A stretch of 64,000 nt of DNA from Opitutales bacterium. Lineage in GTDB: Bacteria > Verrucomicrobiota > Verrucomicrobiia > Opitutales > PNEW01. The stretch lies in assembly GCA_965197745.1 (NCBI GenBank), contig CBDANS010000006.1, positions 1,088,001-1,152,000 on the forward strand, written 5' to 3'. Positions 1 through 64,000 of this stretch are shown one piece after another. A program made the translations under genes and the position numbers. Position 1 is the stretch's first letter, and each line of letters starts with the position of its first letter. Below the pieces are notes generated by a model. The model worked only from the letters and a program-made list of their open reading frames with translations, ran no database searches and was not told the DNA's origin.

Positions 1-43
1 TAATAGTTTTAATGCGGCCATGGCTCTCAAATCTGATAACTTA

Positions 44-1361
44 TGGTCGTGACCACGAAAACTGGTACACTTGAAAAGTTAGTCTGGGTAACCTAGAAAG
101 GACTCAGACAATGAAAGGCAAAAGATACACAACTGAAGAGAAAATACGGATGCTGCGGCAGGCGGACAAAGGGAAAACGATCCTGGAAGCATGCCGCGAG
201 AACAACATTAGCGAACAGACTTTCCACCGCTGGAAGCGTGAGTTTGGGATGATTGATGTCGACCAGGCCAAGCGGATGAAGGAACTCTTTGAAGGAGAAC
301 GCGCGGTTAAAACGGATGCTGGCGGACAAGATGCTGGGGATAGAGATCCTGCAGGAGACCCTCGAAAAAAAACTGTAAGCCCTGGGCACAAGCGGCAAGT
401 GGCAGAGAGACTTGTGGCTCGGGGCCAGTGTTCGATGCGAGCGGGGTGCCGGTACTTTCGGCTGCACCGTTCCACCTATGCGTATAAGGCGAAGCATCCG
501 GATGCTTGGTTAATGAAACTGAAGGCGGCAGTAAGGCGGTTATCACGGCAATATGCCAGGTGGGGCTATCCGAAGATCACGAAGCTGTTGAAAGACGAAG
601 GCTGGGAGGTGGGTAAACGTCTCGTGCAAGGTCTACGACGCGAACTGGGCTTGGCGATCCCCCAACGCAAGCCAAGACGTCGGGGCAGGGGTGTTTCCAC
701 CGGGCTGCCGACCAAGGCCGAACATCCCGGCCATGTTTGGACCTGGGATTTTATCCACGATAAGACGGTCCGCGGTGGCAGTTTAAAAATGTTGACCGTG
801 CTCGATGAGTACACCCGCGAGTGTCGAGTGATCCATGTTGATCGCCATATCAATGCGGAAACGGTGCGCGGTATCATGCAAAAACTGCTTGCCCGTCATG
901 GGCCGCCACAATATATTCGCAGTGACAACGGTTCCGTTCCGAGGAGCGAAGCGACGACATGCGAAGCCATTCATTGAAAAGGAATTGAGAGCCTGGCTAA
1001 CTGCGATGAAAATCAAAACCCTCTATATCGAACCAGGAAGCCCTTGGCAGAACGGATACATCGAATCGTTGCATGCCCGTTTTCGCGAGGAGTGTTTAAA
1101 CCGTGAACAGCTATGGACTTTGACCGAAGCCCGCGTGGTGATCGAGGACTGGCGCTGGCTTTACAATAATGTCCGACCCCACCGCAGCCTCGGCAATATC
1201 ACCCCACGGTGCTTCGCTGAAGACATTAATACCGAAGGCTTGGGCTCCATTCGGGCTACGCCCTCATTGCGCCCAAGCCTTGACTTCCTCTACCAACTTA
1301 ACTTCAACATTAACCTCTCCAGACTAACTCTCTCGGTGGACCAGTTTACGTAACCCGATCA
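44..1361 (+). mobile_element. IS3-family insertion sequence (degenerate), 1318 bp
   Basis: Imperfect terminal inverted repeats: TGGTCGTGACCACGAAAACTGGTACAC from 44 versus the reverse complement of GTGGACCAGTTTACGTAACCCGATCA ending at 1361. TG...CA ends, 4-bp target duplication CTTA at 40-43 and 1362-1365, encodes OrfA/OrfB. Confidence 0.93.
111..1353 (+). pseudogene. IS3-family transposase OrfA/OrfB, disrupted
   Basis: HTH OrfA (MKGKRYTTEE..TFHRWK), A8 slippery site before TAA at ~365-378, and integrase core (WTWDF, LDEYTREC, SDNG, PGSPWQNGYIES, YNNVRPHRSLG). One extra base at ~288-290 and a ~31-nt insertion at ~936-966. Confidence 0.9.
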
Positions 1362-1362
1362 C

Positions 1363-2829
1363 TTACAACTTGATGATAGAACCCTAGAACTTCAAAAGCT
1401 TTTGAAAGAACAAAGCCAGCCGGTAGAGGTAATCTTTTCTTCCGACGGCCGAACTTGGGTGAGTGTGTCTGGCTACAAGATGTTCGGTAAATTTAAAGGA
1501 GAAAAATCAGAGAGTTTTCTGCCTGGAAATTATATGGTAGTAGGAAGGCGCAATGGCTATCAGGAAGTGATATACGAAGTTAGAATACGGTCAGGTCGAC
1601 AACTGCCAGTTATTAGTGTTGTCTGTAGTGATAGATTAGAAGCAGAGACTGTTCAATTTACAGATATAACAGAACTTGCAGAACAAGGAGATACCAAAGC
1701 GCAATTCAACCTTGGAATGATGTATTTCTTTGGCCAAGAGGTGGAACAGAATTATTCCGAGGCCTTGAAATGGGTTCACATGGCAGCTGAACAGGGAGAC
1801 GCCAGAGCGCAAACCCACATTGGGTCGATGTATTTTAAAGGCCAAGGGGTAGAGCAGGATACTACCGAAGCAATCAAGTGGTATCACAAGGCGGCTAAAC
1901 AGGGATACGCCACAGCACAATATCACCTAGGAGATGCATACCGCACTGGTAAAGGGGTAACGCAAGACTATGCCAAGGCACTTGAGTGGTATCACGAGGC
2001 AGCTGAACAAGAAGACACCACTGCGCAAACCCACATTGGATGGATGTATGAAGAGGGTCATACGGTAGAGCAGGATTATGCCAAGGCATATGAATGGTAC
2101 CGCAAAGCAGCTGAACAAGGAGACGCTTATGCTCAAAACAAAATTGGGTGGATGTATTCTACTGGCTTAGGGGTAGAACAAGATAATAACAGAGCAGTCG
2201 AATGGTATCGCAAAGCTGCTGAGCAGGGAGTTGCACAAGCCCAATGGAATCTTGGCTGGAGGTATGAATTCGGAAATGGGAAATTATTTCCAAATAAATC
2301 CGAGGCTCTCAAGTGGTATCACAGGGCAGCCAAACAGGGGAATCCGTATTCACTCAAGTGGATTAAAAACGAGGCCGAGAAGGGTAACAAAGTAATTCAA
2401 CTAATGCTTGGGCTAATGTATGAAAAGGGCCAAGGGGTAGAGGTGGATAATGCTAAAGCTGCCAAATGGTATCGCAAGTCAGCTGAACAGGGTTATGCTA
2501 AAGCCCAATACAATCTCGGGAAAATGTATTATGGAGGTCAGGGTATAGAGAAAGATATTTCTAAGGCCTTTAAGTGGTATCGTAAGGCTGCAAAACAAGG
2601 TTTAGCGCAAGCCCAATTCAACATTGGAGTGATGTATGCTAACGGTAAGGGTGTAGCAAAGAATAATGTCGAATCTTATATGTGGCTTAGCATCGCTGCA
2701 GCGGAAGACAATTTTAGCAATAAACAATTAGACAGTCTTAAAGGTAACATGACTGCAGAACAAATCGAAGGGGCTGAAAGTAAAGCTGAGACTTGGTTGG
2801 CTAAGCATCAGAAGAAGCAACCGCATTAG
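1363..2829 (+). pseudogene. 3' part of a Sel1-repeat (SLR) protein with an N-terminal PEGA-like segment, interrupted by the IS
   Basis: About 10 Sel1 repeats (AQxxLGxMYxxGxGVxQDxxxAxxWYxKAAEQG). The frame is open from 1363 and rejoins the open frame at 2-43 (NSFNAAMALKSDNL|QLDDRTL) when the IS and one CTTA are removed. Confidence 0.85.
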
Positions 2830-2855
2830 TGAGACGGTTCTTATTAAAACTCAAT

Positions 2856-2915
2856 TCACTCAATCGTCACTTCATCCACAATGACAGTGATCGCATCGCC
2901 ATCTTCATTGGCGAA
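2856..2915 (-). pseudogene. Orphan 3' tail (FANEDGDAITVIVDEVTIE*) of the conserved C-terminal-domain surface protein family
   Basis: Translation matches the last 19 aa of the paralogues at 4912, 15884, 19893, 24582 and 63134. Confidence 0.9.
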
Positions 2916-3091
2916 GCCTGACCCCTTCAGATTCCATTGATGGGTTAGGGTATACATATATTTATACCTTTGGGGTAATAACGCCGTGGTTACACGCTGT
3001 CGCTATTCAAGGGTAAAATTGATTCTGTATCCTTAACCCCTTCCAATATGATACTCCCAGGAATTCAAGCCGCTAAATTTTATTTATTTGT

Positions 3092-4261
3092 TCACATGAG
3101 AGGCATGCGAATTTCTCCTGGTTTCCATAGTCTCAGAAAGTAGTGTCCTAAGCCAGATGCTCCATACATGTAGTCAGCTGAGTACAACCCCGGTTCATCT
3201 GTAGGCCAGGCGTCTCCTTCGGGTAACTCTTCTCGGTATCCAAGGGCCATCTCTGCGAAGACATTGGCATTCTGCAGCCAGGATTTGTCCTTAGTGACGC
3301 GGTAGAGTTCGACGAACAATTCCCCGCACCCTGAAAGACCAATGCATTGGGTTATGTTGTTACGGAAGTCGCCATAGGCGAAGGTGGTGGTACCACAGTG
3401 CAGCGCAATTTCATAGTAAGAAGTATCCTTAAATATCTCATAGGCGAGTAGAAATACTAGGCCAATCCCTGGAGAACCGTGGCTCCACTGGCAGCGATCG
3501 AGCCCCATCTCTCCAATTACAGGGCACCAGTTAAGGCCACCTTTATCTGGAAGCGCGTGCTGAACCAATGTTGCCAGGATTTCCCGTGCAGTACTTGACC
3601 ACGTTTTATCCCCTGTTGCCTTGTAGAGTAGAAGGAAGAAATAAGCTATACCCGCAATACCGTGTGCGACACCGGTGAACGGAACTCGGCCAAATTCTCC
3701 ATCGGGACGTGCCAGGTAGTGGCATCCCTGTTCATCACGGTTCAAGTTTTGATCAATCCAATCAGCGCAACGGATCGCCCCATTTAAATACTTTCGTTGG
3801 TTCGTGGCTTCACATAACCGTATGAGGAAAAACCCGTTCGATGCTGCGCCACCCATTAAGTCCGTAAACGGTCCAGGGTTTTCTGTCATGATTATCCGAG
3901 CGCATTCATCGCAATAATCGAGATATTCATCATCTTGAATCAAACGCCATAGGTCGAGTGCAGCCATGGCAATACCGGTTTTTCCTATTAGAAGTCCCCG
4001 GGAGAAGCTCTTCTCGTGATCTGTGTACATACACCATCGACAGCAACCAATAGCGAGGTCGAGAGCAGTAGCTGTTTCGGTCTGACGGTGGTACTCTGTT
4101 AAAAACAGACTGATGCCCCCTGAGCCATTAAATAGGTTGTAGCTGTAGTGAGGGTTATTCTCGTAGTCGATGGTTCGCCAACGAATGCCAGTGGGAACTT
4201 TTTCTGCAGTACGCTGGATGAAGCTAAAGACTGAATTGGCGCCTGTTACCGGTGCTGACAT
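3092..4261 (-). CDS. Stand-alone lanthionine synthetase C-like (LanC-like) protein
   Basis: Repeated GxxG motifs, GVAHGIAG, WSHGSPG, CIGLSG and YMYGASG; start placed at ATG 4261. Confidence 0.8.
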   Translation of the reverse strand: MSAPVTGANSVFSFIQRTAEKVPTGIRWRTIDYENNPHYSYNLFNGSGGISLFLTEYHRQTETATALDLAIGCCRWCMYTDHEKSFSRGLLIGKTGIAMAALDLWRLIQDDEYLDYCDECARIIMTENPGPFTDLMGGAASNGFFLIRLCEATNQRKYLNGAIRCADWIDQNLNRDEQGCHYLARPDGEFGRVPFTGVAHGIAGIAYFFLLLYKATGDKTWSSTAREILATLVQHALPDKGGLNWCPVIGEMGLDRCQWSHGSPGIGLVFLLAYEIFKDTSYYEIALHCGTTTFAYGDFRNNITQCIGLSGCGELFVELYRVTKDKSWLQNANVFAEMALGYREELPEGDAWPTDEPGLYSADYMYGASGLGHYFLRLWKPGEIRMPLM

Positions 4262-4457
4262 TAGACATTTATTCCCATGCAAATTTGATCTACTTCACAC
4301 TGTCCGTTCAGCAATTGATTGAATAGAAACGTTGTTTACACAGAGTGTTCGCTTCAGCATCAGCAAGGTCAAGGTGTAATAACCGCTTTTACTCGGACTC
4401 TCCTACAGCATACCATTCTTAAGCGTCAGACAGCAGAAAAAAGGTCTAAAGGAGTCA

Positions 4458-4767
4458 CCCAGGCCGAACGCAAAGCCGAGAAATGGCAGGTGAAGCAAGA
4501 GAAGAAGAAGTAAACAGTGAACAGTCGCTGTCGTCCTCTTTCATGTCATTGCGAGGAGTAACACGACGCGGCTACCGAGTCCTGTACTTGCAGGACGACA
4601 TCTTACATTCCAGGGGGTGACCGTTGTGTATTGCAGGTCCCTGGATGTTAAGATTTACTCTAAACTGGACAAAAGCCTTAATTGAAAAAACGAACCCTCA
4701 TTGGAAAGATCTGAGCGGAAATTGATATTGGTAGGCACAATGACAATTTGCCTGGATTGCTTCGTCT
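4458..4767 (+). repeat. ~310-bp direct repeat, copy 1 (orphan Sel1-like tail + palindromic element + GIY-YIG-like tail)
   Basis: Near-identical by eye to 7589-7892. Confidence 0.92.
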
Positions 4768-4802
4768 TCGCTTGCTTCTGCTAGTTAATATTTAAATTAA
4801 CA

Positions 4803-4879
4803 AGGTGGAACGCGGTGTCCCTACCGTGTTTGAGAGCGTCGCAATAGAAGAAGCGTGCTAGGGACAGCCCGCTCCACCT
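4803..4879. repeat. REP-like inverted pair GGTGGAACGCGGTGTCCCTAC...CTAGGGACAGCCCGCTCCACC
   Basis: Imperfect inverted repeat; a single related arm GGTGGAACGCGCTGTCCCTAGCGCG lies at ~14710-14734. Confidence 0.7.
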
Positions 4880-4911
4880 TAAAACCTAACACCTAAAACT
4901 TCTCGAAGAGA

Positions 4912-7158
4912 TCACTCAATAGTGATCTCCTCGGGAACAACCTCGATCGCATCGCCATCTTCATTGGCGAAGGTCGCATTGACACTCTGTGTCGGCTGTG
5001 GAGTATTGTCGGACTTAAAATTGTTCTGCGTTATCAAGGTATCAAATCCCGTCGTTGTCGATCCGCTCTCTGCGACTACGACCGCGGCACCGTTTGTCTG
5101 CAATAAGTCTCCACCCGTGATCCGCAAGCCGGGGTTACCGGCTGCTGCGGTGAACGATCCTTCTCCAAACAAAAGATGCGGCACCGCATCGCCATTGGCA
5201 TCGATGTCACCTACCGTTAAGCGTACCGCGATTGGTACCCCGCGCGCGTCGACACCGATCTTGCCCGTGCTTGCGCTGAACGTGGCGTTCGACAACTGCA
5301 TGCCGCCCATGCCCGTGGAATTTACAACCTCCACCAGGGTCACGTCCGCTTGTGCGTCGTAGACTTGACCCTCGGGGAAGAGGGCTTGGTTCACCGCGTT
5401 TATTCTTCCCACCGTAAAGATACTGAAGAAGGTATTAGCATCGGCACCATCGATAACCACGCTCGGTTTGCCCGTCACGTACTCTACCGTCTGGTTATAG
5501 CGCGGAGGTATGGCCGGGGGCAGGAAAGTGGCCGGGTCCAGGGTTACGGTAAAGGTTCCTGCACCTGAGAACTCTACCTGTACAATGTCCTCGGTTTCGT
5601 CCATGAAGGAAACGCGGGTGATTTGGTTGGGTCGGGCTTGAAGCTGGATGGATTCTCCGGTTAGCAGGACCTGGTCAAAGACATTGCCATTCGGATGCTG
5701 AATATTCTCACCGGCGATATCGCCCGAGCCGTCGAGGATGAGGGGGACAGAAGGAGCTGCTATGGTGATGGCCGCAGTATCGCTGTCAGCGCTTCCTCCG
5801 GCGTTAGTTACCTGCACCCAGAAGTTTGTGCTCGTAGTGAGAGTGCCGGTGGTCAAGCTGCCGATAGTAGCGCCGACGACGGGACTCGATGTGTCACCGC
5901 TGTTGCCTGTAAACCATTGGTAAGTTAGATCGTCGCCGCTTGCGGTAACGGACAAACTCGCCGTTGCACCGGATGTGACTTCCTGGCTTGCCGGTTGGGT
6001 AGTGATAGCGGGAGCGGTGGCGGGCGGGGGTCCCTCAGAACCAGTTCCTGGTGCTCCTATCGGTGTATACCCAAAATCGTCGATCGCTGTATGACCTTCT
6101 GTATTGTTAGTAGGATGATCTCTCAATACAATCTTACCAATGCCTCCGGGGGCTCCTAATTCATCCGCATTAATATTTACTGAACCGGGCTTAGTAGTGG
6201 AAGTAACATCCGATTCTAAATTATCAATCGTAACGAGTAAGTTGTCGTTTGTATCATAGACGTCAATAAAGCCATCGGGTAAAATTCCCTCTTTGGGTGG
6301 TGTACTCTGTGATGCGAATGCGTCTATTTTATAAGCTGGAGTTTCAAAAGTGATGGTTGCTTCTTCACCATTTATCACTGCATAAGAAGTGGACATCGAG
6401 CGCACATGATTGGGACCATCAGTCCATGCAACGATAATAGCGCCTCCATCAAAAGTAGCAGTATTCGGCGAAATCCCAATGACCAAGGGTTCCAACAGTC
6501 CATCACCAGCGCCAAAAAATGTGAAATCCTCGTAAACAGTGTTGTTTGAGGGGAAGTCGGTCAGTGTGAATCCCAAGTCGTCGATCACGAGTTTTCCCAT
6601 AACATTAAAAAACTTCACTTCAATTATACCACTAAGGAAATCAAAATCTTCTGCATCAAAAAAATCACCGCTGTCTCCGACAAAACTGTATAAAGGGGGA
6701 TTAACTCCAGGGCTTATATTTGCTGGCAGCCCTTCGATGATGCCGCCATCTCCACCGCGAGAGCCCCCTATGACGATGTTAACTCTAATGTCAGTGGAGA
6801 AAACATCCCCTGTATTGATTTCTCCTCTTATCTCAAATTTGCCTGCGCCTGTCGTTTCACCCGCATAAAATTCTAGAAATTGCATCCCTCTTTGGGAGAA
6901 AATTTTTCCCTCCTGTCCAGGTCCAAGAGTTATTGCTTTGCAACCCGAATGTAAGAGCGAGGGATCCTCTAAAGTCTCCACCGTGAATCCGATCAAGGTA
7001 ACTACGTTTGGCTCCTGGCCAATGAAGATAGTCCCTTCCCCGCTGACGTTCTCGAAATTGATGAACACCTCCAGATCTTGAGGAAGGGCATAGAGACGGG
7101 ATGGTAAATAGAGCAAAAGAATCAGAATCTGAATTATTTTTATAGGGCTTCTTTTCAT
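4912..7158 (-). CDS. Secreted surface protein: signal peptide, two tandem beta-rich domains, Ig-like domain, conserved C-terminal domain (copy 1)
   Basis: Sec-type signal (MKRSPIKIIQILILLLYLPSRLYA), Pro-rich linker, Ig motif ITTQPASQ..LSVTASG..LTYQW, and the C-terminal domain shared with four paralogues. Confidence 0.85.
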   Translation of the reverse strand: MKRSPIKIIQILILLLYLPSRLYALPQDLEVFINFENVSGEGTIFIGQEPNVVTLIGFTVETLEDPSLLHSGCKAITLGPGQEGKIFSQRGMQFLEFYAGETTGAGKFEIRGEINTGDVFSTDIRVNIVIGGSRGGDGGIIEGLPANISPGVNPPLYSFVGDSGDFFDAEDFDFLSGIIEVKFFNVMGKLVIDDLGFTLTDFPSNNTVYEDFTFFGAGDGLLEPLVIGISPNTATFDGGAIIVAWTDGPNHVRSMSTSYAVINGEEATITFETPAYKIDAFASQSTPPKEGILPDGFIDVYDTNDNLLVTIDNLESDVTSTTKPGSVNINADELGAPGGIGKIVLRDHPTNNTEGHTAIDDFGYTPIGAPGTGSEGPPPATAPAITTQPASQEVTSGATASLSVTASGDDLTYQWFTGNSGDTSSPVVGATIGSLTTGTLTTSTNFWVQVTNAGGSADSDTAAITIAAPSVPLILDGSGDIAGENIQHPNGNVFDQVLLTGESIQLQARPNQITRVSFMDETEDIVQVEFSGAGTFTVTLDPATFLPPAIPPRYNQTVEYVTGKPSVVIDGADANTFFSIFTVGRINAVNQALFPEGQVYDAQADVTLVEVVNSTGMGGMQLSNATFSASTGKIGVDARGVPIAVRLTVGDIDANGDAVPHLLFGEGSFTAAAGNPGLRITGGDLLQTNGAAVVVAESGSTTTGFDTLITQNNFKSDNTPQPTQSVNATFANEDGDAIEVVPEEITIE

Positions 7159-7588
7159 GCTGTTATAACGATTAAATCGATGCCAGAGATGTGGCGGGGA
7201 ATTCCTTTGCCGGATTGGTTAGTTATCCAACCTAACCATTATTTGATTATATGCGAGGGCTATAGGAGATAATCGATCGGGGTGGCAACCTTGGATTACT
7301 TAATACACAATAGAAGGTCAAAAGGGGTCAGGCTTCGCATTTAACCATTTTAGAGATTAAAGTTTTAATAGACCGACGGGAAGAACGCTGACGCGATGCG
7401 TCTTCACTCGTGTTAAGTGTTAAGCAGAGAGTATAAATACAAATTAATTTAAGATTATTTTTCACCTAAAACCCATGGCACGCCATAGTGAAACGACGGC
7501 GGCTAATACTTAAAACCTAACACCACTACTGCATACTTAACACCACATCAAAAAATCGCTCCTGCAAATTCGTAGCGAGGGAAGCGAG

Positions 7589-7892
7589 CCCAGGCCGAAC
7601 GCAAAGCCGAGAAATGGCAGGCGAAGCACGGGAAGAAGAAGTGAACAGTCGCTGTCGTCCTCTTTCATGTCATTGCGAAGAGTAACACGACGCGGCTACC
7701 GAGTCCTGTAGCTGCAGGACGACATCTTACATTTCAGGGGGATGTCTGTTGTGTATTGCAGGTCCCTGGATGTTAAGATTTACTTTAAACTGGACGAAAG
7801 CCTTAATTGAAAAAACGAACCCTCATTGGAAAGATCTGAGCGGAAATTGATATTCGTAGGTACAATGACAATTTGCCTGGATTGCTTCGTCT
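7589..7892 (+). repeat. ~305-bp direct repeat, copy 2
   Basis: Matches 4458-4767 and begins with AQAERKAEKWQAKHGKKK* (7588-7644). Confidence 0.92.
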
Positions 7893-7921
7893 CCCGCGAT
7901 TGCGGGTTTCTCGCAATGACA
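7668..7921. repeat. Palindromic MITE-like element with TGTCATTGCGA/TCGCAATGACA ends
   Basis: 11-bp perfect terminal inverted repeats; internal LIEKTNPHWKDLSGN* at 7803-7850. Confidence 0.85.
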
Positions 7922-7993
7922 AAAAGGGAAGAGCGCTTATGCGCGTGTTTTGTGTTAAGTAAATTAACCTAAAACCTAACTCTGATATATAGA

Positions 7994-8017
7994 TCATTCA
8001 ATCGTTACCTCATCAAC
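7994..8017 (-). pseudogene. Orphan 3' tail (VDEVTIE*) of the surface protein family, with its downstream flank
   Basis: ATAGATCATTCAATCGTTACCTC and the flank GTAAATTAACCTAAAACCTAAC match the 3' end and flank of the gene at 24582. Confidence 0.8.
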
Positions 8018-8063
8018 CCCTTCAGATTCTACTGCCCACAGCTAACCATTCTCAATTGTGCCA

Positions 8064-9105
8064 TTACACGAAGCGAGGCATGACCTCTCTGGCGAATAGC
8101 CCCATCGAACGCATCACCTTCTCGTGCTCCATTCCTCCAAAGGCGAAGTTGCAGCCAAAGTATTCGATACCCTGATCGCGGAGTTCCTGGATTTTGGCGA
8201 TACAGGAATCGGGGTCGCCCAGGAACGCGCGGTTGTCATGGAGATAAGTCGTAGCTCACGGGTAACTCCGACCGCGCTTTGCGCCAGTCTTCGATGTTGT
8301 AGGGCACCTCGCTACTCTCGCTGAATGTGCCGCGATACTGCAAGATGTCCAGCACCCAATTCAGACGCTCCTCGGCGTCTTTCCGTACCTGTTCTGCTGT
8401 CTCGGCGACATAGAAATATCGGAAGAAGGGTATGTCGGACATGGGGATGTTCGATCCAGACTCCTCCGACATTTTCACAAATCGCCGGCACAGGTCCAGA
8501 GCAGCGGCCGTGTCCTGCACTACGGCGGCGCAAAGGGTGTAGCCCCGCGAGATGATATACTCCAGCGTCGCCCGGGTGCTGGTGGCTCCGACATAGATCG
8601 GCGGATGCGGCTTTTGCACCGGCGGGGGAACCAGGTTCAGCTTGTTGACACTGTAATAATTGCCCGAAAAAGAGAACTCCGTTGTCGTCCACAGGCCCTC
8701 GATTACTCTGATGCACTCCTGGAAACGCTCCTGGCTGTCCTCCGCGGCGATATTGAACCCGCCGTACTCGTAGCCCGTAAACCCGCGTCCGAAACCGACG
8801 TCGAGACGCCCTCCGCTGATGTGGTCGACAGTGGCGGTGTCCTCGGCCAGACGTATGGGGTTGTGCAGTGTGGGTACCAGGACGCCCGTGGCCAGACGTA
8901 TCGTTTTCGTTTTGGCCGCAGCAGCACTTGCCACGACCAGTGACGAAGATCCCATGCTGTAACGGGAGAAGTGGTGCTCGGCGAACCACGCGCTGTAGAA
9001 CCCGAGTTCCTCAGCGTACTGCACCTGCTCAAGTGTCTCGGCAAATATTCGCGAGGGGTCCGACTCTTCGGGCCAGGGCATATGAAAAAAGACGGCGAAT
9101 TTCAT
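8064..9105 (-). pseudogene. Luciferase-like (LLM) flavin-dependent monooxygenase, frameshifted near the 3' end
   Basis: WFAEHHF, HNPIRLAED, SGGRLDVGFGRG and PVQKPHPPI motifs. One extra base at ~8247; the other frame continues YLHDNRAFLGDPD..FAREVMPRFV* to 8064. Confidence 0.85.
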
Positions 9106-9185
9106 GTATTTATTTATAGTCGAATTAAACCGATTATCCAGCTAACTGTGTTCTGGATTGGTGATGGCAGGGAGTTCCTCTTTCC

Positions 9186-9248
9186 TTCCATGAGGCGACT
9201 GAAACCCTCGACATCAGCGCTGAGTATGGCCGTTAGCTTGCGTTCCAT
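9186..9248 (-). pseudogene. 5' stub of a class III adenylate/guanylate cyclase gene
   Basis: MERKLTAILSADVEGFSRLME preceded by an RBS (GAGGGAG); similarity ends after ~21 codons. Confidence 0.7.
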
Positions 9249-9428
9249 GACTGATCGCTCCCTCTTAATGTTCCCTCTACACATTTAGAACAGATCAAAC
9301 TATTACTGACGTCCTCTTTGTGTCAATCAGACTGAGATAAGTCATAATTTCAATCGCTATATTTTTCGCTCCGCCATAAATTAAGCTTTTATAGGTACAT
9401 TTTAAGCAAATTCACCTACTTTTATAGA

Positions 9429-9505
9429 GCGCCGCTAGCTCAATTGGATAGAGCACCTGACTTCGGATCAGGATGTTGGGGGTTCGAGTCCCTCGCGGCG
9501 TGCCA
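9429..9505 (+). tRNA. tRNA-Arg, anticodon TCG
   Basis: Cloverleaf: acceptor GCGCCGC/GCGGCGT, D arm GCTCAATTGGATAGAGC, anticodon stem CCTGA/TCAGG with loop CTTCGGA, GTTCGAGTC T loop, encoded CCA. Confidence 0.95.
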
Positions 9506-9621
9506 TTGATGAGACAATTGTCTTCCCTGGGCGGTGTGTGTTTTAGCTTCGCCGCGCCGTTACCTGAAATTTATTAAAAATTTGACTGAGAAAAATGATT
9601 AAGAGTGAACTATCCTCGGTC

Positions 9622-10707
9622 TTATGAGTCACGTCCAAGCCATTCACCTATTTCTTTCTCAAAACAATGGGATTCAGCATAGGTAACACTGATGTTTTTA
9701 ATAAACTCAGTGGCTTCATCGGTAAAAAGGCCTATATCAATCAGCCACTGCACAGACTCTTGCACAGCTTGCAATGAGCTGTAACGCGGTTGATAATCGA
9801 TCAATCGTTGAGCTTTCGCAATGCTGCAATTAGGGCTGTGTGCAATAAGATCGCGGCTTGTTCGTGCCTCATTATAAGAAACCGTTTTTTTCCACTCTTC
9901 CCACGGGAGGAAACTGAGTTTAGCGGGTTGCCCAAACCAAGAGGCCATCGACTCAGCATACCCGCGATATGTCAGCGCGGATGGCGATACAACGTGGAAA
10001 CTTTCACCTACCGCATTGCTCCAATTTGCCAATGCCTTCATGAATGCCTGTGCTACATCGTCAGCATGGACATGATGGCAGGTTTCCAAGCCAAAATTCG
10101 GAAGCGTCACATTTTCTCCTCGGGCCAGCTTGTCAAAAACCTGCGCGTTGAAGTTTCCGAGTGGATTTACAGGGGCATACCCAGGCCCTACAATGTGACC
10201 GGGATGCAACACGGTTGCGGGAAAACCGAACTGTCTGGCTTCCGCGAGGAGGTAAGACTCGATCGCCGCTTTATTGATGCCATAACCTGATTTTTCACGT
10301 TCTTCGATGGTGCCATCCCTGATATTGCCAAAAGGATTACGTGGTTGCGTTTCCTCGGTCGGCACGCTGACACTGTGTCCATGCACCCAGATCGAGCCAC
10401 AATGTAGAAAATGTTGAACATGGCCTCGTAACGCTTCTACCAGGTGACGGGCGCTTTCTGGAGTGAAACAAATCATGTCAATGACCGCGTCACCATTAAG
10501 TTCACGAATCTGCTGCCCAAAGGTCCCTTGCTCTTCAGCATGGAAGCGATCAATCTGGACCTGCTGAACTGCGTCCCACATAGCGTTTGACTGGTAGGGC
10601 GAACGTTCCTGACGACTGACTGAAACCACTTCATGACCCGCTTCGATCAGACGTGGCACGAGATAGGTTCCCGCATGGCCTGTTCCGCCAATTATTACTA
10701 CTTTCAT
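9622..10707 (-). CDS. NAD-dependent epimerase/dehydratase family protein
   Basis: MKVVIIGGTGHAG Rossmann motif and YGINK; start moved to ATG 10707. Confidence 0.85.
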   Translation of the reverse strand: MKVVIIGGTGHAGTYLVPRLIEAGHEVVSVSRQERSPYQSNAMWDAVQQVQIDRFHAEEQGTFGQQIRELNGDAVIDMICFTPESARHLVEALRGHVQHFLHCGSIWVHGHSVSVPTEETQPRNPFGNIRDGTIEEREKSGYGINKAAIESYLLAEARQFGFPATVLHPGHIVGPGYAPVNPLGNFNAQVFDKLARGENVTLPNFGLETCHHVHADDVAQAFMKALANWSNAVGESFHVVSPSALTYRGYAESMASWFGQPAKLSFLPWEEWKKTVSYNEARTSRDLIAHSPNCSIAKAQRLIDYQPRYSSLQAVQESVQWLIDIGLFTDEATEFIKNISVTYAESHCFEKEIGEWLGRDS

Positions 10708-10876
10708 AGAGATAATGAAATATGTTGCTCTACATCTTTCCAAGTAAAAACAGAAGTAAGCAGCCAACGAAACGAAAATTGACTCATAGTATTCTACTAC
10801 CCTATGGTGAAGAATACTTTGAATTTGATCTCTTTTTCTAATCAAACAACACCAAGTCCGAGGAAGTTATATAAAA

Positions 10877-11317
10877 ATGGCGAAAAATGTTCCTCTCATC
10901 AGTTCTGGAGCATCGGGCCCTCTCGGGGTCCTACATCTTCCGCGTTTATGGTTAAAAACTTCGCTCGATGCCACAGGTCAGTTGCCAGACGATTATCGGG
11001 CGGGTGTTGGCGGCTTCGATACTATGGTCCTGGTCGGGCTTGGTCTAGATAAGGACGAGTTCCTAGCGTATATTAAAGATAGCAAACCAACATACTGCCA
11101 ATTGGAAAAATGGATCCTCGAAAAAAAAGGAGGCTCTCTTGATGCTGCTGCAGTCAAAGAATTAAATAACGTGATCAGCGGCTATGTCTTTCCTGACGAA
11201 ACGCGCGCATCCATCTGCAGTGATTCAGGTATTCCTGATGACGGAAGTATTAAGGATATCATCAGTTTAAATAATCTCGATGACTGGTATTCCTTTCACA
11301 AGGCTATGCTAAGCTAA
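10877..11317 (+). CDS. DUF5069-like protein
   Basis: Motif GPLGVLHLPRLWLK..GFD..L..LG recalled from this family. Confidence 0.7.
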   Translation: MAKNVPLISSGASGPLGVLHLPRLWLKTSLDATGQLPDDYRAGVGGFDTMVLVGLGLDKDEFLAYIKDSKPTYCQLEKWILEKKGGSLDAAAVKELNNVISGYVFPDETRASICSDSGIPDDGSIKDIISLNNLDDWYSFHKAMLS

Positions 11318-11565
11318 AAAGAGCAAAGAGAAGAGCGTGCATCTGAGAAACCTCAGGCAAATATTTAGACCCTAGACGGGGGGTGTAAAGCTTCGGCGCA
11401 ACCGTTGCCATATATATTCATTAGCGTGTGAACGGGTGGTAGAAAACCTAAAAATATCGGGCCATCTATGAAATTTACTTACCCTTCAATGCTGAAGCCC
11501 AAACTTTTCTCTTGGCTAAGGAGAGAACTTATCGATGCTCTTTTTATTATTTTAGTAACTGAATT

Positions 11566-12567
11566 ATGGCCGCAGCTAAAAAAAAGATTCTCGTCGTTGG
11601 CACGGGTACAATAGGTGAATGTCATACGCGTTGCATACTAGCGACAAATCGCGCAGAAGTTTCAATTTGTGAAACCAATGATAATCAGCGAAAAAAAATA
11701 GCAAATAATTATAAAATCAAAAATAGCTATGCCGATTTTACATTGGCCCTCGAAGCAGGACATGACGCTGTTGTGATCGCAACACCTGCGCACCTGCATA
11801 TTCCCATGGCGCAACAAGCAGCAGAGTCTGGTCACCATCTATTGATCGAAAAACCATTATCTGTAAGTTTAGAGGGGATTGATCATCTCGATAGAACTAT
11901 CAGGGAGCGAAAGCTCATTGCTGGAGTCGCTTATGTCTTACGCCACATCCCTATACTTTCAGCAATGAAGAAAGCCCTCGACAGTGGACGCTTTGGACGC
12001 CCCTTGCATATTTCTGTAGTCAGGGGCTGGCACTTCCCCACCTCCCGACCCAATTACAAAGATATTTATTACGCCAGTCATGCTATGGGAGGAGGCGCTA
12101 TTCAGGATGGTTTAACACATCTTATCAATACCGTAAGCTGGCTCGCTGGACCGGTCGAACGCCTGGTTGCCGACTGCGCGCATCAAGTTTTGGAAGGAGT
12201 TGAAGTCGAAGACACAGTCAACGTCTTAACCCGGCATGGCGACACGCTCGCTTCCATCAGCATGAATCAATATCAAGCCCCTGATGAAGGAGTGATCACC
12301 GTGGTCTGTGAATGCGGCACGTTGCGAGCTGAAATTCATTGTAATCGCATGCGCTGGATGATGGAACCTGAAACTGAGTGGGAGGAAGAGACCTGGCCAG
12401 ATTTTGAGCGCGAACATGCGTTTATATCCCAGGCGAACATTTTTTTTGACGCTATCGACGGCAAGAGTGAAATGCCCTGTAACTTATCCGAAGCGCGCCA
12501 TACCCTGGAGTGTAATCTTGCTATCCTGGAGGCAGCTCGCAATCCTTCCAATTGGGAAATATTATGA
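11566..12567 (+). CDS. Gfo/Idh/MocA oxidoreductase
   Basis: VVGTGTIG, ATPAHLH, LIEKP and GGGAIQD..H motifs. Confidence 0.9.
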   Translation: MAAAKKKILVVGTGTIGECHTRCILATNRAEVSICETNDNQRKKIANNYKIKNSYADFTLALEAGHDAVVIATPAHLHIPMAQQAAESGHHLLIEKPLSVSLEGIDHLDRTIRERKLIAGVAYVLRHIPILSAMKKALDSGRFGRPLHISVVRGWHFPTSRPNYKDIYYASHAMGGGAIQDGLTHLINTVSWLAGPVERLVADCAHQVLEGVEVEDTVNVLTRHGDTLASISMNQYQAPDEGVITVVCECGTLRAEIHCNRMRWMMEPETEWEEETWPDFEREHAFISQANIFFDAIDGKSEMPCNLSEARHTLECNLAILEAARNPSNWEIL

Positions 12568-12890
12568 CCGACCCTTTTCTTATTCCCACTGAGATCGCAG
12601 AGTATTCGAATTAAAGAAGAATAAACCACGAATAATCACGAATATAAAATACGAAAAGTATAGGAATTAAAAACATAAGAAAAATAGCAAACATTACAGT
12701 GTTTCACCTGATCTCTATCTTATTTCCTATTCTATTTTCTGCGGACACTGCGTCTCTGCGGTGAAACATTCTTTTTCTGAGTTCATGAGTTCTAAATTGT
12801 CATTTTGTGTCTCTTGCTTGCCGGCCATGAAATGCCGAGAAGGGTCAGGCTGTGCTACGGTGTATTGTTGGGCGGGAACGACAACATCGT

Positions 12891-13745
12891 CTATGCGCCA
12901 AGCTCGGACGGCTTTCTCGCCAGGAAGAGGATAGAATCGTTTTCCGCAGTGGTCTCTACTTTTTCGTCGTTATGAATGGCCTCTATCTGAAACCCAGCTG
13001 CTTCGAGCATCTGTCTCAACTCGTTGCGGAAGTAGTAGTTCTCGGTGAGTGTGTATTCTTCTTCCTCTATCACCTTCCCATTGCGCCATAGGACCGTGCG
13101 CATTTGGCGGGTAACACACTGTTCAAGGGGATTGAACGCCACAACTCTAAGGTAAAGCTCGTAATCTGTTCCCACAAAATGGCCGTTGCCGACCCACTGG
13201 TTCCGGCGAGCCGATCCTGCCGGTGCCTTTCCCATTGTATCTGGCCATGGTTCCGGTAAATGATTCCGGTTCTTCTTCGGCCACAGCTGCCACTCCCTGG
13301 CATTTGCATAAGGCATTTCTCTATCCAGGAGAAGCACGCCGCCCGGATCCAGGTGCTGGTAGAAGCGTTGCAGCGCAAGAAAATCCTGCTCTCGGCTCAC
13401 ACCTATCCCAAACGCGCCGCTGACAAAAATAGTCAGGTAGGTGCGTGGTAAGTCAAGTTCGTGCAGCGCTTGCTCATAGAGATTAGGACTGAGACCTTCA
13501 TTTTCACAGGCAAGCCGACAAAGCGAGACCATATCTCCCGACACATCACATCCATCAATATCAAGGCCTGCCTTTAAGAGTGGGATCAGCAAGCGGCCAG
13601 TCCCGCATCCGGCATCGAGAACAGGTTGCCCGTAGTGCTCGATCCTCCGCTGGAGGTTTTCGATCTCCGCGCCGTCTGCCGTATTGTGTTCGGCCCAGTA
13701 GCGTGCGCATAAGCCATAGTGCCATGTCTGCGGTTGCTCGTTCAT
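12891..13745 (-). CDS. Class I SAM-dependent methyltransferase
   Basis: VLDAGCGTGR and LDPGGVL motifs. Confidence 0.9.
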   Translation of the reverse strand: MNEQPQTWHYGLCARYWAEHNTADGAEIENLQRRIEHYGQPVLDAGCGTGRLLIPLLKAGLDIDGCDVSGDMVSLCRLACENEGLSPNLYEQALHELDLPRTYLTIFVSGAFGIGVSREQDFLALQRFYQHLDPGGVLLLDREMPYANAREWQLWPKKNRNHLPEPWPDTMGKAPAGSARRNQWVGNGHFVGTDYELYLRVVAFNPLEQCVTRQMRTVLWRNGKVIEEEEYTLTENYYFRNELRQMLEAAGFQIEAIHNDEKVETTAENDSILFLARKPSELGA

Positions 13746-13805
13746 AGGACTTCACACATCAAATTCTGCGATTGTTTTAACCCTGAACCCATAGCCGTGA
13801 ACCTC

Positions 13806-14615
13806 CTAACCCGTAATTCTCTTTAAACGCATTACTTGTCGCGCATGATCGGAGAGACTGTCCCAGAGTTCGCGGGGTATCGTATCTTCCATAGGCGCAA
13901 TCGGTTTCCCGCTATAAAACCAGGGACGGCTGAAATGCATGATGAGATCATCGCGCGGTTGATCGGAGACGTTGGGCGTTCCGCGGTGGAAAAGACGGAG
14001 ATCGAAGACCCAAATGGATCCGCGTTTCACGTTGAGTCGGAGAGGGTAGTAGTTGCCTGTTCGATTCGGGCCCTCGCCAAGAACGTGATCGAACCACTTC
14101 CCTCTTTTTCCATCAATCGATGAATAACAAACCTCCTTATCCGCGATATAATGACTGCCAGGGAGCACTTCAATACTGCCATTCTCTTCCGTAGAACTGA
14201 CAAGGGGAATACGGAGCGCCACCCTGATCGTCGGGGTCATCATTCCTGGGAAGAGAGGTTCCAGATCGCGATGCCACCGCTGATAGACGGCGCCGGGAAA
14301 CGGCGTAAGCGAACTGTAATCCTGGAAGATATAATCTTCCCCGAGAACACTTTCAAAAAGTTTAACGAGGGCGGGATGATCAAAAATCTCCGGGTCGACA
14401 AAGGGGAGCACAAGGGGTATGTCGATAGCGTAACGGTCCGGGCCACGGTTGGGATTGTCCCCCTGCCTTTCAATTTCCCGGTCCCGGATCGGCAACCATG
14501 CCTCGTAGATCCGACCGAGAATGTCAGTGGGTATAAAGTCTTCAATGACGATAAACCCGTTAATCTTAAATTCTTCAATCAGTTGGTCGGTATCTATCTC
14601 TGTCGCTAAGCTCAT
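13806..14615 (-). CDS. PhyH-family Fe/2OG dioxygenase
   Basis: WHRD, NGSIEVLPGSH, FHRGTPN..PR. Confidence 0.9.
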   Translation of the reverse strand: MSLATEIDTDQLIEEFKINGFIVIEDFIPTDILGRIYEAWLPIRDREIERQGDNPNRGPDRYAIDIPLVLPFVDPEIFDHPALVKLFESVLGEDYIFQDYSSLTPFPGAVYQRWHRDLEPLFPGMMTPTIRVALRIPLVSSTEENGSIEVLPGSHYIADKEVCYSSIDGKRGKWFDHVLGEGPNRTGNYYPLRLNVKRGSIWVFDLRLFHRGTPNVSDQPRDDLIMHFSRPWFYSGKPIAPMEDTIPRELWDSLSDHARQVMRLKRITG

Positions 14616-14744
14616 GACAGGTAAGACAAGAGGTCAAAAAGTCAGAAAGTCAAAAGGTCAAAATGTGGAAGACGCGATCGCGGAATATAAGAATTACTAT
14701 TTAATAAATGGTGGAACGCGCTGTCCCTAGCGCGTTGTGAACTG

Positions 14745-15539
14745 TTAAATTTTCGCACCCAGTGCGGCAAGATTTTCAACCATACCTCGAATACGCGGTC
14801 GTTTACTATTGAGAAAATTCTCATGGGGTTGAAAAACTTTACTCCTGGCGTAGAAAATTGATGATGTATTATAAAGGGCATTGAGGTCACGATCGTTTGT
14901 TGGGTGTGCCGCAAACTTCAAGGCAATGATGCGGCGACCTTCCCAGCCACCGAAGACACTATGAAAGAGGCATTGATTAAATAAAACAACGTCACCCGGA
15001 TCTGACTCCAGAGGATAACAGGGTAGATCTTCTCCCGGTGCACCAAATGGCATCGATTGAGGATCCATTTCCTGGGCTCCCAGTTCCTGATGAAAAGGCA
15101 TCTGATGTGAACCCGGAATAATGCGCAGGCATCCGGTATTTTTCGTGACCGGGTCGAGATAGAGCATAATTTTCAGGCGGCAATAACTTACATCTTCTTC
15201 TTCCTCTTTTCGCCAGCATTTACGGTCCGAATGCCATTTATGGACTGCTCTTTTCGTAACATTCCCTTCAGACCCAAACCAGATAAATTCTGGTCCCAGC
15301 AATTGTTCAGCGAGTTGAAATATTCGGTCATCATCCACCAGTTCGGTTAATACGGGACTCGTCTCAACGAAATAATTCATGTGTATACCATCATCACCTA
15401 CAGCCTCATTGCGACGATACTTCTCCCATAGTTTTTCTGCTTCGCGTGTGATCTTTTCCATTTCCTGTGAGGAGAAAACCTGCCGCATAAAAAGAAAACC
15501 AAAGGTTTCAAAGTGTGCTATCTGTTCTGGAGTCAACAT
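14745..15539 (-). CDS. PhyH-family dioxygenase (close paralogue A)
   Basis: MLTPEQIAHFETFGF, WHSD, GCLRIIPGSH, PGDVVLF..FH. Confidence 0.9.
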   Translation of the reverse strand: MLTPEQIAHFETFGFLFMRQVFSSQEMEKITREAEKLWEKYRRNEAVGDDGIHMNYFVETSPVLTELVDDDRIFQLAEQLLGPEFIWFGSEGNVTKRAVHKWHSDRKCWRKEEEEDVSYCRLKIMLYLDPVTKNTGCLRIIPGSHQMPFHQELGAQEMDPQSMPFGAPGEDLPCYPLESDPGDVVLFNQCLFHSVFGGWEGRRIIALKFAAHPTNDRDLNALYNTSSIFYARSKVFQPHENFLNSKRPRIRGMVENLAALGAKI

Positions 15540-15750
15540 GATGAAAAATTTATGAATTTTTCAGTGTCAGGTGTTAAGTTTTAAGGACGCACAAAATCAG
15601 GGTCAAACGTAGAATATAAATATACTCGGTAAGCAGGGCCCGGCAGTCGATTGATTCATGATGCATGCTGCAGGATACCGGATGCGCGATGCAGTATTCA
15701 GGATGTCATGGGGTAGGGGGTCGGATTGCAGAATGTGAATTTATTTTTAT

Positions 15751-15853
15751 TGTCATTGCGAGGAGCAACGCGACGTGGCAATCCAGGCGAATGAATGTAC
15801 GCAACCGACATTCCCCTGGATCGCCACGGCTGACAAGCAGCCTCGCGATGACA
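15751..15853. repeat. Palindromic TGTCATTGCGAGG element
   Basis: Terminal inverted repeat TGTCATTGCGAGG/CCTCGCGATGACA and inner CGTGGCAATCCAGG/CCTGGATCGCCACG. Confidence 0.85.
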
Positions 15854-15883
15854 AGGTATTTCAATCGAAAATCGGCAATCGTA

Positions 15884-18091
15884 TCATTCTATCGTTAACT
15901 CTTCAACGGCAACCTCGATCGCATCTCCGTCCTCGTTGGCGAAGGTTGCATCGATACTCAGCGTCGGCTGAGGCGTTTCGTCGGACTTGAAGTTGTTCTG
16001 AGTGATCAGGGTCTCAAACCCCGGTGTCGTCGATCCACTCTCTGCCACGACGATCGAAGCGTCATTTGTCTGCACCAGGTCTCCTCCCGTGATGCGCAAC
16101 CCGGGGTTGCCCGCCGGTACCGTGAAGGAACCTTCTCCGAACAGGAGATGGGGCACCGCGTCACCATCGGCGTCGATGTCACCCACCGTTAAACGTACCG
16201 CGATCGGCACACCGCGCGCATGGAAGCCCACCTTGCCCGTGCTTCCACTGAACACGGCATTCGATAACTGTACCCCTCCCAGTCCCGTGGAGTTGACTAC
16301 TTCCACGAGGGCTACGTCTGCCTGGGCATCATAGACCTGTCCTTCGGGGAAAAGGGCCTGATTAAAGGCGTTGATCCTGCCCACGGTAAAGATACTGAAG
16401 AAGGTATTGGCGTCCGCTCCATCGATGACCACGCTCGGTTTGCCCGTCACGTACTCCACGGCCTGGTTGTAGCGTGGAGGGATGGCCGGGGGGAGAAAGG
16501 TGGCTGGATCGAGGGTTACGGTAAAGGTGCCATTACCTGAAAATTCTACCTGCACGATGTCCTCGTTTTCATCCATGAAGGAGACGCGTGTAATCTGTCC
16601 CGGCTTAGCCTGGAGTTGGACGGACTCCCCGGTGAGTAAAATCTGATCGAAGACATTGCCGTTGGCATGCTGGATGTTTTCACCGGCGATATCTCCCGAG
16701 CCGTCGAGGACGAGGGGCACTGAGGGCGCTGCCACAGTGATGACCGCGGTATCGCTGTCAGCACTACCTCCGGCGTTTGTAACCTGTGCCCAGTAGTTTG
16801 TGCTCGTGGTGAGCGCCCCGGTAGTTAGCGTGCCGCCTGTGGCTCCGACAACGGGGTTGGCGGTGTCACCACTGTTGCCGGTATACCACTGGTTAGTGAG
16901 ATCATCGCCGCTGGCGGCAACCGATAGAACGACAGCTGTACCGGACTGCACTTCCTGGCTCGCGGGTTGGGTGGTAATGGAGGGACCTGTTGCGGGGGGC
17001 GGTTCACCGCCGCCGTCGAAACCGGGGGTTCCAATAGGGGTAAAACCGAAGTCGGCGATACCCGTTAGGCTGAACGATGGATTTACATTTTCTTTATCGC
17101 TTAAAGTAATTTTGGCAATGCCGCCCACGGCTCCCAATTCACTGGCAACCAATTTATAATTAAGAGGAAGGGATTCTTCTCGAATGTCCGCCGGGAAATC
17201 TTCGAGCGTAGTGAGTAAGTTATCTACCGTGTCAAATACCTCAATAGTACCGTCACTTTGGCCTAGTGTTGCTGTGTTCTGTGTTGCGGTGGCATAAAAT
17301 TGAACCCGCGCTGCCGGGGTTTCGAAAGTGATCGTTGAGGTTTCACCATTTAACACTCTCCAGAGGTTGCATGTTCGGCGTTGATTTCCCAATTCACCTG
17401 CTCTTACAAAGCCATCAGTAAACGTGGCGGCAAAAGGAGATGATCCAACCGTAATTTCTTGTTCTGCTTCGTTGAATTCACAAAATGTGGTATACACGGT
17501 ATTATTCCTTGGCTCATCTGAAAGGGTAAAACCAAGATCATCGACGACTAATTTTCCCGTGACATTAAAGAACTTAATTTCAGCTATACCATCATAATAG
17601 GCGAAGAAACCTAATTCCCGAAAATCATCTCTCACCGCGACGAATCGTTGCACAGAAGGATTGCTATCAGGGTTGATACTGGTCGGTAAGCCAGTTACTA
17701 CATACTGCGGTAATAAGGATATTAAATTAACATCTTCATTTTGGATTAATTGGAAACCTCGGGCTTCGAACTTACCCGCGCCCGTGTTTTCGGCCACGTA
17801 GAATTCGATTTCATCAATCCCCCTTTCATAGACGATCTTCCCTTCCTGACCAGGCCCGAGGGTTATCGCTTTTGTTCCGGAGTGTAAGAGCGCCGGATCT
17901 TCCAGCGTTTCCACCGTGAATCCGACTATCTTGATTCTGTTGGGTTCTTCCCCAATGAAAAATTCACCTTCCCCGCTGATGTCCTCAAAATCGGTGAACA
18001 CCTCCAGATCTTGAGGCAGGGCCGACAGGCGCACCGGTATATAGAGAAAAAGAATCAGAAGCGGAATTATTTTTATAGGTTGTCTTTCCAT
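15884..18091 (-). CDS. Secreted surface protein with the conserved C-terminal domain (copy 2)
   Basis: Same architecture as 4912..7158 with a divergent central region. Confidence 0.85.
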   Translation of the reverse strand: MERQPIKIIPLLILFLYIPVRLSALPQDLEVFTDFEDISGEGEFFIGEEPNRIKIVGFTVETLEDPALLHSGTKAITLGPGQEGKIVYERGIDEIEFYVAENTGAGKFEARGFQLIQNEDVNLISLLPQYVVTGLPTSINPDSNPSVQRFVAVRDDFRELGFFAYYDGIAEIKFFNVTGKLVVDDLGFTLSDEPRNNTVYTTFCEFNEAEQEITVGSSPFAATFTDGFVRAGELGNQRRTCNLWRVLNGETSTITFETPAARVQFYATATQNTATLGQSDGTIEVFDTVDNLLTTLEDFPADIREESLPLNYKLVASELGAVGGIAKITLSDKENVNPSFSLTGIADFGFTPIGTPGFDGGGEPPPATGPSITTQPASQEVQSGTAVVLSVAASGDDLTNQWYTGNSGDTANPVVGATGGTLTTGALTTSTNYWAQVTNAGGSADSDTAVITVAAPSVPLVLDGSGDIAGENIQHANGNVFDQILLTGESVQLQAKPGQITRVSFMDENEDIVQVEFSGNGTFTVTLDPATFLPPAIPPRYNQAVEYVTGKPSVVIDGADANTFFSIFTVGRINAFNQALFPEGQVYDAQADVALVEVVNSTGLGGVQLSNAVFSGSTGKVGFHARGVPIAVRLTVGDIDADGDAVPHLLFGEGSFTVPAGNPGLRITGGDLVQTNDASIVVAESGSTTPGFETLITQNNFKSDETPQPTLSIDATFANEDGDAIEVAVEELTIE

Positions 18092-18239
18092 CCTGTTATG
18101 TTGATAGAGTGATGCCAGAAATGTGACAAGGAAATTACTTTTTTTCGGGTACGGTAGCCTCTAGTTTAATTATAAATTGGTAACAGGCGAGGGCTATAGG
18201 CGGATTTATAAAATGCCGTATAAATTAATTAAGGGCAAT

Positions 18240-19403
18240 TTATACGTTAACGGCTGCGGATACATCCACCACATAAACCTGCCGCGTCCCCTCGTGAATC
18301 GAATCAAAGCAAACCTGCGTTTCATTCCGACTCCAGCGGGGATGCAGATCACAGCGGATTTCGCCCCTAAATGGCGGAGGAGCTGGAAAACGCCCCAGAA
18401 CGACCCGGCGCTCTTCGAGCATGTGCCACAGCAATAAGGTTTGGCGATTCTCTTTGTCCGGGGATTCATCCGTCAGAAGCCAGGTACCATCTCGGGTGAA
18501 GCTACAGTGGCCATTTTTGGTCAGGATATCAGGTCGAACCATCTGATATTCGCCACTGCTGTCGTTGATCAAGTAATAGTGGTATCCCTCCGGCATCATG
18601 ACCCAGCCAAAAAGAATCTCTGAGGTCTGCCAGTCGAAGTGGGAGGCACACAAGTCTGTCACCACGCGCAGATCGCCGCCCTCCAGGCTGGCTGACATGA
18701 GGATGGTGTGCTTGATCTCAATCCCTGGCTCATTCCAGCGCACGACAAAGGCAACCCGAGTGTCGTCTCGATTGATAACGGTGTGATTGAACCATAATTT
18801 ATGGCTCTGGACTTCAGGATTGTCACTGAAGAAGGCCCGCACCTCTTCATATGAGACCAGGACTTTGGTCTGGCCGGTTTCTGTATCCATCAGATAAATC
18901 CCATCGTCGGTGGGGTGGTTCTGATCGGCAAAGGGGTCAGGCAATCCGGCGTAACCGACCACCGGGCGCAGCGACTTGAGTCGGGCATAGTTGAGGCCCA
19001 GTGCCCGGTGGCCATCACGGCTCAGCGCACTGATGGGATAGGGAAGAATGCGTTTCTCCCCCGAATGAATGTCAAGTACCACGCTGACAAACCGATCATC
19101 CTGCAGGGCATTATAGGTGATCAGGCGGTCCGGTGCGGTGGGCAGCCAATGTAACATACAGCCTTGTTGCAAATTCCAGGCCTGGGTTTCCGCCAGCGGT
19201 TCGAATTTGCCCGAAGCCAGTTCTACCAAACCAACCACAACCGTGTCCCCTGCGCCCGGTGGCCGGTCGTGGAAATCCGACTCCAAACAGAGGACGTACT
19301 GGCCTGTGGCATCCCAAGGACAGATACCATAGTAGCCAAAGAAGTGGTGTTTTGGACCTTGGGTGATTGCTTTGGCGACGAAGTGCTGTTCTGTTGTGTT
19401 CAT
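18240..19403 (-). CDS. Beta-propeller protein (TolB-like / oligogalacturonate lyase-like)
   Basis: HHFFGYY, WNLQQG, GHCSF and RCDLHPRWSR motifs. Confidence 0.65.
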   Translation of the reverse strand: MNTTEQHFVAKAITQGPKHHFFGYYGICPWDATGQYVLCLESDFHDRPPGAGDTVVVGLVELASGKFEPLAETQAWNLQQGCMLHWLPTAPDRLITYNALQDDRFVSVVLDIHSGEKRILPYPISALSRDGHRALGLNYARLKSLRPVVGYAGLPDPFADQNHPTDDGIYLMDTETGQTKVLVSYEEVRAFFSDNPEVQSHKLWFNHTVINRDDTRVAFVVRWNEPGIEIKHTILMSASLEGGDLRVVTDLCASHFDWQTSEILFGWVMMPEGYHYYLINDSSGEYQMVRPDILTKNGHCSFTRDGTWLLTDESPDKENRQTLLLWHMLEERRVVLGRFPAPPPFRGEIRCDLHPRWSRNETQVCFDSIHEGTRQVYVVDVSAAVNV

Positions 19404-19411
19404 GTTGCCCC

Positions 19412-19486
19412 TTGAGTATGGAAAATCTGCCGTAATTAAAGAAAACCAAAGGTTTCAAAGTGTGCTATTTGTTCTGGAGTCAACAT
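19412..19486 (-). pseudogene. 5' stub of a PhyH paralogue (MLTPEQIAHFETFGFL*LRQIF)
   Basis: Near-identical to the 5' end and upstream DNA of 14745..15539; TAA after codon 16. Confidence 0.9.
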
Positions 19487-19711
19487 GATGAAATATTTAT
19501 GAGTTTTTCAGTGTCAGGTGTTAGGTTTAAAGGACGCACAAAATCAGGGTCAAACGTAGAATTTAAATATACTTGGTAGCGGGGCCCGGCAGTCGATTGA
19601 TTCATGATGCATGCTGCAGGATACCGGATGCGCGATGCAGTATTCAGAATGTAAGGTGTCGGGGTTTGAAGAATTTAGTATGCCAGATTGCAGAATGTGG
19701 ATTTATTTTAT

Positions 19712-19848
19712 TGTAATTGCGAGGGAGGCGAAGCCGACTGCGGCAATCCAGGGGAATGCCGGTAACGTATTGACATTCCCCTGGATCGCCACGGCTGACA
19801 AGCAACCTCCAGCCGTCGCCGAGGCTATGGCCGACAGGCGCGATGACA
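19712..19848. repeat. Palindromic element copy with a nested 30-nt insertion
   Basis: Aligns to 15751-15853, with an extra CCAGCCGTCGCCGAGGCTATGGCCGACAGG at 19809-19838. Confidence 0.85.
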
Positions 19849-19892
19849 AGGTATTTCAATCGTCAATCTAAATTCGGAAATCCGCAATCGCA

Positions 19893-22118
19893 TCACTCTA
19901 TCGTAATCTCTTCGGTCGTCACCGCAATGTCATCACCATCTTCATTGGCGAAAGTGGCGTCGATACTCAGGGTCGGCTGAGGTGTTTCGTCGGACTTGAA
20001 GTTGTTCTGGGTGATCAGGGTCTCAAACCCGGTCGTGGTTGAACCACTCTCCGCGACCACGACCGCGGCGCCATTCGTTTGCAAGAGGTCGCCTCCGGTG
20101 ATCCGCATCCCGGGGTTGCCGGCCGGTACTGTGAAGGATCCTTCTCCGAACAGGAGGTGCGGCACCGCGTCACCATCGGCGTCGATGTCGCCTACTGTCA
20201 AGCGTACCGCGATCGGCACGCCCCGTGCATCGAAGCCCACCTTGCCCGTGCTTCCACTGAACACGGCATTCGATAATTGCACCCCTCCAAGGCCTGTGGA
20301 GTTAACAACTTCCACGAGGGCTACGTCGGCCTGGGCGTCATAGACCTGTCCTTCGGGGAACAGGGCTTTGTTAAAGGCGTTGATCCTTCCCACGGTGAAG
20401 ATGCTGAAGAAGGTATTGGCATCCGCTCCGTCGATGACTACGCTCGGCTTGCCCGTCACGTACTCAACGGCCTGGTTGTAGCGTGGAGGGATGGCTGGGG
20501 CTAGGAAGGTAGCCGGGTCCAGGGTTACGGTAAAGGTGCCATTACCTGAAAATTCTACCTGCACAATGTCTTCGTTTTCGTCCATGAAGGAAACGCGGGT
20601 GATCTGTCCCGGCTTGGCCTGGAGTTGGACAGACTCCCCGGTGAGTAAAATCTGGTCGAAGACATTACCGTTGGCATGCTGGATGTTTTCCCCGGCGATA
20701 TCTCCCGAGCCGTCAAGGACGAGGGGAACCGAAGGTGCTGCTACCGTGACGACAGCGGTTTCGCTGTCAGCTGTACCTCCCGCGTTTGTAATCTGCACCC
20801 AGTAGCTCGTGCTCGCAGTTAGAGCACTCGTTGTTAAAGTACTGCCGGTAGCCCCGGCGACGGGGTTGGCGGTATCACCGCTGTTGCCAGTGTACCACTG
20901 GTAAGTAAGATCGTCACCACTGGCGGCAACGGACAAACTAGCCGATGCGCCGGACGCGACTTCCTGGCTTGCCGGCTGGGTAGAAATAGAAGGAGCGGTA
21001 GCGGGGGGCGGACCCTCGGAGCCGGTGCCCGGGGCGCCGATCGGGGTAAACCCAAAATCGTCGACTGTGGTACGACTGAAAGCAGGATTGAGATTGGGAT
21101 CATCCATCATCACCAGCCTGCTGATGCCACCCGGGGCTCCTAATTCATCCGCATTAATAGTTATAAAATTGGGTTTGAACTCAGGTCTAACATTTCCTTC
21201 TAAATCTCTAAAGGTTGCCAGTAAGTTATCGTTCGTATCATAGACTTCAATTGAGCCGTCGGGATCGGTGGTTCCAGCAGACACTGTGGTAGCTCCGAAA
21301 AAATCTATTTCATAGGCTGGAGTTTCAAAGGTGATGCTTGCCTCCCCTCCATTAAATAATCCATAAGCATTAAAAAACGAGCGTACATAAACGAGATTAC
21401 CTGCAACCCTGTTTATAATCATTCCTCCCTCAAAGGTAACAGTATTGGGCGAAGTACCCAGGACCAAGGGTTCTGATCCTCCTTCACCAGTACTAAATTC
21501 TTCAAAAGTGCTGAAAAAAGTGTTGTTTGACGGTAATTCGGTCAGGGTAAATCCCAGGTCATCGAGGACGAGTTTTCCCGTAACATTAAGAAACTTTACT
21601 TCGAGGATACCGCTGAGGAAATCAAAATCATCTGTATCTTGAAAAAACCCGCTGTCTCCGACAAAACTGTATAAAGGGGGATTGGCTCCAGGGCTGATAT
21701 TTGCTGGCAATCCTTCGATAAGACCTCCATCGCCAATGACGAAATTACTTTTAGTGTCAACTGAGAGGTCTGGTATGACTTCTCCTCTTACCTCCATTCT
21801 ACCTGCGCCCGTGTTCTCGCCCGCATAAAATTCCAGAAATTGTATACCTCTTGAGGAGATGATCTTTCCCTCCTGACCAGGTCCGAGGGTTAAAGCCTTA
21901 GTTCCCGAGTGTAAGAGCGCAGGATCCTCTAATGTTTCCACCGTGAAACCGACCAGGGTAACAACGTTTGGCTCCTGACCAATGAAGATAGTCCCTTCCC
22001 CGTTGATGTCCTCGAAATCAGTGAACACCTCCAGATCTTGTGGAAGGGCATAGAGACGTGCCGGTAAATAGAGAAAGAGAACCAGAAGCGGAATTGTTTT
22101 TATGAGCGGTTTTTTCAT
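19893..22118 (-). CDS. Secreted surface protein with the conserved C-terminal domain (copy 3)
   Basis: Same architecture; the passenger is most similar to copy 1. Confidence 0.85.
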   Translation of the reverse strand: MKKPLIKTIPLLVLFLYLPARLYALPQDLEVFTDFEDINGEGTIFIGQEPNVVTLVGFTVETLEDPALLHSGTKALTLGPGQEGKIISSRGIQFLEFYAGENTGAGRMEVRGEVIPDLSVDTKSNFVIGDGGLIEGLPANISPGANPPLYSFVGDSGFFQDTDDFDFLSGILEVKFLNVTGKLVLDDLGFTLTELPSNNTFFSTFEEFSTGEGGSEPLVLGTSPNTVTFEGGMIINRVAGNLVYVRSFFNAYGLFNGGEASITFETPAYEIDFFGATTVSAGTTDPDGSIEVYDTNDNLLATFRDLEGNVRPEFKPNFITINADELGAPGGISRLVMMDDPNLNPAFSRTTVDDFGFTPIGAPGTGSEGPPPATAPSISTQPASQEVASGASASLSVAASGDDLTYQWYTGNSGDTANPVAGATGSTLTTSALTASTSYWVQITNAGGTADSETAVVTVAAPSVPLVLDGSGDIAGENIQHANGNVFDQILLTGESVQLQAKPGQITRVSFMDENEDIVQVEFSGNGTFTVTLDPATFLAPAIPPRYNQAVEYVTGKPSVVIDGADANTFFSIFTVGRINAFNKALFPEGQVYDAQADVALVEVVNSTGLGGVQLSNAVFSGSTGKVGFDARGVPIAVRLTVGDIDADGDAVPHLLFGEGSFTVPAGNPGMRITGGDLLQTNGAAVVVAESGSTTTGFETLITQNNFKSDETPQPTLSIDATFANEDGDDIAVTTEEITIE

Positions 22119-22294
22119 GCTGTTATAACGGTTAAAGTGATGTCAGGGATGCGTAAAAGAATTTGTGCTATTGGCCATAATGCTAAGGGTGCCAGGTTTC
22201 GAATTTCAACAAAAATTTAAAAATGTCAGTACCGAGTCGCGTAATAGAGGGACGACATCTCCCATTGCAGAGCCAGACCCCTTTTGACCCACTT

Positions 22295-23323
22295 TCACGC
22301 CGGATCAATCCGACCTGCATCCGCGGCTTCGTCGCATCTTACGACGAACGATTTCTTCTCTTCGGAGGATCTCACAATAGCTTCAGCGACGGCGGCGTAC
22401 CTGCGGCTTTGCTCGGGTTTGACAATGAGGGGCTCTTCTCCCCGGATGGCGGCGAATACGTTCTGATAAAACGGCCGGCTCTGTATAGGGAAGGAGGGAG
22501 ACTCCGGAACCTTCTCTTTTTGTGCCTTTTCTCCGTCCCCTCTCAGGTGCCACCAGAAAGTCTCCGAATCAGCCGCTGTCACGAGGAGGTCGCCCTTTTC
22601 AAAGGATATGTGAAACCGTTCGGCGCCTTTCAATCGCGTCGCCTTGCTCAACTCTATAAGCGCTGTCGATCCATCCGAAAAGGTAAGGAAGGCATTGAAA
22701 AAGTCGTCCTCGGCCAAGATCGATTTCACCACGCCGGACACGAGGATAGGACCCTGAGGAGCTAGAGTCAGTATTTGGTCCAGCAGATGGGGCCCAAACG
22801 ACATGAACGGGCCTTTTCCGGTGAATTTGCTGCTCCCCGCCCATGTCTTCCTCCAAGGACCGCTGAGGGCTCTGGACTGGAAGAAAACGGGGTTCCCGAA
22901 CCTCCCTCCGTCAATAAATTCCCGAATCATAAGATAATAGGGATCCCATCGGCGGTTCTGATGGGTTGTTACGATCAGCTCGTTCTTTCTCGCTGTTCGC
23001 AGTATATTCTCTGCTTCCGCGAGCCCGAACGCCATCGGTTTTTCACTGATGGCGTGCTTCCCGGCTTCCAAGGCGCGGAGAGTTATCGGTCCGTGCAGGA
23101 AATTGGGCAACGCAACCAGCACCAAATGAATATCCGGATCCTCGAGAAAAGCGTCGATGTCCGTATATCCCTTGCATCCGTAGACGTCTTTCGCATGCGA
23201 CAAACGCTCTTCTCGCTCGTCACAAACGGCGACAAAATTGCATTCTTCCATCCCCACCAGACACGGGCCATGCAGAATTTCCGAGATCGCGCCCCAGCCA
23301 ATTATTCCTACGCCAATTCCCAT
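22295..23323 (-). CDS. Gfo/Idh/MocA oxidoreductase
   Basis: IIGWGAIS, ALPNFLH, ISEKP and HQNRRWD motifs. Confidence 0.9.
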   Translation of the reverse strand: MGIGVGIIGWGAISEILHGPCLVGMEECNFVAVCDEREERLSHAKDVYGCKGYTDIDAFLEDPDIHLVLVALPNFLHGPITLRALEAGKHAISEKPMAFGLAEAENILRTARKNELIVTTHQNRRWDPYYLMIREFIDGGRFGNPVFFQSRALSGPWRKTWAGSSKFTGKGPFMSFGPHLLDQILTLAPQGPILVSGVVKSILAEDDFFNAFLTFSDGSTALIELSKATRLKGAERFHISFEKGDLLVTAADSETFWWHLRGDGEKAQKEKVPESPSFPIQSRPFYQNVFAAIRGEEPLIVKPEQSRRYAAVAEAIVRSSEEKKSFVVRCDEAADAGRIDPA

Positions 23324-23536
23324 TGTTTTTCCTCGAGATTCAGGTTCTACCTATGCATTGCAATATCATATAGGCAATTGCTCTTAGACAAGCCAAAGAA
23401 TATCGTTAGTCCGACAATTCGACATTCATAGCGGAAAGCAGGAGCTTTTCGATGGCTTTTTGACAGACGCTGATTTATAAAGAGATAAATATTACGGAAG
23501 AACTATGCTACAATCGTAACCCTCTCTCACGCCAAT

Positions 23537-24352
23537 ATGTTGTCAGAATTTGAAGTTGGACAGTTCCACGCCTTTGGCTTTGTGGTGATAAAAAATTGCT
23601 TGAGTGTGGATGAGTTTGAACAGGTAGAAAAGGCTTATACGCGTTTAATCACATCTGCTCCGCGATACACCCGCTTTTCTGAAATCGGCACACATAAAAC
23701 AGAGACTTTCGTTTTTGAGGACGAGATCCTGGCTAATTTGATCGAACACCCTAAAGTGATGGATGCGATGTGCGAGATCTGGGGGACGGAATGTCTCTAT
23801 ATTGGGGGGTCAAGCATGTTGGAGAACAGAGATTTTACGCCTTGGCATTGTGATGGCAAACCCGCTCAAGATACCGTAACGCTTAAAATGGCACTCTACC
23901 TGGATGAACAGGATAAAGATAGGGGATCTTTAAATGTTATTCCCGGCAGCCATCACCCGGAATTTTCAGCTTCCCTTTTCCAGACCTGTGGTTACTGGCA
24001 AAATGGAAACCGCCCGCGCCTGCGACTCGATCCTGATAAAATTCCCGGGGCAATTTCCGTGCATACAAAACCACGAGACATTATTTTGTGGAACAACCAC
24101 CTCTGGCACTCTGCCTTTAAACGAAAAGACGGTCTCCCGCGAAGGACGCTCTTTAACACATACATGCCGGATCCCGTAAATGACCTGCTCAAGACATTGG
24201 AATTGAGAAATACGGTAAAACAACATAGGCAACATTTAAGCGAGGCTGAGCCTTACTTGTACAGTGAACAGATGATACGAAATGCCAGTCCCGCGCGAAA
24301 TAAAATGATAGCGCGACTTGAGGAACTGGGCGTAGAAAATGTCCGCAAATAA
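23537..24352 (+). CDS. PhyH-family dioxygenase
   Basis: WHCD, GSLNVIPGSH, LWHSA..RR. Confidence 0.88.
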   Translation: MLSEFEVGQFHAFGFVVIKNCLSVDEFEQVEKAYTRLITSAPRYTRFSEIGTHKTETFVFEDEILANLIEHPKVMDAMCEIWGTECLYIGGSSMLENRDFTPWHCDGKPAQDTVTLKMALYLDEQDKDRGSLNVIPGSHHPEFSASLFQTCGYWQNGNRPRLRLDPDKIPGAISVHTKPRDIILWNNHLWHSAFKRKDGLPRRTLFNTYMPDPVNDLLKTLELRNTVKQHRQHLSEAEPYLYSEQMIRNASPARNKMIARLEELGVENVRK

Positions 24353-24581
24353 TTTTAAAAAAATAAGCGTTATTTGCTGACCTCAATGCCAACACCCTTA
24401 TCTTGTGATTTCTACATATTTTAATTATTGGCGAGAGCTATAGGGGAATTCTATATGCCGTTTGAAAATTAAAGAAAAGGGCAGGTAAAAGGTGTAAATT
24501 AACTTAACCTAAAACCTAACACCCATGGCACGCCATAGTCGCGCACCCGCGGGACGACGGCGGCTAAAACTGATCGATAGA

Positions 24582-27557
24582 TCATTCAATCGTCACCTCT
24601 TTCACAATGACAGAGATACTCTGGCCATCTTCATTTGAGAATGTGGCATTGATACTCTGGGTTGGTTGGGGTGTAATATCGGACTTGAAGTTGTTTTGCG
24701 CTATGAGATTATTAAACCCGGGCGTCGTCGAACCGCTCTCCGCGACAACAATCGAGGCTCCGTTTGACTGCGTCAAGTCTCCACCGGTGATTCGCAATCC
24801 GGGGTTTCCAGCCGGGACCGTGAACGAACCTTCTCCGAACAGCAAATGGGGTATTGCATCGCCACTGGCATCGATGTCTCCTACGGTTAAACGTACAGCT
24901 ATGGGAACTCCTCGTGCATAGACGCCGACCTTACCTGTGCTTCCACTGAACACGGTATTTGATAGCTGTATCCCTCCAAACCCTGTGGAGTTGATCACTT
25001 CCACCAATGTGACATCGGCTTCGGCATCATAGACCTGCCCCTCGGGGAAGAGTGCCTGGTTCACAGCGTTAATCCTTCCTACCGTGAAGATACACTGAAG
25101 AAGGTGCTCGAATCAGCTTCATTGATGACGACGCTGGGTTTGCCGGAGACGTATTCAACCAGTTGGTTATAGCGTAGAGGCAGTGCAGCGGGTAGATACG
25201 TTGACGCATCCAGGGTTACGGTAAAGTTTCCGCTTCCCGAAAATTCTACCTGAACAATGTCCTCATTTTCATCCATGAAAGATACCCGTGTGATCTGTCC
25301 CGGCTTGGCCCGAAGCTGGATGAACTCTCCGGTTAGCAGGACCTGGTCAAAGGTGTTGCCGTTGGAATGCTGGATGTCCTGTCCGACGATAACCCCAGAT
25401 CCATCGAGGATAATATTCACGTCAGCAGCAGACTCAAATAAGGCAATATTGTGCCGGCCCCCGGCAGCGATATCGAAGACCCCGGAAAGGGCCTCAGGTA
25501 TCGTTGCCTGGCTGAAAGTATTGTCTCCCCAAGCAATGACATTTCCTTCAGAATCCAGAGCCAGGTTGTGATTAAAACCCGCAGCAATGGAAGTGACGCT
25601 GGAGGCATTAAACTGCACAGTAAAACCTTGCTTTGAGGCACTATTAATATTTTCGGGTAAATCAAGCTGGCCATTGTTATTTCGCCCCCAGGTAACTATG
25701 GTGCTGTCAGCTGTCAATGTCACGCTGTGTGAATTACCTGCAGCGACAACCTTTACATCAGATAATCCTTCCGGCACTGTCGCCTGACCGTAGACATTAT
25801 TTCCCCAAGCCACGACGGTGCCGTCCTTCTTCAAGGCGAGCGCATGCTCCCCACCCGCGGCTACGGCGATAACTCCAGTGAGACCATCAGGAATGGCTTG
25901 CTGGTCAAGGCTGCTATCCCCAAAGACTTCGATCTGTGCCGTTCGACCGTAAAGCTATACTGTGGATGGATCCGGCATCAACCTGGATTACTTCCGTGAG
26001 TCCCTCGGGTATGGTGGACTGACCCTCATCATCAGCGCCCCATGCTCCAATGCCGACAGCCGCTTGCTCACGATAGCCACCATCTATATTGGATAAACTG
26101 AAAGTTTCCCCGTTGATCATTATCTCTAAAAAGTAGAAGTAAGGGAATCCTGATTGAACTGAGGTATCATCGTAAACCGTTACGCTCAGATTGGACTGTA
26201 ATAAAACAGCCCCTTCAGTGTCAGGTTCAGTATTGCGAAAAAGATTATAAGTAGCCCCTTCAATGCTTTGCCAGGTAATCTGAATTTTATCAGTGAAAGT
26301 TCCTTTACTGGCTCGTAAAAATAGTTCTTCCGTTTTTTGCGATTCAGAGAAAACGACTGTATCAAAATTATTAACGAGATTGTTAATTACTACTTTAGCT
26401 TCTGAATTCTCACTTAAGTCTAAAGAATTTTCGTTGAGATAAAGGTAAGAGAGACTGCTCAATTCGGCCAGGGGATTGATATCGCTGATCTGGTTATCTA
26501 TTAGATATAAATCATTTAACTGGGTTATCTCAGCCATCGGGCTGATATCGCTGATCTGGTTACCGTCGAGAGATAGAATCGTCAGCTGCGTTAATCCGGC
26601 TAAGGGGTTAAGATTACCGATATTGTTATTGTCAAGATTCAGAAAAATCAGTTGGGATAAACCAGCCAGTGGATTGAGGTTATCGATGAGGTTCTGGTCA
26701 AGGAAGAGATCAGTGAGCTGGCTCATTTCACTCAATGGACTTAGATCGTTGATCTGGTTCGCTCCCAGATCAATGTATGTGAGCCGAGTTAAACCAGCCA
26801 AGGGACTGATATCGCTGATCTGATTATCGTAGAGGAACAATTCAGACAGTTGACTAAGTTCCGCCAAGGCACTGATGCTGCCAATCTGGTTGCTTTCCAG
26901 TACAAGGATATTCAATTCAGTCAAGCCAGCCAGGGCGCTGATATCACTTATCTGGTTATTGTCTAGACTAAGGGATAGAAGCTGGGTCAACCCAGACAGA
27001 GCGCTGATATCGCTTATCTGGTTGCCGAGAAGGAACAGTCCAGTCAGTTGACTCAGTCCAGCCAGGGCGCTGATGCTATCAACTTGGTTGCTGTTTAGAA
27101 CAAGGATTTGAAGTTCAGTCATGCCAGCCAGGGCGCTGATATCGATGATAAAATTATTGTCCAGGCGAAGGTCAATCAGTTGGGTTAAACCGATCAGTGG
27201 GCTGAGGTCACCGATTATATTATCAGGAAGATAAAGGTAAGACAGTTGATCCAGTCCAGCCAGGGCGCCGATATCGAAAATCAGGTTGTTATCCAGATCA
27301 AGTCTGGACAGGTTAACGGCATACTCTAACCCTGTTAAACTTATAATCCCTCTATCAATTCCATTAAGAGTATCTAATGAAGCCATATCCGTGTCGGTAA
27401 TGGCTCCTTCCGGTTTCTCCAGCGCTTCGCGAATAACTTTTTCCAGGGTTGAATCAGGAAAGATGATATCCACGGCATGCAATTCCGCGCACGCTAATGC
27501 TGAAAAAATCAATAATACGTTAATAGATTTAATCAGCAGCTTATAAAATTTTTTCAT
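24582..27557 (-). pseudogene. Secreted LRR (internalin-like) + RCC1/BLIP-II repeat protein with the conserved C-terminal domain (copy 4), two frameshifts
   Basis: Signal peptide, 22-aa LxxLxLxxNQISDISAL repeats and AAGxxHxxAL..DG.V.AWG repeats. +1 base at ~25935 and +2 bases (GT) at ~25093; the three ORFs join into one ~990-aa protein. Confidence 0.85.
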
Positions 27558-27809
27558 GTATAGGGTTATCAATGTGGCTAGACCTTTTCGCCCTGATAGA
27601 ATTATCTGAAAGTAGTAGAATTGTCTATCAATTTGGAGAAGATAGTATAGTTCATATTAATCCTATCAGGATCCTGAACATACATCCTTATGGTTTCTAA
27701 TGAAGCGATGGAGGTGAAATAAAGGGAATTATAAATACCTGTCCGCTAGATTATCATTTCTTCTTTTAATTTATTGCGGAAAATCGAGCGCTTCTCTAGT
27801 GTGCAGTTG

Positions 27810-28646
27810 ATGAATGAATTAAATAAAATCAGACCTATTTTTCGAATTGATGCGCCTACAGCCGATGATCTCACCACCTTTCACCGGGATGGATATGTCA
27901 CTTTCCCCGGGGTCTTCAGCGTTGATGGTCTTAAAGGTTTAACCGATGAGATCCTCAGTCTTGAACAGTCCGTCGAATTTTTTGATAAAAATAAAGAGAC
28001 ACTCATTGATCCGCATTTGCGGGTATGCCCCTGGAACAATAAAGGACCCTGGGGGAATCAATTGTTTGATTCGCCGTTGGTGACGGCATTATTGCAATCG
28101 ATAATTGGTAATACCTATCACTTTTGTCATTCAACGATGCATATAAAAATGCGCGGTTGTGAAGGGGCCAGTCCTCATCGGGATCATCTCCATTGGTTCA
28201 ATGATAACCCGGTTAATCTTGCTGAAAGGGATAAGTGGTATGTACAGATGCTCTACTACGTAAATGGTTTTGAAAAAGGAGATGCCAGTCTTTCAGTGGT
28301 TCCGGGAAGTCATCTTTGTATACCAACCGAACGGTTAGCCGATGAGGAAGAATTGCTGAAAGGAAAGTTTGACGAGCAGGCAGGTCGTGAATTGAAATTG
28401 AAAGACCTTGAGCTACCGCCTGGCAGCATGGTTTGCCTGAGTGGCAGAACGATTCACGCGGCTGCCCCAAAACCGGTAGACTCTCCACAGGAATACCGCC
28501 TCAATGTTCACTACCTCTTTAAAGAGGCTGGAGCCCCGCATAAACTCACCCAGCCTATCCCTTCTGATTGGTTACTCAATGCGAGTCCTGAGCGTAACAA
28601 GCTTTTTCAACGCGAGCCTTATACCGAAGGGTGCTGGATGTCGTGA
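27810..28646 (+). CDS. PhyH-family dioxygenase
   Basis: FHRDGYV, PHRD, VVPGSH, TIHAA. Confidence 0.85.
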   Translation: MNELNKIRPIFRIDAPTADDLTTFHRDGYVTFPGVFSVDGLKGLTDEILSLEQSVEFFDKNKETLIDPHLRVCPWNNKGPWGNQLFDSPLVTALLQSIIGNTYHFCHSTMHIKMRGCEGASPHRDHLHWFNDNPVNLAERDKWYVQMLYYVNGFEKGDASLSVVPGSHLCIPTERLADEEELLKGKFDEQAGRELKLKDLELPPGSMVCLSGRTIHAAAPKPVDSPQEYRLNVHYLFKEAGAPHKLTQPIPSDWLLNASPERNKLFQREPYTEGCWMS

Positions 28647-28677
28647 GACCCAATGATTCCTGATGCACCCTTTTGAC

Positions 28678-30240
28678 TTATACGCTTTCGTTCAACTGTG
28701 CTGAACTTCGACGCGTGGATAATACGTCCCAAAAAGTAAGACCCTTGGTATTCGGCTGGGGACCACCTGTAAGTTTACTCATCAACAGCCCAACGACAAC
28801 TAAAACAAAATGACTGAAGGGTCCAACCAGGTACGGACTCAGGGTGTAATTGAAACGCCCCAGATCAAGCAGGGGTGTTTCCATCCCGGGAAGATTAACC
28901 CGCGTAAATGTTGCCCACGCCGTAAAGAAAATACAAACCACAATTCCAATATAAGCCCCCCGTGCCGTCGTCCATCGAAACAGAAATCCCAAGGCAAACA
29001 GACCAAGGATTCCCCCTGTTACGATTACAGCTACGGTAACGGATAATTCTACGACCGATCTTATCCCGATCCATTGCTGTGCAATGTAAATGGAGATTGC
29101 TCCAAAAACAGCGACTGCAATCTTTCCCAAAAGTAATCGAAGTTTATCAGCAGCCTTCGGCCGTAGTCGCACATAGAAATCATTGACCACCACCGTTGCC
29201 AGAGCGTTCAATTCCGAGTCTATTGACGACATCGCAGCTGCCATCAACGCCGCTAATATAAGTCCAATCAGACCTGCGGGCAACTGGGTTTTAATAAAGT
29301 AGGGAACGATAAAGTCTTTTTCTCGAAGGACCTCAACCGGTAATTGCTCCGTCGATAATTCATAGAATGCCCACATTAATGCTCCTATTATCATAAAGAG
29401 AATCCAGATCGGAAGACACGCAGCGGCTCCCATATAAGCCCCTTGCGCCGCTTCTTTGTCAGTCCGAGCCAGGAGATAACGTTGTACATTGTTCTGGTCA
29501 CAAGCTAAATATTGTAGCGCGACCAATGTCCCGCCGATGATGTAAAACCACTGATTATTTTCAAACCAGCTGAAATCCCAGTTGCCCAATGCAAACTTTC
29601 CCCCGTCCCAGGCTTTGGTCATAATTACTGTGGGTCCATCAGGGGAAGAGAAAAGTAAAACACATATGCAAACCAGGCCGCCGAGGATAAGTAATGTGCC
29701 TTGTATGACGTCCGTCCAAACGACAGCTTCTATTCCTCCAACCATAGTGTAAATTACTGTCGCCAGACCCAAGACCAGGATGACCCACCACACATCCCAT
29801 CCACTCATGTAGCCAACGGCGACTGCCAGAAAATAGAAGGTAACACTTAAGTGTAAAACGCGACCGACAATAAATGCTCCTGCACCATAGGCTCGCGCGG
29901 GGTAGCCAAAACGCATTTCCAAATACCGGTAAGCAGTCATTCGGACCGTCCTGCGGTAAAAGGTCACCAGGTAACAGGAAATGAAAATCATTACGAACGG
30001 CCAAACCATGTGCATAGGCAATGCCCACATATTATTCTTAAATACTTCACCGGGATGTCCGATGAAGGTCGCACTGCCGACAGCCGTTCCCATGATTGAA
30101 AAGCCGACCACCCATCCAGGTAAGTTGCGACCCGCAAAAAAGTAATCTTCTGTTGTCTTCTGCCGGCGGGAAAAATATATCCCCAGAGTCCCTAAGAAAC
30201 CTAAATATATTACGATGACGGTTATTTCTATAATCCCCAA
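28678..30240 (-). CDS. Sodium:solute symporter (SSS family)
   Basis: DYFFAGR, GGIEAVVWTDVIQ, DQNNVQRYL and AAAMSSIDS motifs; many hydrophobic segments. Confidence 0.92.
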   Translation of the reverse strand: MGIIEITVIVIYLGFLGTLGIYFSRRQKTTEDYFFAGRNLPGWVVGFSIMGTAVGSATFIGHPGEVFKNNMWALPMHMVWPFVMIFISCYLVTFYRRTVRMTAYRYLEMRFGYPARAYGAGAFIVGRVLHLSVTFYFLAVAVGYMSGWDVWWVILVLGLATVIYTMVGGIEAVVWTDVIQGTLLILGGLVCICVLLFSSPDGPTVIMTKAWDGGKFALGNWDFSWFENNQWFYIIGGTLVALQYLACDQNNVQRYLLARTDKEAAQGAYMGAAACLPIWILFMIIGALMWAFYELSTEQLPVEVLREKDFIVPYFIKTQLPAGLIGLILAALMAAAMSSIDSELNALATVVVNDFYVRLRPKAADKLRLLLGKIAVAVFGAISIYIAQQWIGIRSVVELSVTVAVIVTGGILGLFALGFLFRWTTARGAYIGIVVCIFFTAWATFTRVNLPGMETPLLDLGRFNYTLSPYLVGPFSHFVLVVVGLLMSKLTGGPQPNTKGLTFWDVLSTRRSSAQLNESV

Positions 30241-30384
30241 GGGCTGACCTTTCCTTCATTATGGCATGATCAAATCAGTGAAGTTAGCCTCTTACCACGA
30301 GATATCGTCACTCCCCACAAATCCACCACGCCATTACTTCATGTAGTATGCAGAGGTAAGCGTAATATGACACGGAGCCGTGAG

Positions 30385-31173
30385 TTAAAATTTCGCCCCA
30401 AGCTCGACGAGATTTTCCACCATACCACGAATACGCGGCCGATCACTGTTGAGAAATGCCTGGTGGGGTTGGAAGGCAATGCGGGTGTAATTATTAAGCA
30501 CGTCGAGGTGACGGTCGGTAGTTGGTTTAGCGGCAAACTTTAAAGCGATGATGCGGCGGCCTTCCCAACCACCGTAGATACTATGAAAGAGGCAGTGATT
30601 AAAAAAAACGACGTCACCGGATTCTGATTCCAAGGGGAAACCAGGAAGGTCTTCTCCAGATAAACCAAATGGCCTCACGTCAGGATCGATGTCTCTACCC
30701 ATGGTCTGAGCGCCAAGTTCTTTATGGAGAGGCATACGGTGGGATCCGGGGATAATCCGCAGGCATCCGGTATTTTTCGTAACCGGGTCTAGATAAAGCA
30801 TAATTTTTATGCGGCAATAACTGATATCTTTTTCTTCTTCTTTTCGCCAGCATTTACGGTCCGAATGCCAATTGTGGTATGCTCGATTCGTCACATTCCC
30901 TTCCGATCCAACCCAGATAAAATCGGGTCCCAGCAATTGTTCAACGGATTGAATTATTCGGTCATCATCCACCAATTCGGTCAATACAGGACTGATCTCC
31001 ATGAAATAATCCATGCTTATTCCGTCCTCACCGACAACTTCACGGTGCCGATGGTCCGCCCACAATTTTTCAGCTTCGAGCGTAATCTTTTCCATCTCCT
31101 GTGATGAGAAAGCCTGCCGTAAAAAGAGAAAACCAAAGGTCTCGAAGTGTGCTATTTGTCCTGGAGTCAACAT
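30385..31173 (-). CDS. PhyH-family dioxygenase (close paralogue B)
   Basis: Highly similar to 14745..15539; WHSD. Confidence 0.9.
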   Translation of the reverse strand: MLTPGQIAHFETFGFLFLRQAFSSQEMEKITLEAEKLWADHRHREVVGEDGISMDYFMEISPVLTELVDDDRIIQSVEQLLGPDFIWVGSEGNVTNRAYHNWHSDRKCWRKEEEKDISYCRIKIMLYLDPVTKNTGCLRIIPGSHRMPLHKELGAQTMGRDIDPDVRPFGLSGEDLPGFPLESESGDVVFFNHCLFHSIYGGWEGRRIIALKFAAKPTTDRHLDVLNNYTRIAFQPHQAFLNSDRPRIRGMVENLVELGAKF

Positions 31174-31459
31174 CGTATCTTTAAGCAGCTTTTAAGCTTA
31201 GTAGAAAATAATAAACTACTCAACAGTTATCTCATCACGGGGAAACTGACTCCCTCACCATCTGGCGTCAGCGAATGTCATATCAATGCTTTGGGTCGGT
31301 TGTCCCGTTCGGCTTGAGCTTGTTCCGGAAAATCAGAGTCAGAAGACACCCTTCATTTTACAGTCTCGCAAGTGTGCGCATACAGAATAGAAAGGAATGC
31401 AAAAGTTTTACTTGCAGATTTTCGAGTTGCAGTAACGGTGTCGAAAATAATATCAGAAC

Positions 31460-32257
31460 ATGGAAAGAGCCATGATTATCCTCACCCAAGACGAGATTGA
31501 TCAATTCAACGAAGAAGGGTATCTCGTCTACGAAGGTCTGTTTGACGACGACCACAATCAACGTATCAAAAACGATGTTAAACAGCTCATGGAAGATCGG
31601 CAGAATGCAAAAGACGATCCGATTATCATGAGCTATCCGGAATTGGGCCTCTTGACCTCTGAGCCCTCCATTGTAGACCGTGTAACCGACCTAATGAGCG
31701 GTGATAAATTCGTTCACCATCACATTCACGCCACCTGGCATCTGGCCGGTGATAAAGGCGTGCTCTGGCATCACGATTATGAGCAAGTGCCTCAAACCAA
31801 TCGTTCGCACCTAATGGTTCATGTCTTTATGTATATGGATGGATTAAATGGCGAAGTCGGGGACCTGCTCGTGCTGCCTGGAACCCATAAAAAAGTTATG
31901 AATAAAGATGCATTCGCCCCGTTTAAAAATGCAGATCTGCCCGGCTCACGCACGATCGACGACCTTGCGCCCGCGTCCATCGTCATTGTTCATTCAGCGA
32001 TGCAACATGCGCGCCGCCCCAAACCCGGGGGTGAAAAATTCAAACGCTACTTCATCGACACATCCTATTGCCAGGATGGTATAATCTGGCCGGCTAATCC
32101 TCGCAACCAGAAATTCAACAACCTGGCTCTGGAGCTCGGTTGGGATCGCGATGGTAAATATGCATTTCTCTATGAAGAAGGCCATTTTTTTCACGACCCC
32201 GAGTCCTATGCAGGATTTGAAGAAAAAAACCAAGGCAGTCTGGCCATGCTACTATAA
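31460..32257 (+). CDS. PhyH-family dioxygenase
   Basis: FNEEGYL, WHHD, VLPGTH, MQHARR. Confidence 0.88.
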   Translation: MERAMIILTQDEIDQFNEEGYLVYEGLFDDDHNQRIKNDVKQLMEDRQNAKDDPIIMSYPELGLLTSEPSIVDRVTDLMSGDKFVHHHIHATWHLAGDKGVLWHHDYEQVPQTNRSHLMVHVFMYMDGLNGEVGDLLVLPGTHKKVMNKDAFAPFKNADLPGSRTIDDLAPASIVIVHSAMQHARRPKPGGEKFKRYFIDTSYCQDGIIWPANPRNQKFNNLALELGWDRDGKYAFLYEEGHFFHDPESYAGFEEKNQGSLAMLL

Positions 32258-32306
32258 GTGTTAACAACGAAACTTTTGACTTTAACTAACTTTCAAGGAG
32301 CGAAGA

Positions 32307-33095
32307 ATGATCGACACCCTGACAGAAAATCAATGGTGTGAATATGAAACGCAGGGATATTCGCGCCTCGGGAAGGTGCTGACGGATGAAGCGTTAGGCA
32401 CACTGCAAAGGCAGATGAACGAGATTATGATGGGCCGCGCGCCGCTGGACTATGACCGGATGCTCATGCAGCTGGATCAACCGGGCACGGGCAAACTCGG
32501 CCCTCAAACAAAGGGACACAAGGGCGCAACTTTAAGCTACCGCAAGATACAGGACCTGGAATATGATCCACACTTCCTGGGGTATATGCAAAGACCGCTC
32601 TTCCGCCATATCTGCGCGCGTGTATACGGGAAGGATACCGACATTGCCTGTTTTCGGGCGATGTTCATGAACAAACCCGCAAAAGAGGGGACTCACCTGC
32701 ATTGGCACCAGGATCGCTGGAGCTACCTGGACCGGGATCCGCTCGTTACAATCTGGACCGCCCTGGATCCGTCAACAATTGAAAACGGCTGCTTACAGAT
32801 TGTGTCCGGAGCGCACAATCAAATATTAAACCCAATCAAACCGGACCGCCATTTGTCAGGGGAACAGTTACAGGATTTCCTGCAAGACGTTGAGGTCACA
32901 CCCTTGGAAATGGAAGCCGGTGAATGCATCCTGCTTCACAATTACCTGCCCCACTCCTCTGGGATCAACAATACAGAGACTCCCCGGCGCGCTTTCAGTG
33001 CCTGTTACATGGAGGCGGCTACCCGAACAACCAAGGATGAGACCCACGCAGTCTTATTTGGTGACGGCGCCTTAACCTTAGAAAATAGTTTCTAA
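32307..33095 (+). CDS. PhyH-family dioxygenase
   Basis: WHQD, TIENGCL, PHSSG.N...PRRA. Confidence 0.92.
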   Translation: MIDTLTENQWCEYETQGYSRLGKVLTDEALGTLQRQMNEIMMGRAPLDYDRMLMQLDQPGTGKLGPQTKGHKGATLSYRKIQDLEYDPHFLGYMQRPLFRHICARVYGKDTDIACFRAMFMNKPAKEGTHLHWHQDRWSYLDRDPLVTIWTALDPSTIENGCLQIVSGAHNQILNPIKPDRHLSGEQLQDFLQDVEVTPLEMEAGECILLHNYLPHSSGINNTETPRRAFSACYMEAATRTTKDETHAVLFGDGALTLENSF

Positions 33096-33135
33096 TAATA
33101 CCTGGTTAAAAGAGAAAAGCGTAATAGAGCAGGGG

Positions 33136-33945
33136 TTAAAGTTTCGCCCCAAGTTCAACGAGATTTTTTACCATACCGCGAATGCGCGGCCGTTCATTAT
33201 TGAGAAAATTCTCATGGGGTCGAAATACATTACTGATAGAATAGGAAACAGATGCGGTATGATTAAGCGCATTAAGGTCACGATCGGTCGTTGGTTTAGC
33301 CGCAAACTTAAAGGCGATGACGCGGCGCCCATCCCATCCTCCGTAGACGCTGTGAAATAGGCTGTGATTAAATAAAACGACGTCACCAGGTTCTGACTCC
33401 AAAGGGTAGCAGGGAAGATCTTCACCCGGCGCTCCAAACGGCATCGATTGAGGATCGGCTTCCTGCGCTCCCAGTTCCTGGTGGAATGGCATCCGGTGTG
33501 AACCGGGTATAATTCGCAGGCAACCGGTATCTTTCGTCACCGGGTCGAGATAAAGCATTATTTTCAAGCGGCGATAAGTGACATCTTCCTGTTCCTCCTC
33601 TCGCCAGCATTTACGGTCCGAATGCCAACCCTGGAAGGCCCTTTTGGTGACATTCCCTTCAGACCCGACCCAGATAAATTCGGGTCCCAGCAATTGTTCG
33701 ACCGATTTAAAAATTCGGTCGTCATCGATCAGTTCAGTCAATACTGGACTCGTCTCCGCGAAAAAACTTATATGTATTCCCTGCTCACCGACATCTTCAC
33801 GGCAACGATACTCATCCCACAAATTCTCAGCTGCGAGGGTAATCTTATCCATCTCCTGCGAGGAGAAAGCCTGGCGCAAAAAAATAAAACCAAAGGTTTC
33901 AAAGTGTGCTATTTGTTCTGGAGTCAACATATTAATTTCATTCAT
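33136..33945 (-). CDS. PhyH-family dioxygenase (close paralogue C)
   Basis: Highly similar to paralogues A and B. Confidence 0.9.
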   Translation of the reverse strand: MNEINMLTPEQIAHFETFGFIFLRQAFSSQEMDKITLAAENLWDEYRCREDVGEQGIHISFFAETSPVLTELIDDDRIFKSVEQLLGPEFIWVGSEGNVTKRAFQGWHSDRKCWREEEQEDVTYRRLKIMLYLDPVTKDTGCLRIIPGSHRMPFHQELGAQEADPQSMPFGAPGEDLPCYPLESEPGDVVLFNHSLFHSVYGGWDGRRVIAFKFAAKPTTDRDLNALNHTASVSYSISNVFRPHENFLNNERPRIRGMVKNLVELGAKL

Positions 33946-33951
33946 ATCTCT

Positions 33952-33980
33952 ATTATATATGAAAATAACAAAGCACTCAA
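33952..33980 (-). promoter_or_regulatory. Sigma70-type promoter TTGAGT-N17-TATAAT
   Basis: Perfect -10 with a 17-nt spacer; the homologous sequence upstream of paralogue B reads TTGAGT-N17-TAAGCT (~31195-31223). Confidence 0.65.
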
Positions 33981-34185
33981 TAGTTATCTCATCCGCATTG
34001 ACCGTGGCACACCGTTGAGCTTCAGGAACTGTTGAATGAAAGATGTCGCGATCTATACAACAATTGGTCGGAACAGGTTCTACATAGTTTTACGATGAAA
34101 ATTACATGGCTTAATACTTAAAATTTATACATTTCACTCGATAGAGAAAAAACACATTTAATGCGATACTTGTAGCAATCAAAAA

Positions 34186-34656
34186 ATGAAAACTTCCCAT
34201 AAATTCAGGTTACACGGTTTTACACCAGTCAGTATGGTGATTGTCGTTTCCACACTCGCTCTTTTGACATCGGTAGCGCTACCCGCAATTAACTATAAGG
34301 GGATAAATTTAAAATCGCAAAATGCGCGACTTTTGAAAGATTACCGCACCCATGAAGAAGCTTTTATTCGTTACGCTTTGGAGAACGATAACTACGCCTC
34401 TGACCGTGGATCAGTTTCCATGCATTCCGGGATGCGTGAATATTTGCCACCGACCTGGGTTAACTCACACGCAGGCGGTCAATGGACCTGGGATTACACT
34501 GTCAGGGGCATCACTGCAGGAATAAGTCTTAACAATGCGAATGTTGAGACCCAGCAAATGATGTTACTTGACGCAAAATTTGATGACGGCGACCTTGCCA
34601 CGGGGTCTTTCCGAAAGACTAATATAAACTGTTACACGCTTGTCATCGAGGAATAG
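34186..34656 (+). CDS. Type IV pilin/pseudopilin-like protein with a degenerate prepilin motif
   Basis: Basic leader, G|FTPVS, hydrophobic helix ending ALPAI, and C-terminal LDAKFDDGDLATG. Confidence 0.7.
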   Translation: MKTSHKFRLHGFTPVSMVIVVSTLALLTSVALPAINYKGINLKSQNARLLKDYRTHEEAFIRYALENDNYASDRGSVSMHSGMREYLPPTWVNSHAGGQWTWDYTVRGITAGISLNNANVETQQMMLLDAKFDDGDLATGSFRKTNINCYTLVIEE

Positions 34657-34724
34657 TTCGACGCCGTCATGGGTTATGCTTGATTACTCTTGACCCATAG
34701 CGTACCCCTCTTTGCAGGAAAAGA

Positions 34725-35396
34725 ATGATTGATGGACAGACAAATGAACCGGGCCAAATCATCGTCCTGAATGGCGTGCCGCGGTCGGGTAAATCAAGTA
34801 TTGCCGCAGTAATCATGGAAAAGTTTGAAAGCCCATGGTTGAACCTGGGAGTCGATAATTTCAAAAATCACATTACCTCCAAGCGGTACAGTCCCGGGAT
34901 AGGCCTCAGGCCCGGCGGCGAGCGTCCGGATCTTGAGCCATGGGTTGTTTTGTTTTTCGCCAGCATTTATGAATCCATTGCCGCCCATAGCCGGTTGGGT
35001 TTAAATGTAGTGGCCGATGTGGGCCACCACGACTCATACTCTGTACCCAGGAAAATTCTCTTTGATTGTGCGCACCGTCTGGAGGGTTTGCCCGCCTTGT
35101 TCGTGGGCGTTCGCTGCCCTGTCGATATCGTATGGGAACGTCGTCGAAACACGTGGCTTAAAGGAAAAGGAATTCCGCAGGACGCTCCACCGCCAGATAT
35201 TCTTCAACTATGGGAGCGTGAAGTTCACACTCCGGGTATCTATGATCTCGAAGTGGACACCGCGACATTGAATCCGGATGAATGTGCGGAAGAAATTCGC
35301 AAGTATCTCAAAAACGGACCGACCCCCACCGCTTTCCCGCGACTCGCAAACACGCATTCAGTTGATGTTGAAAAAGAGAATCCGATACCTGATTAG
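34725..35396 (+). CDS. Chloramphenicol phosphotransferase-like kinase
   Basis: IIVLNGVPRSGKSS P-loop, VGVRCP and YDLEVDT motifs. Confidence 0.85.
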   Translation: MIDGQTNEPGQIIVLNGVPRSGKSSIAAVIMEKFESPWLNLGVDNFKNHITSKRYSPGIGLRPGGERPDLEPWVVLFFASIYESIAAHSRLGLNVVADVGHHDSYSVPRKILFDCAHRLEGLPALFVGVRCPVDIVWERRRNTWLKGKGIPQDAPPPDILQLWEREVHTPGIYDLEVDTATLNPDECAEEIRKYLKNGPTPTAFPRLANTHSVDVEKENPIPD

Positions 35397-35461
35397 TAAA
35401 AGGGGCGCCAGAACAAGTGCGTTCCACCTGATGATTAAGACCAGTCACGCGATTTTGCGCA

Positions 35462-38400
35462 TCACCGTAGTCCTCCTTCCATCCGTATTCGGGGGTCGAG
35501 CCACATGAGGAGGAGATCGCTGACGAGGGTTCCGAGGACGCCGACGAGACTGAGGACCATGAGCATCGATCCGGCTAAGTACATATCCTGGGTCAAGAGA
35601 GCTTCGAGCATCAGGGGGCCGATGGTGGGCAGGCTTAAGACCATGGCGACGATCGCACCACCGGAAACGAGTTGGGGGAACAGGGTGCCGATCCCGGAGA
35701 TAAAAGGATTGAGCGCGATGCGCACGGGATATTTCACCAGCAGTTTAATCGGTCTTACCCCTTTAGCCATCGCGGTAACGACATAGGGTTTTTTCAATTC
35801 ATCGAGCAGGTTGCCGCGCATTATTCGGATCATGCTCGCGGTGCCGGTTACCCCGAGAACGATGACCGGGCCCCATATATGTTTCATGAGGTCGGCGACT
35901 TTACCCCAGGACCATTCGGGTCGCCCGGCGTATTCAGGGGAAAATAAACCGGTCATACTTATGCCGAAATAAATATTGCCCCAGTACATAAAGAGCAAGG
36001 CAAGAAGAAAGCTGGGGACGCACATCCCGATAAAGCCGAGTAGAGAGAAAAAGTAATCGCCGATCGAGTACTGACGCACAGCAGAGTAGACACCGATAGG
36101 TAGAGCGACCGCCCAGGTAAAGAGAATAGACCCCAAGGATATTAAAAAGGTGAGGAGGATGCGATCACCTACAACATTGTTTACCGGCGTTCGGCTATGC
36201 ATGGAAAAACCCAGGTGACCTTGGATCAGGCCCTGGTCTTCAGACTTAAAGGAGAGAAACCAGGGAAGACCAAGCCATTGAATATACTGAGTCATTAACG
36301 GTTCATGAAGAGGAAAAATCTCGCGTAATTGTTCAGCTTAAATTTTCGCCTTGTAATCGTTCGATAACTCCGCTTGTAAAATTTTCAAATCGATATAATT
36401 TGATGGGGGCAGCTGTATAATAGTAAAAGAGATAATCGAAATAATAAATAATGTAGGCACCATAATGAGGAAGCGTCTTCCTACATAGGGATGTTTTATT
36501 CCTGCGAGAATGACTCCAACCCCAACAATTCCCAATATAAGATGGCGGATGATGCGGCTGAGAGAATTTCCACTTCTCGTTTCAAAAGTGACATCGTCGA
36601 GGGCACTGGGCTGGGGCGTGATCTCGGTGATTTCCCGTTTTATTTTAGCTATCGCTCCCGGTGAATCTTTTGGTTCATCAAAATAGTAAGCTTCAAAACC
36701 GCCACTGGAAATACTCTTATACATAGATCCGTAAAGCACGTTGCGCGGTACGTTTTTAAAGCCCTTCTTCACGATCGCCACCCAGGGTTGGCCCTGTGTG
36801 ATATTAATATTCCATAAATTATCCACGGCGATATCCTGAATTTCACGATAAATGTCGGTCTGCTCTTTGAGCGTCAGTGCGGTAAAAGCGGCATCGAGCA
36901 GTTCCATCGATCGCCGCAGAGGATGATCGATGGGGGGCTCAAAACTACCAGGGATATTTGCCTCAGGATTTCCGTATAAGCCACCGTTTCGATACCAATT
37001 TGAAAATCCTTCAGCCGCGACATGCCCGGGCGCATAACGTGCTGGATGTACCAGGGGGTTAAAATCCCCTTCCATTCCAGCGATAAGAAAATCGTAGACT
37101 CTAGCTGAGTTTTCAACGGCGTAGAGGCTAAAGGAGCGAAATCTCTCAACGGTGTTAAGGCCGACATTTTTCCAATCTTCCGCGACAAAAGGACCGGGAC
37201 CTTCAGCATAGTTTGGGACTATATCCAAATACCAAACCATGCGGGTGCCATCCTTAAAGGTGCGATAGCCCTCGGAATCACGACCGGTAAGTCCCAGTTC
37301 ATCGAGCAGTTCGTTAGCGCGATCGGGATTGTAATCGATGTAACTGTTCCTGAGTTTTTCATGGTAAAAGGGTGATTCCATTCCCGGCGAACTTTGAGCA
37401 GGCACACCGACACCGAAGTAGACCGCATCGATTATTTGCTGTCGATTGATGACAAGCGATAACGCCTGACGAAATCGTTTATCGTTGAGCAATGCCGATT
37501 TATTTTGGGACATTGGGGCCTTGGGAGTAATAAGTTTGTTTAGATTCGGATAGAGGCCCCATGAAGTAATACCGGATTCATACCAATGATGGACCTCATA
37601 TCCCCCCACATCGCGTTGAGACATAAATAAGGTGTAATGAATAAAATAGATATTAAAGGATTGCATCGTAATGGCACCATTTGATGCGGCGATCGGAACC
37701 AACTTTCCTGTTTTAACATCGATCATAAAGCGGTCGACATAGGGAAGTTGATTGCCCTCGGTATCGACGGCCCAATAATAAGGATTGCGGACAAAAGCCT
37801 GGGGAGGATTAGATTTGTAGGTGCGATATATCCAGGGCCTGATGCGGGGATGGTCCGGGTTGTTATTGAGTTTAAGGGTATTATAAAGTCCCTTTCTCGT
37901 GGGTATTTTATAGGTTTTCATCGCGGCCTCGATGAGCGCAGCGTTGCCAAGCTTGGGGTGGTATTTTTCGAGGTAATGACGGGGCGAAAAAATCTCTAAT
38001 TCAAAGGAGGACAAGCGTTCCAGAAATAATCCATGAGAGTGCGGAAAAATAATCTTCACCGTGTAGGGATCTATTTTGAGGATTTTACCTCTTTCTCCTT
38101 TCACTTTCATCGACCGCGGGAATTTAACTAATTCCTGTTTTACCTCATCTTCCCACCAGTAGAGAATATCGTCTGCGGTGAAAGGGTGGCCGTCCGACCA
38201 TTTCATGCCCTTGCGCAGGAAAAAGATCCATTCTCTTTTGTCGGGTGATACTTCCCAATTTTTGGCGATGTGGGGAACAATGGGATAGCCGAGCGGGGAC
38301 CATCGCACAATAGAAGCTCCGGACATCCAATTATCAATGGTATCAGCTGAATGGATACTATTCGTAACCAAATACCAGGTACCGCCGTAATTACCGAGCC

Positions 38401-38744
38401 CGTCTTTGCCTTGAATGACCACCGGTTCAGGTCCCACGCGTTCAGCGACCGGTGGAAGTTTGCCTTCCTCTACCAGTTCAGCGAGGATGGGGTGACTCGC
38501 CTTTTGGAAACCATTGACCGGATTCACCCTCGCTGTAGTCAACTTCATGCTGTACTTTGTAAAGGTCTTCTTCGCTGAAACTGATGTCTCTTAATTTTTC
38601 GGTGGATTCGATAATCTCCGGGCTATAGTAAATAGGTTCGCGCTCCAATTCCGGTTTCATCACTGCACCCCAGAAATAGATTATACCGAAAAAGCAGCAA
38701 CCGGTCAGGAAAAGTAGACCACAATATTTTAATATATTATACAT
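35462..38744 (-). pseudogene. Fused ABC peptide/oligosaccharide substrate-binding protein (family 5) + OppB-type permease, disrupted
   Basis: LPPVAER, LRKGMKWSDGHPFTADD and RNPYYW..D..GNQLPY followed in frame by a permease (RIMRGNLLDELKKPYVVTAMAKG). +1 C at ~38490 and an in-frame TAA at 36338-36340. Confidence 0.85.
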
Positions 38745-38956
38745 CGAAGGGTGTTAGCTAATTGTGGACTGTCGAATAGCGAAGGTCAAAAGGGGAATAG
38801 GTTAAGGCGATAATGTTAATATGCGTATAAGTGGCGCATCTTCCACTGTTCAACTTGGCACGCTATTGCGGAGTGACTGCGGCCGACCATTTATCACCAG
38901 GCTCTACTATCGACTTTTGACGGAGGGGGTTGTTCGTTTCATCGAACTGCCCCCCT

Positions 38957-39739
38957 TCAAGGCGATTCCAGGAAACCAAGCTCCCCCAGCCGGTGAATCC
39001 AGCGCTGACGAAGTGCACTGCCGGCCTTATTTTCCAGCCAATGGGGATGGTAAATCGGATCATTTGGCCGACCAAACGCCGCAGGTGTCTTGATTGAGCG
39101 GGATGCCCGATCACGAGTCGCGGCCTCTTCCGATGGATTCCCGGGGTTATGGTAATAGACAAAGGTGCACATCCTGCGACCTACCGAGCCACCCCAACTC
39201 GCGTGCCAAAGCCGAAGGTCGAAGGCCACCACGTCACCGGGTTCGCTTTCGCAGACGTAACCGGGAACCTCTGGAATGTCCAGTCCGCCGCGCTTGATCG
39301 TATTCCCAACTTCCTCGTGTAACGGGTTCTTGTGTGAACCAGTTATGACACGCAGAGCCCCTGTCTGCGCACCGACAGGATCTAAATAGTAGGCATATTT
39401 GATTCCGTAGCAGTCTTTTTTGGGATCGGGGTGCCAGGAAGTGTGGCCCACGTAGCGGTTAGCATCAGCGGCCATGCCGATTACATCTTCGCCGTAGAGT
39501 TGCTGGGCCGGTCCATTAAAGCGGGAATCCTCAAGCAGACCGGCCATAACCGGCGTATCCGGCCCCAACGTTTTTGTCCAGTGGCGCTTACTGCCGTCAA
39601 AAGGGTCGTGCTTGTAGACGGCATTGAGACTTTTTTCATATTCGACCTCAATGATCGCCAGTTCCTTGGGACTGAATACCTGGCGCAAAACCAGAAAGCC
39701 GAAGGTGTTGAACTGGTCAATCTGTTGATCGGTGAACAT
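38957..39739 (-). CDS. PhyH-family dioxygenase
   Basis: FNTFGF, WHPD, GALRVITGSH, PGDVVAF..LWHAS. Confidence 0.9.
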   Translation of the reverse strand: MFTDQQIDQFNTFGFLVLRQVFSPKELAIIEVEYEKSLNAVYKHDPFDGSKRHWTKTLGPDTPVMAGLLEDSRFNGPAQQLYGEDVIGMAADANRYVGHTSWHPDPKKDCYGIKYAYYLDPVGAQTGALRVITGSHKNPLHEEVGNTIKRGGLDIPEVPGYVCESEPGDVVAFDLRLWHASWGGSVGRRMCTFVYYHNPGNPSEEAATRDRASRSIKTPAAFGRPNDPIYHPHWLENKAGSALRQRWIHRLGELGFLESP

Positions 39740-39757
39740 GAATTTTCCTTCTGGCGT

Positions 39758-40945
39758 TCACACCCGGTAGGTGCTCGAAACAATACTGGTTTGGTCATTA
39801 GCATCTTCATCCCAGTAAACAGTCACCAACTTGTCGTCTTCCAGCAACATGGACACCGGGTATCCGATCCCTCCCGATACGAGGTCATCACGAATAATGA
39901 TTTCATCATCATAGTCCCAGCTCTCACCCTCATTACCGCTGAGGCACGCCCGGATACCGTAGTGTTGCCGGCGGTGTCCATAGACAGAAAGCACGCGTCC
40001 GTCACTGAGCTGAACAAGATGCGTCGGAGAACACCTGTCAGAGTTGACCCGTATGTCGGCAATTTCTCATATGGCAGAGCAGCCGTCCCGACCGTAGTTT
40101 AATCATTGCTGGTTCGACGAAGTAATAATCCGGATGCGCGGCGATCTCGCGGGTCTCGGCCCAGGTGTGACCGCCGTCACGGGATATGCAGGTGAATACG
40201 CGGCTGGGTTCCTTCACGATCTCACCGTCTATGAGCCGGTTTCCCTGCCCGTTCCTGACTTGGAAAGGAGGTTCATCCCATTGCTGGGGAGAGAACATTG
40301 GATCGGCTGCACCCGCGGTAAAGATAAGGGTGTCAGCATCTAATTCAATGACGTTCAATCGGCTGTAAGCGCTGATGAAGGGCGAAGAGTCGATCTGAAC
40401 CGACTCTTCCCAGGTTTCGCCATGATCAAGTGAGCGGTGCACATAAGTTCCGCCATGGGTCACGACCCAGGGATACGGCGGCCGGTGGTACCACCCGTAG
40501 CGGTGGCTCTGGTTTTTTATTCCATCCTCGAGTGGGAAAAACTCCCGTTGGTAGAAGCTCGCCAGGATTTCGCCATTGTCCAAAACGCAGAGAGCCACGT
40601 GCTCGGTCCCGGTCCACCCGAAACCGGGGATTACTCGTGGGGCTTCCCACGTCTTCCCCCGGTCACGCGAGCGCATAATGTAGTTGCGAAACTCAGGGTT
40701 GTCTGGCGGATGGAGATATCTGCGGGGTGAATAGAGGGCCCGATCTCGAGCTCCATGCTCATGTTCCAGGTTACAAGCCAGTTCCCGTTAGCTGCGCAGG
40801 TTATAAACGGACCGCAAACATAACGGAATTTCTCTTTGAACAGGGTTTCGTCGATGCGCTCGGGTTTCATATCTTTCTCGTCATTGTTGTAATAAATAAG
40901 CCAGTCGGGTGAAGCATCAACAAAAATTCTTCGGGGTTTGTTCAT
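39758..40945 (-). pseudogene. BNR/Asp-box (sialidase-like) protein, degraded
   Basis: Asp boxes SRDRGKTW, SLDHGETW, SRDGGHTW and SGNEGESW spread over three ORFs. Frameshift at ~40735, TGA at 40038-40040 and an apparent deletion at ~40022. Confidence 0.8.
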
Positions 40946-41079
40946 CTGAATCTTTCTTGACCGATAACCAGTGCATGACAATCCTACCCGAAACTTGAAC
41001 CGATGGCGCTACGATGACCCTGTGAATGCGCCTGAGAATAAGCGATGAATGCTGACAACAAATTAGAAAGAGATAGATT

Positions 41080-41854
41080 ATGAAGCTTGAGGGAAAAATC
41101 GCGCTCGTCACTGGTGGATCTCATGGGATTGGCCGGGGAATTTCTTTAGCTCTGGCCAGAGAGGGAGCAAAGGTTGTCGTGAACTACTCGACGGACAAAG
41201 AAGCTGCCGAGTGGACGGAGAACAAGATTAGTGAAATGGGCGGGGAAGCCACAGTCGTCAAAGCTGACGTTGGAGAAATAGATCAATGCCGTGAGCTCGT
41301 AAGCAAGTCGAATGAAGCCTTCGGACATGTCGATATACTCGTCAGCAATGCGGGCATCGGTCAGCAGAGTAAGATCGTGGATACACCGGATGAAGAATGG
41401 GACCGTGTGATGAACGTGAATCTGCGCGCCACTTTTGCCCTCGCGCGGGAGCTCATGCCGGGAATGATTGAAAGAGAATACGGCCGCATTGTCACGATCT
41501 CGTCCAATTGTGCCCTGACGGGAATAGCCCAGGGATCTTTTGTTACTTACGCGACGTCCAAGGGCGCTTTGAATACGCTGACAAAGGGTATAGCGCACGA
41601 AGGGGCGCCCTACATCACGTGCAATGCGATATGCCCCGGTGGTACGAACCGGAAGATCGCCGAGGAGCGCGGTGAAGCATGGCCGCCCCCCCCCAGCCTT
41701 TGATGAGAAAAGGTTTCTCGGCATGCGCGTTCCTCTCAATAGAACAGGGACCCCGGAAGATATCGCGGAGACGGTTTTTTTTCTGGTCTCGGATTCAGGA
41801 TGCTTTATTACGGGTCAGGCCATTCATGTCAGCGGCGGTGTCATGATGCCCTGA
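41080..41854 (+). pseudogene. SDR family oxidoreductase, frameshifted in a C9 tract
   Basis: TGGSHGIG, SNAG and YATSK motifs; the C-terminus (PLNRTGTPEDIA..FITGQAIHVSGG) is in another frame after C9 at 41686-41694. Confidence 0.88.
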
Positions 41855-42104
41855 TTTTGAGGATGGGGTCATGGCACCTTTAACCCAAGGTGAGGAGGAC
41901 CTACGCTATGTTCTACCACCAGGCACAAACGCTAACGGAACAGGATCAGCACCTATCCAGGCGTTCTGAGATCTCTGGATAACTTGCAATTATTGTCACT
42001 CTGTTGCATTTTAAACGCACCCTATGACCCAACAGCGCAACAGCGCTAAGCTCTGCGACGACGTTATAGCAGGGGCGCTTTAAAAACATTCAATTGGTAA
42101 AAAT

Positions 42105-42488
42105 ATGAAAAAGACACTCCCCGAATCGATCTCATGCATGAGCCCACAACTTGTGGTGTCCGACATTGAAAAATCCATCCAGTTCTATACCGGGCAGCTT
42201 GGATTCAGCTTGAATTTCCGACACGAAGATTTTTACGCGGGGATCGGTTGTGCAGGCAACTCTATCCACCTGAAAACAGGTGACCCCTTACCGGGAGAAA
42301 GAAAAGCAAAAAGAAAAAATGAAGATTTGGATATATCCTTTGGGGTGACGAACGTAGACGGGTTTTATGAACACATCATGTCCGGTGATGTTGAGGTTAT
42401 TCAACCGCTCCGCATGATGCCATACGGGAAAGAGTTTAATATCATCGACCCGGACGAATACATACTTGGCTTTTTGGAAGTAACTTAA
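42105..42488 (+). CDS. VOC/glyoxalase (bleomycin-resistance-like) protein
   Basis: VSDIEKSIQFY..LGF and MPYGKEF..DPD motifs. Confidence 0.85.
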   Translation: MKKTLPESISCMSPQLVVSDIEKSIQFYTGQLGFSLNFRHEDFYAGIGCAGNSIHLKTGDPLPGERKAKRKNEDLDISFGVTNVDGFYEHIMSGDVEVIQPLRMMPYGKEFNIIDPDEYILGFLEVT

Positions 42489-42624
42489 TAGAGGTCAAAA
42501 GAGTCAAACGCTGCTCTGTTTTGGAACATAACACCCGGCAATGAGAGGACCTATCGGGTTAGGGGGATGCTCTTACATATCTCTTGAACTATATAACTTT
42601 TAGATTACTATTTAATATCCGGTT

Positions 42625-42954
42625 ATGCTTCAATCTATTGAAATCATCCTAAATGAAACATACGACCACGACCCCCTTGTGCGGTCGCGGGCGACTCGTG
42701 ATTTATGTCCCTGTGAGATCAAAAGAGATGTGGTCACGGTTTGGAATCGGATATTCGAGCTGACGAGGGATCCTGATCTTAATGTACGCCGCATGGCGTT
42801 TCATACGATGATAGATGGTTCACCAGGAAAATACGAAACCCGGATTATCTCCGCGCTCGAAGATATGCACAATGATCCCGACATGAAGCTGAGACGAAGC
42901 GTGCGAAAACGCCTGGCCAGATACCGCGCTACGGGGAAAATTAATTTTAATTAA
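42625..42954 (+). CDS. Small HEAT-repeat-like protein
   Basis: Repeated DP..VR motifs. Confidence 0.6.
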   Translation: MLQSIEIILNETYDHDPLVRSRATRDLCPCEIKRDVVTVWNRIFELTRDPDLNVRRMAFHTMIDGSPGKYETRIISALEDMHNDPDMKLRRSVRKRLARYRATGKINFN

Positions 42955-42956
42955 GG

Positions 42957-44108
42957 GTGAACCCCGCTATGGGGAATATAGCTACGTACACAGAGGCCAT
43001 GGCCGCTTACATTCGTGAGGGTGAGCGCGAGGCCTACGCGCTTGGCAACCGCGGTCCCATCAGATTTAACGCCGATGGCACCTTGCGCAAAAATATCACT
43101 GACGCCTACTGGCGTTACGGTTTCTACGTTTTCGAAGGAGTCTTGAGCGCTGAAGAACTCAATGAATTGCGGTCAGATATAGAGCGTGTTTTTGACCGCG
43201 CCCCCTACACCAAAGATGTGTCGGTTGATGCCAAAGGCCGGCCCGCTCTTGGAACTGAGTTTGCCAAGCAGCCCATCAATTTTGCCAAGCCGTTGAGTGA
43301 CCCAGCGGGAGGCACCTCGAGAGGTCATGGCCGCTATCCGGCTAAGATGAGCGAGCCTATACCACCTGACGATGCACCCGACTATGTCATTTCCTCAATC
43401 TCCGGGAACCTGCAGCTTATGGACTCTTTCTTAAGGCTCTACGGCCACCCGCAACTGCTCTCGATTACGGAGCTGATCAATGGCCCTGACTTCACCCCCT
43501 TTGCTGAGTCCATTATCGTCAAACCGGCGGGCCTCGGGGCCACTGTGGCCTGGCATCAGGATGGGACCCAACAGTGGAACTGCCCGGACTGGGACGAGGG
43601 GACTCATGGATTCAATTTCATGGCCCAGTTATTCGGCAGTACCGCGGCTAACGGAGTATGGGTGTTGCCCGGTTCACACAAACAGGGTAAAATCGACATC
43701 GTCGCGATGATCGAGGCCAACAACGGCTCTGATCGTCTGCCCGGCGCGGTTCCGATGGTCTGCGAGCCGGGTGACATAGTCATGTCCAACCGTCAGGCCT
43801 TACATGGGTCTTTCGCCAACACCTCGCCGGACAAGCGGGTGACAATCAACTTCGGGTTTCACCGTCGCAAATCCGTGCTCGGGGTGCGAATGATGTTAAA
43901 TGACTCGCCGGTGATCTACGACGAAGAGCGCATATACGAAAGGTCCCGGTTGATTGCCCTGGCCATAGACGCCAGGCAACAGAGCTTCCCTCACGAACCG
44001 CGATACGTTTACCAGCCCCTGGCAGGGGAGGAGGTGGCCAGCCGGTGGAACGAAACAACGAGGGAAAGTATTCTCAAAGATTACAATACCAGGGACCTCA
44101 GCATTTGA
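42957..44108 (+). CDS. PhyH-family dioxygenase (long form)
   Basis: WHQD, NGVWVLPGSH, LHGSFANTS..RV. Confidence 0.9.
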   Translation: MNPAMGNIATYTEAMAAYIREGEREAYALGNRGPIRFNADGTLRKNITDAYWRYGFYVFEGVLSAEELNELRSDIERVFDRAPYTKDVSVDAKGRPALGTEFAKQPINFAKPLSDPAGGTSRGHGRYPAKMSEPIPPDDAPDYVISSISGNLQLMDSFLRLYGHPQLLSITELINGPDFTPFAESIIVKPAGLGATVAWHQDGTQQWNCPDWDEGTHGFNFMAQLFGSTAANGVWVLPGSHKQGKIDIVAMIEANNGSDRLPGAVPMVCEPGDIVMSNRQALHGSFANTSPDKRVTINFGFHRRKSVLGVRMMLNDSPVIYDEERIYERSRLIALAIDARQQSFPHEPRYVYQPLAGEEVASRWNETTRESILKDYNTRDLSI

Positions 44109-44179
44109 GACAGTGTCGTAATCAGTGCAGACGGGTCTTAACAAAGTGAAACCGGTTCACCCTCTGCGCCGGGAAATGC

Positions 44180-44971
44180 TCAGCTACCTGTATAAAGCAG
44201 TGGCAGGTGCTCGTCATCATCGAGCAAATCGCCAAATTGTAAACGCGCAGCGTACTCCGGGGGCAGGGCGCAGGCGTGGCCGTTGTATGTCGACCCTGTA
44301 GGCATAAAGAGCATGGCAAAGGCCCGCCGTGGCCTCGGGGTCATGTTGGGACCTGCGGCGTGTGCAATCATACCGCTGATAAATATCCCGTCGCCGGCTT
44401 TCACCTCGGCATACTTCGGATCGGTTTCCTTCCAACCGGGGTAGAGGTTAAATAGATCGCTCATGTTCTCATTGAGACCCACCGATTCCTCAAACTTACT
44501 CAACTTGTGGGTACCCGGTAGAAAGCAGAGACAGCCATTCTGCAGAGTAGAATCGTCGAGCGCAATCCAGAGTGAAATCGACTGACGCGTGTAGTAGGGG
44601 TCGTAGGGATTATCCGAATGCCAGTGGGTTGGATTGGCCCAGGGTTGTTTTATCAGGGCGTGATCATGGTAGAGGCGCATGCCATCGGTACCAGCAAGCT
44701 CAGCGGCCATCTTGCCAAGGCGTTGATCGAGGACCAGATCTTTGATCGTCTCAGAGCTTTTCCACATGTTCACGCATTGGACAAAGACGTTCTTGTAGTA
44801 GTTTTCTTCCTTCTGATTGTTGTGCATCTCCTTACTTATGTGTAGGGAGATACCCTCTTCCACGGCTACGCGCCATCGCTCCAATTCATCATGGGAGAGC
44901 AAATCTTTTACGACCACATAGCCAACATCATGATAGGTCTCAAGGTGTGCTTTGGAGATTGTGTCGTTCAT
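44180..44971 (-). CDS. PhyH-family dioxygenase
   Basis: WHSD, NGCLCFLPGTH, AHAAGPN..PRRA. Confidence 0.92.
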   Translation of the reverse strand: MNDTISKAHLETYHDVGYVVVKDLLSHDELERWRVAVEEGISLHISKEMHNNQKEENYYKNVFVQCVNMWKSSETIKDLVLDQRLGKMAAELAGTDGMRLYHDHALIKQPWANPTHWHSDNPYDPYYTRQSISLWIALDDSTLQNGCLCFLPGTHKLSKFEESVGLNENMSDLFNLYPGWKETDPKYAEVKAGDGIFISGMIAHAAGPNMTPRPRRAFAMLFMPTGSTYNGHACALPPEYAARLQFGDLLDDDEHLPLLYTGS

Positions 44972-45192
44972 AGCTTATAGCTTGTCATCATGGGTCTACC
45001 CCATAAGAGGATCATTTTCAAGAAATGGTTACCGGGAAAACAGATAACCTTAATAATAGAAATAAGTCCTTGTTACATTGATATATCATAAATGAACTCC
45101 ATCATATATTTTTGTTAGTATTAATTGTGTTGACCCCTATAACTCGGCTTCGATTGATTGATAATGGTAGCAGTGGTTAAGAGAAGAACACT

Positions 45193-46020
45193 ATGAATAA
45201 AACGGAAGCTTACGAATTTGACCGGACGGGTTACCTTGTCATTCCCGGTTTATTGTCACCCGATGCGGTATCTCAATTGACAGAGGCGGTTGATCGACTG
45301 GTAGAACACGCCCTGGAACACAAAGATAAGCCACCACGTTTGACGGCTCCATGGGGCTCGGAATACCATGTTAATAAGTCTTGTGGTTATCATGTCCATG
45401 CTTCTGAAAAGTCAGGCGGGCTCACTTTGTTGATCGAAGACTTTTTTAACTTTGACCCTGCATTCGATCTATTGGTTAACGAGCCGAAGACGATGACCTA
45501 TATCAACGCGATTGTGCAAGAAAGGCCTTCCATCAATAATTCTGAGTTACGCGTTCGCTATACGGGTAATTACTCGGGAACTCATATGGGTGGACCCTTA
45601 CCGAATAAATATCGTTATACCTACAATGAGAGTGGCATCGATTGCATGATGGTGCGCATGGTTTACTTTGTCCACGATGTCACAGCGGAAGAAGGCGCAT
45701 TCTGCGTGGTCCCGGGAACACATAAATCCCACCTGTCATCACCGTACGAAAACAGGCCCCCCGAAGAAGAACCGGGAATGATCACCCTTCCCGTTAAGGC
45801 GGGCGATGGGATTCTCTTCACCGAAAATTTACGCCATGCAGGTTTCATTAATCACAGTGAACAAACACGTAAGACCCTGCACGTCGGTTACGGACCCTTT
45901 TGGCTGAAATCACAAAATATCGCTACTATGGAGCAAGATCCTTACATTTTGCCGCTGACAAAAGACCGTTACGATGAGGCTCAACGGGAATTATTTTATA
46001 CAAGACCAATTAAAAATTAG
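45193..46020 (+). CDS. PhyH-family Fe/2OG enzyme with HxG in place of HxD
   Basis: FDRTGYL, THMGG, GAFCVVPGTHKS, AGDGILF..LRHAG..RK. Confidence 0.85.
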   Translation: MNKTEAYEFDRTGYLVIPGLLSPDAVSQLTEAVDRLVEHALEHKDKPPRLTAPWGSEYHVNKSCGYHVHASEKSGGLTLLIEDFFNFDPAFDLLVNEPKTMTYINAIVQERPSINNSELRVRYTGNYSGTHMGGPLPNKYRYTYNESGIDCMMVRMVYFVHDVTAEEGAFCVVPGTHKSHLSSPYENRPPEEEPGMITLPVKAGDGILFTENLRHAGFINHSEQTRKTLHVGYGPFWLKSQNIATMEQDPYILPLTKDRYDEAQRELFYTRPIKN

Positions 46021-46092
46021 ATTTAAGACATGATGTTATCGTCCCGTCTTCTGCTTGGGCTTAGCCCGCTATTGCTGTAAGACGGGGTGGGA

Positions 46093-47871
46093 TTATACTC
46101 GCATCCGATAGAATTTCTCCAGGCCTTCTCGTGAAAGATAGTGGGGGGCGCTGACGAGGAACAAACCCTTATCGCGGTGTCGGTTAACAATTCTCATAAT
46201 CGACTCGATCCCACGCCTGATCACCTTGCGGTTCCCGTCCCGCTGATACTGCTGCAATTCCAGGTGCTTGTCCAGCACCTGTGTAGCTACTCCCAGTCGC
46301 TTCAACATCTCGAGACAGGTTCGGTTGCCCCGGCATGCCCGCTGCGATTGTCGCAGCAATGCAGCGCAAGATTGGAGCTGCCTTCGACCCTGTTCAACCT
46401 CTGGTGGATCCGGAGCGACATCGAAAAGCCGGGTGCCGCGGGTGGTTATCTTCGATAGGGTCCAGAACCAGTTGCTCATGGCGTCGGCAGCCGCTCCAAA
46501 GCGCATCTCGCAGTAGTCCTGTACAAGAGCGTTGATGTCCTGAGCTGTGTCGGCTGCCAGTTGCGCGTGCAGGTAGTGCTGCAGTTCATAAGTCAGCCAG
46601 TCACCCGGTTCACTGTACATGCCGATGCCCGCCACACCCCGGTCACGCAGGTAGGACATCTCGGACCACATCAGGCCGGGGAATACAACCGGCTTCGACA
46701 TCCAAAAATACTTGCGGTAGTAGGAGTAGAGTGAAACCGGTCCGTCATGATTCTGGATCCACTGGCTTAACTCTTTGAGATGAGAAGCATTGTGCTTAGT
46801 GGTCGGGTCGAAAATCGGTTCCCGGTATGATTGGTAGAACGGAGCGACATCGACCAAAACATCGGATGGTATCCGCATGTTCTCCGGGTAGTTGGCATGG
46901 TTGTGATAAGCCGTGGTCGAGAGTATGATATTCAGTTTCTGGCGTCTCAACGCTCGCCATACAGCCAGAGTCACCAGGGCCTGGCGCTCTGACGGTGAAC
47001 CCTGGAGACGCGAAGCAGCGTCCTCGCTCCATAGAGTGCCATCCGGCGGCAACAGGGAGAATATTTCAACTTCCGGATGTTCCCGCAGCCAGGCCATGAC
47101 GCGAGTCACGAATATACGCATCGCTGCCGGGTTGGCGGTGTTGAACACCGCGTGCGGATCCCTGCTACGTTTACCATCCAGTAATGCAAACCAGTCCGGG
47201 TGTTTGTCATAGAACATCTCGTGATGCAGGAAATTCTCGTAGCCGTGTCCGCCGACTTCAATGACCAGACCTCTTTTTTGAGCTTCGGGGGTGAGCTTCT
47301 CACGCACGTCTTCCCAGCAAAACCGGTTCTCATGCTGGTAGTTCAGCGGCGCGCTGAGAACATTTAGACGGTTCTTCGCCATCCACTCGATCAGGGCGAC
47401 GGTATTTGAAAGGGTATGTGTCTGAGCCTCTTCAATCAGTTTCTTGCGGTAGATAAAAGTTGGTGTCCAACTCCGCTTACCTACTGCTGGTTCGAACTGC
47501 TTGAGCCTTGGGACATGCTCGTGACCGATACCGCGGTAGAACTTGTAACGGGGAGCGAACCAGCGGCAGCCCAGCTCCTCGAGGAATCCGTAGACCGCGT
47601 AAACCGCGGCCCGTGGCGTCCGTCCCCGCAAGCGCACCCGATCTTCTCCTACAATGATCTCGAACGCGTCGTCTTCTCGCGCGATTGGAACCTGTCGCCG
47701 CGGCCGACGTCGGACCTCGACCGAAATCTCCCTCGCCGCGGAATCTGTGGTTCGCTGGACGCGCACTTCGTGGCGATAAATTTGTTTAAGATATTTAGCG
47801 AGTTCCCCCGCTGCAAACTGTTCGGGAGTTGATGCCTTCGGTGCCAGGCGAATTCTTGTGGGGAACTTCAT
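46093..47871 (-). CDS. DUF4838-like putative glycan-active protein
   Basis: AAGELAKYL, AVYGFLEELGCRWFAP and HPDWFAL..GKR motifs. Confidence 0.65.
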   Translation of the reverse strand: MKFPTRIRLAPKASTPEQFAAGELAKYLKQIYRHEVRVQRTTDSAAREISVEVRRRPRRQVPIAREDDAFEIIVGEDRVRLRGRTPRAAVYAVYGFLEELGCRWFAPRYKFYRGIGHEHVPRLKQFEPAVGKRSWTPTFIYRKKLIEEAQTHTLSNTVALIEWMAKNRLNVLSAPLNYQHENRFCWEDVREKLTPEAQKRGLVIEVGGHGYENFLHHEMFYDKHPDWFALLDGKRSRDPHAVFNTANPAAMRIFVTRVMAWLREHPEVEIFSLLPPDGTLWSEDAASRLQGSPSERQALVTLAVWRALRRQKLNIILSTTAYHNHANYPENMRIPSDVLVDVAPFYQSYREPIFDPTTKHNASHLKELSQWIQNHDGPVSLYSYYRKYFWMSKPVVFPGLMWSEMSYLRDRGVAGIGMYSEPGDWLTYELQHYLHAQLAADTAQDINALVQDYCEMRFGAAADAMSNWFWTLSKITTRGTRLFDVAPDPPEVEQGRRQLQSCAALLRQSQRACRGNRTCLEMLKRLGVATQVLDKHLELQQYQRDGNRKVIRRGIESIMRIVNRHRDKGLFLVSAPHYLSREGLEKFYRMRV

Positions 47872-47952
47872 GATCAATTTTCAGTGAACAGTGATCAGAG
47901 GGTATTCACCAGCATACCCCAGTGATGAATTTAAAAAATTTGAATCTCCTCT

Positions 47953-48169
47953 TGTCATTGCGAGGGAAGCTGCAAGCTGACCGTGGCAATCCAGGCGAGT
48001 AGTCATTGCGCATACGAATACCATTATCCGTTTAGATCTTTCCCATAAGAAATCGTCTCTTCAATTTAATTAATCGTTTAATTGAAAGTAAACCTTAACA
48101 CCCAGTGAGCGACATCACACAACAGATTTCCCCCTGGATTGCCGCGTCGCTACGCTCCTCGCAATGACA
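47953..48169. repeat. Palindromic MITE-like element
   Basis: 13-bp perfect terminal inverted repeat TGTCATTGCGAGG/CCTCGCAATGACA; degenerate GIY-YIG-like tail on the minus strand at 48024-48065. Confidence 0.85.
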
Positions 48170-48298
48170 TAGTGGGGTGGAGCGAGCGGTCCCCGCATGC
48201 TTCTTCAAACACGAAAATTCCAGATTGCTAACATTCTACTAAAACATCGGAACAAACCTGATCTCGGGGTATCGGGGTTTCTCCGTTCGATAGAATTT

Positions 48299-49402
48299 TT
48301 AAACGACCGCCACCGCTTTGTTCAACGCGGGCATCAGCTCGTTGGCAAACAGGTCGAGGTTGCGAAGCCAACTGGCCTTGTCGTCCCAGTCGAAGACCAT
48401 CAGTATGAGAGTGCCGAAGGGTCCGCTCTCCTCGATGAGCATTAGCAGCCGCCTGAGCACTTCATCCACGTCGCCGGCGATAATCTGCTCGGTCAACCAA
48501 AAGTCCAAGTTGCAGTCGGCATCCGACATCTCGAGGTCGCGTTTCAGGAAATTCCGCCCGGGCCCCATGTCCATAAGGCTGGCGAGGTACTGAAAGTTCT
48601 GCCCGACTGAATTGGTCCGGACGCGCTCGACCGCCTCCTCTGTCGTGTCGGCCAGGAAAATCTGTCGGGCTACTCTCCAGTTTGAGCGATCGGGATTGTG
48701 CCCTGCTTTGATGGCGGCGATTTCGTAGGTCGCCCAGTTGTCTGCGAGGACATTACCGGCAGCGAGAGCAGCGGAAAAGGGGGCGAAGCCGCGCTCCCCG
48801 GCTAACTGCAGGGTGTAGGACTTGCGATTTACTCCCGGCATGGCGATGGGCGGATGGGGCTGTTGTAGAGGTTTGTGTATGAAGCCGATCTGGGTTTCCT
48901 CGTCGACGTGTTCTTTGATTGAGAACTGCCAGAACTCGCCGTTGTGTTCGTAGGGCGGTTCTGATGACCACAGTTTAAGGATGACATCGAGCGCCTCTAC
49001 GGTCATCGCACCGCCCTGTTTCGGGTCCTGGCCGTAGAGTTCGTAATCTGTGATCACACCGCTGGGCCCGAAGCAGAGATTGAGCCGTCCTTTGGAAAGG
49101 TGGTCGAGAAAGGCGAGACGGGATGCCACGTAGGCCGGGTGATGTTGGTTGAGGCAGATCGGCGACGGACCGAGGCGTATGCGCTCGGTCTCACCCAGCA
49201 CACGACCGATAAAGACCTCGGGCACGACTATCGATTCGTACTTCATGGTGTGGTGTTCTCCGATCCAGAATTCTTCGAAGCCGAGCGCCTCAGCCCGGAC
49301 GACTAGCTCGATGTCCTCGTCGTAACACTGGGCCAGCGGTTTATCCGGTGGATGGAAAGGCATGATGAACATGCCGGATTTTATCGGTTGTCCGTTGGTC
49401 AT
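48299..49402 (-). CDS. LLM-class flavin-dependent monooxygenase
   Basis: FIMPFHPP, WIGEHH, LDHLSKGR and PLQQPHPP motifs. Confidence 0.9.
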   Translation of the reverse strand: MTNGQPIKSGMFIMPFHPPDKPLAQCYDEDIELVVRAEALGFEEFWIGEHHTMKYESIVVPEVFIGRVLGETERIRLGPSPICLNQHHPAYVASRLAFLDHLSKGRLNLCFGPSGVITDYELYGQDPKQGGAMTVEALDVILKLWSSEPPYEHNGEFWQFSIKEHVDEETQIGFIHKPLQQPHPPIAMPGVNRKSYTLQLAGERGFAPFSAALAAGNVLADNWATYEIAAIKAGHNPDRSNWRVARQIFLADTTEEAVERVRTNSVGQNFQYLASLMDMGPGRNFLKRDLEMSDADCNLDFWLTEQIIAGDVDEVLRRLLMLIEESGPFGTLILMVFDWDDKASWLRNLDLFANELMPALNKAVAVV

Positions 49403-49776
49403 TATGAAGTTCCCCTCCTAAATAATAAATGGCAAATTGGCGATGAACATACAGCTTAATAGAGTCTTGGCAAGAATTAGCCTCATGTGCTTGTAGTGAT
49501 GGTGTTAAACCGATTAGTTTCCTGATAAGAAAAAGGCGTAGATACCCGTTATAAAACAAAAATGAGGGGTAATAAAGTGGCTGTAAGCACGAGCTGTGCT
49601 GACGGAGTTAGTTCGAAGCCGCAGGGAAGAGAAATAAACGATAGAACATGAAGCATCGGGTAATCAGGAAATGAAGGATGAAACCAAATGAGAGGTTAAT
49701 TGGGTATTGATGTTTTATCCGTATATTATATGCCCTAGCATGGCATCGATAAAAATCAGAGTTAAGGAGTAACGCT

Positions 49777-50664
49777 ATGGCCATGGTGAATATAAACCAG
49801 ATTGAACCTCTCGTGGATAGGACAGATCTACTCGATCAACCTGAGGAATTGAGAAGGAGGGGTGAGGAGGACGGCCACCTGTATTTCGCCGGGTTACTGT
49901 CCCCGAGCAAGGTCAGTAATGTAAGATCGCAGATCCTTGCCGTCTGTGACAAGCACGGGTGGGTTAAGGAAGGATCAGATCACACCGAAGGCATGGCCAA
50001 TGCAGATATTCTTGTTGTAGAAGGTACAGATCAGAGGTGGATAGATTTCTACAATGATGTGCTGAAGGTTCGTGATTTTCATGACCTGGCCCTGGACAAA
50101 AACCTGATCCGTGTGTTTGAGGTCCTCTTTGGTGAGTCGGTTCTGCCTCACAGCCGGAATATCTGCCGTCTCGTTTTTCCCAACTCTGCGCTATACTCGA
50201 CCCCGCCTCACCAGGACAATTTTTATATCGGTGGGTCGACAGAAACGTGGACCGCGTGGGTTCCGTGCGGCGATTGCCCGGCAACCCTGGGAAGTCTGGC
50301 TGTTGCAAAAGCATCGCATCGGCAGGGTTTGCTGGAGGCTAGAAAAGCAACTGGTCCCGGGGAGCATCAGGTGCATGTGGAAGAGGAGCAAGTCTGGGTA
50401 GGAGGTGACTATGCCTGTGGGGATGTGATTATCCTGCACAGCATGACGATTCACCAGGGACGGGATAACATGAGTCAGGACCGGTTGCGGGTGTCGTGCG
50501 ACTATCGCTATCAACCGATGAGTCATCCAGTCAGAGAAGATTCCCTGACCCCCCATATGAATTGGCTGACTTGGGAGGACGTATATAAAGATTGGGACCC
50601 CGCTGATCCGGTGAAATACTATTGGCAGGAATGGGATCTGGAGATTGTGAAATTGCAACGCTAG
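49777..50664 (+). CDS. PhyH-family dioxygenase
   Basis: TPPHQD, TAWVPCGD, TIHQG..N..RVSCDYRYQ. Confidence 0.9.
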   Translation: MAMVNINQIEPLVDRTDLLDQPEELRRRGEEDGHLYFAGLLSPSKVSNVRSQILAVCDKHGWVKEGSDHTEGMANADILVVEGTDQRWIDFYNDVLKVRDFHDLALDKNLIRVFEVLFGESVLPHSRNICRLVFPNSALYSTPPHQDNFYIGGSTETWTAWVPCGDCPATLGSLAVAKASHRQGLLEARKATGPGEHQVHVEEEQVWVGGDYACGDVIILHSMTIHQGRDNMSQDRLRVSCDYRYQPMSHPVREDSLTPHMNWLTWEDVYKDWDPADPVKYYWQEWDLEIVKLQR

Positions 50665-50965
50665 GCAATGGTGAACTCAGTCGCTCCGCTGTAACTGCGA
50701 TGGCAGAAGAAGATTGTTTGAGGTTAATCGCCATGAATGATGCCAGGGTGTGTCTTCACTTTTTTCCGCCGTCTCCCTGAAATCTATAAATACACAGCCT
50801 GATCCTTTTTTGTTTTCTCGGATGTTATGTTTTCTACAACCCCATTCATTGGTAAGTTCAGCATGGGGGTTCACAAATACGCTTGAGCCAGTCGTTTCAA
50901 AGCATAGGGTAGGGTGTTGTTAAATGGGTAAACGCGGCCAAAGAAAACAGAAAAGCGAGGGGTAA

Positions 50966-51835
50966 ATGTCAGAAAGCAAAGTCTCAAGGTCAGAACCGTC
51001 TGCGCAACTTGAGCAGCTCCAACGCGAGGGATACTGCGTTCTTGAAAACATAGCCGATACCGCTCTTCTCGAGCGCACGCGTGCCTGTGTAGAGAAGGCA
51101 GTAGCCACGCAAGACCCCGAACGGCTCGCCCGCACACGCTCTCCGGGCACGCTCATAAATTCCAACGCTCATCCCGAGCTGGCGGGTATTGTCGGTAACC
51201 CGACAGCGCTGAAGGCACTCGACGAGATGGGGCTTCCTGGAAGTAAATTCTGGAAAGCGGTGATTATCAGCAAACCACCGGGCGGCCCTCGCCTTTACTG
51301 GCACCAGGATTGTATGATGTGGCAGGACCCGCGCGCCTACAGTGAGATCCCGCCAATGATCTTTTTAATGTACTACATGGAGAACACCACCCGAGAGAAC
51401 GGGTGCCTGCGGTTGCTGCCGGGCACACACCGGAGACGGCATCTTCTTCACGACATGGGCGAAGCCCATACCTATGATATCAACAGTATTGAGAACCCTG
51501 ATGACCCGCGCTTTCTCGATTATCCCAACGAGCAGGATGTGCCGATGCGCGCCGGCGATCTGGTTATCGGTGACGCGCGCATGTTCCACGCCACCCACGC
51601 CAATCGGTCCGACCAGCGCCGCACCGTGATCACTATCTGGTTTCACCCGCTGATGGACGACCTGCTGCCGGGCACCCAGAGCTGGATTCATGAGGAATTT
51701 CACAACAGACATGACGACTGGCCGGAAGCCGCGCTGGCGGAAATTGAACCGGTCATTCCCCGTTACTCCGGCAATTCAGCACCGATGAAATATAACCGTG
51801 TCCCGGATGAGCGGCTGTCGACGAATGGGCCCTAG
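50966..51835 (+). CDS. PhyH-family dioxygenase
   Basis: WHQD, NGCLRLLPGTH, FHATHAN..RR. Confidence 0.92.
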   Translation: MSESKVSRSEPSAQLEQLQREGYCVLENIADTALLERTRACVEKAVATQDPERLARTRSPGTLINSNAHPELAGIVGNPTALKALDEMGLPGSKFWKAVIISKPPGGPRLYWHQDCMMWQDPRAYSEIPPMIFLMYYMENTTRENGCLRLLPGTHRRRHLLHDMGEAHTYDINSIENPDDPRFLDYPNEQDVPMRAGDLVIGDARMFHATHANRSDQRRTVITIWFHPLMDDLLPGTQSWIHEEFHNRHDDWPEAALAEIEPVIPRYSGNSAPMKYNRVPDERLSTNGP

Positions 51836-52156
51836 CTCAATCTGATTTCAGCTTTTAATCCTGACTCGGACCCTCGGCGCTGTCGCCCCCAGCGACGGTA
51901 AGCTCAGCTAATCTGATTTTCATATTCTGGGCCTTTAATTTTGATATCCTCCTTCCTTAATTATCCCTGTCTGCCTTCAGTAAATCAGCGATGAGACTGC
52001 TACGTGTCTGGGGTTCATGCCGTGATGAAGGTATTACACATTATGTATAGAGGTGATCATTCTATGACTGTTATCATTTTTCAAAAACATAAAATTAGAA
52101 CGGGTTAGTATGCTCTATATATATCACATCCAATAACTTACTTAAATTTTATGAGA

Positions 52157-52173
52157 TTGGCATATTCTTTGCG
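52157..52173 (+). promoter_or_regulatory. Possible sigma54 promoter TTGGCATATTCTTTGCG
   Basis: GG-N10-GC spacing with TGGCA and TTGC boxes in an AT-rich intergenic region. Confidence 0.4.
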
Positions 52174-52391
52174 TATCACAATCGATTAAAAGTTAATCAA
52201 GGTAATGTTTTAAAAAACAAAAGGAGAATAGCCATGCATATTAGATACCCAACAATTAAGTTTGCCGACGCGAAAATGAACGATTGGGAGTAAAGGAATC
52301 TATCTCAGATAACAGGCAGTCCCAGGCAGTTATTTTGAGAGACCAATCATCAGCGCCAGGGGGATCCTTTTCCAGGTCGCGTGAATATACA

Positions 52392-52841
52392 ATGAGACTT
52401 GCTTCCACGTTCTTACTGGTCCCCTTGCTGATTTTATTTCAGATCATGTCAGCAGGATGTGCAACTGTAGTTCGTGGCACGAACACCATTATGGTTGTTG
52501 AATCTGACCCCCCGGGGGCATTAGTTGAGATGGTTTCCGATAAAGACGGAGTTAATTAGGAAAGCACAACTCCAGCTACTTTTAAGGTACCACGCAACCA
52601 CACCTACACGGTAACAATTGTGAAGGAAGGTTATGAACCGCTAGAAGTAGACGTCATTCATAAAATGTCAGATGGAGGGGCGGCTGGTTTTGCGGGCAAT
52701 ATCCTTTTAGGAGGCCCTGTTGGTGCCGTCGTGGATGCTGGATCAGGAGCCACCCAGGATCTGTTCCCTAATCCCATTAAGGTGGTCCTGGTGCCTGTCG
52801 GAGCAACGATTTCAGGATCACCTGCAGAGCGATCTGAATAG
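52392..52841 (+). pseudogene. PEGA-domain lipoprotein with an in-frame TAG
   Basis: Lipobox SAGC, VESDPPGA..TTPA..KEGYEP and a glycine-rich GNILLGGPVG..VD segment; stop at 52557-52559 with the frame preserved. Confidence 0.75.
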
Positions 52842-52859
52842 ACTTATAATCACAGGTGA

Positions 52860-52924
52860 AAAGGGGTCGGGCCTGGCATGGATGATGCTGTCCCGCGACT
52901 GCGGGACTCAGGCCTGACTCCTTT
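52860..52924. repeat. Hairpin formed by two inverted AAAGGRGTCRGGCCTG arms
   Basis: 14/16 match between the arms, with an inner TCCCGC/GCGGGA stem. Confidence 0.75.
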
Positions 52925-53049
52925 CTTTCTCGGCGGCGCTTGCGAGTCAGGGTAAAGCAATTGAAATAAATAGCTTTTTCTTTTGAGATTATTCTTCATA
53001 ACCTGACCGTATTTAAAGTAGCCTTAATGTTTGATTAGTTATTTAAAAA

Positions 53050-54390
53050 GTGCCTCCAAACATACTTTTCATCCTTACCGATAACCAGCGCGCGGATCTC
53101 CTCAGTTGCGCCGGCAACCCTGTCATCAACACGTCTAACATCAATCGCCTGGCGATGGGCGGGGTACGGTTTAGCAACGCTTTCGCAACCACGCCGATCT
53201 GCGCGGCGAGCCGGGCGAGCTATCTGACAGGAATGTACGAGCGGCGTCATCAGTTCACCTTTCTCACGCCTCCACTTCGAACCGAATTTTCCAACAACAG
53301 CTATCCTGCGCTGCTGAAATCGTCGGGATACAGGACCGGATTCATCGGCAAGTTTGGTGTTGCTGCAAATGGAATCGAGCCATCGCTGGAAGATAAGGGT
53401 GGCATCGACAGAATGTTCGACCACTTTGACAACTACGAACACTGGACGGATGAAGGTTATGAAATTCGACAAGCTGATGGGAATATCAGACACCTCACGG
53501 ACATCACGGGTGACAAGGTTATCGATTTCCTCGACCGCCATATGAGTGAGCGGTCGAATCAACCTTTTTGTCTGTCCGTCAGCTTTAATGCGCCGCATGC
53601 CCAGGACGGGGATCCGCGTCATTATATATGGCCGGGATCTGAAGAAGGGCTCTACACAGACGCTTTCATTCCCGGACCTGCCAATGCGGATCCTTCATCT
53701 TTTGAATCCCTTCCCCGATTCATTCAGGAATCGGAGAGCCGAGTTCGGTGGCATACGCGCTTCGACACGAGTGAAAATTACCAACGCAACATAAAGGGCC
53801 TCTATCGGATGGTCAGCGGTATCGATCGAAATATCGGTAGGATGGTGGAGGTATTAGAGCGCCATTCACAGTCGAGCAACACGGTCATCATCTTCGCGTC
53901 AGATCACGGCATGTATTACGGCGAGCGCGGGTTATCCGATTGCTGGCAGTTGAATGACGAATCGATTCGGATCCCGCTCGTCATTTTCGATCCCAGGAGG
54001 AGCGTTAAACGCTCGGTCAGAAATGAAATGGTATTGAATATCGACGTCGCGCCCACGATCCTGGAGCTGGCAGGATTGACGGTCCCGTCTATCGTCCAGG
54101 GGCGCAGCCTGATTCCGCTGATGGATGATTCCGTTGACGGTTGGCGGACGGAATTCTTTTGCGAGCACCGCTTTGATCGACCGGACATCCCCAAAAGCGA
54201 AGGAGTCCGAACCGAACGGTGGAAGTACATCCGTTATTTTGAACAGAATCCCGTTCACGAAGAACTCTATGATCTCGAGGGGGACCCGCACGAGTCACGA
54301 AATCTCATCGGAGACCCTGATTATTCCGGTCGCATCGGTGAAATGCGCCTAAAATGCGCGGACCTCTCCTTAAAAGCTGGTTCTTCATAA
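53050..54390 (+). CDS. Formylglycine-type sulfatase
   Basis: PNILFILTD, CAASRASYLTG, GYRTGFIGK, SDHG and EELYDL..DP.E motifs. Confidence 0.92.
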   Translation: MPPNILFILTDNQRADLLSCAGNPVINTSNINRLAMGGVRFSNAFATTPICAASRASYLTGMYERRHQFTFLTPPLRTEFSNNSYPALLKSSGYRTGFIGKFGVAANGIEPSLEDKGGIDRMFDHFDNYEHWTDEGYEIRQADGNIRHLTDITGDKVIDFLDRHMSERSNQPFCLSVSFNAPHAQDGDPRHYIWPGSEEGLYTDAFIPGPANADPSSFESLPRFIQESESRVRWHTRFDTSENYQRNIKGLYRMVSGIDRNIGRMVEVLERHSQSSNTVIIFASDHGMYYGERGLSDCWQLNDESIRIPLVIFDPRRSVKRSVRNEMVLNIDVAPTILELAGLTVPSIVQGRSLIPLMDDSVDGWRTEFFCEHRFDRPDIPKSEGVRTERWKYIRYFEQNPVHEELYDLEGDPHESRNLIGDPDYSGRIGEMRLKCADLSLKAGSS

Positions 54391-54517
54391 TTCAATATGG
54401 GGTAAAGCTCCAGGGCAATTAAGGTTTGAATGATGGGGGTTTAACTATTTAGCTTATCCTGATTCAAATCAATTCTAGTTTATTCGAATAATCCAACTTC
54501 AACGGAGTTAATATCAC

Positions 54518-55318
54518 ATGGCACAAGCGCTAGAACTGATCGCCCCCCCTGACCTTGCCGGCCAGGTATCGGCAATTGAAAACGACGGCTTTGCTTATTT
54601 TCCCAACTACCTGAATACGGATGAAGTCGCTGAACTTCGGGCTTGTATGGATCGGACAGAGATTATCGAGGCCAGCTTTGATAAGCACAGATCGCCTGAA
54701 AATGGGGGTTTTTATGAAAAGACGATCAACAATGCTTTCAACCGCGACCCCATCTTCATGACATTCCTCGATAAGCCGGGCATCATCGAATTCGAAGAAG
54801 CCGTGCATGGAGAGGATTGTCACGTCATTGCGATGACGGCGTGGATGACGGGACCTGGTCGACCCGATCAAAAGATACACACCGATTGGCAACCCATCAA
54901 TCTGCCGGAAGATATTCTCGCTGACTCACGGGTAAAGGTTCCAATTTTCATTACGACTGCGCATTTCTACCTCGACGAAATAACCGAAGAAATAGGGCCG
55001 ACGCAGTTTATTCCCGGAAGTCATCGAGCCGGGCGTAAACCCGACGGGGAAAATACCTGGCAGGGGATTGAGCCGCACAATATTATGTGCCAGGCGGGTG
55101 ATGTGCTGATTTTTCGCAGTGAGGTCTGGCATCGGGGGACGGCGAATACGAGCGATCAAGTCCGACATCTATTGCAGGTCCATTTCGCGCAACGGATGAT
55201 TACCCAGAAATTCCCGCCTTACCTTAACAAATTTCAGTTTGATGAAGCGTTGCTGGCCCAGGCTACACCCCGCCAGCGTCGGTTGCTCGGTGAGCATCGA
55301 CAGAGCAATTATGATTAA
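54518..55318 (+). CDS. PhyH-family dioxygenase
   Basis: IHTD, GPTQFIPGSH, WHRGTANTS..R. Confidence 0.9.
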   Translation: MAQALELIAPPDLAGQVSAIENDGFAYFPNYLNTDEVAELRACMDRTEIIEASFDKHRSPENGGFYEKTINNAFNRDPIFMTFLDKPGIIEFEEAVHGEDCHVIAMTAWMTGPGRPDQKIHTDWQPINLPEDILADSRVKVPIFITTAHFYLDEITEEIGPTQFIPGSHRAGRKPDGENTWQGIEPHNIMCQAGDVLIFRSEVWHRGTANTSDQVRHLLQVHFAQRMITQKFPPYLNKFQFDEALLAQATPRQRRLLGEHRQSNYD

Positions 55319-55324
55319 TCAATC

Positions 55325-56062
55325 ATGATTAAAGCCAGACTTCCCATCCCCGATCGTCTGATTGTTCTGACCTTCGATGACGGGGTTAAATCACAAGCTA
55401 CCTTTGTTGCGCCACTGCTCAAGACCTGCGGGTTCAGGGCGACGTTTTATATCACCGAGGGGCTGAACTTTCTCAAGGATAAGGACTGTTACATGACTTG
55501 GGAAGAGATTCAGGAGATGCACGAAGCAGGGTTCGAAATCGGCAATCATACCCGCCACCACAAAGACGTGAGCACCCAGACGTGCGACGAATTAGTCGCA
55601 GATCTGGCGCACATTGATCACCGTTGCGAGGAACATGGCATTCCCATTCCCCAGACATTTTGTTATCCCGGTTATTCTAACAGTCCCGAAGCAGTAGATG
55701 TCCTTGCAGAAAAGCAATGCCTATTCGCGCGCCGGGGTATGGCACCGGAGTATCCTTATCATAATGAAGGCGGGCGAGGCCCGGCCTATGATCCAAGGCA
55801 ACACTATCCCCTGCTTATCCCAACGACCGGGGCATCAGGTCCCAACTGGACTTACGACGATTTTGTCTGGGCTGTTGAACAAGCCAGGGACGGCAATATC
55901 ACCGTCCTGACTTACCACGGTGTGCCGGATCTGGATCACCCGTGGGTAGATACCGAGCAGGACACGTTTAAAACTTATATGGATTATTTGCACGATCACG
56001 ACTGTACTGTCATTGCCCTCTGCGACCTGGCCCAATATGTAGACCCACTGGCACAGGCATGA
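55325..56062 (+). CDS. Polysaccharide deacetylase (CE4/NodB) family protein
   Basis: LTFDDG, EIGNHTRHH, FCYPG and LTYHG motifs. Confidence 0.9.
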   Translation: MIKARLPIPDRLIVLTFDDGVKSQATFVAPLLKTCGFRATFYITEGLNFLKDKDCYMTWEEIQEMHEAGFEIGNHTRHHKDVSTQTCDELVADLAHIDHRCEEHGIPIPQTFCYPGYSNSPEAVDVLAEKQCLFARRGMAPEYPYHNEGGRGPAYDPRQHYPLLIPTTGASGPNWTYDDFVWAVEQARDGNITVLTYHGVPDLDHPWVDTEQDTFKTYMDYLHDHDCTVIALCDLAQYVDPLAQA

Positions 56063-56153
56063 AGTCAGAAAAATGTTATTGAAATGAGACCTGTCCCCTA
56101 CAGGCTACCGATGATTTCAGATTTTAATAACACGCAAACGAGGTAACTGAACG

Positions 56154-57281
56154 ATGAACATTAAAGAGATTAAGGCCTTTCCCCTGGCTTATCCGGAGCC
56201 CCATTACAAGGGCATTGAGCGTTATATCACCCTGGCCCGCGTTGAGACGGAAGATGGCCTCGTTGGTTGGGGCGAGTGTATTTCACAGTTTCGCGAGGCA
56301 GCGCTGGCGACAAAAACAATCATTGAACAAGGATTTGCTCCCTTGCTTGTCGGGGAAAATATCCTGGATGGCGAACGGCTCTGGCACATCATGGAAGACC
56401 GTATCTGGTGGTATGGTCCTGAAGGGATTGCCGCCTTTGCCGTGAGCGCCGTCGATATGGCTTTGTGGGATGTGAAAGGAAAAGCACTCGGCCAACCGGT
56501 CTGCCAGCTCCTGGGCGGAAAATTACACGACAGGGTTATTGCCATGGCGTCCTTCATTTTTGATATGGAAGACTTTGACTGGACTTTAAACGAGTTTCTC
56601 TGGTTATGTGAGCAAGGCTATCATATGGTGAAAGCCGGCTGGGGCATGCACCGCCAGGCTCTTTTTGGGCAGGATCGAAAAGCGGACATCGACATTGTCC
56701 GTCAAGTGCGTGAAGCTATCGGAGAGGAACCTGAACTCATTGTTGACACCCCCGGTATCTATAAACTGTGGGATGTGCCGACCGCCATCCAGCGCTTCCG
56801 TGATCTGGAGCCCTACCGTCTCCGCTGGATAGAACAGCCCTTGTTTCCCAGCGATCTTGAAGGGCACGCCTGGCTCCGCGCCGCGGTCTCAACCGCTATC
56901 GGCACGGGCGAAGACGAATGGGATTTGGAGAGTTATAAGCGGTTGATCGATTCGAGCGGGGTGGATGTGATACAAATAGACCCCGGTCGCGTGCATGGCA
57001 TCACCGGTAGTTATCAAGTGATAAAATTGATTGAAGCGGCCAACCTTGAAGTCAGCGCCCATACCTGGAGCGGCGCTCTCAACACCGCGGCCAGCTTGCA
57101 CCTTCTCGCCAACACAACCCATGGCGTGAGTATGGATTTTAAACCTCACGAATCACCGATGCAGCATGAACTGGTCAGTGATCCCTGGGTCCAGGAAGAG
57201 GGTTACCTGGTGGTACGTGACGCGCCCGGACTGGGTGTTGAAGTGCGAGAAGAGATAGTTCAAAAGTATCTGTTCAGCTGA
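56154..57281 (+). CDS. Mandelate racemase/muconate lactonizing (enolase superfamily) enzyme
   Basis: GLVGWGE, SAVDMALWDVKGK..PV..LLGG, WIEQP, GEDE and PGLGVE motifs. Confidence 0.9.
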   Translation: MNIKEIKAFPLAYPEPHYKGIERYITLARVETEDGLVGWGECISQFREAALATKTIIEQGFAPLLVGENILDGERLWHIMEDRIWWYGPEGIAAFAVSAVDMALWDVKGKALGQPVCQLLGGKLHDRVIAMASFIFDMEDFDWTLNEFLWLCEQGYHMVKAGWGMHRQALFGQDRKADIDIVRQVREAIGEEPELIVDTPGIYKLWDVPTAIQRFRDLEPYRLRWIEQPLFPSDLEGHAWLRAAVSTAIGTGEDEWDLESYKRLIDSSGVDVIQIDPGRVHGITGSYQVIKLIEAANLEVSAHTWSGALNTAASLHLLANTTHGVSMDFKPHESPMQHELVSDPWVQEEGYLVVRDAPGLGVEVREEIVQKYLFS

Positions 57282-57481
57282 TCGCAGCTTTCGCTTCTAT
57301 TCCTCTTGGGATTTTATTTTTTACAACCTTGTTCAAGGGGCGCGTAAATCAGCATTTTTGTAATATGGGGTTCAAAGAGTGAATTACATCACCCTTGCCT
57401 AATAGTAACATCTCATTTCACATTGGGGAATTATCCGATGTGAACGTCCCGGTAATTGTATGGTGATGGAGTATCTAAGCT

Positions 57482-58294
57482 ATGGATTTAGAAAGTATAA
57501 TCAGGTCGCGAGATAATATCCTTAAAAAAGCGATTGCCTGGTTTAAATTGAATACCGCGACCAAAGGTATTTTTCTCGCAGGTTCTTTGGCCACCGACGA
57601 GTCAGATGCCTACTCCGATATTGATTTGATAGTTGTCGTTACCGATAGTGAATTGAACCGCTATGTCGAAAATCGATTAGAGGCTCCCCAGCGATGGGGA
57701 GACCTTCTCCTTAATGAATGGTGGCCCCGCGCCCACCACTGTGTTTCGCATTTCAAACCTTTTATTAAGATGGATGTGTTCTATTACGGGGTCGCGGAAA
57801 TTAAACCCTCGCCCTGGTACGCTCTACCCATCCGGGTTGCTTATGATCCTGAAGGGATTGTTGAAAAAATAATCGATCAATCCGTGTCTTTGTCTTTTGA
57901 GATAGATGAAGGGGAAATGGATCGTTTGATAAGTAGAGGCATTGCTTGCGCTCATGAATCTTACAGACGATTAAAACGTTCAGAACTTTTTTATGCTAAA
58001 AATTTAATGGATAGTCTGCGAAGTTGCATAATCCTCCTGGACGATGCCATACACGGGCGAAATACAATTTCTTCACCTTTCTCCAAATACGAACGAAGAG
58101 GTGAAGAGAGAGACCAACAGAAGTTAACGGCGTCTTATGGGAAACTGGATCAAAAACTGATGTTTGATAACCTGGGGTTATTAATAGATTTATTCTGTGT
58201 GAAAATGGAAGCAGCCCATAAGCAATTTTCAATGAACCGAAATATTGACAATGATCGCTATGCCTTGGCGATCATTCAGAATGATAAAAATTAA
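57482..58294 (+). CDS. Nucleotidyltransferase-domain protein (aminoglycoside adenylyltransferase-like)
   Basis: Pol-beta NTase motif GSLA..SDAYSDIDL. Confidence 0.75.
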   Translation: MDLESIIRSRDNILKKAIAWFKLNTATKGIFLAGSLATDESDAYSDIDLIVVVTDSELNRYVENRLEAPQRWGDLLLNEWWPRAHHCVSHFKPFIKMDVFYYGVAEIKPSPWYALPIRVAYDPEGIVEKIIDQSVSLSFEIDEGEMDRLISRGIACAHESYRRLKRSELFYAKNLMDSLRSCIILLDDAIHGRNTISSPFSKYERRGEERDQQKLTASYGKLDQKLMFDNLGLLIDLFCVKMEAAHKQFSMNRNIDNDRYALAIIQNDKN

Positions 58295-58365
58295 TACAAT
58301 CGAACACTGAGTGTATCCTTTTCAAGATTCTAACATAGTTTCAGAAGTATTTTTGAATATAGAAA

Positions 58366-59232
58366 ATGAATAAAGAGGTCAAAGATCGTCTGGAGGTTGC
58401 TGAAGGCATTTTACTTACATACGAAAAATATTCAAATGCTCTCGCGGGGTTTGTATTCGGCTCTGTTGGATATGGATTTGCTGATAAATATTCGGATCTG
58501 GAAATCGGGATTATATGGAAGGAAATTCCTCAGGAGGATGAGTTAAAAGAAATATGTTTAAAAATTAAGGGAACTTCCTGGGTATATGAAGGATTGCACG
58601 AACAAAAGCTTTCAACCGGCGATGCCTACCGGGTTGATGGCCTGAAAGTAGAACCGGCGCACTGGTCAAGTGAAACCCTGGAGTCCATCATAAAAGAAGT
58701 AGTTGTTGATTGTAACTCCATGAAAAATGGGTGGCTATACGAACGGCAGGCAACGCTGGCCATGCTCCAAAGGGGGAAGGTGGTTTTTGGAGTGAAGGTG
58801 TTAAGCGAACTTAGAGTGAAAATTATTGAATACCCGGCCAGGCTTTCTGAAAAAATGGTCGAAATTAATATCGAGACTGGAAACCTTCAGATATTAAAGA
58901 TGCTGGCGGAAAGAGAAGAAACGCCTCTACTTCAATTTAATTTAGTTAACGGAATAAATAGATTTTATGCACTGATATACGGATTAAATAAAATCTACCA
59001 CCCAAGTTTTAAATGGAATCACTATTTTTTGTCCGAATGCCCGTTAAAACCAGAGAATTTCACCCAACGGATTAATAAGCTTTTTCAAAGCGATTTAATA
59101 GAGGCTGTAGCTGTTTATCAAAGTATTGTAGAGGACCTTTTCCTCCTGGTGGAAAATCATATGCCTCAGGTAAATGTAAATCAAAATAGAGAACAGTTTT
59201 TTAAAGAAGATCTTGTTTGGAGAAAAACGTAG
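58366..59232 (+). CDS. Nucleotidyltransferase-domain protein (DUF4037-like C-terminus)
   Basis: GSVGYGFADKYSDLEI and LNKIYHPSFKW motifs. Confidence 0.7.
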   Translation: MNKEVKDRLEVAEGILLTYEKYSNALAGFVFGSVGYGFADKYSDLEIGIIWKEIPQEDELKEICLKIKGTSWVYEGLHEQKLSTGDAYRVDGLKVEPAHWSSETLESIIKEVVVDCNSMKNGWLYERQATLAMLQRGKVVFGVKVLSELRVKIIEYPARLSEKMVEINIETGNLQILKMLAEREETPLLQFNLVNGINRFYALIYGLNKIYHPSFKWNHYFLSECPLKPENFTQRINKLFQSDLIEAVAVYQSIVEDLFLLVENHMPQVNVNQNREQFFKEDLVWRKT

Positions 59233-59360
59233 TAAATTCAAAATGGAGAGGTGCAAAGTAAGGATCGAACAGAAATTGTGTGTTGTATGAAGGCCGGATG
59301 TATATGGCAGCTATGGATAGTTGCATACAAAAATGATTTTAATTAGGGATATTCGTAATA

Positions 59361-59735
59361 GTGATGAAGCTCGACCATATCCAGTTAGCAATGCCTCCTG
59401 GCGAAGAAGCCAAAGCCAGGGAATATTTTACGGGAGTTCTCGGAATGGAAGAAGAAGAGAAACCGGAACCGTTAGCATCAAGAGGCGGCTGCTGGTTTAG
59501 GTCGGGTTCAGTGATTCTGCATCTTGGGGTAGAGAGAGATTTTTCACCCCAGAGGAAGGCGCATCCCGCATTTTCTATTTCTGATTTAAATGCCTTGGAA
59601 AAGAAATTGAAAGAAAAGAACTATGAAGTAATTTGGGACGATGATTTACCTGGGCGAAAACGATTTTATTCTACCGATCCCTTTGGAAATAGGATTGAGT
59701 TTATGCAAGAGGGCGACGGTTTCAGTGAAAAGTAA
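59361..59735 (+). CDS. VOC/glyoxalase family protein
   Basis: LDHIQLAMP, KAHPAF and DPFGNRIE motifs. Confidence 0.9.
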   Translation: MMKLDHIQLAMPPGEEAKAREYFTGVLGMEEEEKPEPLASRGGCWFRSGSVILHLGVERDFSPQRKAHPAFSISDLNALEKKLKEKNYEVIWDDDLPGRKRFYSTDPFGNRIEFMQEGDGFSEK

Positions 59736-59750
59736 AGGTGAGATAGAGAA

Positions 59751-60269
59751 ATGAAAGTGGAATTAAACGAGGCCAAAGAGGAAGACCTGCCGGTTGTTTT
59801 GAATCTCATTACGTACTATGTTTATGATATGTCGAAATCGACAGGGTGGGACTGCAACCCTCGGGGAATCTACGGTGGTTGCGACGATGCGCGAGAATAC
59901 TGGCAATCCAATCATCCCGATACTTCCCCTGAAATGAGATGGGCAAAGGGTCGAAAAGGGCATCCGTTTATGATTTCTGTTGATGGCAGGATTGCCGGGT
60001 TTGTCTTACTTCAAGAGCTATGTGATGAAGGAAAAACACTATTCGATGTTGGGGAGTTTTTTGTCGCTGGGAAATTCCAAAGAAAAGGAGTCGGAAAGTA
60101 TATTGCGCACACCCTCTTCAGACGATTTCGAGGTGACTGGAGAATTCGTCAGATCCCGGAAAACACACCCGCAATAAAATTCTGGGAACAGGTAATTGGC
60201 GAGTTCACCAATGGGAATTTTAAAATGAATAAAACAGAAGATACCGTTTTCCAGACTTTTAAAACTTAA
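59751..60269 (+). CDS. GNAT acetyltransferase
   Basis: EFFV..FQRKGVG and N.PA..FW motifs. Confidence 0.88.
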   Translation: MKVELNEAKEEDLPVVLNLITYYVYDMSKSTGWDCNPRGIYGGCDDAREYWQSNHPDTSPEMRWAKGRKGHPFMISVDGRIAGFVLLQELCDEGKTLFDVGEFFVAGKFQRKGVGKYIAHTLFRRFRGDWRIRQIPENTPAIKFWEQVIGEFTNGNFKMNKTEDTVFQTFKT

Positions 60270-60343
60270 GCAATATTCACCCTGTGTTACAATACAACAC
60301 AGGCTACCGTTACCGCGTATCAATACTGCCGCTCGGAATAAAT

Positions 60344-60880
60344 ATGAATAAGAAAGAATTAGCTAAAGTAATCTATGAGACTTCTAATATAAAAGGAAAA
60401 TTTCGTCTTAGATCCGGTGCGTTCAGCAATGAATATTTTGATAAATATTTATTCGAAGCTCAACCAGTTATTCTGAAAGCCATTGCTGAGTCAATGGCTC
60501 CCATGATTCCAGATGGAACTGAGGTCCTTGCGGGACTGGAAATGGGAGGGATTCCCTTAGTCACGATGCTTTCTCAGATAACTGAAATCCCTGCATTGTT
60601 TGTGAGAAAAAAGGCAAAAGATTATGGAACCTGTAAGCTTGCGGAGGGAGGGGAAGTAAAGGGAAAGAAAATGGTTATCATTGAAGATGTTGTTACTTCA
60701 GGAGGTCAGATAAATCTATCAGCGAAAGATCTTCGCAAAGAGGGGGCATTAATTGATACCGTTCTTTGTGTTATCGATCGCGAATCCGGAGGATTAGAGA
60801 ATTTAGAAAAAGAAGGGTTAGAACTAAGAGCACTTTTTACTAAGTCTGAATTGGTTGAGCATGCAGAAGAGTTTAGATAA
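60344..60880 (+). CDS. pyrE: Orotate phosphoribosyltransferase
   Basis: FRLRSG..YFDKY, VRKKAKDYG and the PRPP motif IIEDVVTSGG. Confidence 0.88.
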   Translation: MNKKELAKVIYETSNIKGKFRLRSGAFSNEYFDKYLFEAQPVILKAIAESMAPMIPDGTEVLAGLEMGGIPLVTMLSQITEIPALFVRKKAKDYGTCKLAEGGEVKGKKMVIIEDVVTSGGQINLSAKDLRKEGALIDTVLCVIDRESGGLENLEKEGLELRALFTKSELVEHAEEFR

Positions 60881-60902
60881 TTACCTGTAAATTATCGTAA
60901 AT

Positions 60903-61628
60903 ATGAAACGAAATTTAAACTCACTAAATCAACCAATCAGCTTTTCTGTTCCTGACTGGAAACCACCCAATACGCCGGCACGTGAGCCGGTGGAGGGACA
61001 ATATTGTCGTTTAGAGCCACTTGATCCGGACCGTCACGCAGCTGTACTCTACACAGCAAATACCCTGGATATTGAGGGGAGAATCTGGACTTATATGCCC
61101 TATGGCCCTTTCGAGACACTGGAAATCTATATTGATTGGATGAACCGAACATGTTGTGGCAGTGATCCTTCTTTCTTTACAATCATTGATAAAACAACGG
61201 GAGAAGCCGTTGGTGTAGCAAGCTATCTAAATATAAAACCAGGTAACGGAACGATTGAGGTTGGTCATCTCATCTACTCACCCCAATTACAGCGAACAAC
61301 AGCAGCCACTGAGGTAATGTATTTAATGATGCAAAAAGTATTTGACCTCGGGTATCGACGTTACGAATGGAAATGTAATGCGCTCAATGCAAACTCGCGT
61401 AGCGCGGCGCAGCGTCTCGGGTTTTCGTTCGAGGGGATTTTTCGCCAGGCAACGATCTCCAAGGGTCGCAATCGGGATACAGCCTGGTACTCAATAATCG
61501 ACAGGGAGTGGCCTGTTCTGCGAGATGCTTTTAAGCGTTGGCTCAATCCGTCAAACTTTGATAAAGACGGCAGACAGAGAACACGGCTATCTGAATTGAC
61601 GGATCCGATAATCAAACAGAGTGGTTAA
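60903..61628 (+). CDS. GNAT acetyltransferase (RimJ/RimL-like)
   Basis: IEVGH, GYRRYEWKC..N..S..AA.RLGFSFEG.FRQ and GRNRDTAW motifs. Confidence 0.9.
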   Translation: MKRNLNSLNQPISFSVPDWKPPNTPAREPVEGQYCRLEPLDPDRHAAVLYTANTLDIEGRIWTYMPYGPFETLEIYIDWMNRTCCGSDPSFFTIIDKTTGEAVGVASYLNIKPGNGTIEVGHLIYSPQLQRTTAATEVMYLMMQKVFDLGYRRYEWKCNALNANSRSAAQRLGFSFEGIFRQATISKGRNRDTAWYSIIDREWPVLRDAFKRWLNPSNFDKDGRQRTRLSELTDPIIKQSG

Positions 61629-61681
61629 ATAGATAGAGAGTATTATTCACTCATTATTGCCTTTATACGATATTGAAATCT

Positions 61682-62346
61682 ATGGGTTTTAAACTAAACA
61701 ATGTGGTCCCCTGGAAGAGTATTCGAGGATGTTTTCGCTCAACGAGGAAGACTTCAGCAAATGGATTCTCGGTTGTGGCGACGGCCCATCAAGTTTCAAT
61801 GTCGAGTGTCACAATCGAGGTGTTAAGGTCACTTCGGTTGATCCAATTTACACGTTCAGCAGGAGCGAGCTTGAGCGACGGTTTAAAGAAGTGAGGGAGG
61901 AGATTCTCAAGCAGACACGGGCTAATCTGCATCAATTTATATGGAATCATTTTGCTTCAATTGAGGATTTAGATCGGGCCCGGGTTGGTTCGATGGAACT
62001 GTTTCTGGATGATTTCGAATCGGGTCTCCGTGATGCACGTTATATAACGGGCAGTCTGCCCGAACTTCCTTTTGAAGATGGAGCTTTTGATTTATGCCTG
62101 GTTTCCCATTTTCTCTTTCTCTATAGTGAGCAACTTGACCTGGCATTCCATAGGCAGTCTATCGAGGAAATGATGCGCGTATCAAAAGAATTGCGAATAT
62201 TTCCCCTTCAACAGTTAGGCGCCACGCCGTCGCCGCATCTCGACGCTGTGGTCAAGATGCTTGAAGCGCGGTACCGCATGACAATTGTCGATGTTGATTA
62301 CGAGTTTCAGCGAGGATCGAACAAAATGTTAGTGATAAAAGTTTAA
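61682..62346 (+). pseudogene. SAM-dependent methyltransferase with a 5' frameshift/deletion
   Basis: MGFKLNNVVPW is in one frame; EEYSRMF..ILGCGDGPSSFN..SHFLFLYS is in another. Confidence 0.75.
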
Positions 62347-62410
62347 AAAGTAGTGCTGAGAACTTTACCAGCGCGCTTTGACTGAATTAATAATTATTCA
62401 AGAAATACCG

Positions 62411-62998
62411 ATGGATGATAAACAAATTTTATCCGTTCCGGACCTCGTTCGCGTAATTGAAAAAGAAACCCGGGATTTGAGATTTAAAATGGCATCTGAT
62501 TATCAAACGGGAAGTTTGCTGAGAAACCTTGCCTCAACAAAACCATCGGGAAAACTTTTAGAATTGGGTACAGGAACGGGTCTATCAACCTGCTGGCTTC
62601 TGGAAGGGATGGATAGCAAGGCAACGCTGATTACGGTCGATAATGATCCGAAAGTTGTCGAAGTGGCAAAACGGAATCTGTCTAAAGATACTCGAGTGAG
62701 TTTTAAGGTGATGGATGGTTCAGAATTACTAAAAGAGTTATCAGGGGAAAAGTTTGATTTAATTTTTGCCGATACCTGGCCCGGAAAGTACTGGGACTTC
62801 GAGAAAGCCATCGAACTATTGGATGAAGGAGGGATCTATGTTATTGATGATATGCTCCCTCAAAACAATTGGCCTCAAGATCATCCACCGAAAGTAGAAA
62901 ATTTAATTAATGAATTAGAACAGAGAAAGGATCTTGTGATTACCATGTTGAATTGGTCCACAGGGATAATCCTCGTAACCCGGAAACCGACTGCCTGA
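62411..62998 (+). CDS. O-methyltransferase
   Basis: LELGTGTG, FDLIFADTWPGK and GG.YVIDD motifs. Confidence 0.88.
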   Translation: MDDKQILSVPDLVRVIEKETRDLRFKMASDYQTGSLLRNLASTKPSGKLLELGTGTGLSTCWLLEGMDSKATLITVDNDPKVVEVAKRNLSKDTRVSFKVMDGSELLKELSGEKFDLIFADTWPGKYWDFEKAIELLDEGGIYVIDDMLPQNNWPQDHPPKVENLINELEQRKDLVITMLNWSTGIILVTRKPTA

Positions 62999-63118
62999 TA
63001 AAAGATAATCGCTGACGGGATCTTACCGGTGAATCTTTATCTGAAGACCGGTTTCAATAAGTCGCGGCACCAGGTAGGTGCCTACATGGCCTGTTCCGCC
63101 GATGATTACTACTTTCAA
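62995..63118 (-). pseudogene. 5' stub of an NAD-dependent epimerase paralogue
   Basis: MKVVIIGGTGHVGTYLVPRLIETG versus MKVVIIGGTGHAGTYLVPRLIEAG at 10707. Confidence 0.85.
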
Positions 63119-63133
63119 TTTATATTTTTACTC

Positions 63134-64000
63134 TCACTCAATGGTCAGTTCTTCAGTCGTCACCGTGACTTCGTCACCGTCTTCGTTGGCGAAGGTGGCA
63201 TCGATGCTCAGTGTCGGCTGAGGGGTGTTATCGGACTTGAAGTTGTTCTGGGTGATTAGGGTCTCAAACCCCGTCGTTGTTGAACCACTCTCCGCGACGA
63301 CAACCGCAGCTCCGTTCGTCTGCAACAGGTCACCTCCGGTGATCCGCAACCCGGGGTTGCCGGCCGGTACCGTGAAGGAACCGTCTCCAAACAACAGGTG
63401 CGGCACTGCATCACCACTGGCGTCAATGTCACCCACCGTTAAGCGCACCGCGATAGGCACCCCGCGCGCGTCCATCCCAACTTTTCCGGTACTCCCGCTG
63501 AAAACGGTATTCGATAACTGTACCCCTCCCAGTCCCGTGGAATTGATCACTTCCACGAGGACTACGTCCGCCTGGGCGTCATAGACCTGACCTTCAGGGA
63601 AGAGGGCCTGGTTAAAGGCATTGATCCTGCCCACTGTGAAGATACTGAAGAAGGTGCTGGAGTCGGCCCCATCGATGACCACGCTCGGTTTGCCCGTCAC
63701 GTACTCCACGGCTTGGTTGTAGCGTGGAGGGATGGCCGGGGGGAGGAAGGTGGCTGGGTCGAGGGTTACGGTAAAGGTCCCATTACCTGAAAATTCTACC
63801 TGTACGATATCCTCGTTTTCATCCATGAAGGAGACGCGGGTAATTTGTCCCGGCTTAGCCTGGAGTTGGACGGACTCCCCGGTGAGTAAAATCTGGTCGA
63901 AGACATTGCCGTTGGCATGCTGAATGTTTTCACCGGCGATATCTCCCGAGCCGTCGAGGACGAGGGGCACTGAGGGCGCTGCCACAGTGATGACCGCGGT
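63134..64000 (-). CDS. Surface protein family copy 5 (3' part; 5' end lies beyond the window)
   Basis: Complete conserved C-terminal domain preceded by the end of an Ig domain (TAVITVAAPS). Confidence 0.88.
   Translation of the reverse strand, partial: TAVITVAAPSVPLVLDGSGDIAGENIQHANGNVFDQILLTGESVQLQAKPGQITRVSFMDENEDIVQVEFSGNGTFTVTLDPATFLPPAIPPRYNQAVEYVTGKPSVVIDGADSSTFFSIFTVGRINAFNQALFPEGQVYDAQADVVLVEVINSTGLGGVQLSNTVFSGSTGKVGMDARGVPIAVRLTVGDIDASGDAVPHLLFGDGSFTVPAGNPGLRITGGDLLQTNGAAVVVAESGSTTTGFETLITQNNFKSDNTPQPTLSIDATFANEDGDEVTVTTEELTIE

What the first reader, a model, noticed from the sequence alone, without database searches (positions are those of the whole stretch)
4912..64000. A ~278-aa conserved C-terminal module on swappable secreted passengers: candidate undescribed surface sorting/anchoring system
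Seen: five genes (4912, 15884, 19893, 24582, 63134) end in an almost identical domain (LDGSG.I.GENIQH.NGNVFDQ.LLTG...RVSFMDENEDIVQVEFSG...PGLRITGGDL...E.TIE*). Two more orphan tails lie at 2856 and 7994, and all seven are on the minus strand. The four genes whose 5' end is in the window have Sec-type signal peptides. The passengers differ completely: tandem beta domains + Ig in three, LRR + RCC1-like repeats in one. The module has no terminal TM helix (unlike PEP-CTERM or LPXTG) and no terminal aromatic residue (unlike autotransporter barrels). Inference: it is a lineage-specific export, anchoring or lattice-forming domain, analogous to T9SS CTDs or S-layer assembly domains. I recall similar sequences in Opitutus proteins but cannot verify this.
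Basis: partly seen in the sequence, partly recalled or inferred. Interest (0 to 1): 0.82.

Follow-up and report, generated by a model that had tools for sequence, protein, structure and literature searches.

The report
Reused S-layer anchor on secreted proteins
The shared tail of these secreted proteins is an unnamed domain that, in related Opitutales bacteria, forms the cell-side end of surface-coat (S-layer) proteins, so it is probably a cell-surface anchor that this bacterium has attached to about 80 exported proteins while losing the coat gene itself.

Summary
The module is real. It is 277 aa, has 82 full copies in this Opitutales genome (78 C-terminal), is under purifying selection (dN/dS about 0.07), has no Pfam, NCBIfam or PDB match, and is predicted as an all-beta solenoid. 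The scan noted this family before, on this and other genomes.

New here is its origin. In relatives it is N-terminal, behind a LE.LE.RQLLA leader, on ~1,100-aa proteins. These genes lie in a locus with an M50-HlyD/GAF-HlyD/MFP/TolC exporter and wzt/glycosyltransferase genes. In four such proteins the rest is homologous to the lattice domain of the Caulobacter S-layer protein RsaA (E 1e-16 to 1e-66). In the best-mapped case the match starts at RsaA residue 252, so the module fills the slot of RsaA's O-antigen-binding anchor, with a different fold.

This genome keeps the exporter, wzm/wzt, lpxC and a type II secretion cluster, but only a leader relic of the coat gene. Best reading: a Gram-negative counterpart of SLH domains, not a C-terminal sorting signal. 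Binding, ligand and surface location are inferred. Four window passengers are paralogues, the LRR gene is frameshifted, and the minus-strand bias is local.

The parts
4912..7158 (-). 748-aa gene: Sec-type signal peptide, tandem beta-rich head (paralogue family), Pro linker, Ig_7 domain, module (4915-5745)
15884..18091 (-). 735-aa paralogue; module = 15887-16717 (P0001, the query used throughout)
   Evidence: model pLDDT 97.6
19893..22118 (-). 741-aa paralogue; module 19896-20726
24582..27572 (-). Broken gene: signal peptide, LRR, RCC1-like repeats, module (24585-25414). Three ORFs; frameshifts near 25930 and 25090
   Evidence: identical contigs in runs X1 and X3, one base fewer at 25933 in X5
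63134..64000 (-). 3' part of a fifth gene (whole gene C6:1151137-1153437, same head family, signal peptide); module 63137-63967
2856..2916 (-). Orphan tail (last 19 codons of a module gene) joined to the end of a short inverted-repeat element through a shared TTCGC: a deletion scar
7994..8017 (-). Orphan tail of 7 codons, preceded by the same flank as the 2856 tail
   Evidence: not detected by nhmmer
31218..31332 (-).
   Evidence: (E 1.1e-10)
33974..34006 (-). Possible further orphan tail (weak)
   Evidence: (E 0.36)
7321..7338 (+). Arm of the short inverted-repeat element that is also fused to the 2856 tail; lies upstream of the 4912 gene
   Evidence: 2 matches, 0.01 expected; 15 genome hits

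Best explanation
The module is the cell-proximal anchoring domain of an Opitutales S-layer system, reused as a portable surface anchor.

Shown by sequence: in relatives it is the N-terminal domain of ~1,000-1,300-aa Cys-poor, Gly/Thr/Ser-rich proteins that start with a LE.LE.RQLLA leader. Their outer part is swappable (RsaA-type lattice domain, another long beta-helix, cadherin/RTX). The gene lies within an exporter plus polysaccharide locus. The same domain is fused to dozens of Sec-signal proteins.

Inferred: (a) the leader-bearing proteins leave through the M50-HlyD/GAF-HlyD/MFP/TolC exporter and form a coat; (b) the module holds them non-covalently on the outer membrane, most likely on the Wzm/Wzt-exported O-polysaccharide, possibly Ca2+-dependently through its conserved D-x-D/N-x-D hairpin; (c) the window proteins go through Sec, then type II secretion, and are held on the same envelope ligand, with the Ig domain as a stalk presenting a variable head. 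The genes turn over by duplication, frameshift and deletion, which leaves the orphan tails.
For: Anchor slot. G323 protein L093:7759-11049 has the module (47% identical to P0001 over 218 aa), and its residues 313-1084 align colinearly with RsaA 252-1016 (E 8e-24 to the lattice-domain entry 5N97). Three metagenome proteins agree: L112 E 2.6e-66 from residue 283, L109 E 8.4e-40, L122 E 2.3e-16. Two other leader+module proteins of similar make-up gave no RsaA hit. RsaA residues 2-243 are the O-antigen-binding anchor (PMC6978808, passages).

Locus. A leader+module gene lies in the exporter locus of G025, G032, G057, G117, G139, G323 and G568, next to wzt in G057, G117, G139 and G323. Aeromonas vapA likewise lies directly upstream of wzt (PMC4483657, passages). 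In metagenomes, 8 of 8 leader+module loci with at least 4.2 kb upstream hold exporter genes, against 0 of 43 loci with other module forms.

Co-occurrence in the same 401 Opitutales genomes. The module is in 13; the GAF-HlyD gene at E<=1e-40 is in 11, of which 9 have the module.

Other. The domain occurs at either end, like SLH. dN/dS is about 0.07 with median dS 1.08. The predicted fold is a beta-solenoid whose nearest, weak neighbours are mostly polysaccharide lyases and tailspikes (Z<=6.6). This genome has lpxC, wzm/wzt/glycosyltransferases with a module gene inside that cluster, and a GspD/E/F/G/K cluster.
Against: No binding, localisation or lattice has been observed. This genome has no module-bearing coat protein: only a leader relic, and no match to either tail type. 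The Sec-type modules form their own clade and are only about 41-47% identical to leader-type modules, so their function may have shifted.

The coat-like proteins of this genome's own family show no sequence or Foldseek match to RsaA (VIA Z 10.8 at rmsd 18 A). The RsaA alignments are in biased sequence, and the first stretch is not significant on its own (i-Evalue 15-64). The module's fold differs from the alpha-helical RsaA anchor, so the ligand cannot be carried over by homology.

G014 and G041 have the exporter without a detected module. G083, G136 and G356 have the module without a close exporter match; all of these but G136 are in 160-290 contigs.
Confidence: 0.6

Rival explanations
1. The module is a secretion or folding domain (like the TPS domain of two-partner secretion): it is recognised by an export machine or nucleates folding of the beta-helix, and does not anchor.
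For: It caps a long beta-helix in many leader proteins (model). It is conserved and co-occurs with the exporter. TPS domains appear among weak Foldseek rows (HpmA E 1.9, EtpA E 4.3).
Against: Leader-bearing proteins without the module sit in the same loci (the 426-aa 'LEPR427', and a 2,508-aa protein in G120), so the module is not needed on every putative substrate. It occurs on proteins with two different N-terminal signals and at either end. The TPS rows are not significant.
Confidence: 0.15
2. The module mainly binds itself: it is an inner-ring or lattice-assembly domain, so the ~80 proteins co-polymerise into a mixed coat. This does not exclude glycan anchoring.
For: The RsaA anchor also oligomerises on O-antigen (PMC6978808). 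In G117 and G551 the Sec-type copies group with the divergent leader-type modules of G117 and G057 (support 100). Copies within this genome stay 85-95% alike despite large dS. Some proteins carry it at both ends.
Against: In family f1 and genus g87 the Sec-type copies do not track the same genome's leader-type module.
Confidence: 0.13
3. The module docks on a protein scaffold, for example the second leader-bearing protein of the locus (LEPR427), as dockerins dock on cohesins.
For: LEPR427 and the exporter are kept in G000 and G060, where no module-bearing coat gene is found. It is also present in G025, G032, G057, G139 and G323.
Against: It was not found in G117, G551, G568, G083 or G356 (that call had no positive control). 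It is only 21-31% identical between families, while the module stays above 40%.
Confidence: 0.07
4. The module is an outward-facing adhesin or lectin for a host or environmental glycan, not a self-anchor.
For: Beta-helix folds bind polysaccharides. The expansion is largest in one family (85-106 first-look candidates in the near-complete f1 genomes).
Against: It occupies the cell-side position in RsaA-type proteins. It is the constant part under strong purifying selection while the heads diverge (dN 0.03-0.08 against 0.24-0.51).
Confidence: 0.05

Closest known systems
Caulobacter crescentus RsaA (PDB 5N8P, 5N97, 6P5T, 6Z7P)
   Same: Two-part plan: ~250-aa N-terminal domain plus lattice domain. 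The lattice domain is homologous in 4 of the 6 leader+module proteins searched against PDB. The gene lies beside a TolC/MFP exporter and polysaccharide genes.
   Different: The N-terminal domain is an all-beta solenoid, not alpha-helical. There is an N-terminal LE.LE.RQLLA leader. No HlyB-type ABC protein was seen among the locus genes, which have M50-HlyD and GAF-HlyD instead. The domain is reused on Sec proteins. The window proteins have no lattice domain.
SLH domains (PF00395) and CWB2 repeats (PF04122) of Gram-positive bacteria
   Same: One non-covalent module at the N- or C-terminus of both the S-layer protein and many secreted enzymes and adhesins, with the ligand-polymer genes linked. 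SLH binding to wall polymers: PMC12175726, passages. The reuse of SLH on enzymes, and CWB2, are recalled.
   Different: No sequence match; a single 277-aa beta-solenoid instead of three short helical repeats; Gram-negative host with lpxC.
Aeromonas salmonicida VapA A-layer locus
   Same: S-layer gene directly next to the O-antigen wzt, tethered by LPS, with type II secretion genes (PMC4483657, passages).
   Different: No homology to VapA was tested or seen. Here the coat protein has a leader and a TolC-type exporter; type II secretion is inferred only for the Sec-type passengers.
T1SS-like module of Kamneva et al. 2015 (PMC4452313)
   Same: Peptidase_M50+HlyD, GAF+HlyD, HlyD/biotin-lipoyl and OEP (TolC) proteins without an exporter ABC (passages; families).
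   Different: No second SecA_DEAD gene in 5 of 5 genomes tested. The passages read name no substrate; here a candidate S-layer substrate lies in the locus.
T9SS C-terminal domains (Bacteroidota)
   Same: Sec signal + variable passenger + conserved C-terminal domain; the Ig_7 (CHU_C-associated) stalk is shared.
   Different: About three times longer than a T9SS CTD (CTD length recalled), not confined to the C-terminus, and no Pfam CTD match.

Membership tests
RsaA-type S-layer protein (relatives' leader+module proteins) | Lattice domain homologous to RsaA 249-1026 | tested here: met
   L093, L109, L112, L122; not in L103 or L064
RsaA-type S-layer protein (relatives' leader+module proteins) | Alpha-helical O-antigen-binding N-terminal domain | tested here: not met
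   Module model is all-beta apart from one 3-residue turn; profile has no PDB match
RsaA-type S-layer protein (relatives' leader+module proteins) | Crystalline lattice on cells; Ca2+- and LPS-dependent attachment | not testable with these tools
   needs cryo-EM and binding assays
RsaA-type S-layer protein (window proteins) | Carry a lattice domain, or the genome encodes one | tested here: not met
   No match in G000 to either tail type; the genome is 92% complete, but a leader relic sits at the locus
SLH / CWB2 | Match to PF00395 or PF04122 | tested here: not met
   Pfam, E<=0.1; NCBIfam
SLH / CWB2 (works like) | Same module on the S-layer protein and on diverse secreted proteins, at either terminus | tested here: met
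SLH / CWB2 (works like) | Binds a cell-envelope polysaccharide non-covalently | not testable with these tools
   inferred from position and gene linkage only
T9SS CTD | Strictly C-terminal domain matching the CTD models | tested here: not met
T9SS CTD | T9SS machinery in the genome | not tested
   no search run
PEP-CTERM / LPXTG | Motif + transmembrane helix + basic tail at the C-terminus | tested here: not met
   highest KD19 1.61; acidic end
Autotransporter beta-barrel | C-terminal membrane barrel ending in an aromatic residue | tested here: not met
   ends in F in 3 of 78; solenoid-like model
TPS secretion domain | Fold or profile match to TpsA N-terminal domains | tested here: inconclusive
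   no Pfam hit; Foldseek E>=1.9
Kamneva T1SS-like module (linked exporter) | M50+HlyD, GAF+HlyD, MFP and OEP genes clustered | tested here: met
   the GAF label is carried over from the paper, Pfam showed only the HlyD part
Kamneva T1SS-like module (linked exporter) | Secondary SecA_DEAD gene | tested here: not met
   one SecA_DEAD match per genome in 5 of 5, away from the locus

The most novel reading that the evidence does not exclude
This lineage has deleted its single crystalline coat gene and replaced it with a mosaic coat. About 80 proteins, 59 of them one fast-diverging family, share the old S-layer anchor, reach the surface by a different route (Sec plus type II secretion) and occupy the same O-polysaccharide sites. 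The coat repertoire is renewed by gene birth and death. The domain would be a general 'SLH-equivalent' for a Gram-negative lineage, and the leader+module proteins the first identified substrates of the ABC-less M50/HlyD/TolC exporter.
Probability: 0.3. Interest if true: 0.87.

Novelty: new variant of a known kind. Interest (0 to 1): 0.72.

Why it matters
Portable non-covalent surface anchors (SLH, CWB2) are known mainly from Gram-positive bacteria (recalled). A beta-solenoid that replaces the RsaA anchor on a true RsaA-type lattice domain, and is reused on tens of enzymes and adhesins, would be a new S-layer anchoring family in a Gram-negative phylum. I found no description of it in six literature searches (listings and abstract starts only). 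It gives the orphan T1SS-like exporter of Kamneva et al. a concrete candidate substrate and leader. It turns an unnamed domain into a directly testable claim, since the cultured Opitutus terrae carries the domain. It may also serve as a display tag.

Tried and rejected
- The search for homologous proteins timed out and was not repeated.
- PDB by sequence: only V-ATPase A at E>=0.02 for P0001 and nothing for the profile; treated as chance.
- Foldseek on the module: no hit at E<=0.001. VIA best Z 6.6, within the range of common arrangements, so the fold class is suggestive only.
- Complex prediction with three module copies: 'no answer'; not used as evidence.
- IQ-TREE did not finish, so the trees are FastTree, midpoint-drawn; test_one_clade was not run, and the direction of recruitment is not proven.
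- Sequencing runs: no RNA holder listed; no expression evidence.
- A home-made signal-peptide rule is too loose (62 of 82 module ORFs against 396 of 975 control ORFs); no SignalP was available.
- ESM Atlas for the head domains gave only leads under 0.9 (DUF4465, a PEP-CTERM-linked cluster, FlaA), so the heads remain unassigned.
- I first took the leader-bearing homologues for planctomycete proteins. The same architecture was then found in Opitutales genomes; Planctomycetota genomes were not searched.
- The search for LEPR427 in five genomes was empty and had no positive control.
- The 'LEPR' literature search was swamped by leptin-receptor papers.
- Supplements of PMC4452313 were not read; they could list neighbouring substrate genes.
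Full report
OBSERVATION. The four intact genes are one paralogue family: heads 43-64% identical, Ig 75-83%, module 87-95%. The fifth (LRR + RCC1) is split into three ORFs. Contigs from runs X1 and X3, two different studies, match 24558-27700 without a difference, while X5 lacks one base at 25933, so the break is real and varies between strains. The orphan tail at 2856 is fused to a short inverted-repeat element through a shared TTCGC. The tail at 7994 is seven codons long and escaped the nhmmer search; two more tails lie at 31218 and, weakly, 33974. I read all of these as deletion scars.

SCALE. A BLASTP of six-frame ORFs gives 102 hits in the 4.45-Mb genome, 82 covering more than 240 aa of the module. 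Of the 82, 78 end within 15 residues of the stop and 59 share one head family; 46 are on the minus strand and 36 on the plus. Among 47 copies at least 85% identical to P0001, 60 random pairs give median dS 1.08 and dN 0.070, so the likeness is kept by selection and is not just recent copying. Close relatives are Opitutales. There are 719 database representatives at E<=0.001, one being Opitutus terrae ACB74085.1. Passengers in relatives include subtilases, a polysaccharide lyase, NHL, FG-GAP and RCC1 propellers, CAP, cyclophilin, a beta-lactamase-family domain and Ig arrays (65 proteins scanned). A profile found the module in 13 of 401 Opitutales genomes and 4 of 401 genomes sampled across the phylum, all Opitutales; only six candidates per genome were scored.

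WHAT IT IS NOT. There is no Pfam, NCBIfam or PDB match, no membrane helix and no aromatic end. It is not only C-terminal: of 140 near-full domains in the best 150 representatives, 91 are C-terminal, 22 N-terminal, 14 internal, 8 nearly alone and 5 follow a leader (partial domains left out). AlphaFold2 with 90 sequences gives a confident all-beta model (pLDDT 97.6). Foldseek finds nothing significant, and VIA lists almost only beta-helix proteins, at Z<=6.6.

WHERE IT COMES FROM. I fetched the DNA around copies in low-copy genomes. There the module follows a LE.LE.RQLLA leader (weak PF07595 hits, E 0.0004-0.002, below cut-off) on Gly/Thr/Ser-rich, nearly Cys-free and mostly acidic proteins of 720-1,155 aa. 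In G025, G032, G057, G117, G139, G323 and G568 this gene lies in a locus with TolC-, HlyD- and MFP-type genes, usually M50-HlyD and a LuxR-type gene, and mostly wzt/wzm, glycosyl- and methyltransferase genes. The exporter resembles the ABC-less T1SS-like module of Kamneva et al. (PMC4452313, passages) but lacks the second SecA in 5 of 5 genomes tested.

In the 401-genome sample the GAF-HlyD gene is found in 11, nine of them module-positive. Against this, G014 and G041 have it (33-34% identical) without the module; G083, G136 and G356 have the module without a close exporter match; and G568's diverged exporter was missed by the search but seen in the locus. A metagenome scan kept the best 80 of 112 matches (77 loci): 29 leader+module ORFs in 27 loci. 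All 8 such loci with at least 4.2 kb upstream hold exporter genes, against 0 of 43 loci with other forms, 20 of which are 10 kb or longer. Seven 5'-open loci were set aside, and some loci are the same organism or contig.

THE ANCHOR SLOT. In G323 the module (47% identical to P0001 over 218 aa) ends near residue 305, and residues 313-1084 align colinearly with RsaA 252-1016 (E 8e-24, first stretch not significant alone, biased composition). L112 gives E 2.6e-66 from residue 283 to residue 3 of the lattice-domain construct; against full-length RsaA the alignment runs further back but scores lower, 212 against 228 bits. L109 gives E 8.4e-40. L122 gives E 2.3e-16, behind RTX-repeat hits. Two further leader+module proteins gave no RsaA hit; one of them models as a long beta-helix (pLDDT 74.6). 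G025's tail is cadherin/RTX. So leader+module is constant and the outer domain is swapped. In RsaA the first ~245 residues bind O-antigen in a Ca2+-dependent way and are alpha-helical (PMC6978808, passages). S-layer proteins generally pair an assembly domain with an anchoring domain (PMC12175726, passages), and Aeromonas vapA lies just upstream of wzt (PMC4483657, passages). The module therefore holds the anchor's position with a different fold.

RECRUITMENT. In FastTree trees (97 rows; 68 rows; subsets chosen for diversity) Sec-type copies fall in two places. One is a large clade spanning three families (support 98 and 92; in the second tree it also takes in the long-branch G568 leader protein). 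The other is inside a divergent clade with the G117 and G057 leader-type modules (support 100). This fits two recruitments from coat proteins, but the root is not established.

THIS GENOME. The exporter is intact at C6:926927-936445 and is followed by a second leader protein (426 aa) and then a bare leader, 78% identical in DNA to the start of the G032 coat gene, that runs into unrelated sequence. Neither tail type is found in G000 or G060. The genome has lpxC, a wzm/gmd/wzt/glycosyltransferase cluster with a module gene inside it, and a type II secretion cluster (GspD, E, F, G, K by Pfam). A route to the surface and a candidate ligand both exist.

MECHANISM AND ODDS. Shown: architecture, homology, linkage, selection, loss of the coat gene at its locus. 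Inferred: export routes, surface location, anchoring, ligand. My estimates: N-terminal domain of S-layer proteins in relatives, about 0.9; anchoring role, about 0.6; O-polysaccharide as the ligand, about 0.45. Rivals are a secretion/folding domain (0.15), self-assembly (0.13), a protein scaffold (0.07) and an outward adhesin (0.05).

PRIOR NOTES AND PRINT. The scan has reported this family repeatedly and guessed an anchor. The summary lines shown do not mention the S-layer link, and two word searches for it found no note holding all the words. Six paper searches listed nothing that describes the domain; I saw listings and abstract starts, plus passages of PMC5303756, which do not address it. 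Subscription papers and supplements were not seen.

VERDICT. Real, undescribed in the libraries tested, and best read as a new S-layer anchoring domain reused as a surface-display tag: a new variant of a known kind. Interest 0.72.

Noticed in passing
G000 C6:925570-926850 (L080:7571-8848); L055, L065, L068, L077, L079, L094: Second leader-bearing protein ('LEPR427') at the end of the exporter operon: small beta-rich N-part, acidic linker, conserved C-terminal ...PGERPG.. segment; no Pfam hit. Could be a tethered nucleator or retained substrate.
   Followed up: partly
G000 C6:925232-925516: Leader-only relic of the coat gene; G060 also lacks the gene, while G032 has four in tandem.
   Followed up: yes
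L109, L112, L114, L116, L117, L118, L123, L128, L131, L133, L134, L137: 12 of 27 leader+module loci are contigs holding just this gene (under 500 nt before the leader, under 200 nt after the stop). This would fit abundant single-gene transcripts, but the data type is not given.
   Followed up: no
P0048, P0055, P0061, P0066, P0092: Proteins with the module at both ends, separated by Ig domains in most: possible cell-to-cell or envelope cross-linkers.
   Followed up: no
3' flanks of module genes genome-wide; window 4850-4912 and 7920-7994: Several families of short repeats begin right at the module's stop codon in many copies; they may drive the deletions and shuffling.
   Followed up: no
window 2911-2928 and 7321-7338: Short inverted-repeat element, 15 genome hits with at most one mismatch, several as ~60-bp palindromic units.
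   Followed up: partly
window 15750-15790 and ~9490: Very high contig depth and many loose ends in all four runs: short high-copy repeats.
   Followed up: no
window 3092-4282: LanC-like protein (PF05147, E 1.4e-43) next to the 4912 gene, with no obvious lanthipeptide genes beside it.
   Followed up: no
window 13806-55318: More than a dozen ORFs that look like phytanoyl-CoA dioxygenase-family enzymes (label by eye and recall, not scanned), among sodium/solute symporter-like and luciferase-like genes.
   Followed up: no
window 93-2829: IS3-like transposase pieces and a Sel1/TPR-repeat-like ORF (labels by eye, not scanned).
   Followed up: no
L102:9-1625 (G356): Module followed by a second repeated, Pfam-less domain (two copies), suggesting another unnamed Opitutaceae terminal module.
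   Followed up: no
G000 C6:316961-318883 (L186:11962-13884): A CAP-domain module gene lies inside the wzm/wzt/glycosyltransferase cluster.
   Followed up: partly
L049 (G136): The only module copy in G136 is split and flanked by transposase-like genes: possibly a decaying import.
   Followed up: no
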